From the IMG/VR virus record IMGVR_UViG_3300019135_000007: a DNA stretch of 48,086 bases. One strand, given 5' to 3'. Below the pieces are notes generated by a model. That model made no database searches. It saw only the letters and a program-made list of their open reading frames with translations, and was not told where the DNA came from. Every line of letters starts with the position of its first letter. Within the stretch, counting starts at the first letter, position 1. Origin of the DNA: a virus. Below are positions 1 to 48,086 of this stretch, piece by piece. A program made the position numbers and the translations under genes.

Positions 1-127
1 GATACTTACCATCTTTCACTAGGGTTACTACTGTTGCACCCTTCTTGATGAATTTTTTCTTATCCAGTGTTTTCTTTGCATATCTTGTAAGATGAATTTT
101 TCTGTGAAAGCCCTGTAATTCTACTCC
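1..127. repeat. Left copy of an exact 127-bp direct repeat (same as 47960..48086). This is a circular-closure overlap or terminal redundancy; unit genome length is 47,959 bp
   Basis: Bases 1-127 (gatacttaccatctttcac...ccctgtaattctactcc) recur verbatim at the right end of the window. Confidence 0.95.
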
Positions 128-130
128 CAT
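1..130 (-). CDS. nrdJ: First ~43 codons of the class II ribonucleotide reductase, which continue from 45888..48086 across the circular junction
   Basis: ATG at 128-130 (minus) lies 6 nt after GGAGAGG. It reads MGVELQGFHRKIHLTRYAKKTLDKKKFIKKGATVVTLVKDGKY, in frame with the (V)KDGKYPVREI start of ORF 45888..47978. Confidence 0.75.
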   Translation of the reverse strand, partial: MGVELQGFHRKIHLTRYAKKTLDKKKFIKKGATVVTLVKDGKY

Positions 131-176
131 GTCCAACCTCTCCATTCCTCTGTTTTTTTAAAAATCCTTGGATAAC

Positions 177-187
177 AAATAGTTCAA
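177..187 (-). promoter_or_regulatory. Copy of the TGAACTATTT(A) late-type upstream motif, ahead of nrdJ
   Basis: Minus sense reads CTTGAACTATTTGTTATCC about 45 nt upstream of the nrdJ ATG; same core as the sites at 11742, 16211, 21858, 31635 and 37709. Confidence 0.35.
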
Positions 188-231
188 GTTTGTAGGCAGA
201 AATGCTTGCAAACAAAGGTGTAAACTAGCCC

Positions 232-486
232 CTATTCTTCAGTTTCTTCATCATCTTCTATCCAACTCTCAAAGTAAATCATCTTTATATCTTTCTCATT
301 TTGTACTTCATCAGGGAGCCTGTAATACTTTTCAATGCTGACATATTCAGCTTCAGGAACCATCTTTAAAAGGGCTTCAGCCACTAGCTTTGCTATGTCA
401 TAGCTTTCAAACCCATCAGTTTCATTGATGTATTCATCCTCTATGTCCCATAAAACAACCTTCCAAAACTCAACTAGACTGTCCAT
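232..486 (-). CDS. Hypothetical acidic protein (84 aa)
   Basis: ORF track; acidic tail DDEETEE; co-oriented and tightly packed upstream of thyX; no recognisable family. Confidence 0.55.
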   Translation of the reverse strand: MDSLVEFWKVVLWDIEDEYINETDGFESYDIAKLVAEALLKMVPEAEYVSIEKYYRLPDEVQNEKDIKMIYFESWIEDDEETEE

Positions 487-507
487 ATTGACCCCCTTTA
501 CCTCTCA

Positions 508-1215
508 TTAGCTTCTTCCCTCTTTAAGATGGGGCAGAGTGCAGGTTCCTTCTAGTTTGCATTTAGCACCTGCATATTGGGATAGGTTAGGAGCCACCTT
601 CTTTAAGTGGTTATACATTTTGTTAGCTACCATCCTGACCTCCCACTGGGCATAACAGCACATTCTTTCCTTCAGGAAGTGAATAAGGTTTCTTGCATCA
701 ATGGTCATGTAGAGCCTACATTTGGTTCCTGTAGGAATCACATACCTTGCATCTTCCCTAGGGATGCCCATATCTACCAGTTCTGTGTAGGTATCATAAG
801 CCTTCTTTACACTTTCTAAATACTTTTTCTTTGCTTCAGGGTTCTTCTTGATGCTAGGAGGAATCACTGCTTCCATCCTTGCTTTTTGGTATCTATAGGA
901 CTGCTTGGTATATTTTCCTGTCCTATGCCTTAAAATCTGTTCCCCACATGGGAGGGATATATCTTCAATCAGGAAGGAGAAAGAACTGTGTTCTGCTACT
1001 GACCAGTGCCCCTTCCCAATACTTCTGCTAAACAGACCTGCAATATTTTCTTCATCCTCAAACCTTGTGATAATTTCCTCAATAGACTTCTTACTGTAGG
1101 AAAGATTAGTACCTACTGCAATATTCTGTTCCACATGAGAAACAGGATTTTCCCCCATAACCCTCACTACTTGAGGGTTCATCTGTGTGTAAGACATAAG
1201 AGTAACCTTTGCCAT
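508..1215 (-). CDS. thyX: FAD-dependent thymidylate synthase ThyX
   Basis: 235-aa ORF with the ThyX signature LRHRTGKYTKQSYRY (RHR...S.RY) and a typical ThyX length. Confidence 0.88.
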   Translation of the reverse strand: MAKVTLMSYTQMNPQVVRVMGENPVSHVEQNIAVGTNLSYSKKSIEEIITRFEDEENIAGLFSRSIGKGHWSVAEHSSFSFLIEDISLPCGEQILRHRTGKYTKQSYRYQKARMEAVIPPSIKKNPEAKKKYLESVKKAYDTYTELVDMGIPREDARYVIPTGTKCRLYMTIDARNLIHFLKERMCCYAQWEVRMVANKMYNHLKKVAPNLSQYAGAKCKLEGTCTLPHLKEGRS

Positions 1216-1436
1216 AGTGGTTTCTTCCTTTCATTTTCATATTTTTCTAACTGTGCCTGAAGGCTTTTTACCTTCTGTTCCAAGACCTCTCTTTCTATTT
1301 CCAGTTCCTGAATGTGTATTTCTAATTCTTCTTTTTCATGTTGAAGGAAAGAAACATCTTCCCTCATTTCCTCATTCTCAATTTCCAACTCATTAACCCT
1401 TTCATAAAGTGCTTCTTTGGTATTGTGATACCACAT
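1179..1436 (-). CDS. Hypothetical coiled-coil protein (85 aa)
   Basis: Heptad-rich sequence (ELEIENEEM, ELEIHIQELEIEREVLEQ); overlaps the thyX start by 37 nt. Confidence 0.5.
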   Translation of the reverse strand: MWYHNTKEALYERVNELEIENEEMREDVSFLQHEKEELEIHIQELEIEREVLEQKVKSLQAQLEKYENERKKPLWQRLLLCLTHR

Positions 1437-1492
1437 CTTGAAGCCCTCCTGTCCTTGAGTAAACTAGAAGTTTACAAAGAGGATTAAAAAAA

Positions 1493-2830
1493 TTAACCCC
1501 TTCTACTTTCTAGGTTAGCAAATTTGGTCATATTCTTGATGAAGGCTAACTCTACTGTTCCAGTAGCACCCCTTCTTTGTTTAGAGATTATGATTTCTGC
1601 AATCCCCTTCTTTGGAGAATCAGCATCATAATATTCATCCCTGTAAGTAAAGATGATAACATCTGCATCCTGCTCTATTGCCCCACTGTCCCTTAAGTCA
1701 GACATGATAGGTCTTTTATCTTCCCTCTGTTCCACACTCCTGTTGAGTTGGGCTAATAAGAGGATAGGTACATCCAGTTCCCTTGCAATCTGTTTAAGTG
1801 CCTTGGTCTTTTCAGCAATAGCATCTGCCTTGGAACCTGTCTTGGAATTAGGAGAATCACTGATTAAGCCAAGGTAATCTATGACAACAAGGTCAATAGG
1901 CTTTTCAGAATGAGATTTCCTTAACTTGCTCTTAATATCAGCTATAGTTGTGTTAGGGTTATCATCAATCTGCAGTTCCCATTCCTTGATTTCCCCTAGC
2001 ACTTTCTTAACCTTCTTCCATTCATCTTCAGTCAAGTTCCCTAGCTTTAGCTTTTCAGAAGGTATATTGGCTTCAGCACAAACCATTCTCTCTAATAGCT
2101 GTTCTTTACTCATTTCAAGAGAAAAAATATCCACCTTCTTTTGGTTTCTGCAGTTATTTTGGGAGATATTTAAAGCCAAAGCAGTTTTACCCATAGATGG
2201 TCTACCTGCAATAATGATAAGGTCTGATTTCTGAAGTCCACCAGTTATTCTATCTAGGGCACTATAGCCTGTGGAAAGACCCACTAGGTTGCTCCCCTTC
2301 CTGCTTTGCAGGTTATTATAAAAATCATAAATAAATTCCTTGGTTTTAGTCATTCCCTGACTGGATACAGATGAACTTAAAACCTGAACCAAGATACTCT
2401 CTGCCTTGTCTATGGCTTCCTTGGCATCCACTGCATTGTAGCCCATTTCCTGTAGCCTTTTCCCTGCTTCTATCATGGTTCTTAATTGGGCTTTCTCCTT
2501 CACAATGCCCATATAATATTCACTGTTGGCAGTGGTAGGTACACTCTCTGCTAGTTGGGCTAGGAAACCAACTCCCCCAACCCCTTCTAGCTTCTTTTGG
2601 GCATCCAAGTATTCAGTGACAGTGACAATATCTACTGGCTTACCCTTGCTATGAACTTCCTTCATGGCATCAAAGACAATGCTATGTGAATCTATATAAA
2701 AATCCTTACTGTTCAGGGTAAAGACCCCTAATATTAGGCTTTCTTTATCAATCAGCATGGAGCCAAGGGTAGAAACCTCTGCTTCCATACTGTAAGGCAT
2801 CTTTAGGCAGTCCATTTCCATGAACTCCAC
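1493..2830 (-). CDS. dnaB: Replicative DNA helicase, DnaB family
   Basis: 445 aa; DnaB N-terminal domain, Walker A GRPSMGKTALALN, Walker B LVVIDYLGL, and RDSGAIEQDAD. Confidence 0.92.
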   Translation of the reverse strand: MEFMEMDCLKMPYSMEAEVSTLGSMLIDKESLILGVFTLNSKDFYIDSHSIVFDAMKEVHSKGKPVDIVTVTEYLDAQKKLEGVGGVGFLAQLAESVPTTANSEYYMGIVKEKAQLRTMIEAGKRLQEMGYNAVDAKEAIDKAESILVQVLSSSVSSQGMTKTKEFIYDFYNNLQSRKGSNLVGLSTGYSALDRITGGLQKSDLIIIAGRPSMGKTALALNISQNNCRNQKKVDIFSLEMSKEQLLERMVCAEANIPSEKLKLGNLTEDEWKKVKKVLGEIKEWELQIDDNPNTTIADIKSKLRKSHSEKPIDLVVIDYLGLISDSPNSKTGSKADAIAEKTKALKQIARELDVPILLLAQLNRSVEQREDKRPIMSDLRDSGAIEQDADVIIFTYRDEYYDADSPKKGIAEIIISKQRRGATGTVELAFIKNMTKFANLESRRG

Positions 2831-2859
2831 ACCCTTCCATATTGTTTTGTGTTTGTGTT

Positions 2860-3159
2860 CTACAGGTCTTTCAACATATCTTTCATCATACTTTGGAATT
2901 TCTCTCTACCTTCAGATTGTGGGGCAGGTTTTTCCATTGTGATTTTTCTGCATATGCCCCTCAAATACTCTGCAGGTCTTTTGATACATTTGGCTTGGCT
3001 TGGTCTTGATTTAACAGTATTGATGGCTTCCCTTACTGTGTCCTCACCATATGTTTTATATAGTCTACCAATAAAACCAAAAGCAACACTATCCTGCTTG
3101 ACACCTTCTACCTCAAACCACTCTTTAGTGAGTTGAGTTACTGGATTGGGTTTAGACAA
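2860..3159 (-). CDS. Hypothetical protein (99 aa), directly upstream of dnaB
   Basis: ORF track; its position suggests a replication accessory or loader role, but I recognise no motif. Confidence 0.5.
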   Translation of the reverse strand: MSKPNPVTQLTKEWFEVEGVKQDSVAFGFIGRLYKTYGEDTVREAINTVKSRPSQAKCIKRPAEYLRGICRKITMEKPAPQSEGREKFQSMMKDMLKDL

Positions 3160-3343
3160 CTTCCTTCATCCCTTCTATGCACTGAACTAGCATCTGCAGT
3201 AGTTTATCTGTCTCTACAATGATGCTTAATTCATTTCCTGTATCTGAAGTAATAGTAAGCATTGTTAGTCCTTTTACATTTTTGACCTTTAAAGCTCTCT
3301 TACCAAACAGACCTTCTAGGAGTAAATCTTGGTTGTTTTTCAT
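3152..3343 (-). CDS. Hypothetical protein (63 aa)
   Basis: ORF track; overlaps the next gene by 8 nt, suggesting translational coupling. Confidence 0.45.
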   Translation of the reverse strand: MKNNQDLLLEGLFGKRALKVKNVKGLTMLTITSDTGNELSIIVETDKLLQMLVQCIEGMKEVV

Positions 3344-3390
3344 GCTATCTAACCTATCCTTTCTCTGATGTGTTAAAGATAGCCCTTCAT

Positions 3391-4056
3391 TTAGAAGGGC
3401 AAATCATCATCCTGAATCTCAACTCCAACTAATCTCTCTACTTCATCAGACATTAGGAATTTAATGATTTCAGATGCTTGTACTCTGTTGACTTCAGATA
3501 AACCAATATTTATCCCTAGATGGTCTAATACCTGTTCAACTGAAAGCCCTTTGGCTTTAGCATCTTTCTCAATTTTCCCAATCTGTGCTTTTGTAGCTTT
3601 AGGAGCAGAACTTGCTTTTGGCTCTGAATTTTGTTCCCCTTGCTTATGTGAGTTCTTGGCTTCCTGATTGACTTCATCCAAGTCCCCTAATTCCTCAAAG
3701 ACTGTTCCAAAGCCTGTAAGGAACCTTAATGCCCTACCAATGGCTCTTGTTTCTGCCATCCTGATAATATGGGGCACAATCATTTTATTTACATTGTTTG
3801 GTGAAGCATCACCATAGCCACTGAATGTTTTGCCATCTTTGGTTCTGACTACTGCATGTATAATGGCTTCATGACCATTTTCTTTACTAGGAGCCTGAAC
3901 CATAGTGGTTTCAATCCCTGCTAATTCCCATTCAGCATGAGCAATTTCCAGTAATCCTTCAAAGAGGATATACTCTTTACCTTGTAGCTTTACTACCTTG
4001 TCAGTATTGTACTTTGCCAATACAATCCACCCTTTCATATTGTTTTGTGTGCCCAA
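3391..4056 (-). CDS. Putative Rad52/Sak-like single-strand annealing protein
   Basis: MAETRAIGRALRFLTGFG resembles the Rad52 annealing-domain motif (...TDGLKRALRSFGNALG). The first codons (MGTQNNMKGW) are the conserved CA-rich leader, so the true start is probably a few codons downstream. Confidence 0.5.
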   Translation of the reverse strand: MGTQNNMKGWIVLAKYNTDKVVKLQGKEYILFEGLLEIAHAEWELAGIETTMVQAPSKENGHEAIIHAVVRTKDGKTFSGYGDASPNNVNKMIVPHIIRMAETRAIGRALRFLTGFGTVFEELGDLDEVNQEAKNSHKQGEQNSEPKASSAPKATKAQIGKIEKDAKAKGLSVEQVLDHLGINIGLSEVNRVQASEIIKFLMSDEVERLVGVEIQDDDLPF

Positions 4057-4079
4057 GGTTTATTTAACCTTGTGATTTA

Positions 4080-4108
4080 ATCTTACCACCACTCTTTCAC
4101 TTTGTCAA
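4080..4108 (-). promoter_or_regulatory. Sigma-A type promoter for the annealase/dnaB/thyX leftward operon
   Basis: -35 TTGACA (4103-4108), 17-nt spacer, -10 TAAGAT (4080-4085), read on the minus strand. Confidence 0.7.
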
Positions 4109-4195
4109 CATCCAGTTTACAAACACACAAAACTTTTTGTGGGTAGATATAAATAATAATTATTTTCAGAATTTTAATCTCTCTAGATGATTTTA

Positions 4196-4215
4196 TTTAA
4201 TCTGAACAGATTAAA
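4196..4215. promoter_or_regulatory. Perfect 9-2-9 palindrome TTTAATCTG-AA-CAGATTAAA; candidate operator in the divergent switch region
   Basis: Read directly. A half-site-like TTTTAATCTC recurs about 25 bp to the left (about 4171-4182). Confidence 0.5.
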
Positions 4216-4298
4216 CAATATGAAATTGCTTCCATGTGACTAGGTTAAGAAAACTAAATATGACCAAAATAGATAGTAGGAAGGGGGAAGTGTTTTTT

Positions 4299-4670
4299 AT
4301 GGCAGGTGCTTTAATAAGAAAGGCTAGAAAAAAGTTAAGATATACCCTAGATGATGTGGCTAAATATGTTGGGGTTTCAGCCAATTATATCAGTGAACTG
4401 GAAAGGGGAATTAAAAATAACCCCACTGATGAAGTGATTGAGAAGATTGCTGAATTTTTACATATAGATGCAACTGAACTATATGCTCTCTTTGGAAAGG
4501 TGCCACCAAGCATAATGGAGGAATTTAGTTTTAATCCCTCTATAGCAAAGGGGATAGATGAAATTAACAAGCTAGGTCTTTCAGAAGAAGAAAAGAGAGA
4601 ACTATATGACAGAATAGGGTATTGGACTAGAAAGATTATGGAAGAATATAAACAAAGGAAGAAAATGTAA
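4299..4670 (+). CDS. XRE-family HTH regulator (CI-like repressor candidate)
   Basis: ORF 4236..4670. The ATG at 4299 (MAGALIRKARKKL) follows GGAAGGGGGAAG. HTH is LDDVAKYVGVSANYISELERG. Confidence 0.8.
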   Translation: MAGALIRKARKKLRYTLDDVAKYVGVSANYISELERGIKNNPTDEVIEKIAEFLHIDATELYALFGKVPPSIMEEFSFNPSIAKGIDEINKLGLSEEEKRELYDRIGYWTRKIMEEYKQRKKM

Positions 4671-4696
4671 ATTAGTGGCAGGAAGGAGGGTGAAGT

Positions 4697-5080
4697 ATGA
4701 ATGAATATTATGAGTTCATAAATCAGATTAAAAACCTTTTTATCTTTACTTCAGGTTATTTAACTGCCACTATCATACAGACAATTATTGTCATGCACTG
4801 TAGTGTTAAGTATATAAAAAGGGATGATAAAATGCCCCACAATGTCTATCTCAACATGAGGTGTGGGGATTTAAGGTGGGTTGTGATGAACCCTAAAACT
4901 TGGAGGGATATGCTTGAAGGGTTATTTTTATTGATTGTTTATAGGGCAGGGGAAGGATATGTAAAGCCACATGATAAAGTCAGGGTAAAAATAATATTAA
5001 CAACTTTATTAGTCATTACACTCATTTTAATAATTTCAGGTCTTTGGTACTCCTTTAATATCATTCCACCTACAGAATAA
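4697..5080 (+). CDS. Small membrane protein (127 aa, 2 predicted TM segments) co-transcribed with the repressor
   Basis: Strong SD GGAAGGAGGGTG before the ATG; hydrophobic stretches IFTSGYLTATIIQTIIV and ILTTLLVITLILIISGLW. Confidence 0.65.
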   Translation: MNEYYEFINQIKNLFIFTSGYLTATIIQTIIVMHCSVKYIKRDDKMPHNVYLNMRCGDLRWVVMNPKTWRDMLEGLFLLIVYRAGEGYVKPHDKVRVKIILTTLLVITLILIISGLWYSFNIIPPTE

Positions 5081-5082
5081 AT

Positions 5083-5104
5083 AAAGGGGCATATTGCCCC
5101 CTTT
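5083..5104. terminator. Bidirectional hairpin terminator between convergent genes
   Basis: AAAGGGGCA-TAT-TGCCCCCTTT, flanked by A and T runs, lies between the 4697..5080(+) and 5124..5591(-) stops. Confidence 0.7.
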
Positions 5105-5123
5105 GTGTATGTATTAGGCAGAA

Positions 5124-5579
5124 TTATTCTTGTTCTGCCTTATCCTGCTCTTTCTCTGTTTCTTCATCTATTTCTCCTAGGATTTCCATATAGAGTTCAT
5201 TAACTTTATTCATAAACCTGTCTCTCTTTTCTTCAGTCAATCTGCTTAAAGCTGATAGTAAAAGTTGAAGTTCTTCAGCTTGGTCTAGTAACTTTCTTGC
5301 CTTTAAAGGTGCCCTTCCAAGTATTTTAAACATTTCATCTTCATCCTGATTAAATAATTGAGCCATTTGTTGGACTATAGGGTCTGTAGGAGCCTTTATT
5401 CCCCTAATGATTTCAGAAAGATAATTAGCAGACACATTCAATTTTTCACCTAAAGCCCTTAAATTATAGCCTGCTTTAGTTCTTAAATTATCTAAATGCT
5501 CACCAAAGGCAATCATATGTTTAGCCTGTCTTAATTTCTCCTCTGCAGTTAATTGATTTGCCTTTTCCCCTAGTCTCAT
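5124..5579 (-). CDS. XRE-family HTH regulator (second switch protein)
   Basis: ORF 5124..5591; the likely start MRLGEKANQ has an AAAGGA SD upstream. HTH is LRALGEKLNVSANYLSEIIRG. Confidence 0.8.
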   Translation of the reverse strand: MRLGEKANQLTAEEKLRQAKHMIAFGEHLDNLRTKAGYNLRALGEKLNVSANYLSEIIRGIKAPTDPIVQQMAQLFNQDEDEMFKILGRAPLKARKLLDQAEELQLLLSALSRLTEEKRDRFMNKVNELYMEILGEIDEETEKEQDKAEQE

Positions 5580-5621
5580 GACACACAACATCCTTTCATA
5601 AACTTATTGATTACACTTATT

Positions 5622-5650
5622 ATAATAAACAAGATGTGTCCCTGTGTCAA
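5622..5650 (-). promoter_or_regulatory. Sigma-A type promoter for the 5124..5579 regulator
   Basis: -35 TTGACA (5645-5650), 17 nt, -10 TATTAT (5622-5627). Confidence 0.7.
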
Positions 5651-5739
5651 CACTTTGTTTACAGAATCTTTTTCAAATTCCAATAAAGTGTAGTGGGGCA
5701 GAATATTGGATGTGGTGGTAGTAAAAACCAAAGTTATGT

Positions 5740-5827
5740 TAAGAACCCCTGCAAAGCAGGGGAAGTCTTTCAGACTTCTACTAATTCTTTTTTAAAGGCA
5801 AAAACATATTACATGTGCCTTCGGCAC
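5740..5827 (-). ncRNA. Candidate small structured RNA or structured 5' leader with no ORF
   Basis: Lies downstream of the consensus promoter at 5834..5862. Three hairpins: ATGTGCC-GAA-GGCACAT (5813-5829), GAAGTC-TGAAA-GACTTC (5762-5778) and CCCCTGC-TTT-GCAGGGG (5746-5762), then TTCTT. Confidence 0.35.
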
Positions 5828-5833
5828 ATCCCT

Positions 5834-5862
5834 ATTGTATCATGGATTTTAGAGTTTGTCAA
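5834..5862 (-). promoter_or_regulatory. Consensus sigma-A promoter with no gene directly behind it
   Basis: -35 TTGACA (5857-5862), 17 nt, -10 TACAAT (5834-5839). Confidence 0.7.
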
Positions 5863-5948
5863 CAAAAAGTTTACTGAATGACAAAGATTGTTACACTTCC
5901 CCTGCCCCACTGAACTATCTTTTTAGGGAAAAGGGCATACTACACCCC

Positions 5949-6842
5949 TTACCCCTCTAGGAAGTTATATAAAGGCACTCTTACATTGACTTGGAATACT
6001 GGTTCTTCTTCCTCCTCATAAGAGTAAACCTCTAAAATATGCTCTTTCTCCATAAGGGCATCTACAGTGTTATGGAAGTATCCTTCAAGGTTAAAAGGCT
6101 TGTCTACTCTTAAGGCAGATTTAAACTTTCTCATAGTGGCTTTAAAGGCTTCTAGGGCACACTCTAAAACATCAGGGCATAGATAATGCTTCTTCTTAAA
6201 CTTCTTCACCATAGCCCATAATTTATGTATCAGTTTAGCATCATCAAAGTAGCAGGAAACTAGGTCAACAAACTCTTTTGGGATGTCCTTGCTGACCATT
6301 TCCTTACCTAAAATGATTTCTTTAGCCTTTTTAACCACTTTACTGTATATATTATTATTATTTTTATTAATATTAGCTTTTTTATCATTTGTTTCAGGTT
6401 GAGAATTTTGGGCTTCAGCCTTACTCTCACAAGGGCTTTGAGGTTCTGCAGGGTACTTCAAAATTCTCTCTGCTGGTACTTCATTTGTGTATCTTTTAAA
6501 GACATATACACTATGACCCTGCCCACCCTTTTTATGAATAGTGTGGATAACCTCAATGATACCTAGCTTCTTGGCTTTTCTTAACATTCTCTCAAAAGTG
6601 CTTCTTGAGATACCATAGCCATTAAATTTCTCATGGATAGCCTTTAACATAGTTGCAATTTTGGCAAATGCAATCCCAAAGTATTTAGCACTATATTGTG
6701 TTAGCTTTTTAAAGGCAATAAGTTCACCTTTAGTAAATTTATCTTTATGGTCTGCCAAGAACCTTCTATTGCTTGCATTAAACTCCTGTAAATTTTCAAA
6801 CTGGCTCAATTTTCTATACTCTTTAGCTTGCCCAGAAAGCAT
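5949..6842 (-). CDS. Putative plasmid-type replication initiator / winged-helix DNA-binding protein (297 aa)
   Basis: The N-terminal half (GISRSTFERMLRKAKKLGIIEV) looks like an HTH or winged helix. It sits next to the par genes behind an elaborate control region. The family call is inference. Confidence 0.45.
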   Translation of the reverse strand: MLSGQAKEYRKLSQFENLQEFNASNRRFLADHKDKFTKGELIAFKKLTQYSAKYFGIAFAKIATMLKAIHEKFNGYGISRSTFERMLRKAKKLGIIEVIHTIHKKGGQGHSVYVFKRYTNEVPAERILKYPAEPQSPCESKAEAQNSQPETNDKKANINKNNNNIYSKVVKKAKEIILGKEMVSKDIPKEFVDLVSCYFDDAKLIHKLWAMVKKFKKKHYLCPDVLECALEAFKATMRKFKSALRVDKPFNLEGYFHNTVDALMEKEHILEVYSYEEEEEPVFQVNVRVPLYNFLEG

Positions 6843-6848
6843 AAAAAT

Positions 6849-6879
6849 AACTCCTTTCTATATTCTACTGAAAGGAGTT
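6849..6879 (-). promoter_or_regulatory. 10-bp stem hairpin that sequesters the rep Shine-Dalgarno
   Basis: AACTCCTTTC (6849-6858) pairs with GAAAGGAGTT (6870-6879). In the mRNA sense the 3' arm is the GAAAGGAG SD, 7 nt before the rep ATG. Confidence 0.5.
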
Positions 6880-7039
6880 CCCTACCACACAACTTAAAAA
6901 AAATGTAAACACACTTGAATAAGCCTATAGAATTGGTTATACTATAGGTAACTTAATATGTTTTGTGGGTCAAGGAACCCCTAAAAATTCCTTGCATGCA
7001 AAATAACTCCTTTTTAGGGTGTCCTGTGTGGTAGGGAAC
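6877..7039. repeat. 15-bp perfect inverted repeat pair, GTTCCCTACCACACA (6877-6891) and TGTGTGGTAGGGAAC (7025-7039), bracketing the rep upstream region
   Basis: Read directly. Each arm sits next to a copy of AAAATAACTCCTTT (6844-6857 and 7001-7014). Confidence 0.8.
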
Positions 7040-7046
7040 CCTAATC

Positions 7047-7080
7047 CAAAACCTAGTGATTGCCAGTCACTAGGTTTTTT
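7047..7080. terminator. Hairpin terminator (CCTAGTGA-N7-TCACTAGG) with U-tracts on both strands
   Basis: Stem arms at 7052-7059 and 7067-7074, flanked by CCAAAA and TTTTTT. Confidence 0.6.
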
Positions 7081-7235
7081 CCTTTAGCCATAATTCTACA
7101 ATATTTTTGGAATGTTTGTCCATATCTTGCATATATCTAATATCTTGTGCTACAATATTGGTATCCCTTTTATATTGTTTTGTTTTTGTGTTCTTTATCA
7201 GGGGGAGTAATCCCCCAAAAATTTTGCCTATAATT

Positions 7236-7264
7236 ATAATAACATCACTGTAGTTTTGTGTCAA
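7236..7264 (-). promoter_or_regulatory. Sigma-A type promoter of a ~170-nt unit between par and rep
   Basis: -35 TTGACA (7259-7264), 17 nt, -10 TATTAT (7236-7241). It is followed by the GGGGGA-TTAC-TCCCCC hairpin and the CA-rich leader. Confidence 0.7.
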
Positions 7265-7273
7265 TTTCATATT

Positions 7274-7303
7274 AAAAAAGAAGGGGATTATTTCTGCCCC
7301 TTC
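7274..7303 (-). terminator. Rho-independent terminator of the par operon
   Basis: Minus sense GAAGGGG-CAGAAATAAT-CCCCTTC followed by TTTTTT. Confidence 0.75.
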
Positions 7304-7370
7304 CTGTAGTTCTCTATTCTTCTTTTTAGTTCTTCTTCATATCTCTCAATGATTGTTTTAATTTTATACC

Positions 7371-7805
7371 TTATTTCTTTTCCCATTCATTCAAAAGTGC
7401 TTCTATAGCTTCATTGATAAACATGGTTTTAAACCCTCTTTTACCTTTTGTAAGTTTATCCAATCTTCTAAGCAGGTCTTTTCTGAACAGGAAAGTGGTT
7501 CTTTGGTGAGTATCTTCTACAGTCTGTCTTTTTGTTTTTTCTTCATACTTATCAAGTATTGTATTCCTTACATGTTGTAATGTAACAGTTTCAGTATTAC
7601 TTGTTTGTGCTACATCTTCCTGATTAGTATTACTTGTTTGTGCTACATCTTCCTGATTAGTATTACTTGTTTGTGCTACATGTTTCTGTTCAGTATTACT
7701 TAAACCTGTTACATCATCATTTTTAGTGTTATGTCCTACTGATACATTTTCCTTGTGAGAAAACTTATTAAATACATTGGAAAGGTTTTTATTTGCTCTT
7801 GCCAT
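7371..7805 (-). CDS. Ribbon-helix-helix centromere-binding protein candidate (ParG/ParR-like partner of ParA)
   Basis: 144 aa, 4 nt downstream of parA. The C-terminus RTTFLFRKDLLRRLDKL...KTMFINEAIEALL fits an RHH fold. The N-terminus carries tandem QTSNTNQEDVA repeats. Confidence 0.6.
   Translation of the reverse strand: MARANKNLSNVFNKFSHKENVSVGHNTKNDDVTGLSNTEQKHVAQTSNTNQEDVAQTSNTNQEDVAQTSNTETVTLQHVRNTILDKYEEKTKRQTVEDTHQRTTFLFRKDLLRRLDKLTKGKRGFKTMFINEAIEALLNEWEKK
7593..7715. repeat. 33-bp tandem repeat inside the RHH gene (two exact copies plus about 1.5 diverged copies)
   Basis: agtattacttgtttgtgctacatcttcctgatt is identical at 7593-7625 and 7626-7658, followed by diverging copies. Confidence 0.9.
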
Positions 7806-7809
7806 AGGA

Positions 7810-8604
7810 TTACACCCTTTCTTTAGTTTCTAATACTTCTTTGATTAACTCATAATAAGCATAAACTATAGGATTTTTAGCATCTGTCCATACTGCAGGT
7901 TTACCTTCATAAGCAGTAGAGTTAGCAAATCTGATTGACTTTGGTATAATGGTTTCATACATGGTAATATCTTGTTCTAAACAATACTTTCTAGCTTGTT
8001 GAAGCATTTCACTATGCAGATGGGTTCTACTATCTACCATCATGCCCACAACTCCTGCCACTTCTAGTTGTGGGTTTAAATTTTTTCTGAAGTCCTCAAT
8101 AGCTTCTAAAACCCTGACTAAACCCTTCACTCCAAACATTTCAGGTACAAATGGAATAATGACCTTATCAGCCACTGCTAAAGCATTTCCAGTAGGTAGT
8201 CCCATGCTTGGGGGAGTATCAATCAGTATGTAGTCATAGTGGTGTCTGATACTCTCAATGCCCTGTTTTAAAAGTTGGAATGGTAGTGGGTATTTATCCT
8301 GATGGGGCAGAACATCAAACTCCAAGAAACTCATATCTTCATTAGCAGGTAATAAGTCTAGGTTTTCATCTACTGAAATGATTACTTCATCTGTCCTTGC
8401 CCCACCCATAAGAACATCATAGATGGTGTTCATAATCTCACTGGGGTTCAATCCAAAGGCAATAGAACTGTTTCCCTGACCATCAGTATCAATGATAAGC
8501 ACCTTCTTGTTATATTCCCTAGAAAGAACTCCTGCAAGGTTGGAAACAAGGCTTGTCTTACCTACACCACCTTTATTCATAGCAATAGCATATGTAACAG
8601 TCAT
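7810..8604 (-). CDS. parA: ParA/Soj-type partition ATPase (small type Ib)
   Basis: 264 aa; deviant Walker A NKGGVGKTS and Walker B-like region ILIDTPPS. Confidence 0.9.
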   Translation of the reverse strand: MTVTYAIAMNKGGVGKTSLVSNLAGVLSREYNKKVLIIDTDGQGNSSIAFGLNPSEIMNTIYDVLMGGARTDEVIISVDENLDLLPANEDMSFLEFDVLPHQDKYPLPFQLLKQGIESIRHHYDYILIDTPPSMGLPTGNALAVADKVIIPFVPEMFGVKGLVRVLEAIEDFRKNLNPQLEVAGVVGMMVDSRTHLHSEMLQQARKYCLEQDITMYETIIPKSIRFANSTAYEGKPAVWTDAKNPIVYAYYELIKEVLETKERV

Positions 8605-8640
8605 ATGAACACCCTTTCATATTTAGTAATATTTATTAAT

Positions 8641-8670
8641 ATTATATATTATGTAATAATAAAATGTAAA
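8641..8670 (-). promoter_or_regulatory. Probable par operon promoter in a TAATAT-rich region (possible autoregulatory operator)
   Basis: -35 TTTACA (8665-8670), 18 nt, -10 TATAAT (8641-8646). Confidence 0.5.
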
Positions 8671-8686
8671 CATTTTAATATTAAGT

Positions 8687-8710
8687 AAAAAAGAACTCTT
8701 TTCAGAGTTC
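8687..8710 (-). terminator. Rho-independent terminator overlapping the stop of 8702..9316
   Basis: Minus sense GAACTCT-GAAA-AGAGTTC followed by TTTTTT. Confidence 0.75.
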
Positions 8711-9316
8711 TTCAGGCTCAATTTCCATAGTATCTAGCTTGTCTGAACCACAATAATGACACTTCCCTGCCTTCATATCTACACTTTCTCCACATTCCAA
8801 ACAGTATCTATCTAATGTTGCCTTGGGCTTCCCCATCAATTCATCCAGTGTAGTTCCTAGGATTCCAGCATATCCTTCAAACTTATCTTCTGCCCCATTT
8901 CCTCTTTCCATTTGGTAGACATATGGAGTAGAAACCTCAAGCCATTCTGCCACTTCTTGTGCAGTCTTGTTCTTTTTCTTTCTTAACTCTTTTAAAGCCT
9001 TGCCCCACTTTTTCTTGTTATCTTTCAGTTCCTGTTGAGCATCCAGTCTATCTGCAGATGTTTCAATCTTAATATCCTGTACTTCAGGGATGTATTGGAA
9101 CAAATTCTCTACTGTTGTTTCATAGATATGTGCAATAGCAAAAGCAGTTTCTAACTGGATGTTGGTATATCCCTCTACCCCTCTTTCAATTCTGCTGTAA
9201 TGATTGTCAGAGATACCTAACCCTAACTGTCTTAATCTTAATGCCACATCCTTTTGTGTCCATCTTCTTTCATTTCTCAATCTTGTTAATTCCCATGTAT
9301 TAGGTCTGATAGCCAT
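8702..9316 (-). CDS. Double XRE-HTH protein with a C-terminal zinc ribbon
   Basis: Two HTH units (WTQKDVALRLRQLGLGISDNHYSRIERG and KTAQEVAEWLEVSTPYVYQMERG) plus CLECG...CHYCG. Its start abuts the recombinase stop (TAAATG). Confidence 0.75.
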   Translation of the reverse strand: MAIRPNTWELTRLRNERRWTQKDVALRLRQLGLGISDNHYSRIERGVEGYTNIQLETAFAIAHIYETTVENLFQYIPEVQDIKIETSADRLDAQQELKDNKKKWGKALKELRKKKNKTAQEVAEWLEVSTPYVYQMERGNGAEDKFEGYAGILGTTLDELMGKPKATLDRYCLECGESVDMKAGKCHYCGSDKLDTMEIEPEEL

Positions 9317-10117
9317 TTAAGACACCTTCCTTTTTAAATTGTTATTTGCTCTGCCCCAAACTTGTTTGGATACTATTGGTTCAAAGTTAAGATTGATAAG
9401 TTCACCATTGTAGATATATCTGCCACAGTAAAGTTCATTCTTCAGGATTTTATTTACACTGTTATGTGTCCATTCCTCACCTTTACTGTTTCTGTATCCT
9501 TCCTGATTGAGCCTGTCAGCAACCTTTCTGATGGATAGACCATCAAAGGCTACCCAGTGGAATATTTTCTTTACCACCTTGGCTTCTTCAGGGATGATTT
9601 CTAGTTGGTTTTCTTCAGTCACCTTGTATCCATAAGGTTTTCTGCTAATGTAGTGACCTTCCCTTAATTTAGCCATCTTTGCAGGCTGTACCCTATTCTT
9701 GATGTTGTCCCTTTCTTGTTCTGCAAATATCCCTAGGAGTTGAAAGGCTAGTTTTCCCACTGGTGTATCTGTATCCAAATCCAAATCACCAATATAGATG
9801 GATGCTCCTAGCTGATTGATTTCATGCTTGGTATTAAGGGCAATCCTTAAATCCCTTGAAAATCTGTCTGCCTTGTAAACATAAACAGTGTCTACTGGGT
9901 TTTCCTTTATAAACTCCATCATTCTCTTGAGTTCAGTTCTATCTTCCTTTGCCCCACTCTCACCTTTTTCAATGAAGTGTTCAATAATTTCATAACCTTT
10001 GTAGACTGCCCATCTATGAGCCTGATTTACTTGGTCATCTAAAGAAATTCCCTTCACTTGGTCTTGAGTGGATACCCTTGCATAGACAACTGCTCTTTTT
10101 AACTCTTGTTCTAGCAT
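9317..10117 (-). CDS. Serine recombinase (resolvase catalytic domain plus partial 'recombinase' domain, 266 aa)
   Basis: VVYARVSTQDQ nucleophile motif and YVYKADRFSRD. The KPYGYKV...IRKVADRLNQEGY segment is typical of large serine recombinases, but there is no zinc-ribbon or coiled-coil domain. Confidence 0.9.
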   Translation of the reverse strand: MLEQELKRAVVYARVSTQDQVKGISLDDQVNQAHRWAVYKGYEIIEHFIEKGESGAKEDRTELKRMMEFIKENPVDTVYVYKADRFSRDLRIALNTKHEINQLGASIYIGDLDLDTDTPVGKLAFQLLGIFAEQERDNIKNRVQPAKMAKLREGHYISRKPYGYKVTEENQLEIIPEEAKVVKKIFHWVAFDGLSIRKVADRLNQEGYRNSKGEEWTHNSVNKILKNELYCGRYIYNGELINLNFEPIVSKQVWGRANNNLKRKVS

Positions 10118-10149
10118 TGTTATCCCCCTCTATATTGTTTTGCTACTTT

Positions 10150-10178
10150 TATAATAATATTATTATAGTCTAATGTCA
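10150..10178 (-). promoter_or_regulatory. Sigma-A type promoter for the recombinase operon
   Basis: -35 TTGACA (10173-10178), 17 nt, -10 TATTAT (10150-10155), then the AGCAAAACAATATAGAGGGGGA leader. Confidence 0.7.
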
Positions 10179-10185
10179 ACAAAAA

Positions 10186-10226
10186 AATTAAAAAAGAAAG
10201 GGCTAGGGATTATTGTTCCCTGCCCT
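10186..10226 (-). terminator. Imperfect hairpin plus T-run after the lysis cassette
   Basis: Minus sense AGGGCAGGGA-ACAATAA-TCCCTAGCCCT followed by TTCTTTTTT. Confidence 0.5.
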
Positions 10227-10572
10227 ATTGTTTTGCCTTTTCTTCTCTGATAATTTTTTCTACCTGCATTTTAAAATCTACTGCAGTGTAAGGGAGATTG
10301 TGCTTCTTCATTTGAGCATCAAATACCTCCATAGCCCTTTGTAGCTTTAAAGCACCATGCTCCTTAAGTTTGTCCCCAAACTCCCTTTCCACATATTCAT
10401 AGACATCCCTGCTGACCTTTTCTAGCATCATATATTGCTCATTAGTGGTCTTTGCCTTAATGTATGCCTTAACTTTAGCTACTGCCATGCCCATTAAAGA
10501 CATAACAGTGAGGGTAATGATTTCAACAAGGTTATCTATAATGACCTTAATGATTTCTTCCATTTCTGTCAC
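10225..10572 (-). CDS. Holin-like protein (LL-H-type architecture: one N-terminal TM segment plus a charged tail)
   Basis: 115 aa; hydrophobic segment LVEIITLTVMSLMGMAVA; sits next to the endolysin. Confidence 0.5.
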   Translation of the reverse strand: MTEMEEIIKVIIDNLVEIITLTVMSLMGMAVAKVKAYIKAKTTNEQYMMLEKVSRDVYEYVEREFGDKLKEHGALKLQRAMEVFDAQMKKHNLPYTAVDFKMQVEKIIREEKAKQ

Positions 10573-10596
10573 CTCTACAATGAATAAACTGTAAGT

Positions 10597-11436
10597 TTAC
10601 TTTACCCTGATTTTCTGCCCTATCTGTAGTGCAGTGGCTTTGATGTTAGGGTTTAGTGCTTCTAGCTTTGCTACAGTAGTTTTGAATCTTTCAGCTATAG
10701 ACCAAAGGGTATCCCCTTTTTGAATCACATAGTATTTCTGTGGCTTCAGGTAAACTTTATCACCTATCTGTAGAGCCTTTGCCTTCAAATGAGGGTTTAA
10801 TTCCTCAAGTTGGGTTACAGAAATATTGTATTTTTGTGAAATGCCCCAAAGTGTATCTCCTTTTTGGATAATATGATAGTCCTTGGATGGGGCAGGTTTA
10901 GGCTCCACCTTTTTAGGTGGATTTAGCTTTTCCTGAACCGTTTTCTTAAATCTTTCAAATTCTTTAGGGTTCTTCACCCACCCTGCAGGGCAATTTTTCC
11001 CTGTAATGTCAAAATGCCTGTAAAGATTTTTAGCACTCAAGCCAAATAGCTTGCATAGCTGAACTACAATATCCACTGTATTTTGGAATGTTTTTTCAGT
11101 GATATTCATGTTAGCATCTACACACATTTCTACCCCAATGGTTGTGAAGTTGGCATTATCACCAAGTTCCTTAGGGTAGCACCTGCCCCCATCATTTGCA
11201 TGATAGGCTACTTCATCAAAAGGAATAAGCTGAATGGCTTCCTTTTCATCCACTGCAATATGTGCAGAAGCATACCTTTCCTGTCTAATACAAGTCCCAT
11301 CAAAGTAGTCTCTAATATTTTTAGCAGAAGCCCTAGGAGATGCAGTATAATGAAGAACAATTCCCTTTACTCCCTTTAGCTTCCTAGCAGGTCTAGTGTA
11401 TTTATTTACCCTGATAAAGTCCTTTTTAATTATCAT
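10597..11436 (-). CDS. Endolysin: N-acetylmuramoyl-L-alanine amidase (Amidase_2/PGRP) with two C-terminal LysM domains
   Basis: IVLHYTASP and RHFDITGKNCPAGW motifs. Two LysM repeats (YHIIQKGDTLWGISQKYNISV..., YYVIQKGDTLWSIAERFKTTV...). Confidence 0.9.
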   Translation of the reverse strand: MIIKKDFIRVNKYTRPARKLKGVKGIVLHYTASPRASAKNIRDYFDGTCIRQERYASAHIAVDEKEAIQLIPFDEVAYHANDGGRCYPKELGDNANFTTIGVEMCVDANMNITEKTFQNTVDIVVQLCKLFGLSAKNLYRHFDITGKNCPAGWVKNPKEFERFKKTVQEKLNPPKKVEPKPAPSKDYHIIQKGDTLWGISQKYNISVTQLEELNPHLKAKALQIGDKVYLKPQKYYVIQKGDTLWSIAERFKTTVAKLEALNPNIKATALQIGQKIRVK

Positions 11437-11731
11437 CTTTTATCCCTCCCTGACCTTCAGGAAAGACATTTTTCTTAATATTTTTGACCTCATGCCACAA
11501 TCTTGTCTGCCCTTCCTGTAGTTCTTTAAGTTGTTCTTTAATGCCAACAAGGGTAGTGGCTACTTCCCTCAAGGTGTTGGCTTGGTTTTCAATCATTTTG
11601 GACTGATTATTAACCAATGTGTGCATCATTCTTAATATGAAAATGGCAAATACAACTGTTAAGGCAGTACCTAGACCATAGTTAAGCAATTCTGTAAGTG
11701 GCAAACCTGCCAAAACATCTAACATTTTCAT
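11426..11731 (-). CDS. XhlA-like / holin-associated membrane protein
   Basis: ORF 11426..11818 starts on TTG inside a terminator and promoter. The realistic start is MKMLDV (ATG at 11731 or 11725) after GGGGGGTG. It has one TM segment (LGTALTVVFAIFILRMM) plus a coiled coil. Confidence 0.5.
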   Translation of the reverse strand: MKMLDVLAGLPLTELLNYGLGTALTVVFAIFILRMMHTLVNNQSKMIENQANTLREVATTLVGIKEQLKELQEGQTRLWHEVKNIKKNVFPEGQGGIKDDN

Positions 11732-11741
11732 CACCCCCCTA

Positions 11742-11753
11742 TTAAATAGTTCC
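11742..11753 (-). promoter_or_regulatory. Late-type upstream motif (GGAACTATTTAA) ahead of the lysis cassette
   Basis: Minus sense CAGGAACTATTTAATAGGGGGGTGATGAAAATG. Confidence 0.4.
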
Positions 11754-11772
11754 TGTTTGTATGAGTTAGGGC

Positions 11773-11797
11773 AAAAAAAAGAAGGGCTATTGCCCTT
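11773..11797 (-). terminator. Rho-independent terminator between the tail and lysis modules
   Basis: Minus sense AAGGGC-AATA-GCCCTT followed by CTTTTTTTT. Confidence 0.75.
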
Positions 11798-11937
11798 TGC
11801 TGTTGAGTTTTTGCTCAAGTTTTACAACCCTTTCCTCTAGCCTTTCAATGTATTCCATCAAGTTTGTAAGGTTCTTAAACTTTTTCTTCAAGCTGTGCTT
11901 CTTAAGTTCTTCTTCCCTTTTTCCTCTAGGGATTGGT

Positions 11938-12381
11938 TTATTGTTGACTTGTATTTTCTGCACCCTTCTTCACCACCCTATAAACCTTAATTTCTGCCTG
12001 CTCTAGACTATTTGAGCCTTTAGGGATAAGAATGGATGCTAACATGTATTTTAATTTATCTACTCCCTCATAACAGGCAACTACCTCTGAACCTACCTCT
12101 GTCCTGTCTACATGAACTGCCTGTCCACTATCAGAAGGTAGGTCTAGTAAGTAAACATCATAAATAACATCAAAATCAGGGTCAGGCACTATATCAAAAG
12201 AGAAGGCAGGGTATTCATCAGTTTCTATGTGTTTTTCCATCTTATCTGTATCATAATTATATACCCCATACTCCATATAAAACTTTCCTTCTGTAAAGGT
12301 TATTTCTGATAAAGAAGGGGTGGAGATTTCCAACCCCTCTATCCAGTAATTATCTGTTTCTGTTGTAATTGTATTTATCAT
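11938..12381 (-). CDS. Hypothetical tail-associated protein (147 aa)
   Basis: ORF track; immediately downstream of the 1270-aa tail protein; acidic. Confidence 0.55.
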   Translation of the reverse strand: MINTITTETDNYWIEGLEISTPSLSEITFTEGKFYMEYGVYNYDTDKMEKHIETDEYPAFSFDIVPDPDFDVIYDVYLLDLPSDSGQAVHVDRTEVGSEVVACYEGVDKLKYMLASILIPKGSNSLEQAEIKVYRVVKKGAENTSQQ

Positions 12382-12396
12382 CTTCTACTCCCTCCA

Positions 12397-15300
12397 TTAA
12401 ATCCTCTTGCCACAAGCCACAACCTGAACCTGAATGGAATGGGTAAATGCCCCACCATCAACATCATGCAGATACACCCTTGCCCCTGTTGATGAAAGAT
12501 TGTAGATAGAAGCAGTATATCTGTAGGAATTAACATTCACTGCAGTAGCTAGACACCATATTGGAGTTGCACTAAAAGCAACTGGGAAGTTAAAATCTGC
12601 AAAGGAGTATTTAGCATTACTGAAATTTACTGTTACTATGATGTTTTGTATCATCATCAAATCATCATGATTAGAACCATCCCTGACAGAAAGCATGTTG
12701 TAGCCATTTGGATACTTATATCTTGGCATTTGCAGGTATCTAGTAGTTGCATCAAAAATCCACTTATCCCCTATACTATTGTTGATAGTGACATTCCCAC
12801 CATCAGGGTTTAAATGAAGGGTTCCTACCCCTCCACTACTGAAGGCTGAAAGTTCATTGGTATCCATTTTTAAACTGTTGCCTGTTGTGGCATTACCAAT
12901 AACAAACCCTACCCCCTGTGATGTCCCTGAAACATCATCTGTTGTAGGGATAAGGAGGTTGATATGGCTGGCTTCAATGGTTCCTGCTTTAACTTTTCCC
13001 CAAGTATTGATGGAAGGGTACTTATCCAACCCCCTTCTCATAATCCAAATATTATCTTCTGAATCATATACATGGGCTTGCTCACTCTCTACCACTTGGA
13101 CACCATCAATTTCCACCCAGTTTGAGTTGGTTGTTTTAATTTCAATTTCTGCCCAGTATTCCATATAGTTGGAAAGAGCATTTGGAGCCATAACCCCTTC
13201 ATATACAAACCTTCTAACTGCTCCATCCTGCCATAGTGGGGCAGAAAAGTTTTGAGTGTAGGATTGAACTAAAAACCCTTCTCCATAGAAGGAAACCTTT
13301 AATTGTGGGATACCTACATTGGATTGAGAAGTATTGTAGTTAGAAAACTTGGCATGGAAAGAGATAGAATACTTTCTGTTAGGTCTTACTTGAAAGGCTT
13401 GTTTAACATAGTTGGCACTATTTACTGCAACTGCCTGATTTCCAAATGGGGCAGTGGAAGCCACATCAGTTTGAAGATTACTGTTTAATCTTGGATTTCC
13501 TACTGTTGCCCATTGATACCATAGGTCTGATTGTGCAGGAATAGCAAAATACCCATTAGAATCTACTGAACCTGTCCCCTCAATCATTTCAAAGGAGTGG
13601 TCAACAATCAGATTAGTTTTAGGACTTAACCTATACTTATGACCTGCTGAATTGCTATCCTCAAGAGTAAAGCTACCATCCTTAACATTCACACCATTTT
13701 TATTAATGGTTGTAACTGCCCCATTAGTTCCCACTGTTATACCATTAGAGTTAATGGTAATTTCAGATGTGTTAGACTGGACAGATACTAGGTCAGCATT
13801 AAGTGTCCCTGCCTTAATAACTTGGGCATTTAACCCTGCAGTAGCAATATGAGAAGTCTGAATGGCACCTGCTACAATCTTATCTGCAGTAACAGAGTTG
13901 GAAGCTAATTCATTGGCAGTCAGGGTTCCTGAAGCTATCTTATTGGCAGTAATAGTCCTTGAAGCTATTTGGTTAGCAGTGACAGTACCAGTGTAAATAT
14001 CCCCACCATCAATATAAGTGGTATTAGAATATTTCCACCCATCCACTAAACTCTTTGTGTCACTGTATTGAGTGTCTGCATAGCTTTTTGCATTATTTTC
14101 TGCAGTATCAATCATCCCTTTTGTTTCAGAAGGCATTTCCACTACTTTAGGGTTAGCTACCCATACATTTTTAGCTACTCCATTATTATAGAAGTTAAGC
14201 CATCTAACCCTAATGTATTTGGTATTAGGGAGCATCCTAGCAGAGTGGGTAATATTCTCACCCAATCCCTTGAATTTAGATAGGTCTGTGCCTGCAGGCA
14301 TTATATAGGCAGTCCTCTTAATCCAAGTGTTGATAGGGTCATTATCACCACTCCAAAAGTAAGGGTTAGTGTTTTTTGTAGCTAATGTAGTGTCACTGAT
14401 ATTGACCATATCAATACCAATATTTTCTTGTGAAGCATCATAGCCATACAGACCAAAATAATCTGTTCCTCCCAATCCATCAGCCATAAACCAAAATGTA
14501 ACCTCATAGGCTTTGGATGGGTCTACTTCAATAAAATCAGATATGACCATAGTATTTCCACTGGTATATACCTGCTGAACAGGTACTGTTGCACCAAAAA
14601 AGTCCTTATTCACCACTGATAATGGTGAGCCTGTCCATTTGTCTAATGTTCCTGTCTTTGTAGTATTGTTGATAAGGTTGCCATATTTGCTGTCAGCATA
14701 GGTTTTAGCATTATTTTCTGCAGTACTAATCTTGCTATCAGTAGTAGCAGTATCATATGCCCCTATATCAATAGCTTGTGTAGGAGTGGCATATACCCAA
14801 GTGGAACCATCCCATCTTCTCAATCTGTTAGGGTTTACAGAAGTGTCAAGCCAAAAATCATCCACTTGAGGGTTAGATGGGGCAGTAGATTGTCTTGGTA
14901 TTCCTTTTTCTCTGCTTTCTGCAATAGCTTGTGCATTGTTTGCAGTAGTTTCTGCCTGTTGTGCAGTGGCTTCAGCATTTTGAGCAGTATTCAGGGCATT
15001 GGAAGCATCATTTTGTGCCTGTGTTGCTTTATTCTCTGCATTAGTGGCAGTGGTTTCAGCATTAGCTGCTTTATTCTCAATTGCCCCAATTGTGGAGCCT
15101 GTTGTAGTATTAATCAATTCTCCACTAGCTACTTGAATTTGGATAGGGTTGTATTCATCATCTACCACAACCATTGAACCTGCCTGAACTGCAGAACTAT
15201 GATGGACATTATTCAAGGTATTCTGACCTTTTTCTAGCCTCTTAAAGAAGTCAAATAAATCTTTCTTCCTGTTAGCTAATGTGACCTTAATTTGCTCTGT

Positions 15301-16191
15301 TTGATTGTAAGTAACAGAGTAAGAAAGAACCCTCATGGCTTCAGAAATATTATTCTTGAAGTCCTCTACCCAAACCTTATCTCCTACATCAAACATAAAT
15401 AAGCCACTATCAATTTCTGCTTCATAAGAGATAATTTCAGGCTGATTACATTCTTTCCATAATTCATCTGCCCATTTTTCTAGGTCAGCCTGTTTCTTGA
15501 TGCCTTTATCTGTGTAAACATTGACTTTCCTACCCACTCCCCTTGTGGTCTTTAATTGCTTACTTCCATCCCCTGAACCCAAGACAATGATTTTGTCATA
15601 TCTTTGGGCATCAGATTTTTTTACACTCAAGGCAACTAGATTTATCCCTCTCTGAAACCTTACAGTAGAAGTGAGGTCATTACCCACTTCTTTTAGGAAG
15701 TCCACCTTCTTTGTTTCAGGATATAATTTCCACTCCTTGCCCTGCCTGATGGCTAATGTAGTTAGTAGGTCAATGGTCTTTTCAAAATTCTTTTCAAATT
15801 GTGTTACAGGGTCATTAGTTGTGTTCCCTAGAGAATAACCCACATCATTACAAAGGTCAGTAAGGATTGTTCTTTCAGTGGTGTTTTTCCATACCACTCT
15901 ATTTTCATCAATGTATTCTTCCCAGTCCTCTCCATAGCCTGTTCCCTCAAAGTAAAGGGTATCTTCTCTAATATCCATATCTCTAATGATGCCTAAAAAC
16001 ACATCACTGTAGTTCCTGACAATTCTTAAGGTATCACCAATTTTTGGGGCAGATAATTCACTCTCTGCATCCCTTGGAATAGTAAAATAAAAAGTCCCAA
16101 ACTTCATTAACTCTCTTTTATAACTCAATTCAATGAATGGAACCATTTGTGAATTGCTATTTATCCAAATCTCATAGTGTGGTCTAACCAT
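12397..16191 (-). CDS. Tail-associated / receptor-binding protein (Tal-like N-terminus plus fibre-like repeats)
   Basis: ORF 12397..16209; the likely ATG at 16191 (MVRPHYEIW) follows GGGGGTG. Contains an A/T/N/Q coiled segment, a repeated TAENNAK(T/S)YAD motif and ITANKIASGTLTANELASNSVTADKIVAG fibre repeats. Confidence 0.8.
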   Translation of the reverse strand: MVRPHYEIWINSNSQMVPFIELSYKRELMKFGTFYFTIPRDAESELSAPKIGDTLRIVRNYSDVFLGIIRDMDIREDTLYFEGTGYGEDWEEYIDENRVVWKNTTERTILTDLCNDVGYSLGNTTNDPVTQFEKNFEKTIDLLTTLAIRQGKEWKLYPETKKVDFLKEVGNDLTSTVRFQRGINLVALSVKKSDAQRYDKIIVLGSGDGSKQLKTTRGVGRKVNVYTDKGIKKQADLEKWADELWKECNQPEIISYEAEIDSGLFMFDVGDKVWVEDFKNNISEAMRVLSYSVTYNQTEQIKVTLANRKKDLFDFFKRLEKGQNTLNNVHHSSAVQAGSMVVVDDEYNPIQIQVASGELINTTTGSTIGAIENKAANAETTATNAENKATQAQNDASNALNTAQNAEATAQQAETTANNAQAIAESREKGIPRQSTAPSNPQVDDFWLDTSVNPNRLRRWDGSTWVYATPTQAIDIGAYDTATTDSKISTAENNAKTYADSKYGNLINNTTKTGTLDKWTGSPLSVVNKDFFGATVPVQQVYTSGNTMVISDFIEVDPSKAYEVTFWFMADGLGGTDYFGLYGYDASQENIGIDMVNISDTTLATKNTNPYFWSGDNDPINTWIKRTAYIMPAGTDLSKFKGLGENITHSARMLPNTKYIRVRWLNFYNNGVAKNVWVANPKVVEMPSETKGMIDTAENNAKSYADTQYSDTKSLVDGWKYSNTTYIDGGDIYTGTVTANQIASRTITANKIASGTLTANELASNSVTADKIVAGAIQTSHIATAGLNAQVIKAGTLNADLVSVQSNTSEITINSNGITVGTNGAVTTINKNGVNVKDGSFTLEDSNSAGHKYRLSPKTNLIVDHSFEMIEGTGSVDSNGYFAIPAQSDLWYQWATVGNPRLNSNLQTDVASTAPFGNQAVAVNSANYVKQAFQVRPNRKYSISFHAKFSNYNTSQSNVGIPQLKVSFYGEGFLVQSYTQNFSAPLWQDGAVRRFVYEGVMAPNALSNYMEYWAEIEIKTTNSNWVEIDGVQVVESEQAHVYDSEDNIWIMRRGLDKYPSINTWGKVKAGTIEASHINLLIPTTDDVSGTSQGVGFVIGNATTGNSLKMDTNELSAFSSGGVGTLHLNPDGGNVTINNSIGDKWIFDATTRYLQMPRYKYPNGYNMLSVRDGSNHDDLMMIQNIIVTVNFSNAKYSFADFNFPVAFSATPIWCLATAVNVNSYRYTASIYNLSSTGARVYLHDVDGGAFTHSIQVQVVACGKRI

Positions 16192-16210
16192 ACTCCATAA
16201 CACCCCCACA

Positions 16211-16222
16211 TAAATAGTTCAG
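16211..16222 (-). promoter_or_regulatory. Late-type upstream motif (CTGAACTATTTA) ahead of the Tal gene
   Basis: Minus sense ACTGAACTATTTATGTGGGGGTG. Confidence 0.4.
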
Positions 16223-16430
16223 TATTGTATATTGTGGGTTAATGTTATGTAATAATATTATGTAATTGTAATATTGTTACATCATATGTAATACTTAATC
16301 AAAATAAAAATAAGAAAAACTATTCATTAAACCTGTTAAATTTAAAATTAAATGATACATAATACATAAATGTTTACCTCATTTTGTTCATTTTATAATA
16401 ATAGTGTTATGTTTCAGTGCCATGTGAAAC

Positions 16431-16458
16431 AAAAAAAACAAGGGCTTTATTCAAGCCC
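16431..16458 (-). terminator. Rho-independent terminator of the moron
   Basis: Minus sense GGGCTT-GAATA-AAGCCC followed by TTGTTTTTTTT; overlaps the stop codon. Confidence 0.75.
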
Positions 16459-16707
16459 CATAGTTTTCTTTACTCTGTGAACATCAACTTCCATTCTCCA
16501 CTGCTTCATAGCTAGAAGTTCTACATTGTCATTTACTTTGTCTACTTTATCATCAAATCTTGCCATTTCTACTCTTAAGTCTGCTATTTCCCTTCTAGTT
16601 TCTGTTATCTCTCTATTCATTTCTTCCATCTGTTCTTTGATTTCTCTCATTTCTTTTTTAAATTCATCCTGTAATTCCTTAATTGCCTGTAGGATTTCAT
16701 TTACCAT
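16447..16707 (-). CDS. Moron-encoded coiled-coil protein (86 aa)
   Basis: ORF track. It has its own promoter and terminator and is flanked by AT-rich spacers, between the Dit-like and Tal genes. Confidence 0.6.
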   Translation of the reverse strand: MVNEILQAIKELQDEFKKEMREIKEQMEEMNREITETRREIADLRVEMARFDDKVDKVNDNVELLAMKQWRMEVDVHRVKKTMGLE

Positions 16708-16764
16708 ATTCCTATTTCTCCCTTCAATTTTATTATAATAAGTTTTTAAAAACCTTACAATAAT

Positions 16765-16793
16765 ATAATAATATTTATGTATTGTAATGTCAA
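16765..16793 (-). promoter_or_regulatory. Sigma-A type promoter of the moron
   Basis: -35 TTGACA (16788-16793), 17 nt, -10 TATTAT (16765-16770). Confidence 0.7.
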
Positions 16794-16821
16794 CATAAAA
16801 TTATAAAAAATAAGGTGTTCA

Positions 16822-18216
16822 TTAGAACACCCTAGACCTATGGACAACCTGTGAGCCTGCTTCAATAATATATCCTGCTTGTGACCTTTTGGAAGTAGGG
16901 GATGTTGTGCCCTGAAAGTACATTATAGGTTCACTCCAAATTTTTGGAGATGAATTATAGCTATGTCTTGTGGCTATTTCTACCCATCCATTAACCACAT
17001 TGGTTCTAACTATTCCACTTACATTTATATCAGGATTTACATACCCAACATACCCTCCACCTGCAGATGGTGTGAAATGTAAATAAATCAATGGACTTGC
17101 AGTTAATGTTGCTTCCACATTTGTTGAATCAGTAATAGCAGAAGTACTGTTATTGATGGTGTAGTTATCCACTAAAGTTTTATCTACATAGTGATAGGTA
17201 TAGAACCAGTCCATATAGTCATTAATTACCCTAGTCTTTAACTGGATACTATTTTTACCCCTATTCATATGAATCATCAAGGCAGTAATAGTACCATCAG
17301 AAAACTGATATTCCATTTCAATTTCAACAAATTCAGTAGTGAACCTTTTGAGTTGTATTTTCCTTCTAATGGCATTTTCACTGTAGAGGGTTCTTGGGTT
17401 CTCCACATTTCCATTTATATAGGAATATGCTCTCCAAGCTACTCTTATTGGGGCTTTATGGAAGTTCTGATACTGTGTTCCATTCCATCTGTAGTACCAA
17501 ATCTCCCCATTACTATCAATCTCCATCTTGAAGTAACCATTGGTCACACTAAACCCTGCCCCAATCTGTGCATGTGGACTAAAAAGTTGAATATTTCCTT
17601 GTTTAGCCACTATCCCTACTCTTTCAGTCCCTAAACATTCCTGATAAGAAATAGTGTTTTGAGAAGGATTTACTCTATAGTCCATTCCACCCCATTCCCC
17701 ATATAAAGTACCTGTAGGGGAATCAGAATGGAACATAGCACCAACTGGGTAGGAAACATCAACATGTCTCCAAGTATTCCAAGAAGCCCAACCTGATTGA
17801 ACATTTTTAGCCCTATATTGAGTAAAACCATAAAACTCTGATTTATGACCTAAATCAACAAAGTTAATGTAATAAACTACCCACCCCACCTTTCCACCTT
17901 CTCTGTCTATGCCAAAACTCTCCATCAGGACTAAATGATTGTGCAACTCATTGGTATGGGCATTGGTTTCTAAAAGGTAGGGCATAAACCCTATTCCTAA
18001 CTGTAATTGCTCTAACTGTTGTCTAAATTGATAGGCTTCAGTCTCATTATTAAATGACTTATATAGTTCTACTTTGAATCTAATGGGTTCTGTATGATTA
18101 AGGATTGCTTGTGCCTTTGTTCCTGTAACTTTAGAGGAAGAAATATCACCACTTCCACCCCAGTTAATATTAAGGGGTAGACCAATATCAATCCCATGCA
18201 ATCTCCATGTACTCAT
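16822..18216 (-). CDS. Putative distal tail protein (extended Dit-like, 464 aa)
   Basis: Position immediately after the tape measure gene; beta-rich sequence; the call rests on synteny only. Confidence 0.5.
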   Translation of the reverse strand: MSTWRLHGIDIGLPLNINWGGSGDISSSKVTGTKAQAILNHTEPIRFKVELYKSFNNETEAYQFRQQLEQLQLGIGFMPYLLETNAHTNELHNHLVLMESFGIDREGGKVGWVVYYINFVDLGHKSEFYGFTQYRAKNVQSGWASWNTWRHVDVSYPVGAMFHSDSPTGTLYGEWGGMDYRVNPSQNTISYQECLGTERVGIVAKQGNIQLFSPHAQIGAGFSVTNGYFKMEIDSNGEIWYYRWNGTQYQNFHKAPIRVAWRAYSYINGNVENPRTLYSENAIRRKIQLKRFTTEFVEIEMEYQFSDGTITALMIHMNRGKNSIQLKTRVINDYMDWFYTYHYVDKTLVDNYTINNSTSAITDSTNVEATLTASPLIYLHFTPSAGGGYVGYVNPDINVSGIVRTNVVNGWVEIATRHSYNSSPKIWSEPIMYFQGTTSPTSKRSQAGYIIEAGSQVVHRSRVF

Positions 18217-18252
18217 AAAAATCCCCCTTTATATAAAGAGAAGTGGGGCAGA

Positions 18253-21093
18253 TTAGCCCCTCATTCTCCTTTCAATTTCTCTAATAATCCTGTCCACTAA
18301 TACTTCAGGGTTTTTCAAATCATCAGAAGAAGCATTAATAGTGATATTAAACTCATTTTTGGAGGTGTCACTTGTCTCAAATCTTCTAGGATTTAGAGAA
18401 CCTGCAAGCCCCCTACTATTCATGCCATTGATGGCATAGTTCCCTGCTAATCCACCACTCATGGCACTACTCAATGTTCCACCAATGCTTCTAGCTAGAA
18501 GGCTTTTTGCCTTTGTAGCACCTTCTGCAAATGCACTCATGGTTGCATAACCTGAATAAGTGATATTAGAGAAAGCACCTTCTTTTGCATCAGAGAAACC
18601 AAAGAATCTCCTTGCTTTTGTTACAACTGAAGAAACTGCAGAAGTCACTTTTCCTACTGCATCCCTGATACCTCTTGCAAAGGCATCCATTAATGACTTG
18701 CCACTCTTATAAACAGTGGAGCCAAAAGATTTAATAGCAGATGAAATAGCACTTAAAATCCCCCTTACAGTGCTAGGAAGGATACTTCTGTAGGAGTTTA
18801 GGATATTCTTCAGGTTGTTCCATGCTTGTCTCCAATTCCCTGCAATCAGGTTAATCCAAAAGGCTATGGTATTCTTAATGGCAGTCATGAAAATAGCTAC
18901 TATTTGCTTCAGGGTATTTCCTATCCCCCTAAAGAAAGCAACAATACCATTCCATACTCCCTTCCAAAAGGAAGCAACCAAGCCAAAGTAGGTTTTAATA
19001 GTAGTCCACACCATCATGACAAATGAAGTTGCTACTGCATGAATAATAGTCCATACTGACCTGAAAAATGTAACAATACCATTCCAAACAGACCTAAAGA
19101 AGTTACCAATGGCAACTAGATATGGTCTGATGGCTTCATAAAATGACCTGAAGGCATTGACAATAACAGTCCACATATCCCTGCCCCATGCAGAAATATC
19201 AGCCACTAGGTCATTGAAACCAATAATGGTGGTTTCAACAATATAATTGACTTGAGATAACATTTCACTACCAATCTGTACCCATCTGTCCCAAAAGATG
19301 AATCTAATAAACTCCCATAATCCACTAAAGAAGGAAGTAATATTAGACCAAGCATTTTGTAGTGTTTGGACTGCTTCAGATTGAGTTTGCCCAGTATCCA
19401 TCAGGATGTTTATTAGCCCTTGGTATATAGCATTTCTGATGTTTTGGATGGTAGTGGATACCCATTCTACTGCACTTTCCCAAGCACCAATAAAAAATGC
19501 CCTAATGACACTAGGGAGTTCACTAAACCACCTAGTTATGCCTGTAATCAGGTTTTCTGCCCCTGAAACTATGTTGTTCCATGTTTGTTTCATCCAAGAC
19601 CATACTGCCTGTGTCTTTTCCTGTATGCCACCCCAGTTCTTTGTCCAAGCAAAATATAGGAGTGTTACAAGGGCAACAATAGCAGTGATAGCCAATCCAA
19701 TAGGGTTCATTAACATAATTCTTCCTAGCCAAAGGACTGCAGTTCCAAGCCCCCTAAAAGCCTTTGCAATCAGACCTATTACTTTACCTACCCCAGTGGA
19801 GTTCTTCATATACTTGAAGGTAGTGCCTATCAGCATCCCAAACTCCCTTACAGTTCTAATGGCTAGTACCCATGTTCCTACAGTTAGCAGGATTACACCT
19901 GAAAGTAGTGAGAAAGCACCTACACCAAGGATAATGTAGCCAATAGTCTTTTTGGTTTCAGTGGAAAGACCATTAAACCAGTCTACTGCCACCTTTAGCA
20001 TTTTGACAAAGTCAGTTAAGGCAGGGAGCATCATCATACCAAATCCAATAGCCACATCCTCCACTGCAGATTTTAATAATTTCATCTGTCCATTAAATGT
20101 AGCTAACTGGGTTTCTTTCATCTGCTCTAAAACTCCACCACTTTCCTTTAACTGCTTCTGATATTCCCTTAACTTCCCTGACCCCTTATCAATCAAGGCA
20201 GACATAGCAGAAGTAGCTTCATCACCAAAAACAGTAAAGAGTTCTGCAGTATCTAAATTAGCCTTCCCAAGCCTATCTAGGATAGTTGCAAAGTCATTAT
20301 ACATAGGGTTAATTTCCTTAAGTGTAAGTCCATTTGCCTGTAGAACTTTTGATGCTTCCTTTGTTGGGTCTACAAGCCTTGATAGTGCTTGTCTTAAGGA
20401 AGTACCTGCAGTTTCTGCAGGAATACCTGCATCATAAAGCATAGAAAGGATACCTACAGTGTCCTCCAAGCTATAATTTAGCTGGTTAGCAATAGGGGCA
20501 ACATATTTTAATGTGTACCTAAACTTCTCCATAGAAGCAGAGGAAATATTAGTGGCTTTAGCAAAGATTTCTGCTACCCTTGAAGATGAATAACCTTGCT
20601 TCTCAAAGTTTTTCATTGTAGATACCACAATTTCAGTAGCCATTTCTAGGTCATAGTTAAGGGCAGTGGATAAGTTAATAGTTGACTTAAGCATATCCTC
20701 CATTTGGTCTACCCCATAACCAAACTGTGCCAACAACTTCATAGCATTAGCACTTTCTGTAGCAGTAAAGGAAGTAGTTCTTCCAAATTCCCTTGCAATA
20801 GCCTCAAGGTCTTTCCAATCCCCTGCAGTTCTCCCCATTACTGATGCAGTATCAGCTAATGCCTGTTCAAAGTCTGCAGTAGTTTTCACTGCATAGCCTA
20901 AACCTGCAGTAACTGCCCCACCCAATGCCAAGAAGCCATATGACATGTCTTGAAGTGTCCCTGCATTTTGTTGAAGGGTTTCCATGTCACTCCTAAATCT
21001 TTTTAGTTCCCTACTGGCATTGTTTTGGGCTTCAATGATTATATCAATAACACTTTTAGCCAATGTCACCCACCCTTGAAGGATTACCCCCAT
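18253..21093 (-). CDS. Tail tape measure protein
   Basis: 946 aa; TP901-like core (REFGRTTSFTATESANAMKLLAQFGY), a central TM-rich block and W/F-rich repeats; follows the G/GT chaperone. Confidence 0.9.
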   Translation of the reverse strand: MGVILQGWVTLAKSVIDIIIEAQNNASRELKRFRSDMETLQQNAGTLQDMSYGFLALGGAVTAGLGYAVKTTADFEQALADTASVMGRTAGDWKDLEAIAREFGRTTSFTATESANAMKLLAQFGYGVDQMEDMLKSTINLSTALNYDLEMATEIVVSTMKNFEKQGYSSSRVAEIFAKATNISSASMEKFRYTLKYVAPIANQLNYSLEDTVGILSMLYDAGIPAETAGTSLRQALSRLVDPTKEASKVLQANGLTLKEINPMYNDFATILDRLGKANLDTAELFTVFGDEATSAMSALIDKGSGKLREYQKQLKESGGVLEQMKETQLATFNGQMKLLKSAVEDVAIGFGMMMLPALTDFVKMLKVAVDWFNGLSTETKKTIGYIILGVGAFSLLSGVILLTVGTWVLAIRTVREFGMLIGTTFKYMKNSTGVGKVIGLIAKAFRGLGTAVLWLGRIMLMNPIGLAITAIVALVTLLYFAWTKNWGGIQEKTQAVWSWMKQTWNNIVSGAENLITGITRWFSELPSVIRAFFIGAWESAVEWVSTTIQNIRNAIYQGLINILMDTGQTQSEAVQTLQNAWSNITSFFSGLWEFIRFIFWDRWVQIGSEMLSQVNYIVETTIIGFNDLVADISAWGRDMWTVIVNAFRSFYEAIRPYLVAIGNFFRSVWNGIVTFFRSVWTIIHAVATSFVMMVWTTIKTYFGLVASFWKGVWNGIVAFFRGIGNTLKQIVAIFMTAIKNTIAFWINLIAGNWRQAWNNLKNILNSYRSILPSTVRGILSAISSAIKSFGSTVYKSGKSLMDAFARGIRDAVGKVTSAVSSVVTKARRFFGFSDAKEGAFSNITYSGYATMSAFAEGATKAKSLLARSIGGTLSSAMSGGLAGNYAINGMNSRGLAGSLNPRRFETSDTSKNEFNITINASSDDLKNPEVLVDRIIREIERRMRG

Positions 21094-21155
21094 TAAGAAT
21101 ATTGTTGTGTTACTGTGTCAAATTATAATTAAAAAAGGAAGGCAACTTGGATAAG

Positions 21156-21712
21156 CTACCTTCCCTTGCCCTTTTTGTTCTGCTTTTTATATTCCTTTTC
21201 TTCTAGTTCTCCTATAGTATTCTCAATAATCATAAATTGTGTAACTATCTTGTATTTCTCCTGATACAAGGTAGGGGCAGTGGGAAGAACTTTAAACTTC
21301 TTGCATAGCATGTACTCCTGAACAATTGGAGGAACATCATGCACCTTTTGCCCCTTGTATAGCTTTTTAACAACATGCTCTATTCTTTTTTTTCTTCTGC
21401 TGGTGTTTCATTGTAGGCATCAATTTCTTGGAGAATCTTTTGGGCAACATCCTCTTTAAGCCTTCTGATATTCTCTATTGTGATAGGAACTAGATTGCCC
21501 TGTTTATCCTTTAAAGTCCAAGAAACAAGTGAAGCCTTCATTTTTTCCTCTTGGAGAACAGCTAAATCCATTTCAGGCTGTTTGGTAACAAAGTTGATTT
21601 TTAAAGCCTTTTTGTTAATTTGGTTAACCTCACCATAACCCAATTCTTTAATTTCAAATTCTTCTCCCTTGTAAAAGAATTTTTTAGTGCTATCATCAAC
21701 AAAGAAACTCAT
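21156..21712 (-). CDS. Tail assembly chaperone -1 frameshift product (GT-like fusion)
   Basis: The -1 frame is open from the A8 run (21386-21393) through ORF 21156..21344: ...AGA ATA GAG CAT GTT GTT AAA AAG ... with no stop. Confidence 0.65.
21380..21712 (-). CDS. Tail assembly chaperone (G-like, 110 aa)
   Basis: Position between the tube and tape measure genes. It ends ...GAA GAA AAA AAA GAA TAG, which includes a slippery run. Confidence 0.7.
   Translation of the reverse strand: MSFFVDDSTKKFFYKGEEFEIKELGYGEVNQINKKALKINFVTKQPEMDLAVLQEEKMKASLVSWTLKDKQGNLVPITIENIRRLKEDVAQKILQEIDAYNETPAEEKKE
21386..21393 (-). promoter_or_regulatory. Slippery A AAA AAA heptamer for the programmed -1 frameshift
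   Basis: An 8-nt T run on the plus strand (A8 in the mRNA sense), 2 codons before the G stop. Confidence 0.65.
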
Positions 21713-21746
21713 GCTTATCTATCTCCTTTACTGTTATTTTTTTATT

Positions 21747-21820
21747 TGGCATGGACTAGAGGAATTGAACCCCTACCTGTGGAGTTGGAAACCACAATGC
21801 TACCCTTACACCAAGTCCAC
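21747..21820 (-). tRNA. tRNA-Trp (anticodon CCA), CCA end encoded
   Basis: Hand-folded 74-nt cloverleaf: acceptor GTGGACT/AGTCCAT, T-arm AGGGG-TTCAATT-CCTCT, anticodon loop TTCCAAC, discriminator G. Confidence 0.7.
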
Positions 21821-21857
21821 ACAAAATTAGGTGAAAGGGTTGTTAGCCCTTCCACCT

Positions 21858-21868
21858 TTAATAGTTCA
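21858..21868 (-). promoter_or_regulatory. Late-type motif variant (TGAACTATTAA) just upstream of tRNA-Trp
   Basis: Minus sense CATGAACTATTAAAGGTGGAAGGG. Confidence 0.3.
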
Positions 21869-21912
21869 TGCTTGTAGGATTGTGAAAGACAAAACTGAAA
21901 GGTTACAGAAAA

Positions 21913-22821
21913 TTAAAGAGTAGCTTCTGTAGTCTTGTAAGTGGCAGTTACAGATTGCACAACTGCTTCCAACTCTTGAACTAGGTAATCATCAGAACCT
22001 AACTCAAGTTCATTGGAATCATATTTGCAGTTATTGCAGGTAATTACTAACTCCCTACCATTCTGCCCCACAAACTTCAATTCAACATCAAACTCTGTTC
22101 CATTCTTCCAAAGGTCATATTGTGCAGAATTTGCAAACATAAAACTCATAGAAAGAGCATATTCCCTGTTGCCTTCTTGAATAACTGCAGGTCTGTTTTC
22201 TCCATTCACTGCAAATAATGCAGTAAGACCATTAGTGATTTCCAACTCAAATTCTTCTACATGTGCTTGTTGGACACCATTCACTGTAACAGTACCCTCA
22301 TAGAACATAAAGTAGCTTGATGTGTCTGCTACAGGGGCAGTACCTGTAGTACCATCCTCAACAAATTTAGCTAGGTAGTCAACTTCAGCCACCAATGCTT
22401 CTTCCTTTTCAGCAGTGATAGCTAATTTATCAACTTTACAACCTACATAGTCCCTTACAAAGTTAGGGCTACCTAAAACCCCTGCTTGCAAAGTCATAGA
22501 AGGCAGGTCATTAGCTTCAGTGAATGTGTGAGTATATGTTCCATCACCATTGTCAGTAGTGGAAACACTACCTAAAGCAAATTCAAGCATTTTTAGGTCT
22601 TGCACTAGGTATTCAAAGGAGCCTGATACTGTTCTAGCCCCTACTCTAGCTTGTTGGAAGTTCCTAGAACCCAGTCCATACTGCTTCTGAATGTTGTTTG
22701 TTTCTTCAGGAGAAAAAGATTGCACAATACCAATCCATTTAGTAGGAGAACTTGCCTTTACACCAAAAGAACTTTCTTTTCCATAAGTCAAATAACTGTC
22801 ATGACCATGATAAACACCCAT
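21913..22821 (-). CDS. Major tail (tube) protein
   Basis: 302 aa; upstream of the chaperone and TMP; beta-rich; call rests on synteny. Confidence 0.7.
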   Translation of the reverse strand: MGVYHGHDSYLTYGKESSFGVKASSPTKWIGIVQSFSPEETNNIQKQYGLGSRNFQQARVGARTVSGSFEYLVQDLKMLEFALGSVSTTDNGDGTYTHTFTEANDLPSMTLQAGVLGSPNFVRDYVGCKVDKLAITAEKEEALVAEVDYLAKFVEDGTTGTAPVADTSSYFMFYEGTVTVNGVQQAHVEEFELEITNGLTALFAVNGENRPAVIQEGNREYALSMSFMFANSAQYDLWKNGTEFDVELKFVGQNGRELVITCNNCKYDSNELELGSDDYLVQELEAVVQSVTATYKTTEATL

Positions 22822-22875
22822 TATTAAGCACCTTCCTTGTAGGTTTTATATTTTCTGTTTAAGAATAAAAAGGAA

Positions 22876-23061
22876 CTAATTTTTTAAAGTCTTTTCCCCT
22901 TGTTTTTGAGTTTCTTTAACTCTTTCAAAATCAGGATGCTTTTTTAAAGCCTGATATTCCTGTTCAGTCACCATAGTAGGCTCACCTTTCCTAAAGATTT
23001 TACCTGTCTGAAGGAATACCACTTCTAATAGTTCACCTTTGTAGACCATCTTTCTAACCAT
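22876..23061 (-). CDS. Hypothetical protein (61 aa)
   Basis: ORF track; lies in the head-tail joining block. Confidence 0.45.
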   Translation of the reverse strand: MVRKMVYKGELLEVVFLQTGKIFRKGEPTMVTEQEYQALKKHPDFERVKETQKQGEKTLKN

Positions 23062-23064
23062 CTA

Positions 23065-23481
23065 TCACACCCCCAACTTTCTAGTAGTAAGGGTTAATCT
23101 AGCAGTTTGGAGAAAGACACCATCCCTATTAGCCACACCAAATTCAGCTTCCTCACCTACACTGGAATGATTAACCTCTCCCCCCAGTTTTTTATCATTA
23201 ACAAACACCATTTCCACCCTGTTAGTTAAATCTTCAAGGTCTTTCAGGGCTTGTTGGTAGTTTGGTTTATTCACATATACCCAAATACTGAAGGTACATT
23301 CAGTGTCAAAGATGCCACCCATACCCCTAATAACCCTTCTTCTATTGGTTAGTTCCACTGATATTGCAGGGAAAACAGGAATTGGTTCAAAATCCCCTTC
23401 ATATACCCTTTTTACATCAGATAATGATGGGGCAGTCTGCAGTATCTCAACTATTTTAGATACCTGTTGTGAGTACATCAT
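23065..23481 (-). CDS. Putative tail completion / neck protein (138 aa)
   Basis: Synteny between the morphogenesis protein and the tube gene. Confidence 0.45.
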   Translation of the reverse strand: MMYSQQVSKIVEILQTAPSLSDVKRVYEGDFEPIPVFPAISVELTNRRRVIRGMGGIFDTECTFSIWVYVNKPNYQQALKDLEDLTNRVEMVFVNDKKLGGEVNHSSVGEEAEFGVANRDGVFLQTARLTLTTRKLGV

Positions 23482-23491
23482 CTAGCCCCCT

Positions 23492-23995
23492 TTATCTTGT
23501 CAGTTTGTTTACATAGTCCTCAAAAATCTTTTGGATTATCCTTTCATCTTCATTTTGGAACATTAGGAAAGGTCTTGGTGGGATACCTTTGCCTATTGGT
23601 TTACCAAAGATGAAATGCTTACTAGCAGGTAGTCCTAACTGCTGAATTTCCCCTAGGAGTTTATTGGACCCCCTAGCCTTTACATTGGAGCCAATCACTA
23701 GCTTTGTTTTGGACAGTTCATATTTGGAACCTGAACCCTTGGAAGTCACACTGTTCCTTAACTGTCCACTATCCTGTAATATCCTTGCATCTGAACCCCT
23801 TAACTTTTGGGTCAAAGCAGAGTGTTTTACCCATTTGGTGGGTCTACCTTCATTCTCAAAGTTCCTTCCAATAGACTTGTGCATATAGATACCTGCATCA
23901 TCTAATGGCTCTCTAAAATCCTCAAGCCCTCTTTCAATGTTGAGAATTAATTTTTGGGCTTTATCTACCCCTTTGACAGTGACTTTCCATTTCAT
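23492..23995 (-). CDS. Virion morphogenesis protein (Mu gpG-like)
   Basis: RNFENEGRPTKWVKHSALT... resembles the Mu G/Phage_tail_S family pattern (F..EG.P..W..L...T). Confidence 0.55.
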   Translation of the reverse strand: MKWKVTVKGVDKAQKLILNIERGLEDFREPLDDAGIYMHKSIGRNFENEGRPTKWVKHSALTQKLRGSDARILQDSGQLRNSVTSKGSGSKYELSKTKLVIGSNVKARGSNKLLGEIQQLGLPASKHFIFGKPIGKGIPPRPFLMFQNEDERIIQKIFEDYVNKLTR

Positions 23996-24000
23996 TTCAA

Positions 24001-24405
24001 TCAGTCCTTGTAAGGTGTTATATCATCAAGGGTAAATATCTTTACTGCATCCTCTGTAGTGGATGCTATGCCTGAAACCTTCTCTGCATCTAAAACCATC
24101 TTCCCTAGAGCAATTTGCTCCAAAGCCTTTTCTGCATTTTCCTTTAACTCCTGCCCCAAGTTAGAGTTATTAGGACTGTTAGCATTAAAGATTGTCCTGA
24201 ACACCAAGTAGGCAGTGTACTCTGCAGAAATATCAGTAATTAATGTTGGTACTGGGGAAAATGGAGTAACATAAATATCACCCAGTTTGGCATCAATGTA
24301 GGCATCTGCCTTGCTGATGAACCTTTCCATATCTTCATCAGACATAGTGGAAGCATCAATTAAAGGAATGATTAATCTAACATCTGCAGGTGTGCAATAA
24401 GCCAT
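24001..24405 (-). CDS. Head-tail adaptor (DUF1320 / Mu gp36-like)
   Basis: The N-terminus MAYCTPADVRLII matches the family's characteristic M.YCT..D start; size and position also fit. Confidence 0.55.
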   Translation of the reverse strand: MAYCTPADVRLIIPLIDASTMSDEDMERFISKADAYIDAKLGDIYVTPFSPVPTLITDISAEYTAYLVFRTIFNANSPNNSNLGQELKENAEKALEQIALGKMVLDAEKVSGIASTTEDAVKIFTLDDITPYKD

Positions 24406-24430
24406 CCATCACACCCCCCTACTTGAAATT

Positions 24431-24652
24431 TCAATCATCTTTCTTTGCTTTACCTTTAGTTGAAGCCCTCTTTGGCTTAACTTCTTCCTTTTCTTTTTCT
24501 TCTGTATTCTCTTTTACTTTTTCAACATCCTTAATATAAGTTTGTAATCTGTTTACTTCATCCTCTGTAAGTAAAACTTGTGTGTTTGTGTGATAAGTTT
24601 TACCATTAAGGATTAACCTTACTTTTGTAGTAGCCTTAAACAAGTTCAACAA
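24431..24652 (-). CDS. Hypothetical lysine/glutamate-rich protein (73 aa, TTG start)
   Basis: ORF track; TAAAGGGG SD. Confidence 0.45.
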   Translation of the reverse strand: MLNLFKATTKVRLILNGKTYHTNTQVLLTEDEVNRLQTYIKDVEKVKENTEEKEKEEVKPKRASTKGKAKKDD

Positions 24653-24713
24653 CCCCTTTACATAAATTTATTACATAACATGTAATAGTAATATGTTTAC
24701 ATAATAAGTAATA

Positions 24714-24740
24714 GGGTAGGGGCAAAGTACACCCCTACCC
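24714..24740 (-). terminator. 9-bp GC hairpin after the capsid gene (attenuator or terminator)
   Basis: GGGTAGGGG-N9-CCCCTACCC; only a weak U-tract follows. Confidence 0.45.
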
Positions 24741-24749
24741 CTTTAGGCT

Positions 24750-25616
24750 TTAAGCATGATTGATGATAGCAATATTTTGTGGTCTTTGGATTACAGGGAA
24801 CAATGTTTTGAATACCTGTAACCTAATAGCCCTCTTACCATTGTCAGCAAACCTTCTTACTGTTAAGTCCTCTCTGACTGCAGTAAATCCAGTTTGGGAA
24901 CCTGCTTTCATTAAAATTGTTTTACCTGAAAGAATTTGGTTAGTTCCAGTGTCAGCATCATAAACTGCATTGGCAACATAAACATTCATGCCCCTGATAG
25001 AGCCAATACCCTTAATGTTAGCACCTGAAATTAGCTGTTTAGGGTCAGCTTGCAACAAGATTTCCTTGAAGTCAGGATGTTTTAGCAACTCTAATTCCCT
25101 TGTAGGGTCAATAATCATAGTATCAGGTTGCACAAAGTCATTGTTTTTCATTGTTGCCACTGCATCAAGAATATCTTCTAATGGCTTTGAAGTGCCTTGT
25201 GACCAGTCCACTGTAGAACCAAACACTGTACCTGCATTAGCAATAATTTGGCTAATAATCATATATTCTTGCTTCAATACATTCCTTTCTACAAGATGCT
25301 CAAGATTGTCAGCCACTAAATCTCTTAAGTGTGCTTCTTGGATTGCTTGTTCAGTAAGCATAGCACCTTCCCTGATTTCTTTCACTAATGCAGTCTTTTC
25401 TTCATAACCAATGTTAGTTAAGAGTTCTTCAGCACCCTCTCTGATTTCTTCAGCTAATCCTCTAGTGTTCTTGATAATTTTATAATCAATAGCCCTAGAG
25501 TTTACTTTTCTTTCAGGAAGTAAGTTAGTAGCAAATAACATTCCTTGTTCCTTCTCTTTAGCAAAACCTAACATTACTTTTTCTTGAAGTAATGGGTTGT
25601 TTAGATAGTTAATCAT
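24750..25616 (-). CDS. Major capsid protein
   Basis: 288 aa. Sits downstream of the scaffold and decoration genes and is followed by a strong hairpin. The call rests on synteny. Confidence 0.75.
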   Translation of the reverse strand: MINYLNNPLLQEKVMLGFAKEKEQGMLFATNLLPERKVNSRAIDYKIIKNTRGLAEEIREGAEELLTNIGYEEKTALVKEIREGAMLTEQAIQEAHLRDLVADNLEHLVERNVLKQEYMIISQIIANAGTVFGSTVDWSQGTSKPLEDILDAVATMKNNDFVQPDTMIIDPTRELELLKHPDFKEILLQADPKQLISGANIKGIGSIRGMNVYVANAVYDADTGTNQILSGKTILMKAGSQTGFTAVREDLTVRRFADNGKRAIRLQVFKTLFPVIQRPQNIAIINHA

Positions 25617-25648
25617 CTATGTTTCCCCCTTATCCCTCTGTAATTACA

Positions 25649-25664
25649 TCAACTGAAAGTTGAC
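25649..25664. promoter_or_regulatory. TCAAC-N5-GTTGAC palindrome overlapping an extended -10 (TGATGTAAT) upstream of the capsid gene
   Basis: Minus sense ATTGTCAACTTTCAGTTGATGTAATTACAGAG, about 90% identical to the element at 41690. Confidence 0.5.
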
Positions 25665-25666
25665 AA

Positions 25667-26017
25667 TTAAGCATAAAAAGCAACATATGCTTTGTTTCCT
25701 GCAGTAGCACCTTTGAATACTTTTCCTACTGCTTCACCTGTGCTTTTTGGAGCCACTTTGCCAGTAGCATCAATTTCAACTTCTTGACCTGCAGTAACTG
25801 CAGAGCCTGCTACAAGTTCTAAAACTGGCTTGTTGATTAAGATTGTTACTAATCCCATTTCAGGAGCCACAACAACCACACCATCAGCCTTAACTCCTGC
25901 ACCTGCTTTAGAAACAGTCATATCACCACTAACTACAACAAAGTCACCTTCTACCATTGAGTTGTCAGAAGTTTTAAAAGTCAAAGTTTGAGCAGGAATA
26001 GCCTTAATAACTGCCAT
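25667..26017 (-). CDS. Head decoration-like protein (DUF2190-like, 116 aa)
   Basis: Gly/Ala/Val-rich small protein between the scaffold and capsid genes. Confidence 0.5.
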   Translation of the reverse strand: MAVIKAIPAQTLTFKTSDNSMVEGDFVVVSGDMTVSKAGAGVKADGVVVVAPEMGLVTILINKPVLELVAGSAVTAGQEVEIDATGKVAPKSTGEAVGKVFKGATAGNKAYVAFYA

Positions 26018-26035
26018 TATTCTTCACTCCTTTTA

Positions 26036-27016
26036 TTAACCAAAGTATTTTTTAGCTAGTTCTTCAGGAGATAAATCTTCATCTGACTTATCTTCACTAA
26101 AGTTGCCTTGTTCTTCTTCAATCTTCACTTCCACTGCATTTTCCATGAACTGCTTAAATAACTCTGCTTGTTCATCAGTGAAAGAAGCTAGTAATTTTTC
26201 AGCAATTTCAACTTGTGCAGGAACCATTTTCCCTGCTTCAGCATAAGAATTAACTTCTGCCTTAATTTTTGAAGTCTTGATTTCAGTTTCTAACTCTGCA
26301 ACCTTCTCATTTGCTTTTTTAGCTTCCTCTTTGTATGCTTCTACTTCTTCTTTATAGAAAGTTTTTAAGCCCTCTACCAATTTAGTAGAAACTTCAGAGA
26401 AGTCAGCCCTGCCATCTTTCAAAGAAGCCAATTTAGCATCAAGTAACTGCTCAAGTTGTTTAATATCCATTCCAGTGTCACTCTCCTTCAGTTCTTCTAT
26501 GTCCTCTGAATTAAGGACAATGCCTTTTATATTCTTAAGGTGTGGGATACTAACCACACTTAAGGCTCTAAAAACCATTCCATAGACCTTTCCATTACTT
26601 TCTTCCCTGTAGTTCTTATAGATTTCAGCAGAAACCTTTTTCCATGTGCCCCTCTGAATCTTTTCATAGGCTTCTTTCTCTGTGATAAGAGCATCAGCAT
26701 AAAGGGCATCATCCTTTACATAAAGGTCTACAATCCACCCAATGGTATCCCTAGCACTCTCTGAATGGTCTACTTTCATTGGTGGCTCAAGTAAGCCTTC
26801 TTCCTTGAGTTTCTTAAAGTTTTCTTCCATCATCTTCAGGTGTTCTACAGTGTAGGTTTCCCCTCTCCAAACACCTGCCTTAAATGCTTCAATACCTCTA
26901 ATCAGGTATCCATTCTCACCTTCTTGAAACTCAATAACAGGAAGGTTAGCAACATATACTTCCAAAAGGTTCACCCCCTTCCCAAAAATAAGGAAAGAGA
27001 AGTAGGTAAAACCCAC
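26036..27016 (-). CDS. Scaffolding protein candidate (possibly Mu gpI-like)
   Basis: 326 aa; acidic coiled-coil C-terminal half; between the MuF-like and capsid genes. The start codon is uncertain. Confidence 0.5.
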   Translation of the reverse strand: MGFTYFSFLIFGKGVNLLEVYVANLPVIEFQEGENGYLIRGIEAFKAGVWRGETYTVEHLKMMEENFKKLKEEGLLEPPMKVDHSESARDTIGWIVDLYVKDDALYADALITEKEAYEKIQRGTWKKVSAEIYKNYREESNGKVYGMVFRALSVVSIPHLKNIKGIVLNSEDIEELKESDTGMDIKQLEQLLDAKLASLKDGRADFSEVSTKLVEGLKTFYKEEVEAYKEEAKKANEKVAELETEIKTSKIKAEVNSYAEAGKMVPAQVEIAEKLLASFTDEQAELFKQFMENAVEVKIEEEQGNFSEDKSDEDLSPEELAKKYFG

Positions 27017-27020
27017 TTCC

Positions 27021-27800
27021 CTAATGCTTTAGCTTATTTACAGGTGTCCATTGTGGATTATCAAAGCCATCCTGTGGCTTTTCTACTTTACTAAAATCAT
27101 CTTCTGTCCAATCCTCATATCTTGTGATTGGAAGAAGGATGCTTCTGCAGTTAAAGTGGTTAGGTGGCAAATACACACTAATCAGTGGACTATCTATAGC
27201 CATTATCTTGCCATGTAGTCCTCTACATAATGGAGTAGTCCTTTTATCAAGGATAGCAGAGTATTGCAAGGCTTCTACAAACCCTCTCCTAGACTTGTAT
27301 TGCTCTAGCCTTCCACTGTTATAGGCTTTTGTGCTTTCAGTCCTTGCTATTGTGTGGAGCCTGTTTGTAGTAAACCCATCATAACTAGCATCATTCTGCA
27401 ACTTCTTCACAATATCCTGAATGTGCAAGCCTTCTTCAATAGATGTTTTTACAGTGCCCTGAATGTTGTCTAAAATTGCCTGTTCAAACACCCCTGCAAG
27501 GTAAATTGCATAGGCAGAATACCAATTTAATGATTGTTCAGGTACAACCTCTACTGAAGGTAAGGTTTCAATACTAGGTGGTTCTTCAGGATGTTCTGAA
27601 AATGCCCTTTGCTTCTTCTTGAAATAGGCATCAATCATCTGCAGTTCTTTTTCTGACTGCTTGAAACCCTCTAGGAAGGTCTTTACAAAGAAATACTCCA
27701 TTGTAGCAATCAAGTATTTATCCTTCCCTTTAGAATAGTTCACTTTAGTAGGGGTTTTTACCTCATTTACCATCATTTGTAAAAAATCTTTTGACTTCAC
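27021..27800 (-). CDS. Head morphogenesis protein (Mu F / SPP1 gp7 family)
   Basis: ARTESTKAYNSGRLEQY and PPNHFNCRS motifs. Confidence 0.85.
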   Translation of the reverse strand: MKSKDFLQMMVNEVKTPTKVNYSKGKDKYLIATMEYFFVKTFLEGFKQSEKELQMIDAYFKKKQRAFSEHPEEPPSIETLPSVEVVPEQSLNWYSAYAIYLAGVFEQAILDNIQGTVKTSIEEGLHIQDIVKKLQNDASYDGFTTNRLHTIARTESTKAYNSGRLEQYKSRRGFVEALQYSAILDKRTTPLCRGLHGKIMAIDSPLISVYLPPNHFNCRSILLPITRYEDWTEDDFSKVEKPQDGFDNPQWTPVNKLKH

Positions 27801-27916
27801 ATATTCCTTTACCCTAGTGATAAAATCATCCTCAAGCCCATTCAGAATATCTAGGGTCTTTTTTACATCAATAAAACTCTCTCTAAAAGCTAGGGTAACT
27901 TCTTCTGAATGGGTAT

Positions 27917-29344
27917 CTACTTTCCCTCTGTCTTGTCTAAATTGCCCCTACCTTTAGAGTTAAGTGGATGTGAGCCTGAATCTTTAGTGCCCTTGGAAGT
28001 TGGATTTCCTCTTGCCCCTTCTTCATCATCAGATGGGGCAGGGTTCTTGGAGTTTTCAACATCATGCTCCAATCTCTGCAACTTCAATTCAGCTTCTTTC
28101 TTAACCCTATCCTTGTGTTCCTTGTCCATGACAGGGAAGCCTAATTCATCCCTAATCCAATCTTCTGTAGGCTCAAGAATTTGGGCATTAACAAGTTTAA
28201 AGAATATGTCTGATAGTTTGTCCCTATCCTTATCTTGTAATGGAGCAAATTTCATTTCAGGATAAACCTCTTGCTTGCCAAAGTTAATATCAATGAGTTT
28301 TTTGATAATCTTCTCATTGATTACTTTCTCTAACTGTCTTTGGATGCTTTGAAGTCTGAATAAGTACATATCAAAATGTGACTGCCCCAAAGCATATGAG
28401 CCTGTTCCTGAACCCTCATTACCAAACAACAAGGAAGGAATCATTAGCCCCCTCAAAATCATCATGTTATGATGGTTAATGTATGCCACAAAATCCATAC
28501 TTTTTGTTGTGTCCAGTACCTTAATATCTTCAGTTCCTGAAATAGCTACCCCTGTTCTGCCTAAAATATTGTCCAAAACAGCCCTCATTTTACTAACCTC
28601 ATTCTTGTTAGTAACCTTGCCTACCAAAAGTGGGCTACCATTTCTCTCATAAGCCATGTTTGCAAACTTATAAATGTAGTTCTTAATGTACCAGTGGTTA
28701 TGAACTGCATGTAGGGCAGAGCTTCCATATGGGTTCCCAAACTCTGCATCAAAAGAGTAAATAATAACCTTATCCTTTGGTATTCTGATGGTCTTGGAGC
28801 CAATCTCTTGAATAACCTCAACTACATCCCCATAGTCATTCTGCCTAAATTTGATGGAAACTGGATTTAAGACTTTAGCCTTTTTTAAGCCAATTTTGCC
28901 TTTCCATTTCCCCTCTTTATACCTGATGAAAACTGGTTCAGTAACAGAAAAACCTGCCCAAATAGCAGAAAGCATTTGGTCTAGTGTTTCATCAAAAGAG
29001 TGTTCCATATTTTTGAAAGCATAGTTTAAAAACTCAATCTGCTTATCATATTCATCCATCTTTTCTACATCCAAATCCTGCAGTGGTCTTTTAAAAACAT
29101 ATCCCTTTGCTAAAATTGGAAGCCTTAAAGCCAAAAGACCTGCCCTGCACTGTGCATCTGTCTTTCTCATTTTGTTATATGTTTCAATGCCTACAGGGTC
29201 AGGGTTGTCATCAATACCATGATTGTATCTTGAAACATAACTATCCCTGTAAAGAGATAATTCTTCCAACAAATCCTCTACAGATAGTTCTGCAGGTTGT
29301 GTCTTGTCAATCCTGCCCTCCCTAAATCTATCAAAGAACCCCAT
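27917..29344 (-). CDS. Portal protein
   Basis: 475 aa between terL and the MuF-like gene (canonical order); acidic/basic C-terminal tail. Confidence 0.8.
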   Translation of the reverse strand: MGFFDRFREGRIDKTQPAELSVEDLLEELSLYRDSYVSRYNHGIDDNPDPVGIETYNKMRKTDAQCRAGLLALRLPILAKGYVFKRPLQDLDVEKMDEYDKQIEFLNYAFKNMEHSFDETLDQMLSAIWAGFSVTEPVFIRYKEGKWKGKIGLKKAKVLNPVSIKFRQNDYGDVVEVIQEIGSKTIRIPKDKVIIYSFDAEFGNPYGSSALHAVHNHWYIKNYIYKFANMAYERNGSPLLVGKVTNKNEVSKMRAVLDNILGRTGVAISGTEDIKVLDTTKSMDFVAYINHHNMMILRGLMIPSLLFGNEGSGTGSYALGQSHFDMYLFRLQSIQRQLEKVINEKIIKKLIDINFGKQEVYPEMKFAPLQDKDRDKLSDIFFKLVNAQILEPTEDWIRDELGFPVMDKEHKDRVKKEAELKLQRLEHDVENSKNPAPSDDEEGARGNPTSKGTKDSGSHPLNSKGRGNLDKTEGK

Positions 29345-29474
29345 AATTTCACCTTCCTTTATCTATGTGCAACCTTAAAGATTACATCAGCTATAAAAAA
29401 TAGTTCAATAAAGTAGGTGTACCAATTAGGTACACCATTAATCAACTTTAAAACTTTTTGATTACAACAAGGTA

Positions 29475-31055
29475 TTAAAATAACCTACTTTCAATATCCA
29501 GTAGATAATCTAAATCAAATTCTCTCCTATCTCCAAGTTCATAATCCAACTGCCTTGTACCATATTCTAGTGCTATCCTTGCATAATTCAATGAGTGCAA
29601 AGCATCATCATTAGCACCTGAAGGCTTTATGAGACTGATATATCCTGTTTTCCCACTTGTTGGAGTTACAGGTTTAGCTTCTACACAAGTGTAGTGTTTG
29701 AAAACCACATCATCAAGTAGGGCAGGATAGGCATAAGGGATTTCAATTTTTCTTTCTTTGAACAGGTCAATGGTTTCAAATAGCTGATAGTTCCTGTCTA
29801 TCACTAATTGAGTACCATCATCATTTTCCCTAATTAGTTCAGGTTCCCTTGAGCCAACTACATAAAATGCAGATTTCACCATATTGCCCCAGTAATCCTG
29901 AAGCATCTGAATTTGCATAGCACCAAACCCACTATCAGCCACTACCCCTTTTACATTGAACCTTTCAATTAGCTTATGAATCATTTCAACTTGGGTAGGA
30001 ATATGCATTTCTTGGAACCTGTCAACATAGACCAATTCAATCTTATCTGTAATTGGGTTCTGTGATAGGATTGTAACTACTGTGTAAGCAGAAGTTCCCC
30101 CTCCCCAGTCAATTCCCAAAAAGCACTCTCTACCTGCAGGAGCCTTGCTCCAAAAGGCTTTAGAAGGGTCTAAACAAGGCTTAATCATTTCAATGGTTAG
30201 TGGCTTGAGAAGTCCTGAATAGAACTCTCCTAGAACCTCATTGGCAAATTTCATTTCATCATAGGTTCTTCTTTTATACTCAATTTCTTCCTCTGTAATC
30301 CAAGGCATCATTGTTTGGCTTAATAAATACCCTCTAAACAGACATTTTTCAGGGTCTTGTGTAGGTATCCATTTTTGTTGCTTTCTATCCCAAACCCTCT
30401 TGTCAGATAACTCCCAAAACCTCTCATAAAGTGTTCCAGTTTGCTTTGGTGTTCCTGCCATCAGCACCTTGCCCCTTAACCTTGTATCCTTCCCATTAAT
30501 TTTAACAGTGGTAACAACCTCACTGTGGGAAAGAGTTTCTACTAGGGTACTGTAAGAGCCTTCTTCAATATCCTGCATTTCATCAAAGAGGATAAAATCA
30601 CCTGAAATACCCCTCAAGCTATCTCCATCATTCCAAGCAGAACCTATATAGAGTTGATGATGGTTTTTAAACTTGTAATGGGTAACAGTCTGTTTATCAA
30701 TGGATTGCATTAAGATACCACCTTTAGACTGTTTCAGGGCATTTAAGAACCTGTCAGAAGAAAACCTTGTGGCTTGCTCATACCTTGGGGCAACATAAGT
30801 AGATGTTCTATAGGGTTGTGTGAAGGCATTGTGTATAATTTTCCTTGTGATGGTTTCAGATTTCTCTACCTGCCTTCCTGCAACAAGGATAATCCTTGGG
30901 TGGTCATCCCTGTAAATCTCATAAAGATGCCTTCTATCTTGTGTAGGGTCATTTGGGTCATAGAACTTAAAGTCATGCCCCTTTACTGTTCCAAATGTTT
31001 CTGTAAAGAAAACAGGGTCTTTTAGCTTTTCAATTACTTCAGGGGATAATTTCAT
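29475..31055 (-). CDS. Terminase large subunit
   Basis: 526 aa; Walker A-like VAGRQVEKSE and Walker B ILFDEMQD, with a C-terminal nuclease half; overlaps the terS stop by 4 nt. Confidence 0.9.
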   Translation of the reverse strand: MKLSPEVIEKLKDPVFFTETFGTVKGHDFKFYDPNDPTQDRRHLYEIYRDDHPRIILVAGRQVEKSETITRKIIHNAFTQPYRTSTYVAPRYEQATRFSSDRFLNALKQSKGGILMQSIDKQTVTHYKFKNHHQLYIGSAWNDGDSLRGISGDFILFDEMQDIEEGSYSTLVETLSHSEVVTTVKINGKDTRLRGKVLMAGTPKQTGTLYERFWELSDKRVWDRKQQKWIPTQDPEKCLFRGYLLSQTMMPWITEEEIEYKRRTYDEMKFANEVLGEFYSGLLKPLTIEMIKPCLDPSKAFWSKAPAGRECFLGIDWGGGTSAYTVVTILSQNPITDKIELVYVDRFQEMHIPTQVEMIHKLIERFNVKGVVADSGFGAMQIQMLQDYWGNMVKSAFYVVGSREPELIRENDDGTQLVIDRNYQLFETIDLFKERKIEIPYAYPALLDDVVFKHYTCVEAKPVTPTSGKTGYISLIKPSGANDDALHSLNYARIALEYGTRQLDYELGDRREFDLDYLLDIESRLF

Positions 31056-31618
31056 TCTTCATTACCCCCAAGTAAACCTGAAAGAAGTGAAGCTAAATCA
31101 GCCATCTTCTGTTCTTCTTTCTTCAAAGTCATATTAAATTTCCTATCCAGTCCAAGCATACTAATGTACTTAATGAACTTGGAATCATTATCAATCAGGA
31201 TGCCCCTTTCATCCACCATACCATTTTCTGCTTCAAATAGTTCCTTTCTTGCTTGCCTAATGTAGTTTCTTAATGCTCTATCTAAAAGCAATTGGTTCAC
31301 TTCATCTAATTGGTATTTTTCAGTCCATGACTTCATAGTCTTTTCATACCAGTCATGTTCTTCAGGGGTTAAGAGTTTATTGGAGTAAATGCCATGCTTT
31401 AAGGCATAAGTATTTCCTTTCATAGCATCTTTTTGCTCTTGTGTCCTTGGTGGAGTTGCCCCACCATGATACTTACATTTTGTTTTGCCATCCATAGCCC
31501 AGTTTTTGCACTGGAAGCCTGTTTGTTTTGACTTGGCAGTACATCTTTGCCTACCTGTCTTGGCAAATTCTATTTTAATCTCTAGTTGTTCTGTGGCTTT
31601 TTTGGTTTCTTTGTCCAT
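31052..31618 (-). CDS. Putative terminase small subunit with an N-terminal Cys/His knuckle
   Basis: 188 aa; CTAKSKQTGFQCKNWAMDGKTKCKYHGG; translationally coupled to terL. Confidence 0.55.
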   Translation of the reverse strand: MDKETKKATEQLEIKIEFAKTGRQRCTAKSKQTGFQCKNWAMDGKTKCKYHGGATPPRTQEQKDAMKGNTYALKHGIYSNKLLTPEEHDWYEKTMKSWTEKYQLDEVNQLLLDRALRNYIRQARKELFEAENGMVDERGILIDNDSKFIKYISMLGLDRKFNMTLKKEEQKMADLASLLSGLLGGNEE

Positions 31619-31634
31619 TTTCTACACCCCCCAC

Positions 31635-31844
31635 TTAAATAGTTCAGTTAAGTAGGAGTTTTCTTCAGGATGGGGCAGGTTGTCAGTGTTTTTTAGGGAA
31701 AAGAGAAGAATTTTTAGTGGAATATAGCATACATATAATAAGGGAAGGTAATACACATCATTTTACCCCTTCCCTTGCTAACAATATTTCTTAAATTTTT
31801 TTTATTTTTTCTGTAAAAATCCCCTACTTGATTGAACTATTTAA
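31635..31844. repeat. 24-bp inverted repeat pair (21/24 identical) bracketing ~160 bp upstream of terS
   Basis: The reverse complement of 31635-31658 is CTCCTACTTAACTGAACTATTTAA; 31821-31844 reads CCCCTACTTGATTGAACTATTTAA. Confidence 0.8.
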
Positions 31845-31949
31845 AATGAATTTGTTAGGGGTCAATATTATTATATATAAGACAATATATAGAAACTCTT
31901 TAGAGTTTCCCTTCCTGAAAGGAAGGGCTAAAATAATCTTTTAATACAT

Positions 31950-31990
31950 AAAAACAGAAAAGGTGGGGCAGATTTTCCTGTTCCCACCTT
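31950..31990 (-). terminator. Rho-independent terminator separating the early island from the packaging genes
   Basis: Minus sense AAGGTGGG-N15-CCCACCTT followed by TTCTGTTTTT. Confidence 0.7.
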
Positions 31991-31998
31991 AATTTCTT

Positions 31999-32328
31999 TT
32001 ATTTTTCCTTCAGATGAATAGATGCCCCACTTCTTGCCTGTATCACTTTAAACACAAAGTCAACTTCCTTATCAGTTAGTCCCCTAAATTCAGGAGTATC
32101 ATTTCCAATAAAGAATATGGTTCCATGTATTCCAAGGCAGTTTAGGGGCAGGTTCTGTAACATCCCTTCTTCATTACACACTATTAGGATTTCCCCATCA
32201 GGAGTTGCAGGAACCACTTCAATGTATCCCCCAACTATCTTCTGCATTTCCTCCAGTTCTCCCTTGATTTCCTTGGAGTACACATAATCTGCCCCATCCC
32301 CATAAGGCTTTACCACTACAACTTGCAT
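31999..32328 (-). CDS. DUF3846-like protein
   Basis: ORF 31999..32376, with the likely start at MQVVVVKPYG. LEEMQKIVGGYIEVV...IVCNEEGMLQNLPLN fits the DUF3846 pattern. Confidence 0.65.
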   Translation of the reverse strand: MQVVVVKPYGDGADYVYSKEIKGELEEMQKIVGGYIEVVPATPDGEILIVCNEEGMLQNLPLNCLGIHGTIFFIGNDTPEFRGLTDKEVDFVFKVIQARSGASIHLKEK

Positions 32329-32388
32329 CAATTTAGACCATCCTTTCATATTGCTTTGTTTTTGTGTCCCTCTCATTGGGACAATTTC

Positions 32389-32417
32389 ATAATAGCATCA
32401 TTACATACCAATGTCAA
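32389..32417 (-). promoter_or_regulatory. Early sigma-A promoter
   Basis: -35 TTGACA (32412-32417), 17 nt, -10 TATTAT (32389-32394), followed by the CA-rich leader. Confidence 0.7.
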
Positions 32418-32504
32418 CATAATATTAAAATTGAATTTAAAAAATTTCTGACCTGCCCCACTTCTGAAATAAGGGCATGGGGTTCCAGTCCAAGGGTAGC
32501 CCCC

Positions 32505-32519
32505 TTGTATCTGATACAA
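32505..32519. promoter_or_regulatory. Perfect 7-1-7 palindrome TTGTATC-T-GATACAA in ORF-free DNA
   Basis: Read directly. Confidence 0.4.
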
Positions 32520-33246
32520 AAAATAAAATTACTAGAACCTGAAATGAAATGGAAGGTTGCATCCTGCAGGGAAAGGGTACACCCTTTCTTGTGAACTTAA
32601 GTGAACAAACAGAAAGGGGAATCATCTTTATGTTTTGTAATGCTTTAGTTGGTTAAAGTGTATAGGTTTTTGGATAAAATTAGTAGATAGAGTTGACTGC
32701 CCAACCCAGTTTGTACCCCCTCCAATTTTTGGAAGGCATACCCCCTATAATCCCCCACAATCTACCATATATGACATTATTTGTCAGTTTATACATTCAA
32801 TGAATTGTAATTTTATTCCAAGTTATTTTCCTTTATTGTTTCCTATCTTTTAAGAATAGAAACATTATTTTCTTTCCAGTGCTAGAAACTACTACATTTC
32901 CTAGCTTTTACAAATATTTTACAATTGGAGATAATGGACATATGGAAGAAACTTACATGAGGATATTTTGCCTAGTTGTGGAAGCTCTTTCCAGTAGAGC
33001 ATGTTGGAGTATCCCAACCACCATTTTCCAGTCAATTTATCCCAAAATACTCCCACATATTCCCTTGTATATTTTCCTATATTTTTATACATTTTGTTCC
33101 AATTTATTTCCATTTTTTTAACAAAAAATGTCATAAATTATTTCTATTTTCTTCCAGAAAGGTCACAGGTGACTGGTGTTATTTTCCTGTATTTTTCTTC
33201 CAGTAGATGGGGCAGTTTTCCAGTCATGAATAACAAAAAAAGGAAG

Positions 33247-33471
33247 CTAATCAGCTTCCAATTCATACCATATATATAACTTTTCTTTAACCTGCTTCAA
33301 TGTTAAATATTTCCTCTTTTTAGATGTTCTTGGGATTTTATTACATTCTCTAATGTAACTAACCTTTACAGTTTTTAACACTTCCAATATCTCTGCCTTT
33401 TCCTCACTGGTGGAAAAAGATGTATATTCCAGTAAATCCTTTTCCTTATTTATCCATGCTATGAACTTCAT
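33247..33471 (-). CDS. Hypothetical early protein (74 aa)
   Basis: ORF track; overlaps the upstream ORF by 26 nt. Confidence 0.45.
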   Translation of the reverse strand: MKFIAWINKEKDLLEYTSFSTSEEKAEILEVLKTVKVSYIRECNKIPRTSKKRKYLTLKQVKEKLYIWYELEAD

Positions 33472-33664
33472 TTTTTCCAGTACCTTTCCCCTTATTGGTA
33501 GTACATTTCCAAGACTTCCTTTTTAAACCACCAAATGCATCTTCCCCTGTTACTTCATTGGTAACATGTACTTCATAACATCCCTTGAAACTTCCATTTT
33601 CTACATATCCCACTACTTTGCCCACATAGTCATTGTGTCTATAAGGTTTCCCAATTAATACCAT
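33446..33664 (-). CDS. Hypothetical early protein (72 aa)
   Basis: ORF track; preceded by the AAACAAAACAATGTAAAGGGGA leader. Confidence 0.5.
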   Translation of the reverse strand: MVLIGKPYRHNDYVGKVVGYVENGSFKGCYEVHVTNEVTGEDAFGGLKRKSWKCTTNKGKGTGKNEVHSMDK

Positions 33665-33770
33665 ATCTATTATCCCCTTTACATTGTTTTGTTTATTATA
33701 CCAGTATAGCTATTCTTTCTAGTCCCTTCTATATTGCTTTGAAGCAAGGGGGAAAATCCCCCCTATAGTT

Positions 33771-33799
33771 ATAATAACATTTCTATGTTCCAATGTCAA
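33771..33799 (-). promoter_or_regulatory. Early sigma-A promoter
   Basis: -35 TTGACA (33794-33799), 17 nt, -10 TATTAT (33771-33776); followed by the GGGGGGA-TTT-TCCCCC hairpin. Confidence 0.7.
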
Positions 33800-34204
33800 T
33801 TACCTTGCATAAACCTTTTTATCTTCCAATAATGCCCAGTGATAACCTTGTCCATTAGCATCCTTCATTGTCCCAAATATTGTAAATTTGTTCTGTTTGT
33901 ATGGGCTGTAGTAAAGAATGTCATATTGTCTTTTTACATCCCTATCCAGTTCCATAACTCCCAAAAATTCCCCTATTACATAGGCATGGACATTTTTTCT
34001 ATTTTCTTTCAATACTCTTTGCCTGCCTGCTTCACTAACTTGGAATACTGGATTTTTTAGCATGATGTTGTTTCCATGTCCCAAGACTTTCCCAGTCTTT
34101 GCATCCTTTACAGAAAATACATGCTTGTGTAGGTTGTAGTAAACTTTTACCATCATGCCCTTTTCTACTTGCCTGCCTTTGTAAGATTGTAACATTTCCA
34201 TCAT
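33800..34204 (-). CDS. Hypothetical early protein (134 aa)
   Basis: ORF track; AAAAAGGGGAATG SD region; no family recognised. Confidence 0.55.
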   Translation of the reverse strand: MMEMLQSYKGRQVEKGMMVKVYYNLHKHVFSVKDAKTGKVLGHGNNIMLKNPVFQVSEAGRQRVLKENRKNVHAYVIGEFLGVMELDRDVKRQYDILYYSPYKQNKFTIFGTMKDANGQGYHWALLEDKKVYAR

Positions 34205-34280
34205 TCCCCTTTTTCTTGTTTTGTTTTGTGTTCCCTTTTTTTGTTATCCTGCCATGGTTTCAAGGGGGAAACCACTGGAT

Positions 34281-34320
34281 AGAGGATTTAAGAGGTTTTA
34301 AGAGGATTTAAGAGGTTTTT
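34281..34320. repeat. Four tandem 10-bp repeats AGAGG(A/T)TTTA within an early 5' leader
   Basis: Plus strand reads agaggattta agaggtttta agaggattta agaggttttt. Minus sense gives 4 copies of CCTCTTAAA(A/T) about 15-55 nt downstream of promoter 34340..34368. Confidence 0.85.
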
Positions 34321-34339
34321 AAGTGGTCTTTCTATTATT

Positions 34340-34368
34340 ATAATATCAAACATGTTTTATAATGTCAA
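34340..34368 (-). promoter_or_regulatory. Early sigma-A promoter
   Basis: -35 TTGACA (34363-34368), 17 nt, -10 TATTAT (34340-34345). Confidence 0.7.
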
Positions 34369-34418
34369 TCATTAATTATAAAAAATGTTTCATATTATAA
34401 TAACTTTTTTAGATACAT

Positions 34419-34445
34419 GGGAGGGGATTGACCCCCTCCCTTTTT
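34419..34445. terminator. 8-bp GC hairpin after ardA; its U-tract lies on the plus strand
   Basis: GGGAGGGG-ATTGAC-CCCCTCCC followed by TTTTT on the plus strand. On the minus strand it is preceded by A5 and not followed by Us. Confidence 0.45.
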
Positions 34446-34449
34446 CCTA

Positions 34450-34956
34450 TTACTGTAAAACTTCCATATAGATACCATTTCCAAGATAGGCAAATGTCCC
34501 ATTAATTTCCATATCTCTGCCCACTGCATCCCAGTCAATGTAATTAATTAGGTTACTTGGTATATTTTCCATTTGCCCAGTTTCCTCATACCAAGCATAG
34601 GCAACATCTGCCATGTTATAGCAGTCATGAAAGAATGTTACTGCCCCATCTTTTACCAATTGGACTGCATCTTCATAGTCTGATACAAATCCAAGTTCTA
34701 ACAATTCCCCCACTGCCTTAATCTCATATTCTGCCATCCCTTCCAACATTTCTGCTACTTCATTAAGTTTGTCAATGGAAGTATATTCCTCAATTTTAAA
34801 TGGTGCTTCATAGTCATGAATGGCATATTCTTCATATTGGGCATTTAATCCAATTTTTTCTGCAATTTCTTCCAGTGATGCTGGAAGTGTAAACCATTCC
34901 CCTTGTAAAATCCCTTCATTGTATTTTCCCAAGTTAGCTACATAAATGTTAATCAT
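34450..34956 (-). CDS. ardA: ArdA-family antirestriction protein (DNA mimic)
   Basis: 168 aa, acidic. The N-terminus MINIYVANLGKYNEGILQGEWFTLP...EEYAIHDYE matches the ArdA signature. Confidence 0.85.
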   Translation of the reverse strand: MINIYVANLGKYNEGILQGEWFTLPASLEEIAEKIGLNAQYEEYAIHDYEAPFKIEEYTSIDKLNEVAEMLEGMAEYEIKAVGELLELGFVSDYEDAVQLVKDGAVTFFHDCYNMADVAYAWYEETGQMENIPSNLINYIDWDAVGRDMEINGTFAYLGNGIYMEVLQ

Positions 34957-35008
34957 TGTAAAATTCCCCTTTCATATTGTTTGTTGTTTTGTGTTCCTTA
35001 CACTTATT

Positions 35009-35037
35009 ATATTACCATGGATATGTTTTAATGTCAA
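35009..35037 (-). promoter_or_regulatory. Early sigma-A promoter for ardA
   Basis: -35 TTGACA (35032-35037), 17 nt, -10 TAATAT (35009-35014). Confidence 0.7.
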
Positions 35038-35044
35038 TCATTTT

Positions 35045-35308
35045 TTATAATAATTCACATCTTCCAAAATCATACAATTTATATCTGTAGCCATCCAGTT
35101 TAAAATATGGACTGCCTTTTTTAGACACTGGAAAATATATCTTTCTTTTAAACCATATCATCACATCCCCAAACTGGTGGAAACCTAATACATAATCATC
35201 ACAAGCATGTAATATGATGATATGGCTATAAATTGATAAGTTATAAATGTAACCTGCCTTAATTTCCCCATTATCATACTTTTTCATAACTTCCTTTTTT
35301 GTCACCAT
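35045..35308 (-). CDS. Hypothetical early protein (87 aa)
   Basis: ORF track; GAAAGGGGAAAGGA SD. Confidence 0.55.
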   Translation of the reverse strand: MVTKKEVMKKYDNGEIKAGYIYNLSIYSHIIILHACDDYVLGFHQFGDVMIWFKRKIYFPVSKKGSPYFKLDGYRYKLYDFGRCELL

Positions 35309-35350
35309 ATCCTTTCCCCTTTCATATTGTTTTGTTATTAGCTTACTTTA

Positions 35351-35379
35351 ATAATAACATGGCTACATTATAATGTCAA
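35351..35379 (-). promoter_or_regulatory. Early sigma-A promoter
   Basis: -35 TTGACA (35374-35379), 17 nt, -10 TATTAT (35351-35356). Confidence 0.7.
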
Positions 35380-35418
35380 ACATTTATTATAATGTAGTTT
35401 TTACCAATTCCCCCAATA

Positions 35419-35478
35419 GAGGATATTAAGGGAATTAATGAGGATTAAAGAGGATTAAAGAGGATTTTAGAAGATTTT
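35419..35478. repeat. Six tandem ~10-bp repeats (consensus AGAGGATTAA) between two tandem early promoters
   Basis: Plus strand reads gaggatatta agggaattaa tgaggattaa agaggattaa agaggatttt agaagatttt. Confidence 0.85.
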
Positions 35479-35492
35479 CAATGGCTAATATT

Positions 35493-35521
35493 ATAGTAGC
35501 ATGGCATCATTGTAATGTCAA
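35493..35521 (-). promoter_or_regulatory. Early sigma-A promoter (upstream member of a tandem pair)
   Basis: -35 TTGACA (35516-35521), 17 nt, -10 TACTAT (35493-35498). Confidence 0.7.
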
Positions 35522-35782
35522 TCATCTTTTATAAAAATGTTTCAACTTTTTTCTTCCTTATTATATATAAGAAGGAACTGGACAAATAAAAAAAATGCAA
35601 TTGTTTTTTGATTTTCTGCTTGACTTTTCTTTATAATTATAGTAAGGAAACCAATTGTCCTTTTTGTAAATTATTGTAAAATAGTAATTGTCTATTTCTA
35701 CCATGTAAGGAAATTCCTTTACAGAAAATGTAATGGTAGAAAATGGCATACATTTTACATAAATTCCCTTTTTAAATTATGG

Positions 35783-35811
35783 TTGACATATTACATGTTT
35801 TGTGGTATAAT
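35783..35811 (+). promoter_or_regulatory. Perfect consensus sigma-A promoter on the plus strand, firing rightward into ORF-free repeat DNA
   Basis: -35 TTGACA (35783-35788), 17-nt spacer ending in TG, -10 TATAAT (35806-35811). Confidence 0.75.
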
Positions 35812-35958
35812 CCCCAGTCTCCCTATCTGCCAAGTTTACAAATGTTCCCAAAATTGGGAATGGGCTTGGTCAGGGGAAAGGCAGGGGGGAAGTTGTTCTG
35901 AAAATTTTTTTTGAAAATCCATCCACAATTTCATTTTATATATGGTAGGTCAGCCACA

Positions 35959-36342
35959 TTTTTGCCCTACTTTTTTCTATTTCTTTTTTCTCTCACTTTT
36001 TAGCCACTTTTTATGAGAAATTCTTCAGCATTTTTCCCACATTTTTCTGTAGATTTTCTCCCATTTTTCCTGCATTTTTTACTGGAATTTCCCTAGATTT
36101 TTCTAGCATTTTAAAAGTTATTTTCCTTCAGTTTTTTCCTAGATTTTTATTAGAAATTCTGTCAGGCTTTCTCCTAGTTTTTCTACCTAAAATTCCCCTA
36201 CATTTTAGTTAATTTTTCAGGGATTTTTCTGTAGTTTTTTCTAGGAATTTTCCCTAAAATTTTGGGAGATTTTCAGCAGAATTTTGGGGGAATTTCTCTG
36301 AATTTTCCCCTGAAATTTTCTAGGATTTTTCCTGAAATTTTT
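35959..36342. repeat. Array of 34 phased T-tracts (units like CATTTTTCC, GATTTTTCT, AATTTTCCC)
   Basis: T-run starts: 35959, 35971, 35984, 35997, 36008, 36021, 36031, 36042, 36054, 36064, 36075, 36088, 36098, 36109, 36121, 36132, 36144, 36157, 36168, 36178, 36193, 36203, 36213, 36224, 36235, 36248, 36260, 36270, 36282, 36293, 36303, 36316, 36326, 36338. Spacing is 10-15 bp, mean about 11.5 bp. No ORF of 60 aa or more in any frame. Confidence 0.9.
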
Positions 36343-36401
36343 CTTAAAAAAATGGGGCAGAAAGTTAGTGTCATCTTTGATTTTTTGTCAGCTTCAGCAG
36401 A

Positions 36402-36452
36402 AGGGTGGGCTTTAGGGTAGGCTCTAGGGTGGCACTTTGGGTAGGCAGTTCT
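36402..36452. repeat. Four tandem G-rich 12-14-bp repeats (AGGGTGGGCTTT, AGGGTAGGCTCT, AGGGTGGCACTTT, GGGTAGGCAGTTCT)
   Basis: Read directly; includes five GGG runs on the plus strand. Confidence 0.75.
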
Positions 36453-36459
36453 GACTGAA

Positions 36460-36663
36460 CTATGGGATATACTTTACTTGAACTGTTTGCTTCCCTGTTC
36501 CAGTCATAAATTCTGCTTCTATCTCAAAAGGCTTGCCTTCTTCCACCATCTTCTTTATCTTCTGTTTAGTTTCTATGTCTGTCATGTTCCAAATGGAGTG
36601 CTTAAACCATCTATTCCTATCTGCTCCCCTTAACCTGCCCCATCCTGAAATGATTAGTTCCAT
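36460..36663 (-). CDS. Hypothetical protein (67 aa)
   Basis: ORF track. Confidence 0.45.
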   Translation of the reverse strand: MELIISGWGRLRGADRNRWFKHSIWNMTDIETKQKIKKMVEEGKPFEIEAEFMTGTGKQTVQVKYIP

Positions 36664-36864
36664 ACTATCATCCTTACACTTCTATTGTTCTACCCAAACT
36701 GTACCATTATTGCAGTCTAGTGTCAACAAACCATTATAATTTCATTGAAATGAAAACCTTGTAAGTAATATTGTTTATCAATCATTTGAAATTTCATTGT
36801 TATGTAATAGTATTAAGTAAACATAATATGTAACAATAAAACAAAATAAGGAGCCTTAAGCCCC

Positions 36865-37509
36865 TTAATTAATAGGTTTACCTTTTCTTTTGTAGTCTGT
36901 TCTCAACTTATACATAAAACCAATAAGTGTTTTGTCATCATATAATTCAAAGTCCCCCACCATCTTTCCTTCACCCTTCTTGAAGGGAAGAAAAACATGT
37001 GTGCTAAAGTCTCTACCGTTCCCTCTTTTCTCCTTGTGCTTCAGGTTCTGCCTACTCCAAGGAGTATCTACAAACAGATGAACATAATGCTCTCTCATAT
37101 TGTCTAAATCCTGAATAGTTACATCAATCCCCTTTTGCCAATCATCATCATGGTCATACAAGACTTTAAATCCATGTGGCTCATAAAGTTCTTTCATCCT
37201 GATAATGGCATGTTCTTCTCTTACCAGTGACTTATAAGCCCTCTTTGCTCTTGCTTCCAAGCCTAATCTATACCTATCATAATCAGTCATTAGCCTTTCC
37301 ATTGGGAATAGTGGGATAGTTTTTTGAAGGAACTTTTCTACAAATTCTTTTTCAGTGGGTACTAAATGAGGGTATCTCTCTCTTAATTCACTGTAAGCAG
37401 AAATACCTTTATAAACCCCTTTGCCATATTCTACTGGATTGAAAGAGTAGTTTAGATAGAATGTTGGAATGAGTTTAAGCTGATTTTCAAAGTCCTTTGA
37501 AGATAACAT
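36865..37509 (-). CDS. Hypothetical protein (214 aa)
   Basis: ORF 36865..37707 runs through a promoter and leader. The realistic start is MLSSKDFENQ (ATG at 37509) after GTAAAGGGTGG. No family recognised. Confidence 0.55.
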   Translation of the reverse strand: MLSSKDFENQLKLIPTFYLNYSFNPVEYGKGVYKGISAYSELRERYPHLVPTEKEFVEKFLQKTIPLFPMERLMTDYDRYRLGLEARAKRAYKSLVREEHAIIRMKELYEPHGFKVLYDHDDDWQKGIDVTIQDLDNMREHYVHLFVDTPWSRQNLKHKEKRGNGRDFSTHVFLPFKKGEGKMVGDFELYDDKTLIGFMYKLRTDYKRKGKPIN

Positions 37510-37708
37510 ATAAATCCACCCTTTACATTGTTTTGTCCTTGTGTCAACTTGATGATTACTTGAGCCTAAACAAAAAGGGTTCACTACCCTGAACCATTGG
37601 TTAGGATAGCAAACCCCTTTTGCTTCTCTACATAGTTCCATCTGCCCCACCTGTGTACTATGCAGAACAAAAGATGATGAAGAACACCTTTTCTTATCAC
37701 CCTTCACT

Positions 37709-37722
37709 ATTAATAGTTCAGG
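37709..37722 (-). promoter_or_regulatory. Late-type motif variant (CCTGAACTATTAAT)
   Basis: Minus sense CTAACCTGAACTATTAATAGTGAAGGGTG. Confidence 0.3.
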
Positions 37723-37735
37723 TTAGTAGGGGTTT

Positions 37736-38476
37736 TTAGGCAGTTTCATAAAATTTTTTTAAAACTTTTTTCATTTTTTCCAATGCAGTGTTCCTGATTT
37801 CCCTGACTGTTGTGAAGTGTAAACCCAACTCATAGCCTGCTTCTCTTAAGGTATAATCCCTGTTAATGACCAGTTCCAAGACATTTCTTTGCTTATCAGA
37901 TAGGCTATTCCAAGCCACTCTTAAAGCTAGGTCTTTGTTGGTTAGGGTGTTTTCATCAAATAGGTCTGTTTCAATCCCTAATACATAAATACCCTCATGC
38001 TTAAGAGCATTGAATGGGGCAGTACAATCAGTCCCTTCTGCAAAGAGTACATCAAAACTCTCTGTACTTTGGAGCATATCATCAAACTTTTGCCCATTCC
38101 TTAAGTAGTTAAAAATCCCATACCCCAGTTTCTTCTCAATATAGTGGGAAAAATATACTTCACTGGATGGGTCATAATCACAAAGGGCTTCATAAAATTG
38201 TGTCCTGCCCTCCTGTAGCATATCCTCAAAGCCTTCTTTATCCACTGTGTTAGCCCACATGTCATTATGGATATTGAACTTCCTTAAGCCCCTTCTAGGA
38301 TTGATAAGGATTTCTTTTATCATTGGCTCATATATACTGTAAAGGTCTTGAGCAATCTTCCAAGCCTGTTCCTTTTCTTCTTCATTGTGGGAGTGATAGT
38401 GTTCAATGAATAGTTCTACTAATTCCTGCTTCTTCTCTTTTGGGAGTGCTTGCAATTCTTCAATAGTGCTATACAT
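37736..38476 (-). CDS. Sigma-70 family RNA polymerase sigma factor (phage-encoded)
   Basis: ORF 37736..38521, with the likely start MYSTIEELQ after AAAGGAAGGA. The region 4 HTH is LSDKQRNVLELVINRDYTLREAGYELGLHFTTVREIRNTALEKMKK. Confidence 0.78.
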   Translation of the reverse strand: MYSTIEELQALPKEKKQELVELFIEHYHSHNEEEKEQAWKIAQDLYSIYEPMIKEILINPRRGLRKFNIHNDMWANTVDKEGFEDMLQEGRTQFYEALCDYDPSSEVYFSHYIEKKLGYGIFNYLRNGQKFDDMLQSTESFDVLFAEGTDCTAPFNALKHEGIYVLGIETDLFDENTLTNKDLALRVAWNSLSDKQRNVLELVINRDYTLREAGYELGLHFTTVREIRNTALEKMKKVLKKFYETA

Positions 38477-38516
38477 ACCAATCCTTCCTTTGCCATTTGG
38501 CAGTTGTTGTCCTTGT

Positions 38517-38533
38517 GTCAACTTGATGTTGAC
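38517..38533. promoter_or_regulatory. Perfect palindrome GTCAAC-N5-GTTGAC upstream of the sigma gene
   Basis: Plus strand reads gtcaac ttgat gttgac. Confidence 0.5.
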
Positions 38534-38547
38534 AAAGGGGCTAAAAA

Positions 38548-38706
38548 TTAAAGCCCCTTCCTTTTAAGTTCCTCCAAAGAATTTTTTAGCTTAATAATTT
38601 CTACAGTCATTCTGTCTGCTTCATCAGCATATTCTTCAGACTGTTTTAATAAATCATCCCTGATATTCTGATATTCCTTGATTGTTTTCTCCATTAATTG
38701 AATCAT
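38548..38706 (-). CDS. Possible small coiled-coil protein (52 aa; below the ORF-track cutoff)
   Basis: My own reading: MIQLMEKTIKEYQNIRDDLLKQSEEYADEADRMTVEIIKLKNSLEELKRKGL; the SD is weak. Confidence 0.3.
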   Translation of the reverse strand: MIQLMEKTIKEYQNIRDDLLKQSEEYADEADRMTVEIIKLKNSLEELKRKGL

Positions 38707-38710
38707 TTCT

Positions 38711-39055
38711 TTAGTGTTCATTGATGATTTCCACCTTACCTTTTGTAATGTTGTATTTTAACCATCCCTGCCTATCAATCCAAACCCATAACTGTACCTT
38801 GAGCCACTTGGGATGCTTCTTTAACCCCTTTACCCAATCTTGAATGGACTGGATTTCATCAGCATACATGGATGGAGTGACCTTCTTTTTCTTGGTTCTT
38901 TTGACTTGGATTAAATAAACTCCATCATAACTAATCCCTGTAACATCAAACATTCCTTTAGATGCAGGACTTCTGATGCCCCATACCTGACCTTGAAACT
39001 CCTTCATGACCTTGTATTCTGCCTGATAGCCCCTTTGGTAATTCTTATTTCCCAT
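38711..39055 (-). CDS. Putative Holliday-junction resolvase (archaeal Hjc-like PD-(D/E)xK)
   Basis: GYQAEYKV...MFDVTG...YLIQVKR gives the E...D...QxK catalytic pattern in 114 aa. Confidence 0.55.
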   Translation of the reverse strand: MGNKNYQRGYQAEYKVMKEFQGQVWGIRSPASKGMFDVTGISYDGVYLIQVKRTKKKKVTPSMYADEIQSIQDWVKGLKKHPKWLKVQLWVWIDRQGWLKYNITKGKVEIINEH

Positions 39056-39072
39056 CTATCTGCCCCACTGAT

Positions 39073-39447
39073 TTATAATTCTTCTTTGGGGATGTAAACA
39101 TGACCATCTTCAGCAGGCTCCCCATCAGGGTAAAGGTCATTAAACACATCTGACTGGATAGACTTTTCCCTTCTTAAAGCTATCAAGGTGAGGATGGCAT
39201 AGCCTGCTAAATCCTTGACTGTATCCTCAATACTTTCCTCTTTCACATGGATGGTTTTTTGTTTAAGAACTAAATTATCTAGCCTTTCCATCTTATCTCC
39301 CATCCTGATAAGGACAGAAGTCATTCCATATTTTTTAAATTGCTTTTGAAAGCTATCTCCATAATCCCTGTTCTTTCTTATCAAGGTATCTTCAATGTCT
39401 GAAAGGACTGCAATAAGGTGTTCTTGGAATACTATCTTATCAATCAT
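39073..39447 (-). CDS. DUF1599-like protein (nucleotide-modification-associated domain 1)
   Basis: RKNRDYGDSF...GMTSVLIRMGDKMERLDNL pattern. Confidence 0.5.
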   Translation of the reverse strand: MIDKIVFQEHLIAVLSDIEDTLIRKNRDYGDSFQKQFKKYGMTSVLIRMGDKMERLDNLVLKQKTIHVKEESIEDTVKDLAGYAILTLIALRREKSIQSDVFNDLYPDGEPAEDGHVYIPKEEL

Positions 39448-39646
39448 GGCTGAATACCCCCTGAATCATCTTTAGGATGGCATAGGTAAGTACCCACAAC
39501 CCTATTGCAACTAGGTAAGGCACATGAAAGCCCATCCACTGCAAGACCAACATAAGAAGGTAAGGGAACACAACCCAGTGTATGAAAAGAGATAGAATTA
39601 TCAGGGAAGATGCAACAAATGCTACAAATTTATTCATATTGTTCAC
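39440..39646 (-). CDS. Small membrane protein (68 aa, 2 TM segments)
   Basis: Hydrophobic throughout; overlaps both neighbouring genes. Confidence 0.5.
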   Translation of the reverse strand: MNNMNKFVAFVASSLIILSLFIHWVVFPYLLMLVLQWMGFHVPYLVAIGLWVLTYAILKMIQGVFSHD

Positions 39647-39966
39647 TCCTTTATGTCCTCATGACCATGTGTGTTATATCTGAAAGGTCTTTTCCAGTTC
39701 TTATCCATCTTCTTCTGAATGGCTTCCTCTAGGCTAAAGTCAAACATGATAGCAAAGTTAATGGTTCTGATGATAATGTCTACTACTTCTTCCTGAATTT
39801 CTTCTTGGGCATCCAGTCCTTTTTTCTTCACCACATCCACCAGTTCACTGATTTCTGTATGTGCTAGGGATGCCTTTTCATAGAAAGTGGCTAAATCCTT
39901 CTCATACTTGAAGCCTTTGGAATCTAGCAGGTTTTTAACCTCTCTCTGTAATGTCTGAATCTGCAT
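39643..39966 (-). CDS. MazG-like nucleoside triphosphate pyrophosphohydrolase
   Basis: LAHTEISELVD...EEVVDIIIR gives the E..E...E..D metal-binding pattern in 107 aa. Confidence 0.65.
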   Translation of the reverse strand: MQIQTLQREVKNLLDSKGFKYEKDLATFYEKASLAHTEISELVDVVKKKGLDAQEEIQEEVVDIIIRTINFAIMFDFSLEEAIQKKMDKNWKRPFRYNTHGHEDIKE

Positions 39967-39979
39967 TACCCCTGCCCCC

Positions 39980-40198
39980 TTACTTTGTAAATTCCTTCAA
40001 CTTCTTAAGCAAAGTCTTGTTGATGTTTAAATCATCCATAGCAATTGACATTTCTTCTTCCAGTAGCTTGATTTGCTCTGTCTTTGATTGAATATCCTTT
40101 TCAATGAGTTCATTGGCTTTTTCAATTTGTCTAATTGACTTATGAAACATATTAAGTGCTTTGTTTACCATTTCTGATGCCTTAACAGTTCTTCTCAT
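39980..40198 (-). CDS. Hypothetical coiled-coil protein (72 aa)
   Basis: ORF track; AGGAGG SD. Confidence 0.5.
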   Translation of the reverse strand: MRRTVKASEMVNKALNMFHKSIRQIEKANELIEKDIQSKTEQIKLLEEEMSIAMDDLNINKTLLKKLKEFTK

Positions 40199-40242
40199 AC
40201 AGTAAACCTCCTAGTATTACATAATATGTTTAAGTAATATTG

Positions 40243-40989
40243 TTACTTTTTACTTTTAAAGCATAGTGTTCTGTACTCACAAAACATACACTTTTCATCC
40301 TTTTTGCTTTTGCCTTCTCTTTCAGGTGGCTGTTCCATTTTCCTGACCTCTTGTAAGTATTCAGCTTGGGGCAGGATAACAGTTTGCAGTAAATCTTCAT
40401 CATATTTGACCATAATTTCCTCAAATGGAGAAGTAGCCTTATAGTATCTCTTGCTTTGGGCTTGCATGATTTCATCAGGCAGTGGGTTTTTATTTAAGAA
40501 CAAGACATAAGCAGTATCTAAATCCTTGAATTTTTCAGGGTTCATTTGCTTCAACATATACATGTAGAGATTGACCTGCCATAAGTATGCTTCAGGAAGC
40601 CCATTCTTCTTTAGTTCCTTAAACTTGGTGGTTCCAATGGTCTTGAAGTCTACTACATACCATTTGCCCTTTACTTTACAAACCAAGTCTGAATGTCCCC
40701 CAAGATTGTAGAGTTCCCTGACCTTCACACTAGCTTCAAGGTCAAATTCCTCTATATCAGGTATCATTTCTGTTAATTTCCCTAGGCTTTCATGTAGGGC
40801 ATGCCCTTGTTCCCATATCAGCATCATAGAAAGGCTAGGAATATCAGATATTTCATAGCCCTTGACCTTGTACCAAAACTGCCTAGCACATGTGGTCAAC
40901 TCTGAAGGATGGTTATGTTTTGTGCTTCTTTCCTTTTTGGCTTTCATGGTCTTTTCATATAGGGCTTTTTCATACAGTTCCTTAAACAT
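40243..40989 (-). CDS. Cas4/RecB-family PD-(D/E)xK exonuclease with a 4-Cys cluster
   Basis: GHSDLV...VVDFKT catalytic core, plus one N-terminal Cys (TTCARQFWY) and a C-terminal CMFCEYRTLC. Confidence 0.75.
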   Translation of the reverse strand: MFKELYEKALYEKTMKAKKERSTKHNHPSELTTCARQFWYKVKGYEISDIPSLSMMLIWEQGHALHESLGKLTEMIPDIEEFDLEASVKVRELYNLGGHSDLVCKVKGKWYVVDFKTIGTTKFKELKKNGLPEAYLWQVNLYMYMLKQMNPEKFKDLDTAYVLFLNKNPLPDEIMQAQSKRYYKATSPFEEIMVKYDEDLLQTVILPQAEYLQEVRKMEQPPEREGKSKKDEKCMFCEYRTLCFKSKK

Positions 40990-41185
40990 GTTTCTCTCCT
41001 TCCTTCACAATCTCTTTTAGGGAAAATCTTTTTATCCTGTGACCTTCTGCATCCCCTTCATCCAGTTCTACCTGTATAGGCAGTAGATGGTGGTTGTAAA
41101 GGTTTTTAGAATCTATATAAATCACTGTCCCATTCCCTTTATACAGGAAGGAGTTGCAGAAAACCCTGTCACCCTTCTTCAACAT
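40982..41185 (-). CDS. Hypothetical protein (67 aa)
   Basis: ORF track. Confidence 0.45.
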   Translation of the reverse strand: MLKKGDRVFCNSFLYKGNGTVIYIDSKNLYNHHLLPIQVELDEGDAEGHRIKRFSLKEIVKEGEKHV

Positions 41186-41339
41186 CTATATCTTTCCTTT
41201 CCATTGGCACTAGGAGTTCTCCAACCCTTACCAAGTAAACTCCCTGCCCCATCATGACTACTTCACCATGCTCCCCTAATGGCTTGAAGGCAGGAGATAG
41301 GATTTTCACCCTATCCCCAACATAGATAATTTTGTTCAT
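41169..41339 (-). CDS. Hypothetical protein (56 aa; below the ORF-track cutoff)
   Basis: My own reading: MNKIIYVGDRVKILSPAFKPLGEHGEVVMMGQGVYLVRVGELLVPMERKDIDVEEG. AAGGA SD lies 6 nt upstream; its stop overlaps the next start. Confidence 0.4.
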   Translation of the reverse strand: MNKIIYVGDRVKILSPAFKPLGEHGEVVMMGQGVYLVRVGELLVPMERKDIDVEEG

Positions 41340-41348
41340 GCTCTGTCC

Positions 41349-41645
41349 TTAAGTCAACTTCTTGTTGACAAAAGAGGATTTTTTAACCTTTGCCTTGCCT
41401 TTTTTCTTTCCTGCCTTGCCATTAGCCATTTGTAGGGAGATACCTGCAAAGCTATTCCATACCTCTCTAGGGATTTTCATAGTAAAGTAAGCCACACCAC
41501 CATGCTCACACAATAGGGTTACTGCATCCTGTTCTACATAGGCAGTCAACATATGCTTGTCATTCTCAATAACTAGCTTCTCTCCATAAACTGTTCTCTC
41601 TTTGGATACCATTTCATTGACTTGCTTTTTCTCCATTCTAAACAA
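41349..41645 (-). CDS. Hypothetical basic-tailed protein (98 aa)
   Basis: ORF track; preceded by the CA-rich leader. Confidence 0.5.
   Translation of the reverse strand: MFRMEKKQVNEMVSKERTVYGEKLVIENDKHMLTAYVEQDAVTLLCEHGGVAYFTMKIPREVWNSFAGISLQMANGKAGKKKGKAKVKKSSFVNKKLT
41353..41369. promoter_or_regulatory. Perfect palindrome GTCAAC-N5-GTTGAC
   Basis: Plus strand reads gtcaac ttctt gttgac. Confidence 0.5.
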
Positions 41646-41689
41646 CCCTTTCTATATTGTTTTGTTTTTGTGTTTCTACTGTAATTATA

Positions 41690-41705
41690 TCAACTTGAAG
41701 TTGAC
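41690..41705. promoter_or_regulatory. TCAAC-N5-GTTGAC palindrome overlapping an extended -10 (TGATATAAT)
   Basis: Minus sense TTTGTCAACTTCAAGTTGATATAATTACAGTAG. Confidence 0.5.
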
Positions 41706-41729
41706 AAAGCACTGCAAAAATCATGGTTG

Positions 41730-43136
41730 CTATACCAACTTTATCCTGTTGGCTAATACATTCTTTACATCCTTTTGCCCAGTGATAATCAGCATCTTGC
41801 CTTCCTTGCATTTATCTTTATGCTTGGCATAGATGGCAGGGAATACTGTTACATCCCTGTTTCCTTCAGGAGTATTTAAGACTAGGAAGCACATTAACTG
41901 CCCCCTCTTTGTCTTGATTTCTTTTACCCTTGTGACTTCTCCACCAATGGTTGCTTCTGCCCCTTGTGGGACTGAATCATAAGGGATAAAGCTATATTTA
42001 TCTAATGGATGCCCTGACAGATATAGTCCTAGCACTTCCATTTCCCACCTTAATTTAGTGCTATCAGGGTTTAGCTTATCTTCTTCAGTAATGAGTGGCT
42101 TTCCTTCTCTTTCCTTTTTTGGTCTTTTGGACTGGTAATATTCCATAATTTCAAGCCTATCATCTGTTTCATCAAAGGCTCCTGCCTTGATAAGCCCTAC
42201 AATGCACCCTTTCTTTACCTCTGAACCCTTAAAGACATTGGAAGAAAGAAAATCTTCAAAGTTGGCATAGGGTCTATTCTCAATTATCTGCTTAATGGCT
42301 TTTGTCCCAACACCCCTGATGGCATTTAAGGCAAATAGGATTTTTCCATTAACCTCTGTAAACTCATGAGCAGATGAATTGATTAGTGGGGCAGTCACTT
42401 CAATACCCATTTCCCTAGCTTCTTCTACATACTTGGCTATTTCTTCTAACTTCTTGGATTTGGAATCCTCTTTATCTTCATCCTGAAGTTCTGCAGACAT
42501 AGTGGAAGCCATGAATTTAACAGGATGATTAGCCTTCAGATAGGCAGTCTGATAAGTGACCAAGGCATAGGATGCAGAATGTGACTTGTTAAAGAGGTAT
42601 TTTGCCCCTTTCTCTATCCAATTCCAAAGGATAACTGCTAAATCCTTGTTGTAGCCATTCTTTACACAACCTTGAATAAACTTATCTTTTAGCTTTGCCA
42701 TTTCTTCAGGAAGTTTCTTACCCATAGCTTTCCTTAAATAATCCCTTTCTCCTGCAGTAAACCCTGCAAATACACCTGCTATCTCCATCATCTGTTCTTG
42801 ATATATTAGCTGTCCTTTTGTTGGGGCTAAAATTGGCTCTAGGTCAGGATGGATATATTCAGGCTTGATTTCTCCATTGGCAACCTTGATATACCTTTCT
42901 ACCATTGTTAGCCCATCCTCACCCTTAATGGTGAGTGGACTTGGTCTATATAAAGCTATAATGTCTATGACTTCATCAAAGGTAGTGGGCTTAATACTCC
43001 TTAAAAGCTGTTGCATCCCTACACTTTCTACCTGAAATACCCCTGCAGTGTCACCCTCTTGGAGTAGCTTAAAGGTTTTTTCATCATCCATAGGGATGTT
43101 GAGAATATCAAACATTGTCATACTCCTTTCTGTCAT
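41730..43136 (-). CDS. dnaE: DNA polymerase III alpha (DnaE) C-terminal fragment (fingers onward, with HhH and OB regions)
   Basis: 468 aa beginning ...FDILNIPMDDEKTFKLLQEGDTAGVFQVES...ALYRPSP, i.e. directly after the point where the upstream fragment ends. Confidence 0.9.
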   Translation of the reverse strand: MTERSMTMFDILNIPMDDEKTFKLLQEGDTAGVFQVESVGMQQLLRSIKPTTFDEVIDIIALYRPSPLTIKGEDGLTMVERYIKVANGEIKPEYIHPDLEPILAPTKGQLIYQEQMMEIAGVFAGFTAGERDYLRKAMGKKLPEEMAKLKDKFIQGCVKNGYNKDLAVILWNWIEKGAKYLFNKSHSASYALVTYQTAYLKANHPVKFMASTMSAELQDEDKEDSKSKKLEEIAKYVEEAREMGIEVTAPLINSSAHEFTEVNGKILFALNAIRGVGTKAIKQIIENRPYANFEDFLSSNVFKGSEVKKGCIVGLIKAGAFDETDDRLEIMEYYQSKRPKKEREGKPLITEEDKLNPDSTKLRWEMEVLGLYLSGHPLDKYSFIPYDSVPQGAEATIGGEVTRVKEIKTKRGQLMCFLVLNTPEGNRDVTVFPAIYAKHKDKCKEGKMLIITGQKDVKNVLANRIKLV

Positions 43137-43156
43137 TTTGGCAACTTAATGATTAC

Positions 43157-43393
43157 TCAACCCACCAAAATAACCTCTTTGTCTACATCTAGCACAACCA
43201 CTTCAAGTCCTAGATAGTACCTATAGTGAAGGGTATCAGTATATTTAGGCTGAATGGTCTTTTGTTCATGGTCAAAAGCTATGGCAGAATACTTGTCCAA
43301 CACAATCTTGTTTGCTTCTAATCCTTTTGCTCTTTGCTCATAAATCAGGTCATTAATCAGAGCAGTCACTGTACTTGACTTTTTGTTTTCCAC
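43157..43393 (-). CDS. 78-codon ORF inserted between the two dnaE fragments (GTG start)
   Basis: GAGGGGG SD lies 7 nt upstream and the start is 2 nt after the dnaE-N stop. No family recognised. Confidence 0.5.
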   Translation of the reverse strand: MENKKSSTVTALINDLIYEQRAKGLEANKIVLDKYSAIAFDHEQKTIQPKYTDTLHYRYYLGLEVVVLDVDKEVILVG

Positions 43394-43395
43394 TG

Positions 43396-45108
43396 TTATG
43401 CCCCCTCTGCATTGATTAAGTCCACTGTCTTGTTAATGACAGACAGAGTTTTAACACCTAACAGGTCAAATTTCACTAACCCTAATTCCTCACATACTCC
43501 CATATCTACTGCAGACATTGGCTCCCCATACTTATCTTCCATAAGAGGAATCACTTCATCCAGTGGTCTGTCTGCTATGATGTAAGCACAAGCATGTTGG
43601 GAAAAATGCCTTACCCTTCCCTCAATCTGTTTGGCATACTTCCATATAGAGTGTTCATACTGCTTCATGTACTTTCTAAATTCTTCACTTTCATTGTAGG
43701 CTTCTTCTAGTGTAATAGAAGGTCTGTCAGGAATACTTTTAGCTATGGCATCACCAAGGCTATATGGGTAGCCACACACCCTTACAACATCCCTGATTAC
43801 CCCTTTAGCACCAAAGGTTCCATAAGTAACTACAGAGCAAACTTTGTCATGACCATATTTCTCTTTAAGATACCTGACCACTGCCCCTCTGTCTGCAAAG
43901 TCCACATCAATATCAGGTAGGGAGTTCCTTTCAGGGTTTAAGAATCTTTCAAACAGTAAGCCATATCTGATAGGGTCTAGTTCCACTATCCCTAGGAGCC
44001 ATGAAACCAGTGAGCCACCTGCAGAACCCCTTCCATAGCCCACCACTATTCCATTATCCCTTGCCCATTTAATGAAGTCCTGAACAATCAGGAAGTATCC
44101 ACTAAAACCTTTATTGATGATAACATCAAACTCATACAAAATTCTGTCTACATACACCTTCTGTTCCTGTTTGGAAAGTTTATTTAATCCCCTTCTTGTC
44201 CATCCTTCTCTGCATAGTTGCTTCAAATATTCTTCTTCAGTCTTAAATGGGGCAGGAACAGGGAATTTAGGTAACTTTATGCTTGTATCAATCTCATAAC
44301 CCTCTACCTGTTCTGCAATCTTTACAGTGGTTTCTACTGCTTCCCTTGCCACTGCTTCAGGAACACCAGTAAACTCCATCAGTTGCTTTATAACTTCCTC
44401 ACCTTCTGACCAATAGTTATGCTTATAAACATCACTATCAAAGTCCCCTATCTTGGTAAGAACCCTATGGGTTAGGTAATCATCTTTCCTTAAGTAGTGA
44501 ACATCTTGAGTGGCTACAATGCCTACCCCTAAATCTTTATACCATGAAGCATAAGCCTGATTGACTTTCTTCTGCATGGTATGTTCATTAGGTTGTATCT
44601 CAAGGTAAAAATCATTACCAAAAATCTTTTTAAATCTTTTGATGGTCTTTTTAGCCCCAAGGTAGTCCCCTTCAGCAATCTGCCTTTGACTTACCCCTGC
44701 CAAACATGCTGATAAGCAGATAAGACCATCCTTGTACTGTTCTAATAATTTATAATCTATCCTTGGTCTGTTATAAAAGCCTTTTAAGTGGGAAATAGTT
44801 GTTAGCTTAAGGAGATTTTTTAAGCCTTGAGTGTTCTTTGCTAAAAGAACTAGATGGTAATGTCTTGTGCCTTTTTCTTTGATAGAAATATCTTCTGTGA
44901 TATATACCTCATTCCCTACAATAGCTTTCACACCATGTTTTCTTCCTGCCTTGATAAAATCCCAAAAGTCATTCATCACACCATGATTAGTTAATGCTAC
45001 TGCAGGTTGCCCTAATTCCTTGGCTCTTAAGACAATTTCTTCAGCACTTGCCATCCCATCCAATGTACTCATTTGGGAGTGTAAGTGGAGTTGACAAAAG
45101 AAGTCCAT
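43396..45108 (-). CDS. dnaE: DNA polymerase III alpha (DnaE) N-terminal fragment (PHP, palm, thumb, start of fingers)
   Basis: 570 aa; PHP start QLHLHSQMSTLDG; ...LPDIDVDF...; ends VKFDLLGVKTLSVINKTVDLINAEGA, then a TAA stop. Confidence 0.9.
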   Translation of the reverse strand: MDFFCQLHLHSQMSTLDGMASAEEIVLRAKELGQPAVALTNHGVMNDFWDFIKAGRKHGVKAIVGNEVYITEDISIKEKGTRHYHLVLLAKNTQGLKNLLKLTTISHLKGFYNRPRIDYKLLEQYKDGLICLSACLAGVSQRQIAEGDYLGAKKTIKRFKKIFGNDFYLEIQPNEHTMQKKVNQAYASWYKDLGVGIVATQDVHYLRKDDYLTHRVLTKIGDFDSDVYKHNYWSEGEEVIKQLMEFTGVPEAVAREAVETTVKIAEQVEGYEIDTSIKLPKFPVPAPFKTEEEYLKQLCREGWTRRGLNKLSKQEQKVYVDRILYEFDVIINKGFSGYFLIVQDFIKWARDNGIVVGYGRGSAGGSLVSWLLGIVELDPIRYGLLFERFLNPERNSLPDIDVDFADRGAVVRYLKEKYGHDKVCSVVTYGTFGAKGVIRDVVRVCGYPYSLGDAIAKSIPDRPSITLEEAYNESEEFRKYMKQYEHSIWKYAKQIEGRVRHFSQHACAYIIADRPLDEVIPLMEDKYGEPMSAVDMGVCEELGLVKFDLLGVKTLSVINKTVDLINAEGA

Positions 45109-45293
45109 TAGAATCTTCCTTTCTTGTGGGAGTTATTTTTATACTGGGGCTTCTTCTTCTGCCCTATTTCCTTAATCTTGTCCTGTAAAAGTCTAATTTG
45201 CCTTTTTTGATTTTTATTTTTCCTTCTTAAGTTGGCTATTGTCCTTTTTAGGATGCTGATTTGTTCCTCAAGTTTCTTAACTTGTTCATCCAT
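45108..45293 (-). CDS. Hypothetical basic coiled-coil protein (61 aa)
   Basis: ORF track; its stop overlaps the dnaE-N start. Confidence 0.45.
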   Translation of the reverse strand: MDEQVKKLEEQISILKRTIANLRRKNKNQKRQIRLLQDKIKEIGQKKKPQYKNNSHKKGRF

Positions 45294-45324
45294 CCCTTTT
45301 GTCCCCTTTATATTGTTAATAAAG

Positions 45325-45396
45325 CCCCCTTGCTAGGATTTGAACCTAGTCTAAAGGATTAGAAGTCCTTTGTGCTATCCATTACACCACAAGGGG
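45325..45396 (-). tRNA. tRNA-Arg (anticodon UCU), no encoded CCA
   Basis: Hand fold: acceptor CCCCTTG/CAAGGGG, anticodon arm AAGGA-CTTCTAA-TCCTT, T-arm CTAGG-TTCAAAT-CCTAG. Confidence 0.8.
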
Positions 45397-45401
45397 ATGT
45401 A

Positions 45402-45478
45402 TGGTCTGCCTAGCAGGACTTGAACCTGCAACCTTCCCATTAGGAGTGGGATGTTCTATCCAATTGAACTATAGGCAG
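45402..45478 (-). tRNA. tRNA-Arg (anticodon CCU), CCA encoded
   Basis: Hand fold: acceptor CTGCCTA/TAGGCAG, anticodon arm TCCCA-CTCCTAA-TGGGA, T-arm GCAGG-TTCAAGT-CCTGC. Confidence 0.8.
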
Positions 45479-45580
45479 TTGATTGAGGGAGATAGAGTGA
45501 AGGGAAGTGGCTGTTCCATCTGCCCCCCACACAACCTCACTTCATTGGGAGCATCCCCCTCAAGTTGTCCTTGTGTAATC

Positions 45581-45609
45581 ATTGTATCATGTAAACTTAA
45601 AGATGACAA
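45581..45609 (-). promoter_or_regulatory. Sigma-A type promoter for the tRNA-Arg pair and dnaE operon
   Basis: -35 TTGTCA (45604-45609), 17 nt, -10 TACAAT (45581-45586). Confidence 0.65.
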
Positions 45610-45625
45610 GAAGTTTTTTTTAAAA

Positions 45626-45802
45626 TTATTGATTGATTAGTTTGGGTAAATCTAAAAGGATTTTAATGATACCTGAAGCAATAGTGGCTCCCTTTTCTTC
45701 ATCATCAAGCATTTCCCTGTCAAAGCCTAAATCCTCTACAGTCAGCCCTCTTTCATACTCCAATTTCTCAATGAATTGTAATTGCTTTTCAGTAGCTTTC
45801 AT
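45626..45802 (-). CDS. Hypothetical protein (58 aa; below the ORF-track cutoff)
   Basis: My own reading: MKATEKQLQFIEKLEYERGLTVEDLGFDREMLDDEEKGATIASGIIKILLDLPKLINQ, after GAAAGGTAGG. Confidence 0.4.
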   Translation of the reverse strand: MKATEKQLQFIEKLEYERGLTVEDLGFDREMLDDEEKGATIASGIIKILLDLPKLINQ

Positions 45803-45887
45803 GGTTAATACCTACCTTTCTTTAATTTGTCCTTAAACCCTTCCATCCAAAAGATATAGACAATATACAACTCTAAAATCCTGTCCT

Positions 45888-48086
45888 TTATAAACTGCAT
45901 GATTGACTTCCACACCCCTTGCATTGTGGGCATCCTTCTACCAAGACAAATTCCTTGTGACCACAATTTCCACATGTCCAGTTTTCATACTTGCCCTTTT
46001 TCTGTGGGGCAGACTGCACTTCAGGTTGCTCTTTTTCCACTTCCTCATTGTTCTCTAGGGACAAAATTTGCTCACTTCTTGAGCCATCCCTATAGATAGT
46101 GCCCCCCTTACATCCTGACTTGTAGAGATTTATATAAACTGCTTCACACTGCTCTACAGTGTAATCTGCAGGAGCATTAACTGTTTTGCTGATGGAAGAA
46201 TCAATATATTTCTGTGCTACTGCCTGAACTGCCACATGTTCTTCAGGGGATAAGTCCATAGCACCCACAAACCATTCAGGCAACTTGTCTAAATGAGGGT
46301 TTCTATCCATGAAGGCTTTAGCTACACCTGCATACTGGATTGTACTTCCTATCCTAGACAATCTGTGATACTTCATAGCAAAGTGTGGCTCAATACCTGT
46401 ACTTACAGAACCATGAATATCTAACATAGAAGGTGTCATACTTCCTGTGGTTCCTGTAGGAGCAAAAGTATTAAGAGTAAGGTTCCTGATACCATACTTT
46501 TCAATATCCTCTTTGATTTCTTTAGGGAGCCTTTGAACAAAGCCTGATTGCAGATACTTTTCTTTATCAAAGAATGGGAAGCATCCCTTTTCTTTAGCTA
46601 GTTCAATGGACATTTTATAGCTTTCATCCCTTAAGAATTTCATTAGTTGCTCAAAGACTTTAAGACCTTCAGGAGAACCATATTTTACTCTTAAGGCAAT
46701 AAATAGGTCAGCTACACCCATTCCACCTAGACCTACCCTTCTTTCACCCTTCTGCCAATCTTCCATAGCCTTATCAAAGTAGAAGGTCAAGTCAATGGCA
46801 TTGTCTAGGAATCTTACACCTGTTCTAATGGTCTTTCTTAATAAGTCCCAGTCAATTTCATAAATATCACCCAGTTCATCTTCCCCTACTTTCTTAATCA
46901 TCCTACCAAAGTTGACTGCAGAAAGATTGCAAGTAGAGTTGCCCAAAATTGGTTGTTCTCCACATGGGTTAGTAGCCATTACTAGCCCTAAATACCATCC
47001 ATTGTGATTTCTATTGACTGTATCAATAAAAATGACCCCCGGTTCTGCTGAACTCCAATTGGACTTCATTATCTTGTTCCACATATCTTTAGCCCTGATT
47101 TTTTTATAAACAATAACAGGTAATCCTGCCTTTTCCCATTTCTCAATATCTGCATCCCAAAGTTCATCATAAAGAGGGTGTGTAGTGTCAGGGAACTTCA
47201 ATTCCCATTCTAAATCCTTCTCTACTGCTTCCATGAACTTGTTAGAGATTAGGATTGAACTGTTATTGCCTTCCATGAAGCCTTGCTTATTTTTAGCCCC
47301 AATAAAGTCCTCAATGTAGTTAGGGTCATTTTCATCATTGGTATAGAACACATCAGGATGCCAATCATGGATAGTGAGCATTTGTGCCCCTCTCCTATTG
47401 CCTTGATTGACAAAATCAGTGAGTTGGCTAAACTGGTTCCCAATATAAACTGCCCCTGCAGATTGTCCTTTTGTCTTGCTTAATGGGGAATATCTTGGTC
47501 TGAACACTGAAAGGTTAGTTCCTACTCCCCCACCCCTAGCCATGATTTCAGAAATTCTACCCATATGGTGGAAGATAGCCTGTCTACTATCCCTTCCCTT
47601 TTCAGGAGCATATGGGGCAGGTTCAACATTAATGACATAGCAGTTAAAAAGTGTAACCTCTGAATCATCCCCTGCACCTGTCAAAATCCTTCCTGAAGGC
47701 ACTAAATAGAAGTTCTCTAATGCTTCCTTAAACTCTTTATAAGCCTTCTCTCTAGCTTCAGGTGTTTGCTCTACAGAAGCTAAAGCCTTTGCCACCCTGT
47801 CTGCAGTTTCTGCATACCTTACTTCAAGAAGGGCATCTATAAGGTTAATGTCCTGCACAAACTCCTGCCCTACCTGATACTCCACACCATCAGCAGTTTG
47901 CAGTTCCATAATTACCTTGTCACCCTGAATATCCTTTACAGTAGCAATTTCCCTGACTGGATACTTACCATCTTTCACTAGGGTTACTACTGTTGCACCC
48001 TTCTTGATGAATTTTTTCTTATCCAGTGTTTTCTTTGCATATCTTGTAAGATGAATTTTTCTGTGAAAGCCCTGTAATTCTACTCC
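45888..48086 (-). CDS. nrdJ: Class II (adenosylcobalamin-dependent) ribonucleotide reductase; the start codon lies across the junction at 128-130
   Basis: The active-site loop ATNPCGEQPIL and C-terminal Cys-rich tail CGNCGH...CPQCKGCGSQSC are typical of NrdJ. The frame stays open to the window edge. Confidence 0.88.
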   Translation of the reverse strand, partial: GVELQGFHRKIHLTRYAKKTLDKKKFIKKGATVVTLVKDGKYPVREIATVKDIQGDKVIMELQTADGVEYQVGQEFVQDINLIDALLEVRYAETADRVAKALASVEQTPEAREKAYKEFKEALENFYLVPSGRILTGAGDDSEVTLFNCYVINVEPAPYAPEKGRDSRQAIFHHMGRISEIMARGGGVGTNLSVFRPRYSPLSKTKGQSAGAVYIGNQFSQLTDFVNQGNRRGAQMLTIHDWHPDVFYTNDENDPNYIEDFIGAKNKQGFMEGNNSSILISNKFMEAVEKDLEWELKFPDTTHPLYDELWDADIEKWEKAGLPVIVYKKIRAKDMWNKIMKSNWSSAEPGVIFIDTVNRNHNGWYLGLVMATNPCGEQPILGNSTCNLSAVNFGRMIKKVGEDELGDIYEIDWDLLRKTIRTGVRFLDNAIDLTFYFDKAMEDWQKGERRVGLGGMGVADLFIALRVKYGSPEGLKVFEQLMKFLRDESYKMSIELAKEKGCFPFFDKEKYLQSGFVQRLPKEIKEDIEKYGIRNLTLNTFAPTGTTGSMTPSMLDIHGSVSTGIEPHFAMKYHRLSRIGSTIQYAGVAKAFMDRNPHLDKLPEWFVGAMDLSPEEHVAVQAVAQKYIDSSISKTVNAPADYTVEQCEAVYINLYKSGCKGGTIYRDGSRSEQILSLENNEEVEKEQPEVQSAPQKKGKYENWTCGNCGHKEFVLVEGCPQCKGCGSQSCSL
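47960..48086. repeat. Right copy of the 127-bp direct repeat
   Basis: Identical to 1..127. Confidence 0.95.

Follow-up and report, generated by a model that had tools for sequence, protein, structure and literature searches.

Why one eight-base word, TGGGGCAG/CTGCCCCA, should recur 39 times in a single virus genome, 22 times on the plus strand and 17 times on the minus strand, is the question raised by this stretch of DNA. The window (the whole stretch analysed, 48,086 nt) has a 127-bp terminal overlap containing no motif copies and is therefore a circular assembly whose real length is 47,959 bp, a complete circular phage-plasmid of spore-forming Bacillaceae. All 66 called genes lie on a single coding strand; they include a headful, Mu-like head module carried on the circular plasmid genome, a replisome with a DnaB-type helicase and split DnaE, and a conserved Cas4/AddB-type PD-(D/E)XK nuclease (ORF 40243-40989(-)). 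No recombinase or anti-nuclease module was recognised in the gene annotation, and no helicase-nuclease is encoded. Strong shaping against DNA-targeting defence marks the rest of the genome: CpG, GATC and GGCC are absent, most 6-bp palindromes are missing, and an ardA gene is present (ORF 34450-34956(-)).

Copies of the word and chance expectation

All 39 coordinates read by eye in a preliminary description were exact. The true unit is W-GGGGCAG with a 7-bp core, of which the window holds 51, including the one-base variants AGGGGCAG (eight) and GGGGGCAG (four); the variants listed earlier are present, within a few bases of the positions first assigned to them. The sites, in window coordinates, are as follows (TGGGGCAG unless a core variant is named).

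530..537, +, thyX ORF 508-1215(-)
2920..2927, +, ORF 2860-3159(-)
5694..5701, +, doubtful small ORF (51 aa) / intergenic
5902..5909, -, intergenic
7294..7301, -, core variant AGGGGCAG, intergenic
8303..8310, +, parA-like ORF 7810-8604(-)
8890..8897, -, double-HTH ORF 8702-9316(-)
9351..9358, -, serine recombinase ORF 9317-10117(-)
10888..10895, +, amidase ORF 10597-11436(-)
11183..11190, -, core variant GGGGGCAG, amidase ORF 10597-11436(-)
13237..13244, +, tail-fibre ORF 12397-16209(-)
13447..13454, +, tail-fibre ORF 12397-16209(-)
13716..13723, -, tail-fibre ORF 12397-16209(-)
14878..14885, +, tail-fibre ORF 12397-16209(-)
16045..16052, +, tail-fibre ORF 12397-16209(-)
17556..17563, -, ORF 16822-18216(-)
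18244..18251, +, intergenic
19181..19188, -, tape-measure ORF 18253-21093(-)
19557..19564, -, core variant AGGGGCAG, tape-measure ORF 18253-21093(-)
20913..20920, -, tape-measure ORF 18253-21093(-)
21273..21280, +, core variant AGGGGCAG, ORF 21156-21344(-)
22063..22070, -, tail-tube ORF 21913-22821(-)
22333..22340, +, core variant AGGGGCAG, tail-tube ORF 21913-22821(-)
23428..23435, +, ORF 23065-23481(-)
24151..24158, -, ORF 24001-24405(-)
28034..28041, +, portal ORF 27917-29344(-)
28382..28389, -, portal ORF 27917-29344(-)
31671..31678, +, intergenic
31964..31971, +, intergenic
32144..32151, +, core variant AGGGGCAG, DUF3846 ORF 31999-32376(-)
32289..32296, -, DUF3846 ORF 31999-32376(-)
32453..32460, -, intergenic
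33208..33215, +, intergenic
34641..34648, -, ardA ORF 34450-34956(-)
36353..36360, +, intergenic
36635..36642, -, intergenic
37642..37649, -, between the sigma-factor gene and a 214-aa ORF, inside a longer GTG-start ORF 36865-37707
38015..38022, +, sigma-factor ORF 37736-38521(-)
39060..39067, -, intergenic
39972..39979, -, core variant GGGGGCAG, intergenic
40367..40374, +, PD-(D/E)XK/Cas4-like ORF 40243-40989(-)
41244..41251, -, ORF 41169-41339(-)
41898..41905, -, core variant GGGGGCAG, DnaE C-part ORF 41730-43136(-)
41957..41964, -, core variant AGGGGCAG, DnaE C-part ORF 41730-43136(-)
42387..42394, +, DnaE C-part ORF 41730-43136(-)
43881..43888, -, core variant AGGGGCAG, DnaE N-part ORF 43396-45108(-)
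44248..44255, +, DnaE N-part ORF 43396-45108(-)
45520..45527, -, core variant GGGGGCAG, intergenic, near tRNA-Arg genes
46005..46012, +, ribonucleotide reductase ORF 45888-47978(-)
47450..47457, -, core variant AGGGGCAG, ribonucleotide reductase ORF 45888-47978(-)
47613..47620, +, ribonucleotide reductase ORF 45888-47978(-)

TGGGGCAG occurs at about twenty times its chance level, and the enrichment noted earlier is confirmed by shuffles and Markov models alike (39 vs about 2 expected): 100 dinucleotide shuffles gave 1.93 +/- 1.30 copies (maximum 5), and Markov models of order 1 to 3 predicted 1.8-3.6. Markov models of orders 1-5, trained with the motif copies masked, predicted 1.5-3.8 copies of the 8-mer and 4.4-9.7 of the 7-mer core (51 observed). 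The plain maximal-order Markov expectation (20 for 22 observed) is uninformative because its sub-words are themselves built from motif copies. The excess also persists in the codon-shuffle check proposed in the preliminary description, since 500 synonymous-codon shuffles of the 66 called genes yielded 3.5 +/- 1.7 in-gene 8-mers (maximum 9) vs 30 observed, and 6.8 +/- 2.4 in-gene cores vs 39.

That the word is a functionless by-product of composition, codon usage or CpG and palindrome avoidance has negligible probability. The constraints on this genome are unusually strong, but the observed count is 10-20 times that produced by masked Markov models (to order 5) and codon shuffles, the word is missing from CpG-free Priestia prophages, and such a by-product cannot yield the per-strand regularity, alternation, site-level conservation and concerted flank switch described below. 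Codon shuffles, masked Markov models and the regular alternating spacing effectively refute it.

Copies lie mostly inside genes (77%), in many frames and not at promoters. Nine, not the seven first counted, fall outside gene calls; such intergenic copies do exist, and the one at 5694, reported as intergenic, falls within a doubtful 51-aa ORF. The reading-frame contexts are as claimed (LPH/LPQ, S/T/P-A-P, WGR, L/M/V-G-Q and x-G-A-x, with the Cys-Pro frame unused), as are the flanks over the 39 copies: position -1 is usually a purine (A20/G13/T6/C0) and position +8 is never C (A15/G14/T10/C0). The GCC codon, described as otherwise rare, is not, accounting for 180/859 Ala codons; GCC-CCA encodes 16/33 of the Ala-Pro dipeptides. 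Selection on the DNA word rather than on a peptide, as first argued, is borne out by the codon-shuffle excess, the many frames, the intergenic copies and the retention of the word in relatives despite turnover of positions. Literature searches found no described motif with this sequence, in agreement with the preliminary description.

Spacing and orientation

Gaps on each strand are much more regular than random (8/8 tests, CV 0.39-0.64 vs about 0.95), with a median of 1.83 kb (5-95% range 0.36-3.9 kb) and both short and long gaps under-represented. Core orientation alternates along the DNA (Stouffer z 7.4), the two strands carry equal numbers, back-to-back (-,+) pairs are closer than expected, and no polarity switch or strand skew was found along the genome. 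On each strand selection maintains a density of roughly one copy per 2 kb. The KOPS and SRS of FtsK/SpoIIIE are likewise G-rich polar 8-mers, read by a translocase, but they are strongly skewed and switch polarity at ori and dif, whereas this word does neither.

Spacing of this kind could reflect a lagging-strand priming or primosome/helicase-loading signal of the element's DnaB-type helicase and split DnaE, though this is unlikely. The G-rich word would be the template site of primer start, giving Okazaki-size spacing on the lagging template, and the per-strand median and range do lie within bacterial Okazaki fragment sizes. The word resembles the phage primase template sites of T7 (5'-(G/T)GGTC) and SP6 (5'-GCA), which are also G-rich with a variable 5' base, its G-run would specify a C-rich primer, and it travels with the family-specific replisome, being missing from same-host phages that encode a DnaG/Toprim primase. 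However, the T7 and SP6 sites are 3-5 nt long and serve a phage-encoded primase, whereas the word here is 7-8 nt and Pfam, PHROGs, NCBIfam and PDB sequence searches recognised no primase gene; we know of no primase with 7-8 nt specificity. The N-terminal domain of DnaB points to the host DnaG as primase, as in phage SPP1, and trinucleotides suffice for DnaG. Both orientations are equally dense everywhere, which would require forks to pass every locus both ways.

An asymmetric, strictly conserved site would also suit a site- and strand-specific nicking enzyme (T5-type nicks) or a base- or backbone-modifying enzyme (phosphorothioate, deazaguanine or thymidine hypermodification). Family members carry nucleotide-metabolism or 'nucleotide modification associated' genes (DUF1599, MazG, ThyX, kinases), and two carry a PAPS-reductase/DndC-like gene. 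This reading is nevertheless improbable: a modification target need be neither enriched nor evenly spaced, the window shows no methyltransferase, transglycosylase or complete dnd/ssp set, the PAPS-reductase gene is missing from it and from most members, and the phage nick systems known to us mark a single strand only.

Relatives, hosts and unrelated phages

Comparison with related phages, also suggested earlier, showed the word enriched in all 11 family members examined (hosts Halobacillus, Rossellomorea and Priestia), at a density near one core per kb (362 over 350 kb). Lineages sharing about 50% amino-acid identity all keep the 7-bp core unchanged. The 5' flank base is lineage-dependent, T in some and A in others, and the switch is concerted, orthologous sites included; one member, L096, has a relaxed flank. 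Most site positions differ between members at that identity, yet individual sites are kept 2-4 times more often than random 7-mers; sites turn over while density and spacing persist. The family-wide 7-bp core, the lineage flank switch, the even per-strand spacing and the alternating orientation are the most informative features, and all were absent from the preliminary description.

Host mimicry, raised there as a host Chi or uptake word and here taken as a host 'self' word read by host AddAB, is very unlikely. In its favour are the G-rich, asymmetric character of the word, the known accumulation of host Chi by phages (PMC12315714; also PMC3784561), and a weak excess of AGGGGCAG on the leading strand, both in pooled Bacillaceae DNA (29/3 vs 17/6.5 expected) and in the Priestia megaterium replicon pFDU301A (6/1 vs 2/1). 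Against this, the word is at background in Bacillaceae DNA (once per 14 kb in 1.5 Mb from 80 species), ranks about 1000-24000 among words and is inconspicuous among skewed or over-represented host words. The 8-mer density in host-type DNA, 1 per 40-70 kb, is far too sparse for a chromosomal Chi. In 550 kb of pFDU301A the word occurs once per 50 kb, with 0 copies of TGGGGCAG in that P. megaterium DNA, and the B. subtilis-type AGCGG, like TAGCGG, is over-represented instead; the word is missing from 41 kb of unrelated CpG-free Priestia prophages. Haemophilus USS and Neisseria DUS are alike in occurring about once per kb, in equal orientations, in coding regions and in several frames, and USS are reportedly spaced more evenly than random. 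They are spread throughout the host chromosome for recognition by a host competence receptor, whereas this word is confined to a mobile element and is rare in hosts, and alternation is not, to our knowledge, a property of USS.

Candidate readers of the word

A rather doubtful possibility is an array of binding sites for an element-encoded sequence-specific protein with a function not tied to end processing, which might label the element's DNA as self for packaging or against its own nuclease, organise or condense the plasmid, or silence it globally in the plasmid-prophage state. Hosts and other phages lack the word, which is private to the family; its 50 times greater density in self than in host DNA would make an efficient self-tag, co-evolution with a reader encoded by the element would fit the concerted T/A switch and its relaxed intermediate, and several conserved HTH proteins and conserved unknowns are candidates. 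Double-strand sites alone, however, predict neither even spacing per orientation nor alternation, and a core that stays unchanged at about 50% amino-acid identity is not what operator/repressor pairs typically show. The stoperators of Cluster A mycobacteriophages, sites of the L5 gp71 repressor, are similarly dozens of dispersed asymmetric sites in temperate phages, with a lineage-dependent sequence that co-varies with the element-encoded reader, but they are 13 bp long, mostly intergenic and oriented with transcription; here the predominance of copies in genes counts against this reading, and orientation is 50:50 though genes are on one strand. A centromere was rejected because partition modules differ among members (ParA vs ParM) while the word stays.

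The explanation we tentatively favour, as possible rather than probable, is a Chi-like one, in which the word is a polar signal that halts or redirects an end-processing or tracking enzyme on headful-packaged, permuted DNA. A DNA-tracking enzyme arriving from either side would read the word in one direction, and a correctly oriented copy would stop or redirect processing of the DNA end, by the logic of Chi, thereby limiting degradation and promoting recombination or re-circularisation. Ends or breaks of a headful-packaged circular plasmid could arise at any point and in either direction, and this would account for the need for both orientations throughout, at bounded distance.

Known Chi-like motifs are G-rich and asymmetric (PMC8022716), and Chi in lambdoid phage LLS and P. 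aeruginosa phage MD8 is likewise short, 10-20 times over chance and located in genes in many frames, with a copy in the functional orientation roughly every 2 kb (PMC12315714). The roughly 43 kb of LLS contain 20 Chi in the active orientation, matching the per-orientation density of about 1 per 2 kb here, and such Chi-rich phages lack recognisable recombination modules, as this element does, and rely on host RecBCD/AddAB (PMC12315714). Also counted for the Chi-like reading are the enrichment unexplained by codons or high-order composition, the even gaps, alternation, family-wide occurrence, concerted flank switch and site conservation despite differing positions, and a genome sculpted against DNA-targeting defence. 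Unlike here, the word of LLS and MD8 is the host-enriched host Chi and lies almost entirely in one orientation relative to cos, whereas this word is at background in host DNA and its two orientations are equal and interleaved. The lack of enrichment in host-type DNA and of copies in unrelated Priestia prophages count against the reading, as do the different words of known Bacillales Chi-like motifs (AGCGG, GAAGCGG) and the lack of an encoded helicase-nuclease; a simple Chi model does not predict the close back-to-back pairs.

The reader is probably other than ordinary host Chi recognition, since the host replicon examined is without the 8-mer and favours AGCGG, which the family genomes, lacking CpG, cannot carry. 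An element-encoded factor is more likely; candidates are the conserved PD-(D/E)XK nuclease and a sequence-specific protein forming a polar barrier, or the element may re-target a host enzyme. Enrichment, even spacing and strand alternation, shared by all relatives and not by hosts, point to a strand-reading machine needing a signal about every 2 kb. Being family-wide, even and alternating per strand, not a host word and absent from unrelated phages, the word is a family-private, orientation-dependent DNA signal of Bacillaceae phage-plasmids.

Enrichment and core of the word

The 8-mer TGGGGCAG (hereafter the word) is found by direct search 39 times in the window, 22 times on the + strand and 17 times on the - strand, which recovers every copy listed in the preliminary description. 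Dinucleotide-preserving shuffles gave 1.93 +/- 1.30 copies (maximum 5), and 0.4-3.6 copies are expected under low-order Markov models. A maximal-order Markov comparison, the check proposed with that description, was also run and returned 20 expected versus 22 observed, but it is uninformative because its 7-mers themselves consist of motif copies. Models of order 1 to 5 were therefore trained with the motif masked, and these predicted 1.5-3.8 copies of the 8-mer and 4.4-9.7 copies of the 7-mer core GGGGCAG, of which 51 were observed. The enrichment also withstood 500 synonymous-codon shuffles of the 66 called genes, in which in-gene copies numbered 3.5 +/- 1.7 (maximum 9) versus the 30 of 39 exact copies that lie within genes. 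The chance that the word is a by-product of composition is practically negligible.

Copies had been described as preceded mostly by purines and never followed by C. Upstream purines are indeed favoured, C is missing on both sides, and the flanks are otherwise nearly information-free, so this is a true short word and no part of a longer repeat. Among the one-mismatch neighbours in the window, AGGGGCAG occurs eight times, GGGGGCAG four times and CGGGGCAG not at all, which identifies GGGGCAG as the core (25 copies on the + strand, 26 on the - strand). The reading-frame contexts match the earlier account, in which only the context forcing Cys-Pro was unused. Its statement that GCC is a rare codon was wrong: 21% of Ala codons are GCC, and GCC-CCA encodes 16 of the 33 Ala-Pro dipeptides of the window.

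The phage-plasmid family and its hosts

Bases 1-127 and 47960-48086 of the window are identical, and this 127-bp terminal direct overlap shows the genome to be circular and complete, with a length of 47,959 bp. The contig is from JGI metagenome 3300018866, and two ENA metagenome assemblies contain identical sequence with differing start points; near-identical metagenome copies, tried for a purifying-selection test, were 100% identical to the window. The - strand carries nearly all genes, which include the following.

Structural genes: terminase, Mu-type portal and head module, tape measure, tail genes
Lysis genes: holin, amidase
Plasmid and regulatory genes: serine recombinase, ParA-type ATPase, CI/Cro-like HTH proteins, Rep-like HTH protein
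Replication and nucleotide genes: DnaB-type helicase, DnaE polymerase (two genes), ribonucleotide reductase, ThyX, MazG, DUF1599
Other genes: Cas4/AddB-type PD-(D/E)XK nuclease, Hjc-like resolvase, sigma factor, ArdA
7810-8604, - strand: ParA/AAA_31 ATPase
21747-21820, - strand: tRNA-Trp(CCA)
41730-43136 and 43396-45108, - strand: split DnaE-type polymerase, with a small ORF between
45324-45396, - strand: tRNA-Arg(TCT)
45402-45478, - strand: tRNA-Arg(CCT)

The DnaE halves carry PHP plus pol3_alpha, and fingers plus HHH plus OB, and the same split is present in all family members. The partition gene has been swapped within the family, since relatives encode a ParM/ALP actin-like protein in the place of the ATPase (18500-19501 in the Halobacillus plasmid, and 5164-6165 and 5229-6245 in contigs L097 and L099). 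The two Arg tRNAs fit the exclusive usage of AGA and AGG (297 and 293 codons). A tRNA-Asp call at 14562-14652, within the tail-fibre gene, looks spurious.

Megablast of the window against phages returned no match, and TerL-based scans of viral and genome contig collections gave no close relatives. The following closest relatives, with TerL amino-acid identities of 58-64%, were found through protein searches and PLSDB.

Rossellomorea phage phiT1
Halobacillus litoralis circular plasmid, 53 kb
'bacterium ACL01CRY2' circular plasmid, 52 kb
Priestia endophytica and P. megaterium contigs, about 50 kb
Several metagenomic contigs

Together with the window these form a phage-plasmid family of spore-forming Bacillaceae. 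GGGGCAG occurs about once per kb in all 11 members examined (362 cores in a total of 350 kb), and the base 5' of the core differs by lineage. TGGGGCAG is the top-scoring 8-mer of the window, the Halobacillus plasmid and contig L095 (T-type). That of phiT1, ACL01CRY2, the Priestia elements and three metagenomic members (A-type) is AGGGGCAG, often AAGGGGCAGG; in contig L096 the flank is relaxed (T10/A5/G5).

Site conservation was mapped via protein alignments of orthologues. Sites with the same position and orientation are shared at 6 of 29 between the window and phiT1 and at 14 of 24 between phiT1 and ACL01CRY2 (0.01 expected by chance); some sites are old, and most positions have turned over. 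Motif 7-mers are fully conserved two to four times as often as random 7-mers of the same alignments (51% vs 13.5%, and 24% vs 6.8%). At shared positions the flank base goes with genome type, CTGCCCCA in one and CTGCCCCT in the other, so the specificity change was concerted across sites. Amino-acid identity is 66% between phiT1 and ACL01CRY2 versus 46-55% in other pairs; judged from this single whole-genome pair, the A-type genomes look like one clade, and no protein can therefore be picked out as co-varying with the flank.

Host DNA was represented by chromosomal loci of 80 Bacillaceae species, 80 loci and 1.5 Mb in all, with Halobacillus fulvus and Rossellomorea vietnamensis among the species, and by 550 kb of pFDU301A, a 1.08-Mb replicon of Priestia megaterium, Priestia being host to A-type members. 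The 80 loci contain 109 copies of GGGGCAG (once per 14 kb; 60 expected). With the loci oriented by GC skew, leading/lagging counts were 13/7 for TGGGGCAG (17/8 expected) and 29/3 for AGGGGCAG (17/6.5 expected), and neither is conspicuous among about 25,000 words of these loci. The pFDU301A sequence has 11 cores (once per 50 kb), with eight copies of AGGGGCAG and none of TGGGGCAG. Other over-represented words of the 80 loci were rejected as tandem repeats or iterons.

GGGGCAG is absent from two Priestia prophages of unrelated type (PolA, Toprim primase; 41 kb), and no analogous word was found in plasmid-like elements of B. licheniformis and Cytobacillus firmus or in Bacillus phage Andromeda. 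Candidates rejected as analogues were GGCGGC of Andromeda, which is clustered in the tape-measure gene, and GAGGCAG (Priestia prophages) and GTGGTTA (Cytobacillus element), which are ribosome-binding sites. By these proxies, which are related species and a megaplasmid and not the chromosomes of the actual host strains, the word is private to the element family. Mimicry of a host Chi or uptake word, as first suggested, is disfavoured by a proxy host density of at most once per 14 kb, and true host-Chi mimicry is highly improbable.

Spacing and orientation of sites

Strand counts are balanced in all complete genomes (25/26, 24/28, 22/26 and 29/25). Gaps between sites of the same orientation have a coefficient of variation of 0.39-0.64 versus about 0.95 for random placement (P <= 0.012 in eight of eight tests). 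The median of the pooled per-strand gaps is 1.83 kb, gaps shorter than 1 kb (35 vs 79 expected) and longer than 4 kb (9 vs 16) both being fewer than an exponential distribution predicts, and orientations alternate above chance in every genome (runs-test z 2.4 in the window, up to 3.9 elsewhere; Stouffer z 7.4 over ten genomes), these pooled statistics being not fully independent because family genomes share some sites by descent, and each complete genome being significant alone. Regular per-strand gaps and alternation together mean that orientation matters and that each strand needs its own copy within a bounded distance everywhere. In the 11 family genomes pooled, back-to-back pairs (CTGCCCC...GGGGCAG) lie closer together (median about 700 bp) than face-to-face pairs (about 940 bp; Mann-Whitney P = 4e-4), a closeness accounted for by none of the models considered. 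No fixed distance separates oppositely oriented sites, whose distribution is broad.

These properties set the word apart from several known systems. A polarity switch along the genome, or a relation to terL/pac, was looked for and not found, and the word differs from KOPS/SRS in having neither strand skew nor polarity switch. Unlike stoperators, it lies mostly in genes and is divided 25/26 between strands though nearly all genes are on one strand. It resembles DNA uptake sequences in its frequency of about one per kb and its equal orientations, but is not dense in host DNA. A binding array for an element-encoded protein, serving self-marking, packaging or organisation, leaves the fewest parts to be supplied, but the strand rules do not follow from it, and we consider it somewhat doubtful. 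Sequence searches of Pfam, PHROGs, NCBIfam and PDB revealed no reader among the conserved proteins of unassigned function, and a single-sequence AF2 model of one 221-aa protein was uninformative (pLDDT 46).

In size, the median per-strand gap fits Okazaki fragments on a lagging template, as would suit primase recognition sites, and the word is similar to the template sites of the T7 and SP6 primases. Nevertheless, it is unlikely to be a signal for priming or primosome loading by the element's own replisome, as every locus would need forks passing in both directions and no cognate primase was found in the element by Pfam, PHROGs, NCBIfam or PDB sequence search. Nick or modification sites, also raised in the preliminary description, are very unlikely. 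Restriction and BREX-type targets would be under-represented in phage genomes; the word is 20-fold over-represented, unlike the true restriction-type words (GATC, GGCC, most palindromes and CpG), which the window avoids.

CpG avoidance and possible readers of the word

The window contains only four CpG (5822, 10939, 37017 and 47040; observed/expected 0.002), versus about 579 in synonymous shuffles; all Arg codons are AGA or AGG and NCG codons are not used. CpG is depleted in all 11 family members (observed/expected 0.001-0.28, versus 0.7-1.4 in host loci). The Halobacillus plasmid keeps 597 CpG, essentially none in a CCG/CGG context; of the 145 left in phiT1 nearly all lie in CCGG or CCGA/TCGG, and those remaining in contig L098 are mainly CCGA/TCGG. 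Such opposite contexts suggest several distinct CG-directed pressures, differing by host. The two unrelated Priestia prophages (prophage-like regions of P. aryabhattai/megaterium, 20.6 kb each; PolA, Toprim primase, DnaB_C) have zero CpG, so CpG avoidance is common to unrelated phages of these hosts and independent of GGGGCAG.

GATC and GGCC are absent from the window (134 and 111 expected), as are most CpG-free 6-bp palindromes (e.g. AAGCTT, GAATTC, AGATCT, TGATCA, TGTACA, AGGCCT and GGATCC), and relatives show the same pattern, which is extreme restriction-site avoidance. The sole over-represented palindrome is CTGCAG (PstI/BsuBI), with 51 copies versus 15 expected in the window and 67 versus 20 in phiT1. 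It is also high in contigs L098 and L099 and wholly absent from the Halobacillus plasmid, ACL01CRY2 and contigs L093, L095 and L097; GCA-G codon junctions may produce the excess incidentally wherever this site escapes restriction.

On each strand of pFDU301A the B. subtilis-type Chi-like pentamer AGCGG exceeds expectation (423 vs 346 and 316 vs 232 expected), and so, especially, does TAGCGG (167/144 vs 98/76 expected), which fits a B. subtilis-like Chi-type pentamer in Priestia. AGCGG has zero copies in each of the window, the Halobacillus plasmid and phiT1, having been lost because CpG was purged. The CpG-free Priestia phages likewise cannot contain it.

Like Chi, W-GGGGCAG is short, asymmetric and G-rich, with five of eight bases G (Chi comparison motifs are listed in PMC8022716); unlike Chi, it is not frequent or leading-strand-skewed in the host proxies (Bacillaceae loci and megaplasmid). 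Phages that rely on the host helicase-nuclease have about one Chi per 2 kb in the active orientation and no recombination modules (PMC12315714). The word has the same per-orientation density as in these Chi-accumulating phages, and no recombinase or anti-nuclease module was recognised in the window. In cos phages Chi has one preferred orientation (PMC12315714), whereas here no single orientation is preferred. Both orientations everywhere are what a permuted headful-packaged genome would need, though this is no proof.

A conserved asymmetric core, interleaved equal orientations, bounded spacing, indifference to frame and transcription, and confinement to the family point to a directionally read signal. 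Chi is the best-known logic for such a signal on DNA. The reader would move along DNA and might arrive from either side. If a circular plasmid is packaged by a headful-type (Mu-like) module, ends would be exposed at any position and in either direction, which would account for both orientations being required throughout. Since the host proxies do not favour the word and AGCGG is gone from the family, a Chi-like function with a non-standard reader is the favoured, if tentative, reading. Candidate readers would be a factor of the element, for instance the conserved Cas4/AddB-type nuclease, a sequence-specific polar-barrier protein or a re-targeted host enzyme. A narrower version, a 'private Chi', is rather doubtful: an end-processing factor, either encoded or reprogrammed by the element, would read a host-rare self-identity word in one direction, element DNA would escape degradation and be recombined, DNA of host or competitors that lacks the word would be degraded, and the word might have been built to replace the CpG-containing host Chi given up in the CpG purge.

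Literature searches for the word returned primers and unrelated matches only. A dispersed, selected polar oligomer is already known as a kind, and few signals are written genome-wide by selection, Chi, KOPS and uptake sequences being examples. To our knowledge, all such well-understood words are those of cellular chromosomes, which phages only borrow, and an element-owned word whose copies obey a spacing rule on each strand and whose flank is lineage-specific is undescribed. Here a mobile element keeps its own word, about every 2 kb per strand and alternating, with a specificity shifted by one base between lineages. The system is open to experiment, with phiT1 and the Halobacillus litoralis plasmid in culture and a site short enough for synonymous recoding. 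Discovery of the reader would bring one of three things to light: a new route by which phage-plasmids distinguish their own DNA from that of the host or withstand end-degrading nucleases, a priming system with an unprecedentedly long site, or a genome-wide binding array of a new kind. If the 'private Chi' reading is true, the word would represent a new mechanism by which a phage-plasmid recognises itself.

Follow-up and report, generated by a model that had tools for sequence, protein, structure and literature searches.

Organization of the maintenance block

A maintenance block located entirely on the minus strand (positions 5949–10117) encodes a Rep-like protein, the partition ATPase ParA, a ParA partner, a double XRE-HTH protein, and a short serine recombinase. 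It is part of a 48,086-nt stretch, IMGVR_UViG_3300019135_000007, which was analyzed as a whole and is referred to here as the window. A first-pass annotation of the same DNA had listed these genes at the coordinates found here, except for the double-XRE gene, which it left out.

A sigma-70 promoter scan over positions 3300–10700 returned five best matches with scores of 11 of 12 positions, all on the minus strand (10179, 8670, 7264, 5862, and 5650). Three of them each precede one unit of the block, which consists of three units with a near-consensus promoter and a terminator for each, as the first-pass annotation had described; of the remaining two, one lies ahead of an orphan RNA and one ahead of the 155-aa XRE gene (Table 1). 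The parA promoter is embedded in a TTACAT-rich element that was found again at four other promoters (families D11, D18, and D20). The hairpin-rich stretch behind the orphan promoter gave no Rfam match.

Table 1. Features of the maintenance block and adjoining regions (window coordinates)
Feature	Position	Strand	Evidence or remark
Terminal overlap	1..127	.	Identical to 47960-48086 (100% identity, repeat family D5)
CI-like XRE repressor	4236-4670	+	Profile search
127-aa hydrophobic protein	4697-5080	+	No family match
XRE regulator, 155 aa	5124..5591	-	Own promoter 5622-5650 (11/12); relatives 33-46% identity
Orphan consensus promoter (5834-5862) and short hairpin-rich ORF-less stretch	5740..5862	-	Between rep and XRE gene
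Rep-like protein, 297 aa	5949..6842	-	phrog_1835, 2.6e-36
Iteron-like sites	6877..7039	.	Perfect 15-nt inverted repeat GTTCCCTACCACACA at 6877-6891 and 7025-7039; degenerate third copy 6959-6980
Rep-leader hairpin, 12-14 pairs, CUGG-containing loop	7048..7078	.	Repeat/hairpin scan (I5)
Rep-leader promoter, TG extension	7236..7264	-	11/12 positions; leader roughly 390 nt
Par-operon terminator	7273..7302	-	Direct reading: AAGGGG...CCCCTT stem, then T-run
ParA partner, 144 aa	7371..7805	-	N-terminal half disordered with 11-aa repeats; C-terminal RHH-like fold
Five 33-nt tandem repeats within partner gene	7560..7757	.	Repeat family D2; copy number variable
ParA, small Walker-type partition ATPase, type Ib style	7810..8604	-	PF13614, 1.1e-46; phrog_164, 2.5e-59
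parA promoter, TTTACA-18-TATAAT	8641..8670	-	11/12 positions
Terminator 3' of recombinase/XRE operon	8690..8713	-	Computed
Double XRE-HTH protein, 204 aa, C-terminal CxxC...CxxC ribbon	8702..9316	-	Profile search and sequence reading
Short serine recombinase, 266 aa	9317..10117	-	PF00239, 2.1e-37; PF07508, 2.4e-23
Recombinase-operon promoter, TTGACA-17-TATTAT	10151..10179	-	11/12 positions
Terminator ahead of recombinase-operon promoter	about 10190-10226	-	Direct reading of sequence

Genome and circularity

The window, which originates from biocrust (desert soil crust) metagenomes, is a complete closed circular genome whose unit length is 47,959 bp. It is the genome of a temperate siphophage with a Bacillaceae host and carries, as the first-pass annotation had noted, the full set of virion, lysis, and DNA-replication genes, together with CI-type XRE regulators. 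The absence of a tyrosine integrase and of a full-length large serine recombinase was likewise borne out among the window ORFs scanned.

Logan contigs of 47,930 nt span the circle in three of four runs; the sole break is the tandem repeat in the parB-like partner gene, where contigs end at 7622–7652. No joints or loose ends were found in the Logan contigs over positions 1–20000. These contigs showed no host flanks or phage-host junction; since rare variants are lost from them, an integrated form could exist as a minority. The k-mer depth of the element was 72–272 in metagenome runs of 350–620 Mb, which looks like a lytic bloom and carries no information on the prophage state.

The region next to the block had been described as an XRE-based switch (4236..5591). 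Its two XRE genes were recovered, but they are convergent, not divergent. The CI-like gene and the adjacent gene for a hydrophobic protein, possibly a membrane protein judging from its sequence, are the only plus-strand genes of the genome.

Rep-like protein and its leader

The Rep-like protein comprises a winged-helix N-domain, a disordered linker (residues 126–175), a helical C-domain, and a C-terminal PLYNFLE tail. An AF2 model (pLDDT 80) confirmed the predicted winged helix in the N-domain and matched the winged helices of CodY, ORC/Cdc6, RTP, and RctB with Z-scores of 7–8.8; the fold is thus a generic winged helix. Profile searches against curated Rep families gave no match.

From its genomic context, we infer that this protein functions as Rep. 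An alternative, which we regard as doubtful, is that it binds the lytic origin of the phage or acts as a transcription factor, in which case replication in the plasmid state, if any, would use another origin. Besides the generic fold, the annotation of PHROG 1835 as 'HTH DNA binding protein' and nothing further is compatible with this alternative, as are the position of the gene upstream of the phage replication genes and the occurrence of family members in chromosomes and next to a full-length serine integrase in phage-like elements. However, three complete Bacillaceae plasmids (11, 16, and 24 kb) have a homologue as their sole Rep candidate, and the gene has been swapped together with the partition genes between relatives. 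The C-terminal tail (xYN[WF]LE) also recurs in an annotated RepA_N-type initiator and in the 'replication protein' of phage phiT1. Furthermore, the rep leader contains two copies of a 15-nt inverted repeat found nowhere else in the window, and the iteron-like sites that these define are a candidate Rep-binding site or origin. The leader hairpin, a possible attenuator or antisense target, is kept, with altered stems, in the rep leaders of phiT1 and the Halobacillus plasmid described below.

Partition genes

The assignment of a small ParA was confirmed: the protein lacks an N-terminal HTH, and its Walker A motif (KGGVGKT) occupies residues 11–17. It matched the NCBIfam model PrgP at 3e-26, below that model's curated cut-off, and shares 31% identity with the ParA of Peribacillus plasmid pC.

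The proposed RHH identity of the ParA partner gave no direct Pfam match but is likely on other grounds, namely an AF2 model with an extended segment (residues 100–108) followed by two helices (pLDDT >90), RHH_3 or RHH_1 matches in 6 of 60 family members, and the gene array of plasmid pC. There, a 67%-identical homologue directly follows or overlaps the end of parA and precedes a RepA gene. A 99%-identical partner protein of 133 aa (P0131) has one 11-aa unit fewer.

No centromere repeat array was identified upstream of the par genes in the window; two elements are candidate centromeres, the TTACAT-rich promoter of parA and the 33-nt tandem repeats in the partner gene.

Collinear relatives

The first-pass annotation had suggested a search for related phage-plasmids. 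A tblastn comparison of all window ORFs with three full relatives showed that they are collinear with the window and share nearly all backbone genes at 40–70% amino acid identity: Rossellomorea phage phiT1 (PV767480, a GenBank phage record with Rossellomorea aquimaris as host), Halobacillus litoralis SaN21-8 plasmid unnamed1 (NZ_CP129017, 53 kb), and plasmid p_ACL01CRY2 (LC810155, closed and circular, 52 kb, from a restreaked Priestia co-colony). Two of the three were deposited as closed circular plasmids and phiT1 was filed as a phage, so the lineage is on record in both forms; the plasmid records could reflect carrier states. LC810155 came from a repeatedly restreaked colony and was assembled apart from two closed chromosomes, with coverage relative to Priestia megaterium of 54x/34x (Illumina) and 1,500x/366x (Nanopore) (PMC11256862). 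These coverage ratios correspond to approximately 1.6–4 copies per chromosome. This plasmid also carries an opposite-strand gene pair analogous to the plus-strand pair of the window.

Collinearity with the window extends over the virion, lysis, recombinase/XRE, DnaB, split DnaE, and other genes, and in all three relatives the maintenance block also lies between the lysis and replication genes. A terminator followed by a TTGACA promoter precedes the recombinase, as in the window. In contrast, the genomes are 52–53 kb long, their HTH Rep is only 23% identical, and their XRE partner lacks the zinc ribbon. Among the few window genes unmatched in the relatives, those for Rep, ParA, and the partner form one contiguous block; no ParA homologue was found by tblastn in any of the three. 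In place of this block, the relatives carry ParM/ParR and another winged-helix/HTH Rep, with parC-like repeat arrays upstream of parM. This combination of a conserved phage backbone and a variable plasmid cassette fits the known phage-plasmid pattern. None of the three relatives has a PF00589 integrase, and each has one short PF00239 gene.

Serine recombinase and its double-XRE partner

The gene annotated as a resolvase-type serine recombinase does encode a serine recombinase, but a resolvase-type (Tn3-type) identity was rejected. With its PF00239 catalytic domain and PF07508 recombinase domain, and without a zinc-ribbon/coiled-coil domain, the protein is by sequence a relative of the large serine recombinases (LSRs) that ends after the recombinase domain. 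It matched the phrog_95 integrase at 3e-78 and the CcrB, XisF, and CcrA models; the matches to CcrB and XisF covered only the N-terminal half of the model. In a family alignment (n=11), residues S16, R14, D84, R85, and R88 were invariant and all members had a common end point; close homologues all lack the zinc-ribbon/coiled-coil domain. The counterparts in the three relatives are 39–42% identical. No res-like site was identified in the window or in the relatives' sequences inspected.

The ATG of the double-XRE gene directly follows the recombinase TAA in frame, forming a start-coupled pair. The partner is 38–43% identical in the three relatives, and its zinc ribbon is absent from all three orthologues, indicating that the small ribbon in the window is not the missing domain of the recombinase.

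Lifestyle

The first-pass annotation had proposed lysogeny as an extrachromosomal, actively partitioned replicon. Our analysis supports this reading, strongly so on the comparative side, and with a probability of roughly 70% the phage lysogenizes as a low-copy plasmid. The evidence consists of the Rep/partition/recombinase block, the closed circle, the lack of an integrase here and of PF00589 in the relatives, the swapped Rep/Par genes, and the closest relatives being free low-copy circles in cultured bacteria. As all sequences of this element come from metagenomes with bloom-like depth, its extrachromosomal lysogeny is something we infer. Phages living as plasmids represent a well-known lifestyle, of which this element is most likely one more case.

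In the proposed mechanism, once lytic promoters are repressed, the winged-helix Rep-like protein would bind to its own leader at the 15-nt repeats and initiate theta replication; the long, structured leader probably limits its expression. Segregation of the copies would fall to the small Walker-type ParA and its RHH-like partner, and the short serine recombinase, co-made with its double-XRE DNA-binding partner, would resolve multimers. Rep and Par are a cassette that can be exchanged: at this position, the relatives have ParM/ParR, parC-like repeats, and another winged-helix Rep.

It is unlikely that the phage is instead essentially lytic or pseudolysogenic and uses the block as a carrier-state or spore-entrapment device, with Rep and Par keeping the genome in slow-growing or sporulating cells for forespore delivery without true repressed lysogeny. 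The phage encodes its own DnaE, DnaB, ribonucleotide reductase, thymidylate synthase, and sigma factor, a set commoner in virulent phages, and reached bloom-level depth in biocrust. Virulent SPO1-like Bacillus phages also carry partition homologues with a suggested role in host sporulation (Pfeifer et al. 2021, PMC7969092). However, the window has three XRE-type regulators, including the CI-like gene in the plus-strand pair, and a dedicated Rep that has a controlled leader of its own exceeds what entrapment needs; moreover, ACL01CRY2 survived repeated restreaking at a copy number below burst levels.

Since a serine recombinase is present, integration is conceivable in principle, but it is very unlikely that this is an integrating temperate phage whose short recombinase and double-XRE protein form a two-part integrase, with Rep/Par merely bridging the time before integration or after excision: the LSR affinity of the recombinase, its location directly after the lysis genes (a usual position of integrases), and the conserved, start-coupled partner favor this, but the whole recombinase clade lacks the zinc-ribbon/coiled-coil domain, which in LSR-DNA structures recognizes att sites and controls synapsis, the partner's ribbon offers no substitute, the relatives that share this gene pair occur as free closed circles alongside closed chromosomes, Logan contigs gave no host junction, the longest contigs of the recombinase family are phage-sized (41–51 kb), and an ordinary 24.8-kb Anoxybacillus plasmid bears a 275-aa short-form recombinase.

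Comparison with known systems

Like the window, P1, N15, SSU5, and the groups of Pfeifer et al. 2021 (PMC7969092) combine a temperate phage with an initiator, partition genes, and a site-specific recombinase but no integrase, and in that class, too, the backbone is conserved while plasmid genes vary among relatives. The window, however, has no sequence relation to P1, N15, or SSU5, and has a Bacillaceae host and a presumed plasmid state. The Bacillus plasmid prophages IEBH, Bp8p-C, and B83 are Firmicute siphophages with an actin-like ParM and an RHH/HTH adaptor, and B83 has been reported to carry Xer-type tyrosine recombinases (PMC11526630). By description, the three relatives of the window resemble them in using a ParM/ParR pair, whereas the window itself has a Walker-type ParA with an RHH-like partner and, set apart from B83 by description, a short serine enzyme.

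In the type Ib systems (ParF/ParG of TP228, delta/omega of pSM19035, and PrgP/PrgO of pCF10), as in the window, a small ParA that lacks an N-terminal HTH precedes a partner of the RHH type, likewise small and dimeric, whose N-terminal tail is flexible. PrgP is the best NCBIfam model for the window ParA, yet the score is far under the equivalog cut-off; the window also differs in its long, repeat-containing partner linker and in having no upstream repeat-array centromere that could be found. Multimer resolution, the role proposed for the window recombinase, is performed by Cre/lox of P1, beta/six of pSM19035, and Tn3-family resolvases, and the window gene adjoins partition and replication genes as in those systems. 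Unlike Cre, beta, and the Tn3-family enzymes, the window recombinase is of the LSR type, lacks both HTH_7 and zinc-ribbon domains, and is accompanied by a double-XRE partner.

Genome, sample and phage gene set

We read the element as a temperate phage whose lysogenic state is probably a circular plasmid of low copy number, and assign this reading a probability of about 0.7. In such a plasmid state, the Rep-like protein would act at the repeats that precede its gene in the leader, ParA and an RHH-like partner would segregate the copies, and a short serine recombinase, aided by its XRE partner, would resolve multimers.

An identical 127-nt stretch at both ends showed the window to be a closed circle, 47,959 bp per unit. 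It came from four sequencing runs of a single biocrust metagenome study, and the element is known from metagenomes alone. A single 47,930-nt contig covered the whole circle in three of the four runs, and its sole break lay in a 33-nt tandem repeat of the ParA-partner gene, which was also the only break point of the short-read assemblies. Neither joints nor loose ends were found in positions 1-20000 of the assembled contigs, which cannot show a rare integrated form. K-mer depth over the same positions was 72-272 across the four runs, each of only 350-620 Mb; depth at this bloom level is evidence neither for nor against lysogeny. By a rough estimate, the phage made up ~1-3% of the biocrust reads, which is consistent with a bloom.

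The siphophage gene set was complete, with packaging, head and tail genes (TerS, TerL, portal, capsid and head proteins, tail tube, tape measure, tail fibre) and lysis genes (holin and LysM-amidase). Genes of DNA metabolism encoded DnaB, a two-piece DnaE-type polymerase, ribonucleotide reductase, thymidylate synthase and a PD-(D/E)XK nuclease, and a sigma factor, ArdA and three tRNAs were also present. Nearly all genes lay on the minus strand; the only two on the plus strand, the CI-like XRE gene and its neighbour, converged on the 155-aa XRE gene. An eight-copy motif was observed at or just before gene starts. The coordinates of these and other features are collected in the table.

Coordinates of the features discussed (window positions unless a record is named; L002, phiT1; L006, Halobacillus plasmid; L104, Peribacillus plasmid pC; L102, Anoxybacillus plasmid)
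Feature	Position	Strand	Details
Serine recombinase gene	9317-10117	minus	266 aa; opens the recombinase unit, after a terminator and promoter TTGACA-17-TATTAT
Double-XRE gene	8702-9316	minus	204 aa; followed by a terminator
parA	7810-8604	minus	264 aa; opens the partition unit, after promoter TTTACA-18-TATAAT
ParA-partner gene	7371-7805	minus	144 aa; followed by a terminator
Rep-like gene	5949-6842	minus	297 aa; replication unit, after a promoter and ~390-nt leader
Orphan RNA	5740-5833 (promoter 5834-5862)	minus
XRE gene	5124-5591	minus	155 aa
CI-like XRE gene	4236-4670	plus
Neighbour of CI-like XRE gene		plus	127 aa; no family match; hydrophobic look, may be a membrane protein
Tandem repeats in partner gene	7560-7757		33-nt unit
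TTACAT-rich element	8647-8678, 16230-16291, 24675-24711, 36798-36833, 40216-40246		~30 nt; consensus near TTTACATATTACTATTACATAAT
Eight-copy motif	2831, 4029, 7164, 32340, 33673, 34205, 35316, 41646		23-30 nt; minus-strand sense near AACAAAACAATATGAAAGGG; at least one copy spans a likely ATG
Leader hairpins	7048-7078; L002 ~10955-10995; L006 ~12150-12190		12-14 pairs in the window
Leader inverted repeat	6877-6891 / 7025-7039		15 nt, perfect
P[LF]YN[FW]LE tail (Rep C-terminus in the window; loci in L002 and L104)	5949-5975; L002:11165-12262; L104:2790-3743
Weak promoter matches	6906-6943	plus	9/12 positions
ORF treated as non-coding	7070-7270		66 aa
Short recombinase and the 144-aa gene after it, Anoxybacillus plasmid	L102:4001-5259		recombinase 275 aa

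Relatives and exchange of the maintenance cassette

Searches with TerL and with the recombinase retrieved the same few records: Rossellomorea phage phiT1 (PV767480), the circular 'plasmid' unnamed1 of Halobacillus litoralis SaN21-8 (NZ_CP129017; 53,464 bp) and p_ACL01CRY2 (LC810155; 52,234 bp). Since the phiT1 entry is that of a phage and names its host, Rossellomorea aquimaris, phage and plasmid records both exist for the lineage. At the nucleotide level, the structural region matched phiT1 only (71%), and megablast searches of phage and plasmid sequences returned nothing, either for the block or for 24 kb of the window. Relatives were likewise absent from the genome contigs (scanned with Rep alone and with the XRE-partner alignment), viral contigs and metagenome contigs searched.

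A tblastn comparison of every window ORF with the three full records revealed a collinear backbone with 40-70% identity. All three shared the order tail, lysis, short recombinase, XRE partner, ParM with a small protein, HTH Rep, XRE and DnaB, and clear repeat arrays lay upstream of parM. Each carried one short PF00239 gene, and none carried a PF00589 integrase. Among the few unmatched window genes, those for Rep, ParA and its partner formed one contiguous block, which identifies the maintenance cassette as the exchangeable part. A conserved backbone with a variable cassette is the pattern described for phage-plasmids by Pfeifer et al. (PMC7969092).

LC810155 is reported as a closed circle, obtained by hybrid assembly; its source was a co-colony of a Rhodanobacter and Priestia megaterium that had been restreaked repeatedly, and each of the two chromosomes closed separately (PMC11256862). 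Its coverage was 54x with Illumina and 1,500x with Nanopore, against 34x and 366x for P. megaterium, corresponding to 1.6-4 times the chromosomal coverage; its authors left its origin unexplained (PMC11256862). A low-copy plasmid prophage would be expected to give data of this kind. As an alternative for the window element, a largely lytic phage could use the block in a carrier state or for spore entrapment, the latter raised for SPO1-like phages by Pfeifer et al. (PMC7969092); we consider this quite unlikely.

As a low-copy plasmid prophage, the window element would function much as P1-type phage-plasmids do, and also as the Bacillus plasmid prophages IEBH, Bp8p-C and B83, which feature ParM-like systems (PMC11526630). 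It differs in combining a Walker-type ParA with a short recombinase derived from large serine recombinases (LSRs). Pfeifer et al. (2021, PMC7969092) report that phage-plasmids account for a large proportion of the phages and plasmids of Bacillus, and because they are so common the lifestyle itself is not news. The lineage ties together a phage record, two 'plasmids', one of them unexplained by its authors, and a biocrust bloom phage. On its conserved backbone the entire Rep/Par cassette is swapped (ParA and RHH-like partner versus ParM/ParR), a clear case of such an exchange in nature. It also brings to notice the conserved pairing of a short serine recombinase and an XRE protein, to which a putative role is assigned. 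If the element rides spore-forming Bacillaceae as a plasmid through drought, this would help explain fast phage blooms after the wetting of soil crusts.

Organization of the block

Read from 10260 to 5560 on the minus strand, the block comprised recombinase, partition and replication units. The five best promoter matches within 3300-10700 each agreed at 11 of 12 positions and were all on the minus strand; three headed the block units, and the other two preceded the orphan RNA and the 155-aa XRE gene. The plasmid-style block of Rep-like protein, ParA with partner and serine recombinase proposed in the first-pass annotation, each unit with its own promoter and terminator, was thus confirmed. All of the genes it named were present, but its membership was incomplete, as a fifth gene encoding the double-XRE partner also belongs to the block.

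Partition genes

ParA matched PF13614 (1.1e-46) and phrog_164 (2.5e-59), with PrgP as the best NCBIfam model. It has a deviant Walker A motif (KGGVGKT) at residues 11-17 and an AAA_31 match from residue 6, and lacks an N-terminal HTH; it thereby shows the ParA features of type Ib partition systems, namely small size, KGGxGK[ST] and no N-terminal HTH.

The partner had no Pfam match of its own. An exhaustive search gave a family of 301 representatives conserved over residues 75-143, and RHH_3 and RHH_1 matched 4 and 2 of 60 family members, respectively. In the AF2 model, a disordered N-terminal half is followed by an extended segment and two helices with pLDDT above 90, a predicted arrangement that fits the RHH pattern. 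Foldseek returned only weak NikR, MatP and MazE6 rows. A 67%-identical homologue was found on Peribacillus plasmid pC, in the gene order parA, partner and 'replication initiator protein A'.

No regular repeat array was detected in the 97 nt upstream of parA. Candidate centromeres are the TTACAT-rich element and the 33-nt tandem repeats in the partner gene, whose copy number varies in public data, where a 133-aa variant is 99% identical. One copy of the TTACAT-rich element lies at the parA promoter, and four more lie between genes, ahead of structural and early operons; the element could be an operator common to these places, a promoter of a second class, or a centromere-like site scattered over the genome. 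The heptamer ATTACAT was mildly enriched, with 20 copies against 11.8 expected.

Serine recombinase and its XRE partner

The recombinase matched PF00239 and PF07508, corresponding to a catalytic N-terminal domain with the serine nucleophile followed by the recombinase domain. In the family alignment, catalytic residues S16, R14, D84, R85 and R88 were invariant. The protein ends at residue 266, right after PF07508, and lacks the LSR zinc-ribbon domain with its embedded coiled coil. Because all 11 aligned family members (266-291 aa) share this end point, the short form is a natural clade rather than a broken gene. The longest contigs carrying recombinase relatives were phage-sized (41-51 kb); a scan of metagenome contigs with the recombinase alignment yielded generic serine recombinases only, at no more than 39% identity.

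The earlier label 'resolvase-type' did not hold: the C-terminal part is PF07508, not the short HTH of small serine resolvases and invertases (Tn3, Sin, beta, Gin/Hin), and the enzyme is an LSR relative that stops after its recombinase domain. No res-like site upstream of the recombinase was conserved in the four genomes (window and three relatives), and a perfect palindrome in the recombinase promoter, considered as a res site, was dropped as it is not conserved in the relatives. A DNA-invertase role was unsupported, with no convincing long inverted repeats flanking the tail-fibre genes.

The recombinase TAA leads directly, in the same frame, into the ATG of the 204-aa protein, which carries two XRE HTH domains and a C-terminal CxxC...CxxC ribbon (a CxxC pair over ~25 aa). 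This partner was kept in the three relatives at 38-43% identity, and the ribbon was absent from all three orthologues. A split LSR, with the next gene carrying the missing zinc-ribbon domain, was therefore rejected.

The absence of an integrase noted in the first pass stood for tyrosine integrases among the window ORFs scanned, a set outside which lay nine structural-module ORFs of at least 90 aa (tail fibre and tape measure included), and the missing LSR domain agrees with it. Integration by the short enzyme together with its XRE partner would be an alternative that we regard as very unlikely. An LSR relative without the zinc ribbon and coiled coil, start-coupled to a double-XRE protein giving site choice or directionality, might form a previously undescribed two-protein site-specific recombination system for multimer resolution, conceivably integration, in phiT1-like Bacillaceae phage-plasmids, with the partner-gene 33-nt repeats as centromere; we put this forward as a speculative and rather doubtful proposal, in which the recombinase target would be a putative site.

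A short recombinase of the same type was observed on an ordinary 24.8-kb plasmid of Anoxybacillus flavithermus, NZ_CP021839, where a 144-aa gene annotated as 'nucleotide excision repair endonuclease' overlaps the end of the recombinase gene. Phage-plasmid RBClin15 carries a resolvase and GIY-YIG pair (PMC11526630). Given these two pairs, a short recombinase with a small partner may be a recurring plasmid theme.

Rep-like protein and its leader

No curated plasmid Rep family (e.g. RepA_N, Rep_3) was matched by the Rep-like protein in Pfam to E = 1 or in NCBIfam to E = 0.1, and a profile search of PDB sequences returned nothing. Its model (pLDDT 80) showed a winged-helix N-terminal domain, a disordered linker and a helical C-terminal domain, for which Foldseek and VIA-align retrieved generic winged helices only (Z 7-8.8). 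Homologues were common in Bacillaceae. Chromosomes carry members of the family as well, and a phage-like B. cereus plasmid has one next to a full-length serine integrase. Instead of driving plasmid replication, the protein might act in lytic replication or as a regulator. On complete 11-, 16- and 24-kb plasmids, a homologue was the only replication candidate found on each, and we judge this partial alternative unlikely; a Rep activity in plasmid replication is the favoured prediction.

The C-terminal tail, PLYNFLE, has the counterpart PFYNWLE in the 'replication protein' of phiT1 and also at the RepA end of plasmid pC, and was the only feature common to the Rep-like protein and the RepA_N-annotated protein. 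Similar x[WF]L tails ended 41 of 120 Rep-like family members versus 3 of 150 in an unrelated family. Judging from this sequence pattern, the tail may be a short docking motif, perhaps for a host replication factor.

The rep leader, the putative origin, contains a hairpin and a perfect inverted repeat, of which a third copy is degenerate; its ribosome-binding site is duplicated. Three rep leaders (window, phiT1 and Halobacillus plasmid) each have a hairpin with GACTGG at the 5' side of the loop; these hairpins were obtained by single folds, and RNAalifold on the three misaligned the 3' arms. Their stems differ yet stay complementary (CCTAGTGA/TCACTAGG, CCTCAT/ATGAGG and CCTAGC/GCTAGG, as listed), and the hairpin was kept between genomes whose Rep proteins show hardly any relationship. 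Its possible functions are those of a conserved attenuator or an antisense-RNA target. The 66-aa ORF, which has no family match and overlaps the rep-leader promoter, was rejected as a gene. Weak plus-strand promoter matches were observed facing the two-way window hairpin, from which a ~130-nt antisense RNA could run across the iteron-like repeats of the leader.

Follow-up and report, generated by a model that had tools for sequence, protein, structure and literature searches.

What is the role of a gene-free run of phased T-tracts in a viral genome, and does it act together with the strong promoter that points at it? The locus lies in the window, the whole 48,086-nucleotide stretch of DNA analyzed here, which is a circular assembly of 47,959 bp with its first 127 bases repeated at the end. 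The feature is real, conserved, and statistically extreme. Its best-supported reading from the sequence evidence is an origin-like DNA element on which protein would assemble; the partition centromere that a sequence-only reading of this DNA had put first is disfavored.

Nearly all the genes of the window are on the minus strand. They encode terminase and structural proteins, the DnaB helicase, a split DnaE, ribonucleotide reductase, a sigma-70-like factor, ArdA and an L5 gp82-like protein, as well as ParA, XRE regulators, and a Rep-like HTH protein. Its closest relative in culture is Rossellomorea phage phiT1 (62% identity for TerL, 44% for the sigma factor). Homologues of the sigma factor were found on contigs of 47-53 kb, among them a circular plasmid of Halobacillus litoralis SaN21-8 (CP129017) and a Priestia endophytica contig. 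Because these sigma relatives sit on a plasmid and contigs of Bacillaceae, the window is, by homology, a member of an uncharacterized Bacillaceae phage-plasmid family. Other routes to relatives were unproductive: blastn with 35300-37000 against phage records gave no match, protein-pattern scans of IMG/VR with a 280-aa ORF and with the sigma alignment gave no relatives, a metagenome scan with an alignment of the 214-aa protein encoded beside the sigma factor gave nothing, and a literature search on the phage family found nothing relevant.

The phased array and the promoter that faces it

The array (35959-36342) is made of 34 head-to-tail units in 384 bp, with the T-runs on the plus strand and an AGAAAAAT core on the minus, or gene, strand. 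It is 70% A+T, and on the plus strand 50% T, 18% C, and 11% G. Earlier it had been described as 34 runs of T3-6 spaced 10-15 bp apart. There are 32 runs of T3 or longer; the number 34 holds for units, once three degenerate AATTC units are added and one T3 internal to a unit is subtracted. The spacing ranges from 10 to 13 bp rather than to 15, and the estimated mean of about 11.5 bp was accurate (11.48 bp, sd 0.87), with a lattice period of 11.40 bp. The unit core on the plus strand is A-T(4-5)-C, and a C directly follows the T-run in 23 of 32 units, which are diverged from each other by 30-35%. A core of (A)GGATTT had been matched to 10-bp leader repeats elsewhere in the window; only GGATT is common to both. 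The region has no ORF, as first noted. The plus-strand ORFs downstream of the promoter are only 30-52 aa with TTG starts, and no SD was seen on reading them.

A periodicity check upheld the phasing. At 11.4 bp TTT has a Fourier power of 10.7, a level that 1000 Markov shuffles never approached (4.9 at most), and with a window-wide median of 0.15 and a 99th percentile of 0.98 the array is by far the strongest periodic signal of the window. Phase-locking of the unit spacing over long range, beyond a random walk, was not significant (P ~0.1). The array is also the window's maximum of predicted curvature, at 9.7 deg/turn compared with 3.93 +/- 0.71 in a wedge model, about 8 sd above the mean. Having A-tracts near the helical period and predicted curvature above background, it classes by prediction as curved DNA, and to that extent the proposal of strongly curved DNA survives. 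The predicted path, however, is a right-handed superhelix and not a planar curve, because the 11.4-bp period exceeds the helical repeat by about 1 bp; the sign convention for handedness was checked on synthetic repeats of 9-12 bp. Relative to shuffles, the two strands of the array fold better by much the same margin (z = -3.7 and -4.2), a sign of dyad symmetry in the DNA rather than of a strand-specific RNA. By nearest-neighbor stability the array is at the 95th percentile of instability at 384 bp, with spots of lower stability elsewhere in the genome.

A sigma-A-type consensus promoter with an extended -10 (35783-35811, plus strand; TTGACA-17-TATAAT with TG upstream of the -10) points at the array. 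It had been called the best promoter in the window and the only strong rightward one outside the repressor operon. A whole-window scan agrees with both, as it is the sole 12/12 site and no other plus-strand site reaches 11/12 or more. A weaker promoter-like site at 35608-35637 (plus strand; TTGATT-18-TATAAT) scores 10/12. The promoter at 35783-35811 is without the ACATTATAATGT palindrome, which is present at the neighboring early promoter(s) at 35351-35397 and in the early promoters of relatives. The predicted untranslated 5' part of its transcript (35817-35958, plus strand) has a hairpin at 35817-35882 and a T8 run at 35905-35912. Since no canonical intrinsic terminator was found between the promoter and the array, read-through into the array is plausible in the window.

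Judged as a small RNA gene, the locus has the promoter and lacks a terminator before the array, an Rfam family, and a distinctive fold. Rfam, run at gathering thresholds on the window and eight loci and at E<=1 across 35300-36900, returned only tRNAs and chance microRNA-level matches. The 5' part folds with z = -1.5. On the other side of the array is an ORF of 67 aa with no assigned function (36460-36663, minus strand), with a gene-direction promoter at 36698-36726 (minus strand; TTGACA-17-TACAGT, with TG). No terminator separates this ORF from the array. The promoters at 36726 (minus) and 35783 (plus) are thus convergent, with the array and its conserved neighbor, described below, between them.

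Iterons and arrays in related genomes

Four iterons at 12-bp spacing (36402-36446, minus strand) begin about 55 bp past the array, immediately downstream of the 67-aa ORF in gene direction. They read GCCYACCCT on the minus strand and AGGGTRGGC on the plus strand. The sequence-only reading did not mention this cluster. Between array and iterons, a flank at 36346-36364 (plus strand; AAAAAAATGGGGCAGAAAG) is common to the window and the inverted array of the Halobacillus plasmid (AAAAATGGGGCAGAAGG).

We read the locus in 12 distinct relatives (L001, L006, L007, L009, L011, L013, L014, L015, L016, L053, L174, and L176). The contig of L015 stops just before the syntenic spot and that of L014 ends inside the gap. 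A gene-free gap of 1.1-2 kb is found in the same syntenic place in 11 of the 12, all but L015. It follows the sigma factor gene, a gene for a conserved protein of 214-220 aa, and a variable gene, and it precedes ArdA/gp82. Core proteins are conserved at identities of 51% for DnaB, 50-55% for a 221-aa protein encoded upstream of DnaB, and 57-66% for the 214-aa protein. No comparable gap follows the sigma gene of Bacillus phage Jayan, which is more distant.

The same iteron 9-mer in the same orientation opens the gap in all 11 relatives that reach the spot. With the strict motif each gap has 3-8 copies, and more when the motif is relaxed; L174 has about a dozen iteron-like copies. The window, with four copies, and its relatives all have the direct repeats expected of an iteron origin, at least three in one orientation. 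Outside the family, a search of GTDB genomes with an iteron-pair pattern gave 34 chance matches in unrelated high-GC taxa, and the same pattern gave no match in IMG/VR. A 15-mer from the array flank, AAAAATGGGGCAGAA, had many chance matches in IMG/VR, none with iterons or a phased array. Judged by this conservation, the iterons are a family-conserved partner of the array.

Directly behind the iterons, the relatives examined for this were seen by reading to have runs of window-type units. Arrays range from about 8 to 34 units, the long ones from 14 to 34. Long iteron-adjacent arrays are present in L006 (271 bp), L174 (291 bp), and L176 (261 bp). All three and the window's array peak at 11.4 bp, and 0 of 300 shuffles reach any of them. 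The shorter arrays of L009 and L011 peak at 11.3-11.4 bp (reached by 9 and 5 of 300 shuffles, respectively), and that of L014 peaks at 11.6 bp, where with 24 of 300 shuffles reaching it the array is indistinguishable from shuffles. Across the four long arrays, a G precedes the A-run in 59-81% of cases and a T follows it in 59-75%, and the AGAAAAAT core, A-G-A(3-6)-T, is common to all of them. In six of eight relatives predicted curvature reaches its maximum for about 14 kb no more than about 350 bp downstream of the iterons, and in a seventh, L016, the post-iteron spot ranks second.

The genomes with long arrays are well diverged. Their sigma factors are about 42-51% identical to that of the window, and proteins of the four genomes about 50-65% identical. 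That the 11.4-bp period and the core persist despite this, and despite 30-35% divergence between units, argues that both are under selection and are not a product of neutral slippage. Array and shared flank AAAAATGGGGCAGAA are turned around in L006 with respect to the iterons and genes, which argues that the strand sense of the array is not essential and favors a role at the level of DNA.

The setting of the promoter is different in these genomes. In L006 the block of iterons and array is bracketed by the terminator of the upstream gene and a strong anti-strand terminator. In L176 a terminator on the anti-strand lies directly against the array. Two gene-direction terminators flank the block in L174, where no site scoring 10/12 or higher is directed into it. 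In none of the three did we find a strong promoter aimed at the array, and for these reasons the coupling of promoter and array is, from the comparison of genomes, specific to this window. That promoter and array form a designed unit, the one firing into the other, is an idea that does not carry over to the three other long-array genomes, with their terminator-bounded blocks, one of them inverted. Terminators that face the block in L006 and L176 and flank it in L174 fit a DNA site kept free of transcription. The window is unlike them in this respect, with its module between convergent promoters, and so speaks against insulation.

Many relatives have instead a conserved anti-strand promoter (TATAGACTTTTGA...TATAAT) that drives an RNA of about 105 nt, which has two hairpins and ends at an intrinsic terminator. 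The motif of this promoter is absent from the window. RNAalifold returned 0 pairs for the RNA from a MAFFT alignment that was too poor.

A proposed DNA module for protein assembly

The best explanation of these data is a noncoding module in two parts, conserved across the family: GCCYACCCT iterons and, behind them, the array of AGAAAAAT-core units at 11.4 bp. Most likely the array works as DNA on which protein assembles, probably at a replication origin, and not as an RNA product of the adjacent promoter. Our leading but tentative reading is a lytic replication origin in which the iterons and a curved, right-handed repeat track would together build a protein assembly. The origin reading rests on the anatomy of the module, its conservation, and analogy with lambda ori and the site arrays of oriC. 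An origin activated by transcription was among the alternatives listed earlier. Its origin part is the best fit because a conserved iteron cluster (36402-36446) adjoins the array, and its link to the promoter is the window-specific part.

The repeats, their phasing, the predicted curvature, conservation, tolerance of inversion, and independence from par and rep genes are established, and from them we infer protein binding, wrapping, and origin function. The iterons would be high-affinity sites for a conserved protein of phage or host, which from there would spread or wrap cooperatively along the repeat track. The A-tract bends, about 1 bp out of step with the helix, would pre-shape the track into a right-handed superhelix of about 130 bp per turn. 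The origin would be the lytic origin of the phage, separate from the plasmid Rep/Par module. Strong promoters nearby, at 35783 in the window and that of the small anti-strand RNA gene in relatives, may help to activate or to insulate it.

Iterons adjoin bent DNA with phased A-tracts in lambda ori, with a strong promoter or small RNA alongside (pR, oop). Like lambda ori, P1 oriR, pSC101, and R6K gamma, the module has direct repeats in one orientation next to A+T-rich DNA with phased A/T-tracts, in a noncoding or insulated setting with a strong promoter or small RNA gene alongside. Unlike these bent iteron origins, it has no adjacent cognate initiator gene and no DnaA-box cluster and is not the least stable DNA, and it has 14-34 units where they have 3-4, at a period of 11.4 rather than about 10.5 bp. 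In E. coli oriC, sites of the same orientation 11 bp apart guide DnaA oligomers. Similar to those low-affinity DnaA arrays, the module would have high-affinity anchor sites, with head-to-tail units about 11 bp apart behind them that could guide a protein oligomer, and a right-handed DNA path. Its motif is different and its track far longer.

Which protein would bind the iterons? No initiator gene for the module was identified, and none is beside it. Co-variation of Rep with the iterons was not found: by BLASTP the Rep-like protein of the window has no similarity to its counterparts in phiT1 and the Halobacillus plasmid, and the iterons are the same. This argues against a plasmid Rep as the iteron binder, and a conserved core protein could serve instead. 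Since the Rep-like protein and ParA are exchanged while DnaB, the core replication genes, the iterons, and the array are kept, the comparison argues that the module belongs to the conserved phage core and is not part of an exchangeable plasmid-maintenance cassette. One lead from structure prediction is the conserved 214-aa protein encoded beside the sigma factor (36865-37509, minus strand), a candidate partner of the module. Its model has a pLDDT of 87 and a weak PD-(D/E)XK-nuclease-like fold, the Foldseek matches being weak, of PD-(D/E)XK type, with a best E of 0.08.

Other observations weigh against an origin. The array is not the stability minimum of the genome, and 34 units are far above any unwinding element or bent origin arm known to us. 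Neither DnaA boxes nor CodY boxes cluster in the gap. GC3 skew along the co-oriented genes is flat, with no signal of an origin or terminus.

If the module is a lytic origin, it marks the start of replication in an uncharacterized family of phage-plasmids of about 50 kb from spore-forming Bacillaceae (Halobacillus, Priestia, Rossellomorea). It would also be an unusually clean natural case of sequence-encoded DNA shape building a nucleoprotein machine, with 14-34 A-tracts whose 11.4-bp spacing misses the helical repeat by about 1 bp, a pattern kept in at least four diverged genomes whichever way the array is oriented. For the scanning of genomes, a striking picture of promoter plus array in a single genome may be an accident of neighborhood. 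Here the conserved unit is the array with its iteron cluster.

Alternative readings of the locus

The module may instead be a transcription element of this genome only. The plus-strand RNA, with UUUUUC every 11.4 nt, would load Rho, pause or terminate RNA polymerase, or act by antisense or interference against the transcript from 36726 and the 67-aa gene. The promoter at 35783 is the best of the window, is without the palindrome of the neighboring early promoters, converges with the gene-direction promoter, and is not followed by a canonical terminator ahead of the array. Rho sites have much C and little G, and C residues at regular intervals have been reported for them. With 50% U, 18% C, and 11% G, and a C after 23 of 32 U-runs, the RNA would have C and G contents that fit a rut site. 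Such an RNA folds better than shuffles, however, the two strands do so alike, and it has no Rfam match. The arrangement is also not conserved, as L006, L174, and L176 have no strong promoter into the T-sense and have terminators at the block edges, and the array of L006 is inverted. An RNA acting as a protein sponge or Rho decoy and an antisense transcript, both raised before, are thus possible in this one genome without being family traits. As an account of the module we regard a transcription element as doubtful.

A role in the architecture of the early anti-defense operon is likewise questionable. Curved DNA and iterons upstream of sigma-A promoters would nucleate an activator or a silencing filament of the plasmid-prophage, or would pin supercoils. 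Curved poly-A DNA upstream of Bacillus phage early promoters stimulates them, and the window shares phased A-tracts in a Bacillus phage early region with the Alu156 and Bal129 promoters of SP82. Those have 3-5 tracts just upstream of the -35, unlike the 34 tracts here, which are hundreds of bp from the co-oriented promoters. The module does head the early region (ArdA, the L5 gp82-like protein, DUF3846), which has six strong co-oriented promoters, and intrinsic curvature is reported to position plectonemes (PMC6301789). The nearest gene-direction promoter (35521) is nevertheless more than 400 bp from the array, and in relatives other arrays and the small RNA gene lie in between. In addition, the early-promoter region already has a candidate operator in its palindrome, which recurs at early promoters of relatives.

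A bolder version of protein assembly on the module is speculative and rather unlikely. Iterons and the 11.4-bp AGAAAAAT track would then form an undescribed viral device, a pre-formed right-handed solenoid of about three turns at most on which a conserved protein of phage or host polymerizes. It would fire a new type of lytic origin, or it would brake or bound the first-entering 7% of the genome with the anti-defense genes, as T5 does by other means.

An element of genome entry or packaging, bounding the first few kb with the anti-defense genes, is improbable. In T5, the signal that halts injection is 7.9% into the genome, within a large untranslated region of repeats (bioRxiv 10.1101/866236). 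Like that left-terminal-repeat region, the locus is a kb-scale, gene-free, multi-repeat region by early anti-host genes and about 7-8% from a genome end, in this case about 3-3.6 kb (~7%) from the probable ends. In place of the ordered DnaA boxes and large palindromes of T5, the locus has iterons and a phased A-tract array, with no DnaA-box cluster. No two-step entry is known for such siphoviruses, and we infer the genome ends, packaging direction, and order of entry. The phiT1 record has a terminal direct repeat of 318 bp, and the L016 contig ends about 6.6 kb downstream of the sigma gene, nearly the same distance as the phiT1 end. Both ends fall in a second noncoding repeat region, equivalent to about 32.4-32.9 kb in the window and some 3-3.6 kb from the array. 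We also considered the array itself as the terminal repeat and rejected this, because the 318-bp repeat of phiT1 is about 2.5 kb further on, in that second region.

A functionless minisatellite, expanded by slippage and rich in A-tracts by chance, would account for lengths from about 8 to 34 units among relatives and for short contigs that break at the array. It is quite improbable, given that units diverged by 30-35% keep their period and AGAAAAAT core in four genomes, with one copy inverted, where neutral indels would erase the phase.

We find a partition centromere bound by the 144-aa partner of ParA very hard to credit. With its short direct repeats of some 11 bp and its predicted superhelical path, the array is similar to R1 parC (11-bp repeats), pSK41 parC, and TubC (12-bp repeats), whose repeats of about 10-12 bp give superhelical or ring-like nucleoprotein complexes, and a ParA is encoded, but unlike those centromeres the module does not co-vary with the partition system and shows neither linkage to nor co-inheritance with the par operon. 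phiT1 and the Halobacillus plasmid have ParM/StbA and an unrelated small protein at the same genomic position with the iterons unchanged, and the plasmid keeps the array core despite its ParM system; par and plasmid-Rep genes have been swapped around a constant module, which argues against a ParA centromere. Of the proposed pair, ParA is identified by Pfam, and the partner has no Pfam or PHROG match that would support an RHH protein. The array is about 28 kb from the par genes, which, where at first no obvious centromere array had been noticed, have their own repeats nearby: a 10-bp repeat in 2.5 copies at 8619-8643 and a 33-bp repeat in 3.3 copies at 7593-7701.

Plasmid-maintenance genes and candidate centromeres

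The plasmid-maintenance cassette of the window (5949-8604) codes for ParA together with a protein of 144 aa and a Rep-like protein of 297 aa (phrog_1835). In the relatives, the cassette lies at 10326-13031 of locus L017 and at 18500-21035 of locus L018. The Rossellomorea phage phiT1 and the Halobacillus plasmid (CP129017) instead encode ParM along with one ParR-like and one HTH protein, and similarity between their HTH proteins and the Rep-like protein of the window was not detectable. The cassette is swapped between the window and these two elements.

Two repeats in or near the cassette are more conventional centromere candidates. The first, a 33-bp sequence repeated 3.3 times in tandem (7593-7701), is within the gene for the 144-aa ParA partner. 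The second, a 10-bp sequence repeated 2.5 times (8619-8643), is found in the very A+T-rich region upstream of parA, the least stable 60 bp of the window. The Rep-like gene contains a single copy of GCCCACCCT (within 6521-6550) 12 bp from a perfect DnaA box, TTATCCACA, at 6542 on the minus strand.

Early promoters and the neighbor of the sigma factor

On the minus strand, a 12-bp palindrome, ACATTATAATGT, is present twice (35363-35374 and 35386-35397) in the early promoter at 35351-35379, and a duplicate of this promoter (35486-35534) bears a diverged copy. The palindrome is probably the repressor operator. The plus-strand consensus promoter at 35783 is without it. Among the relatives, the early promoters read TTGCATTATAATGTCAT (L001, about 10910-10945; L007 and L016).

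Tandem 10-bp repeats, reading UUAAUCCUCU four to five times on the minus strand, are located at 35418-35466 and 34281-34319, at the 5' ends of the minus-strand transcripts predicted from promoters at 35521 and 34368. The minus-strand repeat resembles an anti-Shine-Dalgarno sequence. The leader repeats of the relatives differ from those of the window and read AATTGGAAAA.

Next to the sigma factor, a 214-aa protein is encoded on the minus strand (36865-37509). It is confined to the phage family of the window and is more conserved (57-66%) than the sigma factor. Its AlphaFold model is confident (pLDDT 87), and the PD-(D/E)XK nuclease-like matches obtained with it are all weak.

Further repeats and a predicted RNA in the gaps of relatives

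Several relatives have, on the strand opposite to the genes, a predicted two-hairpin RNA of about 105 nt (L007 9700-9860, L016 9743-9900, L009 9708-9855, L013 9941-10090, and L001 9652-9800), placed between the iterons and a second array. Its conserved promoter has the form TATAGACTTTTGA...TATAAT in four of the relatives; L009 and L013 have a diverged version (ATAGACA...). The apical loop is of the CCUCAAU type, and most of these relatives have an intrinsic terminator. The RNA is absent from the window and gave no match in Rfam.

A second repeat type, AAAATTCCAAATC, is present in 8 to 15 copies in L001 (9850-9980), L007 (9880-10050), L013 (10160-10350), L016 (9920-10090), and L176 (7175-7275). 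Tests of three of these arrays (L007, L013, and L176) found no A-tract phasing, and none was among the top-curvature windows. The sole trace of this repeat in the window is a possible remnant near 35896-35931. Additional lineage-specific arrays occupy several gaps, including GGAAATGG in L011 and three copies of a 20-bp repeat in L006. In L009, part of the gap (10040-10440) is occupied by some 20 copies of a GTAAGT-containing repeat about 19 bp long.

Several metagenome contigs end inside or at the edge of repeat arrays (L014, at 9617; L004; L005; and L015), probably due to short-read assembly breaking at repeats, and draft assemblies may show the arrays as shorter than they are. The L015 contig breaks off some 0.1 kb inside the gene that immediately precedes its gap.

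Contig circularity and probable genome ends

The two ends of the contig overlap by an identical 127 bp (1-127 and 47960-48086); the assembly is circular, with a length of 47,959 bp. Exact copies are also found among the metagenome assemblies of JGI and ENA.

A second large noncoding repeat region lies directly upstream of DUF3846/TerS (about 32377-32919 in the window, 13050-14000 in L013, and at the ends of L001 and L016), with ATATAAGGGG-type repeats in the relatives. The genome ends probably lie here: the 318-bp terminal direct repeat of phiT1 falls in this region, and the independent contig L016 stops in it.

Follow-up and report, generated by a model that had tools for sequence, protein, structure and literature searches.

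A phage DnaE in two neighbouring genes, cut at a loop of the fingers domain and probably assembled from two chains

Split replicative polymerases are documented, to our knowledge, for phage enzymes of families A and B, and for DnaE only together with rejoining by split inteins. Petrov and Karam reportedly described such a split family-B polymerase, gp43A/gp43B, in phages related to T4. Precedents for active complexes of split phage polymerases thus exist; in the case of PhiKZ PolB, DNAP-N and DNAP-C form a 1:1 complex (PMC13648687). The 'fractured genes' reported by Dassa et al. 2009 include three metagenomic dnaE loci (PMC2677866), and Iyer et al. 2021 described a split 'minimal' Pol III alpha in group 2.2 jumbo phages (PMC7824862). 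Finally, a termination-reinitiation split engineered into the fingers of Pfu polymerase gives two chains that are still active (PMC3061061).

The locus considered here lies in a phage sequence of 48,086 nucleotides (IMG/VR record IMGVR_UViG_3300019135_000007), the whole of which we call the window. The original prediction held that a dnaE gene is divided there by a 78-codon insert, and the ORF list of the window indeed gives three ORFs, all on the minus strand, with the coordinates originally reported (Table 1). The N-terminal gene ends in ...VDLINAEGA followed by TAA (43398-43396); the GTG of the 78-aa ORF (43393-43391) comes 2 bases past this stop, and its TGA is at 43159-43157. The longest ORF for dnaE-C would begin at ATG 43136; the start backed by the relatives and by the JGI gene call is ATG 43115-43113, and the spacer is therefore 41 nt long. 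The gap does contain the GTG-start ORF, as had been claimed; the spacer had been given as 20 nt. The polypeptide is not continuous: it stops after A570, 280 nt with a complete separate ORF follow, and dnaE-C restarts in another frame, the three ORFs occupying three different frames. An assembly error is not the cause, since assembly of a second sample gave the same sequence, identical over 3,887 nt.

Table 1. Features of the divided dnaE locus (positions in the window)
Feature	Position	Strand	Description
dnaE-N	43396..45108	-	570 aa; PHP domain, palm, thumb, first fingers helix; Pfam, PHROG, alignment
Shine-Dalgarno GAGGGGG of 78-aa ORF	43401..43407	-	inside last dnaE-N codons, 7 nt before GTG
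78-aa ORF	43157..43393	-	GTG start; between dnaE-N and dnaE-C
Spacer before dnaE-C	43116..43156	-	41 nt; holds Shine-Dalgarno GAAAGGAG and most of 16-mer AGTAATCATTAAGTTG
Shine-Dalgarno GAAAGGAG of dnaE-C	43123-43130	-	7 nt ahead of ATG
dnaE-C	41730..43115	-	461 aa, MFDILNIP start; rest of fingers including FNKSH, HhH duplex-binding domain, OB fold

The position of the first Shine-Dalgarno sequence within the end of dnaE-N implies that this gene and the 78-aa ORF are probably translationally coupled. A crude consensus-match scan found no sigma-70-like promoter and no terminator in the slot between the two dnaE genes or at either junction; the minus-strand matches in the span all fall inside the dnaE coding sequences, and the total number of hits is no higher than in shuffles. 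Given as they are on the same strand, adjacent and coupled by Shine-Dalgarno sequences, with no predicted promoter or terminator between them, we infer that dnaE-N and dnaE-C form one translationally coupled operon.

That this is a DnaE in two ORFs is borne out by the domain matches, which divide cleanly between the genes. The Pfam matches of dnaE-N are PHP (1.8e-46) and DNA_pol3_alpha (6.4e-87), those of dnaE-C are DNA_pol3_finger (1.7e-51, profile positions 17-166 of 166), HHH_6 (1.7e-16) and OB (2.3e-06); in PHROG 405, positions 44-617 match dnaE-N and positions 623-1077 match dnaE-C. The features of a DnaE-type family-C enzyme are thus present, with PHP and the three-Asp palm on the first gene and fingers, HhH and OB on the second. 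When the two products are fused in silico and compared with E. coli Pol III alpha (2hnh), they align in one stretch (497-789, E 1e-70) with a 5-residue gap at the junction only; hence the claim that the break falls in the fingers region with essentially nothing missing holds. The break corresponds to the loop A577-P583 (E. coli alpha numbering), which lies on the protein surface, 22 residues past the catalytic D555. The catalytic aspartates D399, D401 and D548 of dnaE-N are E. coli D401, D403 and D555, and their motifs, PDIDVDF (D399, D401) and KFD (D548, aligned with E. coli D555), are invariant in 18 relatives. Equally invariant in these relatives are H8, H10, D17, H42, E67, H83/H85, C135, D202 and H204, which we take to be the nine PHP ligands, from Taq and Mtb DnaE1. 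Judging from the part of the window's ORFs that was screened, dnaE is likely the sole polymerase of this phage.

The same split is present in 12 of 12 loci of a clade whose members are phages or phage-plasmids of Bacillaceae, roughly 45-53 kb in size and 57-89% identical in the N gene. One of them, Rossellomorea phage phiT1, is a cultured plaque-former. All of the close N-fragment clusters (18/18) stop at this breakpoint, and 17 of such clusters (59-66% identity) are 571-583 aa long, all without a finger domain. The nearest relatives outside the clade have DnaE as a single ORF of 1070-1155 aa. Scanning genome and metagenome contigs with the clade N alignment gave, among the matches listed, cellular DnaE (best 44%) and no clade members, and there were none among the matches listed in a first IMG/VR scan either. 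Certain 'short' DnaE homologues of 565-720 aa (41-45% identity) were considered as further splits and rejected: they end in junk C-terminal tails, which identifies them as frameshifted cellular genes.

Between the halves, the 12 loci have 0 to 3 ORFs, mostly unrelated. Two slots are empty, with an 11-nt overlap of the genes in L012 and a 15-nt spacer in L178. The window has the 78-aa ORF and phiT1 one of 49 aa; a nucleoside deoxyribosyltransferase occupies the slot in L010, L179 and L180. A clade-specific 120-aa family, which we call famA, is found alone in L011, with the deoxyribosyltransferase in L176, with a 60-aa ORF in L174 and with ORFs of 43 aa and 72 aa in L175, while L177 has three small ORFs. 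Each C gene in the 12 loci starts with ATG at (M)FDIL, preceded at a distance of 7-10 nt by a GAAAGG-type Shine-Dalgarno sequence. In the N genes (12/12), the tail after '...IN' has a purine-rich, Shine-Dalgarno-like run right ahead of the next start codon. Pairwise identities of the N and C genes correlate (r = 0.90). Invariant residues number 212 of 570 in N and 187 of 461 in C, and the catalytic motifs are intact. Within this clade the split dates back to an ancestor and has gone to fixation; it is not a recent insertion and presumably arose there once.

A second, distant and uncultured phage clade (29 IMG/VR loci) is cut at the same loop, and its gap holds a gene for a DnaQ-like exonuclease (RNase_T, 7.5e-11). 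A sister relationship of the two split clades was considered and not upheld, its neighbour-joining bootstrap being 18/100. A two-piece DnaE had been called unusual, which is true against the literature searched, but among metagenomic phages it is common, with the same cut in 29 of the 85 IMG/VR DnaE loci sampled. As a side observation, one locus (L227) has in its slot an extra 229-aa ORF that looks HNH-like by eye.

In our opinion, this replicative family-C polymerase (DnaE, Pol III alpha) most probably consists of two separately translated chains that assemble non-covalently. Heterodimer assembly and polymerase activity are predicted here from sequence. The product of dnaE-N would contribute PHP, palm, thumb, the three catalytic aspartates and the first fingers helix, and that of dnaE-C the OB fold, the HhH duplex-binding domain and the remaining fingers, which make contact with dNTP and template. 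The two pieces are probably kept together by the helix that stays with N, docked into the fingers of C. The tail of dnaE-N encodes a putative ribosome-binding site for whichever gene comes next, and dnaE-C is always served by its own GAAAGG Shine-Dalgarno sequence and ATG. The junction most likely acts as a slot where small accessory genes come, go and swap, riding on replication-gene expression.

It could be argued that the slot proteins (the 78-aa ORF in this phage, famA in other loci) serve the polymerase as accessory subunits, bridging or regulating its halves. Their position between coupled polymerase genes is conserved, the second clade has a bona fide replisome partner in its slot, namely the exonuclease, and 4 of the 12 loci, the most basal among them, have famA. 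However, two slots are empty and several have unrelated occupants, hence no slot protein is required. The fold of famA finds its best PDB match in 2pk8 with a non-significant E of 0.049, and its BFVD matches are uncharacterised Bacillus-phage proteins only, which are not known as polymerase-linked. The 78-aa ORF occurs in this phage alone: a search of 5.8 billion proteins returned only itself, there was no tblastn match in phage records and no Pfam match, the single PHROG match was weak (E 0.049), and the AF2 model (pLDDT 45) was too poor for a fold search. A search for homologues such as a homing endonuclease remnant or a clamp or exonuclease adaptor had been suggested; none turned up, and by these searches it is an ORFan. 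We also considered whether it is kin to famA and rejected this as unproven, since hhalign gives E 0.085 and the shuffle test with hmmsearch 158/3000 (P 0.053), neither of them significant; the two have no PHROG in common. By eye, they have a common KIVL...Y.GLE..V...VG spacing and an alike predicted order of helices and strands. Overall, we consider accessory subunits unlikely.

Also unlikely, and contradicted as a recent event, is a mobile-element insertion that cut an intact dnaE, as free-standing homing endonuclease genes did in gene 43 of T4-like phages or nrdA of Aeh1; its remnant would be either the 78-aa ORF or the motif in the spacer. Splitting of phage dnaE by homing endonucleases is seen elsewhere: L234, L242 and L249 are split ~57 residues downstream of the present break (...ATALG / RPGPL), their gap holds an ORF of 356 aa in which a homing-endonuclease-associated repeat is recognised (E 3.5e-4), and in near-identical sister contigs dnaE is unsplit. 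The HNH-like ORF of L227 points in the same direction. In this clade, however, the split is fixed despite N-gene divergence, free of any insert in two loci and otherwise filled with mostly unrelated inserts. No free-standing homing endonuclease was found between the halves, the slots of relatives being occupied by deoxyribosyltransferase, famA and ORFans, and the 78-aa ORF has, besides its lack of homologues, no nuclease or mobile-element signature in Pfam or PHROG. The idea that a 78-codon insert splits the gene thus has to be abandoned, because the split is fixed clade-wide and present even without any insert; the 78-aa ORF is the present occupant of the slot and has no demonstrable part in the split.

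The spacer was originally said to resemble an element upstream of gene 36865..37509. An exact 16-mer, AGTAATCATYAAGTTG, does have two copies in the window, both on the minus strand (43142-43157 and 37545-37560), so that the motif beside the 78-aa ORF recurs once elsewhere; the first copy, AGTAATCATTAAGTTG, overlaps the TGA stop of that ORF by one base. But the longer match of 16/19 is at chance level, since at this identity hundreds of chance occurrences are expected in the window, and the extended 31/44 match is borderline only. The motif has no counterpart in the relatives. A role as promoter or mobile-element end was rejected because there is no sigma-70-like site, relatives lack the motif and the 16/19 statistics are those of chance. 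An origin of the split by homing endonuclease in the deep past is possible.

Rejoining of the halves, whether by a split intein, by a group I or II intron or by frameshifting, bypassing or read-through, is in our view very improbable. There are precedents in cyanobacterial DnaE and the metagenomic 'fractured' dnaE, whose pieces split inteins put back together (PMC2677866). The present phage, however, has no surplus residues for intein halves, which would add roughly 90-120 plus 35-40 residues, with Cys or Ser at intein position 1 and His-Asn followed by Cys, Ser or Thr at the C junction: the N product ends 4 residues past the helix and the C product starts with MFDIL, Pfam gives neither a Hint nor an intein match, and no Cys, Ser or Thr stands at +1. 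An Rfam scan of 41000-46000 gave two tRNAs only and no intron, and the RNA fold energy is the same as that of shuffles (z = -0.02). The original statement that neither intein blocks nor an obvious intron core are seen is corroborated. In L012, moreover, the overlap of the genes leaves nothing to splice. As to recoding, the halves of L178 are in frame across a single TAG, with four codons (12 nt) after it before the ATG, and read-through into one chain may occur there; in the window, the three frames and the complete ORF in between speak against it, and no recoding signal was found. A -1 frameshift fusing dnaE-N to the 78-aa ORF was also considered and rejected, as the sequence lacks a canonical slippery heptamer and such a fusion would in any case stop short of dnaE-C. 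Lastly, it is hardly credible that we are looking at a decaying pseudogene in a phage replicating with the host polymerase: a frameshifted dnaE would look superficially alike, as do many truncated cellular DnaE entries with junk tails, but its breaks would be scattered and non-homologous as in those cellular artefacts, whereas here 12 diverged genomes have kept the two halves intact, the halves co-evolve (r = 0.90, as above), catalytic and PHP metal-ligand residues are kept, and the stop/start layout with its ribosome-binding sites is precisely conserved.

Returning to an enzyme of two non-covalent chains, it is tempting to speculate further, although we hold this only tentatively and with some doubt, that family C has a general permissive, perhaps even advantageous split point in the loop that follows the first fingers helix (E. 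coli alpha 577-583), used by phages at least twice or very anciently, that the slot serves to express accessories of the replisome and of nucleotide metabolism, and that the split is selected and not a neutral scar. The cargo of such a slot could conceivably be the DnaQ-like proofreader in one clade and, in the clade of this phage, the deoxyribosyltransferase, famA and the 78-aa ORF. Equally conjectural is the benefit, which might be, for example, modular swapping of the clamp- and DNA-binding C module, stoichiometric coupling, or the housing of slot genes.

The case points to full-length family-C polymerases acting as two non-covalent chains. The cut is conserved in a clade of which one member, phiT1, can be cultured, and the same loop is cut in another, distant clade. 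The locus offers a natural, evolution-tested split site for Pol III alpha engineering, e.g. fragment complementation or domain swapping, a tractable system for palm-fingers communication across a chain break, and an example of an essential-gene junction that became a hotspot of accessory genes. With regard to annotation, paired adjacent 'DNA polymerase III alpha' CDSs are here not frameshift errors and should neither be merged nor flagged as pseudogenes.

How does this locus compare with the known systems? Among the closest is phiT1, in which gp20/gp19/gp18 (PV767480) have the same breakpoint and gene order; the N gene is ~60% identical, but the slot has an unrelated 49-aa ORF. Both halves are annotated in that deposit as 'DNA polymerase III subunit alpha', and our literature search found no paper discussing the split. 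The fractured dnaE loci and the cyanobacterial split-intein DnaE are alike in having dnaE in two ORFs, and fractured genes likewise have another gene between adjacent halves and a phage-like context. However, their halves are rejoined by split inteins and a homing endonuclease lies between, neither of which is found in this phage, and the cyanobacterial split site (before CFNKSH) is ~190 residues downstream of the present break. In the group 2.2 jumbo phages, too, two separate proteins are predicted to make up the catalytic module of a family-C enzyme. Theirs is a minimal core that lacks PHP and other domains and is encoded by distant genes beside a family-B replicase, whereas the present DnaE has a full-length architecture with a single cut and neighbouring halves. 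The engineered Pfu split seems to have a natural counterpart in L178 (TAG, 12 nt, ATG, in frame), though it was made in the laboratory, in an enzyme of family B, and is no conserved natural arrangement. T4-related gp43A/gp43B and PhiKZ DNAP-N/DNAP-C resemble our case in that two genes give one non-covalent enzyme (here predicted) with an active site from both chains. The parallel to T4-like phages that had been drawn is apt for a most likely two-subunit enzyme, as split gp43 is, but not for an insert-driven split. The PhiKZ genes are far apart, whereas here they are adjacent and coupled. In general, in comparison with the split family-B phage polymerases, the enzyme described here, known from sequence alone, belongs to family C, is cut in a fingers loop as opposed to a palm insertion, and has at its junction a slot of variable cargo.

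The dnaE gene (DNA polymerase III alpha) of the window is genuinely divided into two genes, is conserved in this form and has no intein; judging by its sequence, it would function as two chains. Its halves, dnaE-N and dnaE-C, lie on the minus strand, as does every gene in the dnaE part of the window, and the gap between them, which we call the slot, is filled almost exactly by a 78-aa ORF (see the table). The original prediction that DnaE is encoded by two ORFs is borne out by the ORFs, by domain matches and by the alignment of a fusion. According to Pfam, the PHP and DNA_pol3_alpha catalytic domains are both on dnaE-N, and dnaE-C carries DNA_pol3_finger (profile 17-166 of 166), HHH_6 and an OB fold; PHROG 405 (DnaE-type polymerase) is covered at positions 44-617 by dnaE-N and at 623-1077 by dnaE-C. 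Every DnaE domain sought is present in the pair, and continuity in a single chain alone is missing. The active site is composite: its catalytic carboxylates are on dnaE-N, whereas dnaE-C provides fingers, HhH and OB. The longest dnaE-C ORF offers an alternative start at ATG 43136; we place the start at ATG 43115, because this fits the Shine-Dalgarno sequence, the JGI gene call (461 aa) and all relatives.

The last 84 residues of dnaE-N fused in silico to the first 209 of dnaE-C match E. coli Pol III alpha 497-789 unbroken (2hnh among others, E about 1e-70). The alignment is regular except at the joint, where 5 residues are gapped; this confirms that essentially no residues are missing at the break. 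Since '...INAEGA' stands opposite E. coli I572-A577 and 'FDIL' opposite L584-A587, the break falls in the E. coli loop K578-P583. It is 22 residues past the third catalytic aspartate (E. coli D555, D548 in dnaE-N) and directly follows the helix with which the fingers domain opens. A second metagenome sample yielded the same 3.9 kb without a single base difference, so the split is no assembly artefact.

Table. Features of the split dnaE and of compared loci (L-numbers, fetched loci; famA, a clade-specific family of slot proteins of about 120 aa)
Feature	Location	Strand	Remarks
dnaE-N	window 43396-45108	minus	570 aa; C-terminal end ...LSVINKTVDLINAEGA, then TAA
78-codon ORF (window slot)	window 43157-43393	minus	ORFan, 78 aa; GTG start, 2 bases past dnaE-N stop
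Shine-Dalgarno of dnaE-C, GAAAGGAG	window 43123-43130	minus	
dnaE-C start	window, ATG 43115	minus	protein begins MFDILNIPMDD...
16-mer AGTAATCATYAAGTTG	window 43142-43157, 37545-37560	minus	exactly two copies in window
Two tRNA genes	window 45325-45396, 45405-45478	minus	Rfam 66 and 71 bits; just upstream of dnaE-N
ParA-type ATPase, double-HTH regulator, serine recombinase	window 7810-8604, 8702-9316, 9317-10117	minus	
gp20, gp19, gp18 (gene order)	phiT1		573 aa, 49 aa (slot ORF; L001:4652-4801), 469 aa (MFDILDIP...)
Slot	L012		empty; 11-nt overlap of halves
Slot	L178		empty; 15-nt spacer, halves in frame, TAG
Slot	L010, L179, L180		nucleoside 2-deoxyribosyltransferase (L010:5721-6344, L179:5719-6327, L180:5719-6327)
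Slot	L011		famA
Slot	L176		famA and nucleoside 2-deoxyribosyltransferase, separate genes
Slot	L174		famA and 60-aa ORF
Slot	L175		famA, 43-aa ORF, 72-aa ORF
Slot	L177		three small ORFs
Second-clade example	L253:3965-8365		uncultured phages, contigs up to 230 kb
Other second-clade loci	L002, L003, L205, L209-213, L224, L227, L231, L232, L236, L237, L239, L244, L246, L250, L252-258		
Extra second-clade slot genes	L227:2124-2813; L237:6051-8561		229 aa; 836 aa
ATALG/RPGPL split	L234:3974-8744, L242:2235-7003, L249		sporadic
Two 'DNA polymerase' CDSs, Bacillus phage Jayan	L261 (PQ299153), 30698-34105		410 aa and 634 aa, 76-aa ORF between

Could a single chain be restored after transcription or translation? 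As for an intron, an Rfam E-value scan of 41000-46000 gives only the two tRNA genes, upstream, and the predicted fold of the 311-nt junction RNA is no stabler than those of its shuffles (z = -0.02). In the related locus L012 the halves overlap (ATGTCTCTTGA), so there is no sequence there to splice out. As for an intein, Pfam detects no intein or Hint domain, and neither half has at its end surplus residues for split-intein halves. Hence the lack of an intein or intron signature, noticed originally, holds at the level of domains, junction residues, Rfam and folding; the split has the hallmarks of neither an intein, an intron nor an endonuclease. Recoding is argued against by the three different frames of dnaE-N, the 78-aa ORF and dnaE-C.

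The window's arrangement recurs in the only similar deposited phage, the cultured Rossellomorea phage phiT1. Its GenBank record already annotates both halves, and we found no discussion of the split in open-access text. In a search of 5.8 billion proteins, the close dnaE-N homologues form 17 clusters, all of 571-583 aa, without a finger domain and 59-66% identical; their contigs are of about 45-53 kb, some of them in Priestia megaterium, P. endophytica and Halobacillus litoralis assemblies. More distant matches are scattered in length. We considered the short ones as further splits, and those inspected have junk tails and are frameshifted cellular genes. Gut Lachnospiraceae assemblies have many such 'DnaE' database entries of 565-720 aa (P0023, P0034, P0055, P0057, P0112, P0113), each closing with a short stretch of nonsense; they mimic split polymerases in length-based screens.

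We compared the slot in 12 loci: the window, phiT1 and ten further fetched loci. Without exception dnaE-N stops 2-8 residues past '...D(Q/L)IN', dnaE-C restarts at (M)FDIL, and the C gene has a GAAAGG-type Shine-Dalgarno sequence 7-10 nt from its ATG. The variable tail of dnaE-N holds an SD-like purine run directly before the start of the next gene, whichever that is. N-N and C-C pairwise identities across this clade are correlated (r = 0.90; means 70.7% and 73.8%), and 212 positions in N and 187 in C are invariant, among them PDIDVDF, KFD and a full set of PHP metal-ligand-type residues. Beyond the clade, the closest relatives have one undivided ORF of 1070-1155 aa. We regard dnaE-N and dnaE-C as co-evolving, separately initiated and probably translationally coupled genes for one enzyme. 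The clade includes a viable cultured phage, phiT1, which puts decisive experiments within easy reach.

We disagree with the original view that the gene is split by the 78-codon insert. The split is a character of the clade, and since the slot is empty in two loci, the polymerase cannot depend on any slot protein, nor is a causal role of this ORF in the split supported. The ORF has a good Shine-Dalgarno sequence, GAGGGGG, 7 nt before its GTG. The 5.8-billion-protein search and tblastn of phage records returned only the ORF itself; it has no Pfam match, one weak PHROG match (E 0.049) and an unusable structure model (pLDDT 45). By eye it resembles the famA core (KIVL / Y.GLE..V / V..VG) in spacing and predicted helix-strand order; homology is supported neither by hhalign (E 0.085) nor by a shuffle test, in which 158 of 3000 shuffles scored equally well.

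The spacer was also said to resemble an element upstream of gene 36865..37509. An exact 16-mer is indeed present twice, each copy with a start codon 25-35 nt further on; the second copy lies 3' of a terminator-like hairpin and 5' of an ORFan gene adjoining the sigma-factor gene (37736-38521). The 16/19 identity itself is at chance level (expectation about 780 over all window position pairs, about 6 among upstream regions). For an extended 31/44 alignment, its window chosen post hoc, about 6 are expected genome-wide and 0.05 among upstream regions. The 16-mer is a possible two-copy element of borderline significance. It is absent from the junction in the other clade loci and has no bearing on the split, for which a causal role of it is unsupported.

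famA is limited to the window's clade (6 proteins). Its model (pLDDT 71) has no significant match in the PDB and matches just uncharacterised Bacillus-phage proteins, e.g. of SP-15 and CP-51 (BFVD E 8e-7 to 2e-3). The deoxyribosyltransferases of L010, L179 and L180 have an N-terminal extension of about 60 aa with a weak famA profile match, which suggests a possible fusion or remnant; in a search of 15 sequences, E was 7.5e-6 for the whole protein and 4e-4 for the best stretch. An element, TTGCAACCTAAnAGATTGCA, follows the transferase gene just upstream of dnaE-C in all four carriers (L010:6335-6365, L176, L179, L180); it could be a hairpin, its TTGCAA arms being self-complementary, or the end of an inserted cassette. 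Three small acidic slot ORFs (phiT1 gp19, the L175 43-aa ORF and a 57-aa ORF of L177) share an MK(I/V)T(M/I)...(A/I)K.Y(L/I) N-terminus, and one pair matches by blastp with E 0.023; these three may represent another family that recurs in the slot.

Elsewhere in the window there are ParA-type, double-HTH and serine recombinase genes. Relatives occur as separate contigs of about 50 kb in Priestia and Halobacillus assemblies, one labelled plasmid. Together these suggest a temperate phage-plasmid. phiT1 has a tRNA-Arg in the region corresponding to the two tRNA genes.

We propose that the two products assemble 1:1, the helix kept on dnaE-N (E. coli 561-577) completing the fingers fold of dnaE-C and acting as a tether. 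The slot would be tolerated because termination-reinitiation keeps the halves co-expressed, and would so have become a site of gain and loss of small genes. dnaE-N, slot and dnaE-C share one orientation; by a crude consensus scan, neither the slot nor the two junctions have a predicted promoter or terminator. The minus-strand consensus matches in the span lie only inside coding sequences, and hits overall are no commoner than in shuffles. famA, found in the most basal locus (L011) and three others, may be the ancestral occupant. The cut could stem from an old endonuclease insertion or from a simple nonsense-plus-restart event. The L178 junction, TAG AAAGGGAATGATAAC ATG, illustrates how small a change the latter requires; its arrangement is probably secondary, since L178 is nested within the tree.

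Among 85 control IMG/VR phage DnaE loci, 32-39% identical to dnaE-N, 29 end 0-20 residues from its break point. In this second, distant clade, the loci with available downstream sequence have first a 63-82-aa ORF (missing in L002), next a DnaQ-like DEDDh exonuclease of about 235 aa (Pfam RNase_T 7.5e-11) and then the C gene, which has a 24-residue Cys-containing extension (F.CGC.F) before the IDFD...FQLES segment; a virtual fusion aligns through the joint to E. coli alpha 495-764. Two loci have an extra slot gene: that of L227 has an HTH and, by eye, an HNH-like C-terminus (Pfam, weak HTH only), and that of L237 is an 836-aa ORF. Neighbour-joining bootstraps are 100 for the 29 loci and 100 for the window's 12; grouping of the two clades gets only 18/100, so the 578-583 loop may have been cut once or twice.

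Another split lies about 57 residues downstream (...ATALG / RPGPL), with a 356-aa ORF between the halves. This ORF carries a repeat associated with homing endonucleases (E 3.5e-4, a match below the Pfam cut-off), and the split leaves inteins no room. As the near-identical sister contigs L238, L241, L243, L247 and L248 are unsplit there, it looks like a fresh endonuclease-driven fracture; it is sporadic, whereas the window's split is fixed and endonuclease-free. The DnaE of the isolate Jayan is annotated as two CDSs that part elsewhere, close to the PDxDxD motif, which could be an intron or another fracture; in phages PK-1 and PS1 the dnaE-N match falls under one annotated CDS (37.8% identity, equal to Jayan's).

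Intein-mediated dnaE splits are described in cyanobacteria and in three 'fractured' metagenomic loci, the latter with homing endonucleases (PMC2677866); some jumbo phages have a minimal two-protein Pol III alpha core (PMC7824862). These are the only kinds of published dnaE split that we found in open-access text. By analogy, the window's DnaE may be likened to phage family-B polymerases that are split, such as the gp43 of T4 relatives and PhiKZ DNAP-N/C. The two PhiKZ chains form a 1:1 complex that is stable and active (PMC13648687). Cyanophages are reported to have split polymerases of family A (bioRxiv 10.1101/325100). A further parallel is Pfu polymerase, which was split in the laboratory within its fingers by termination and reinitiation (PMC3061061).
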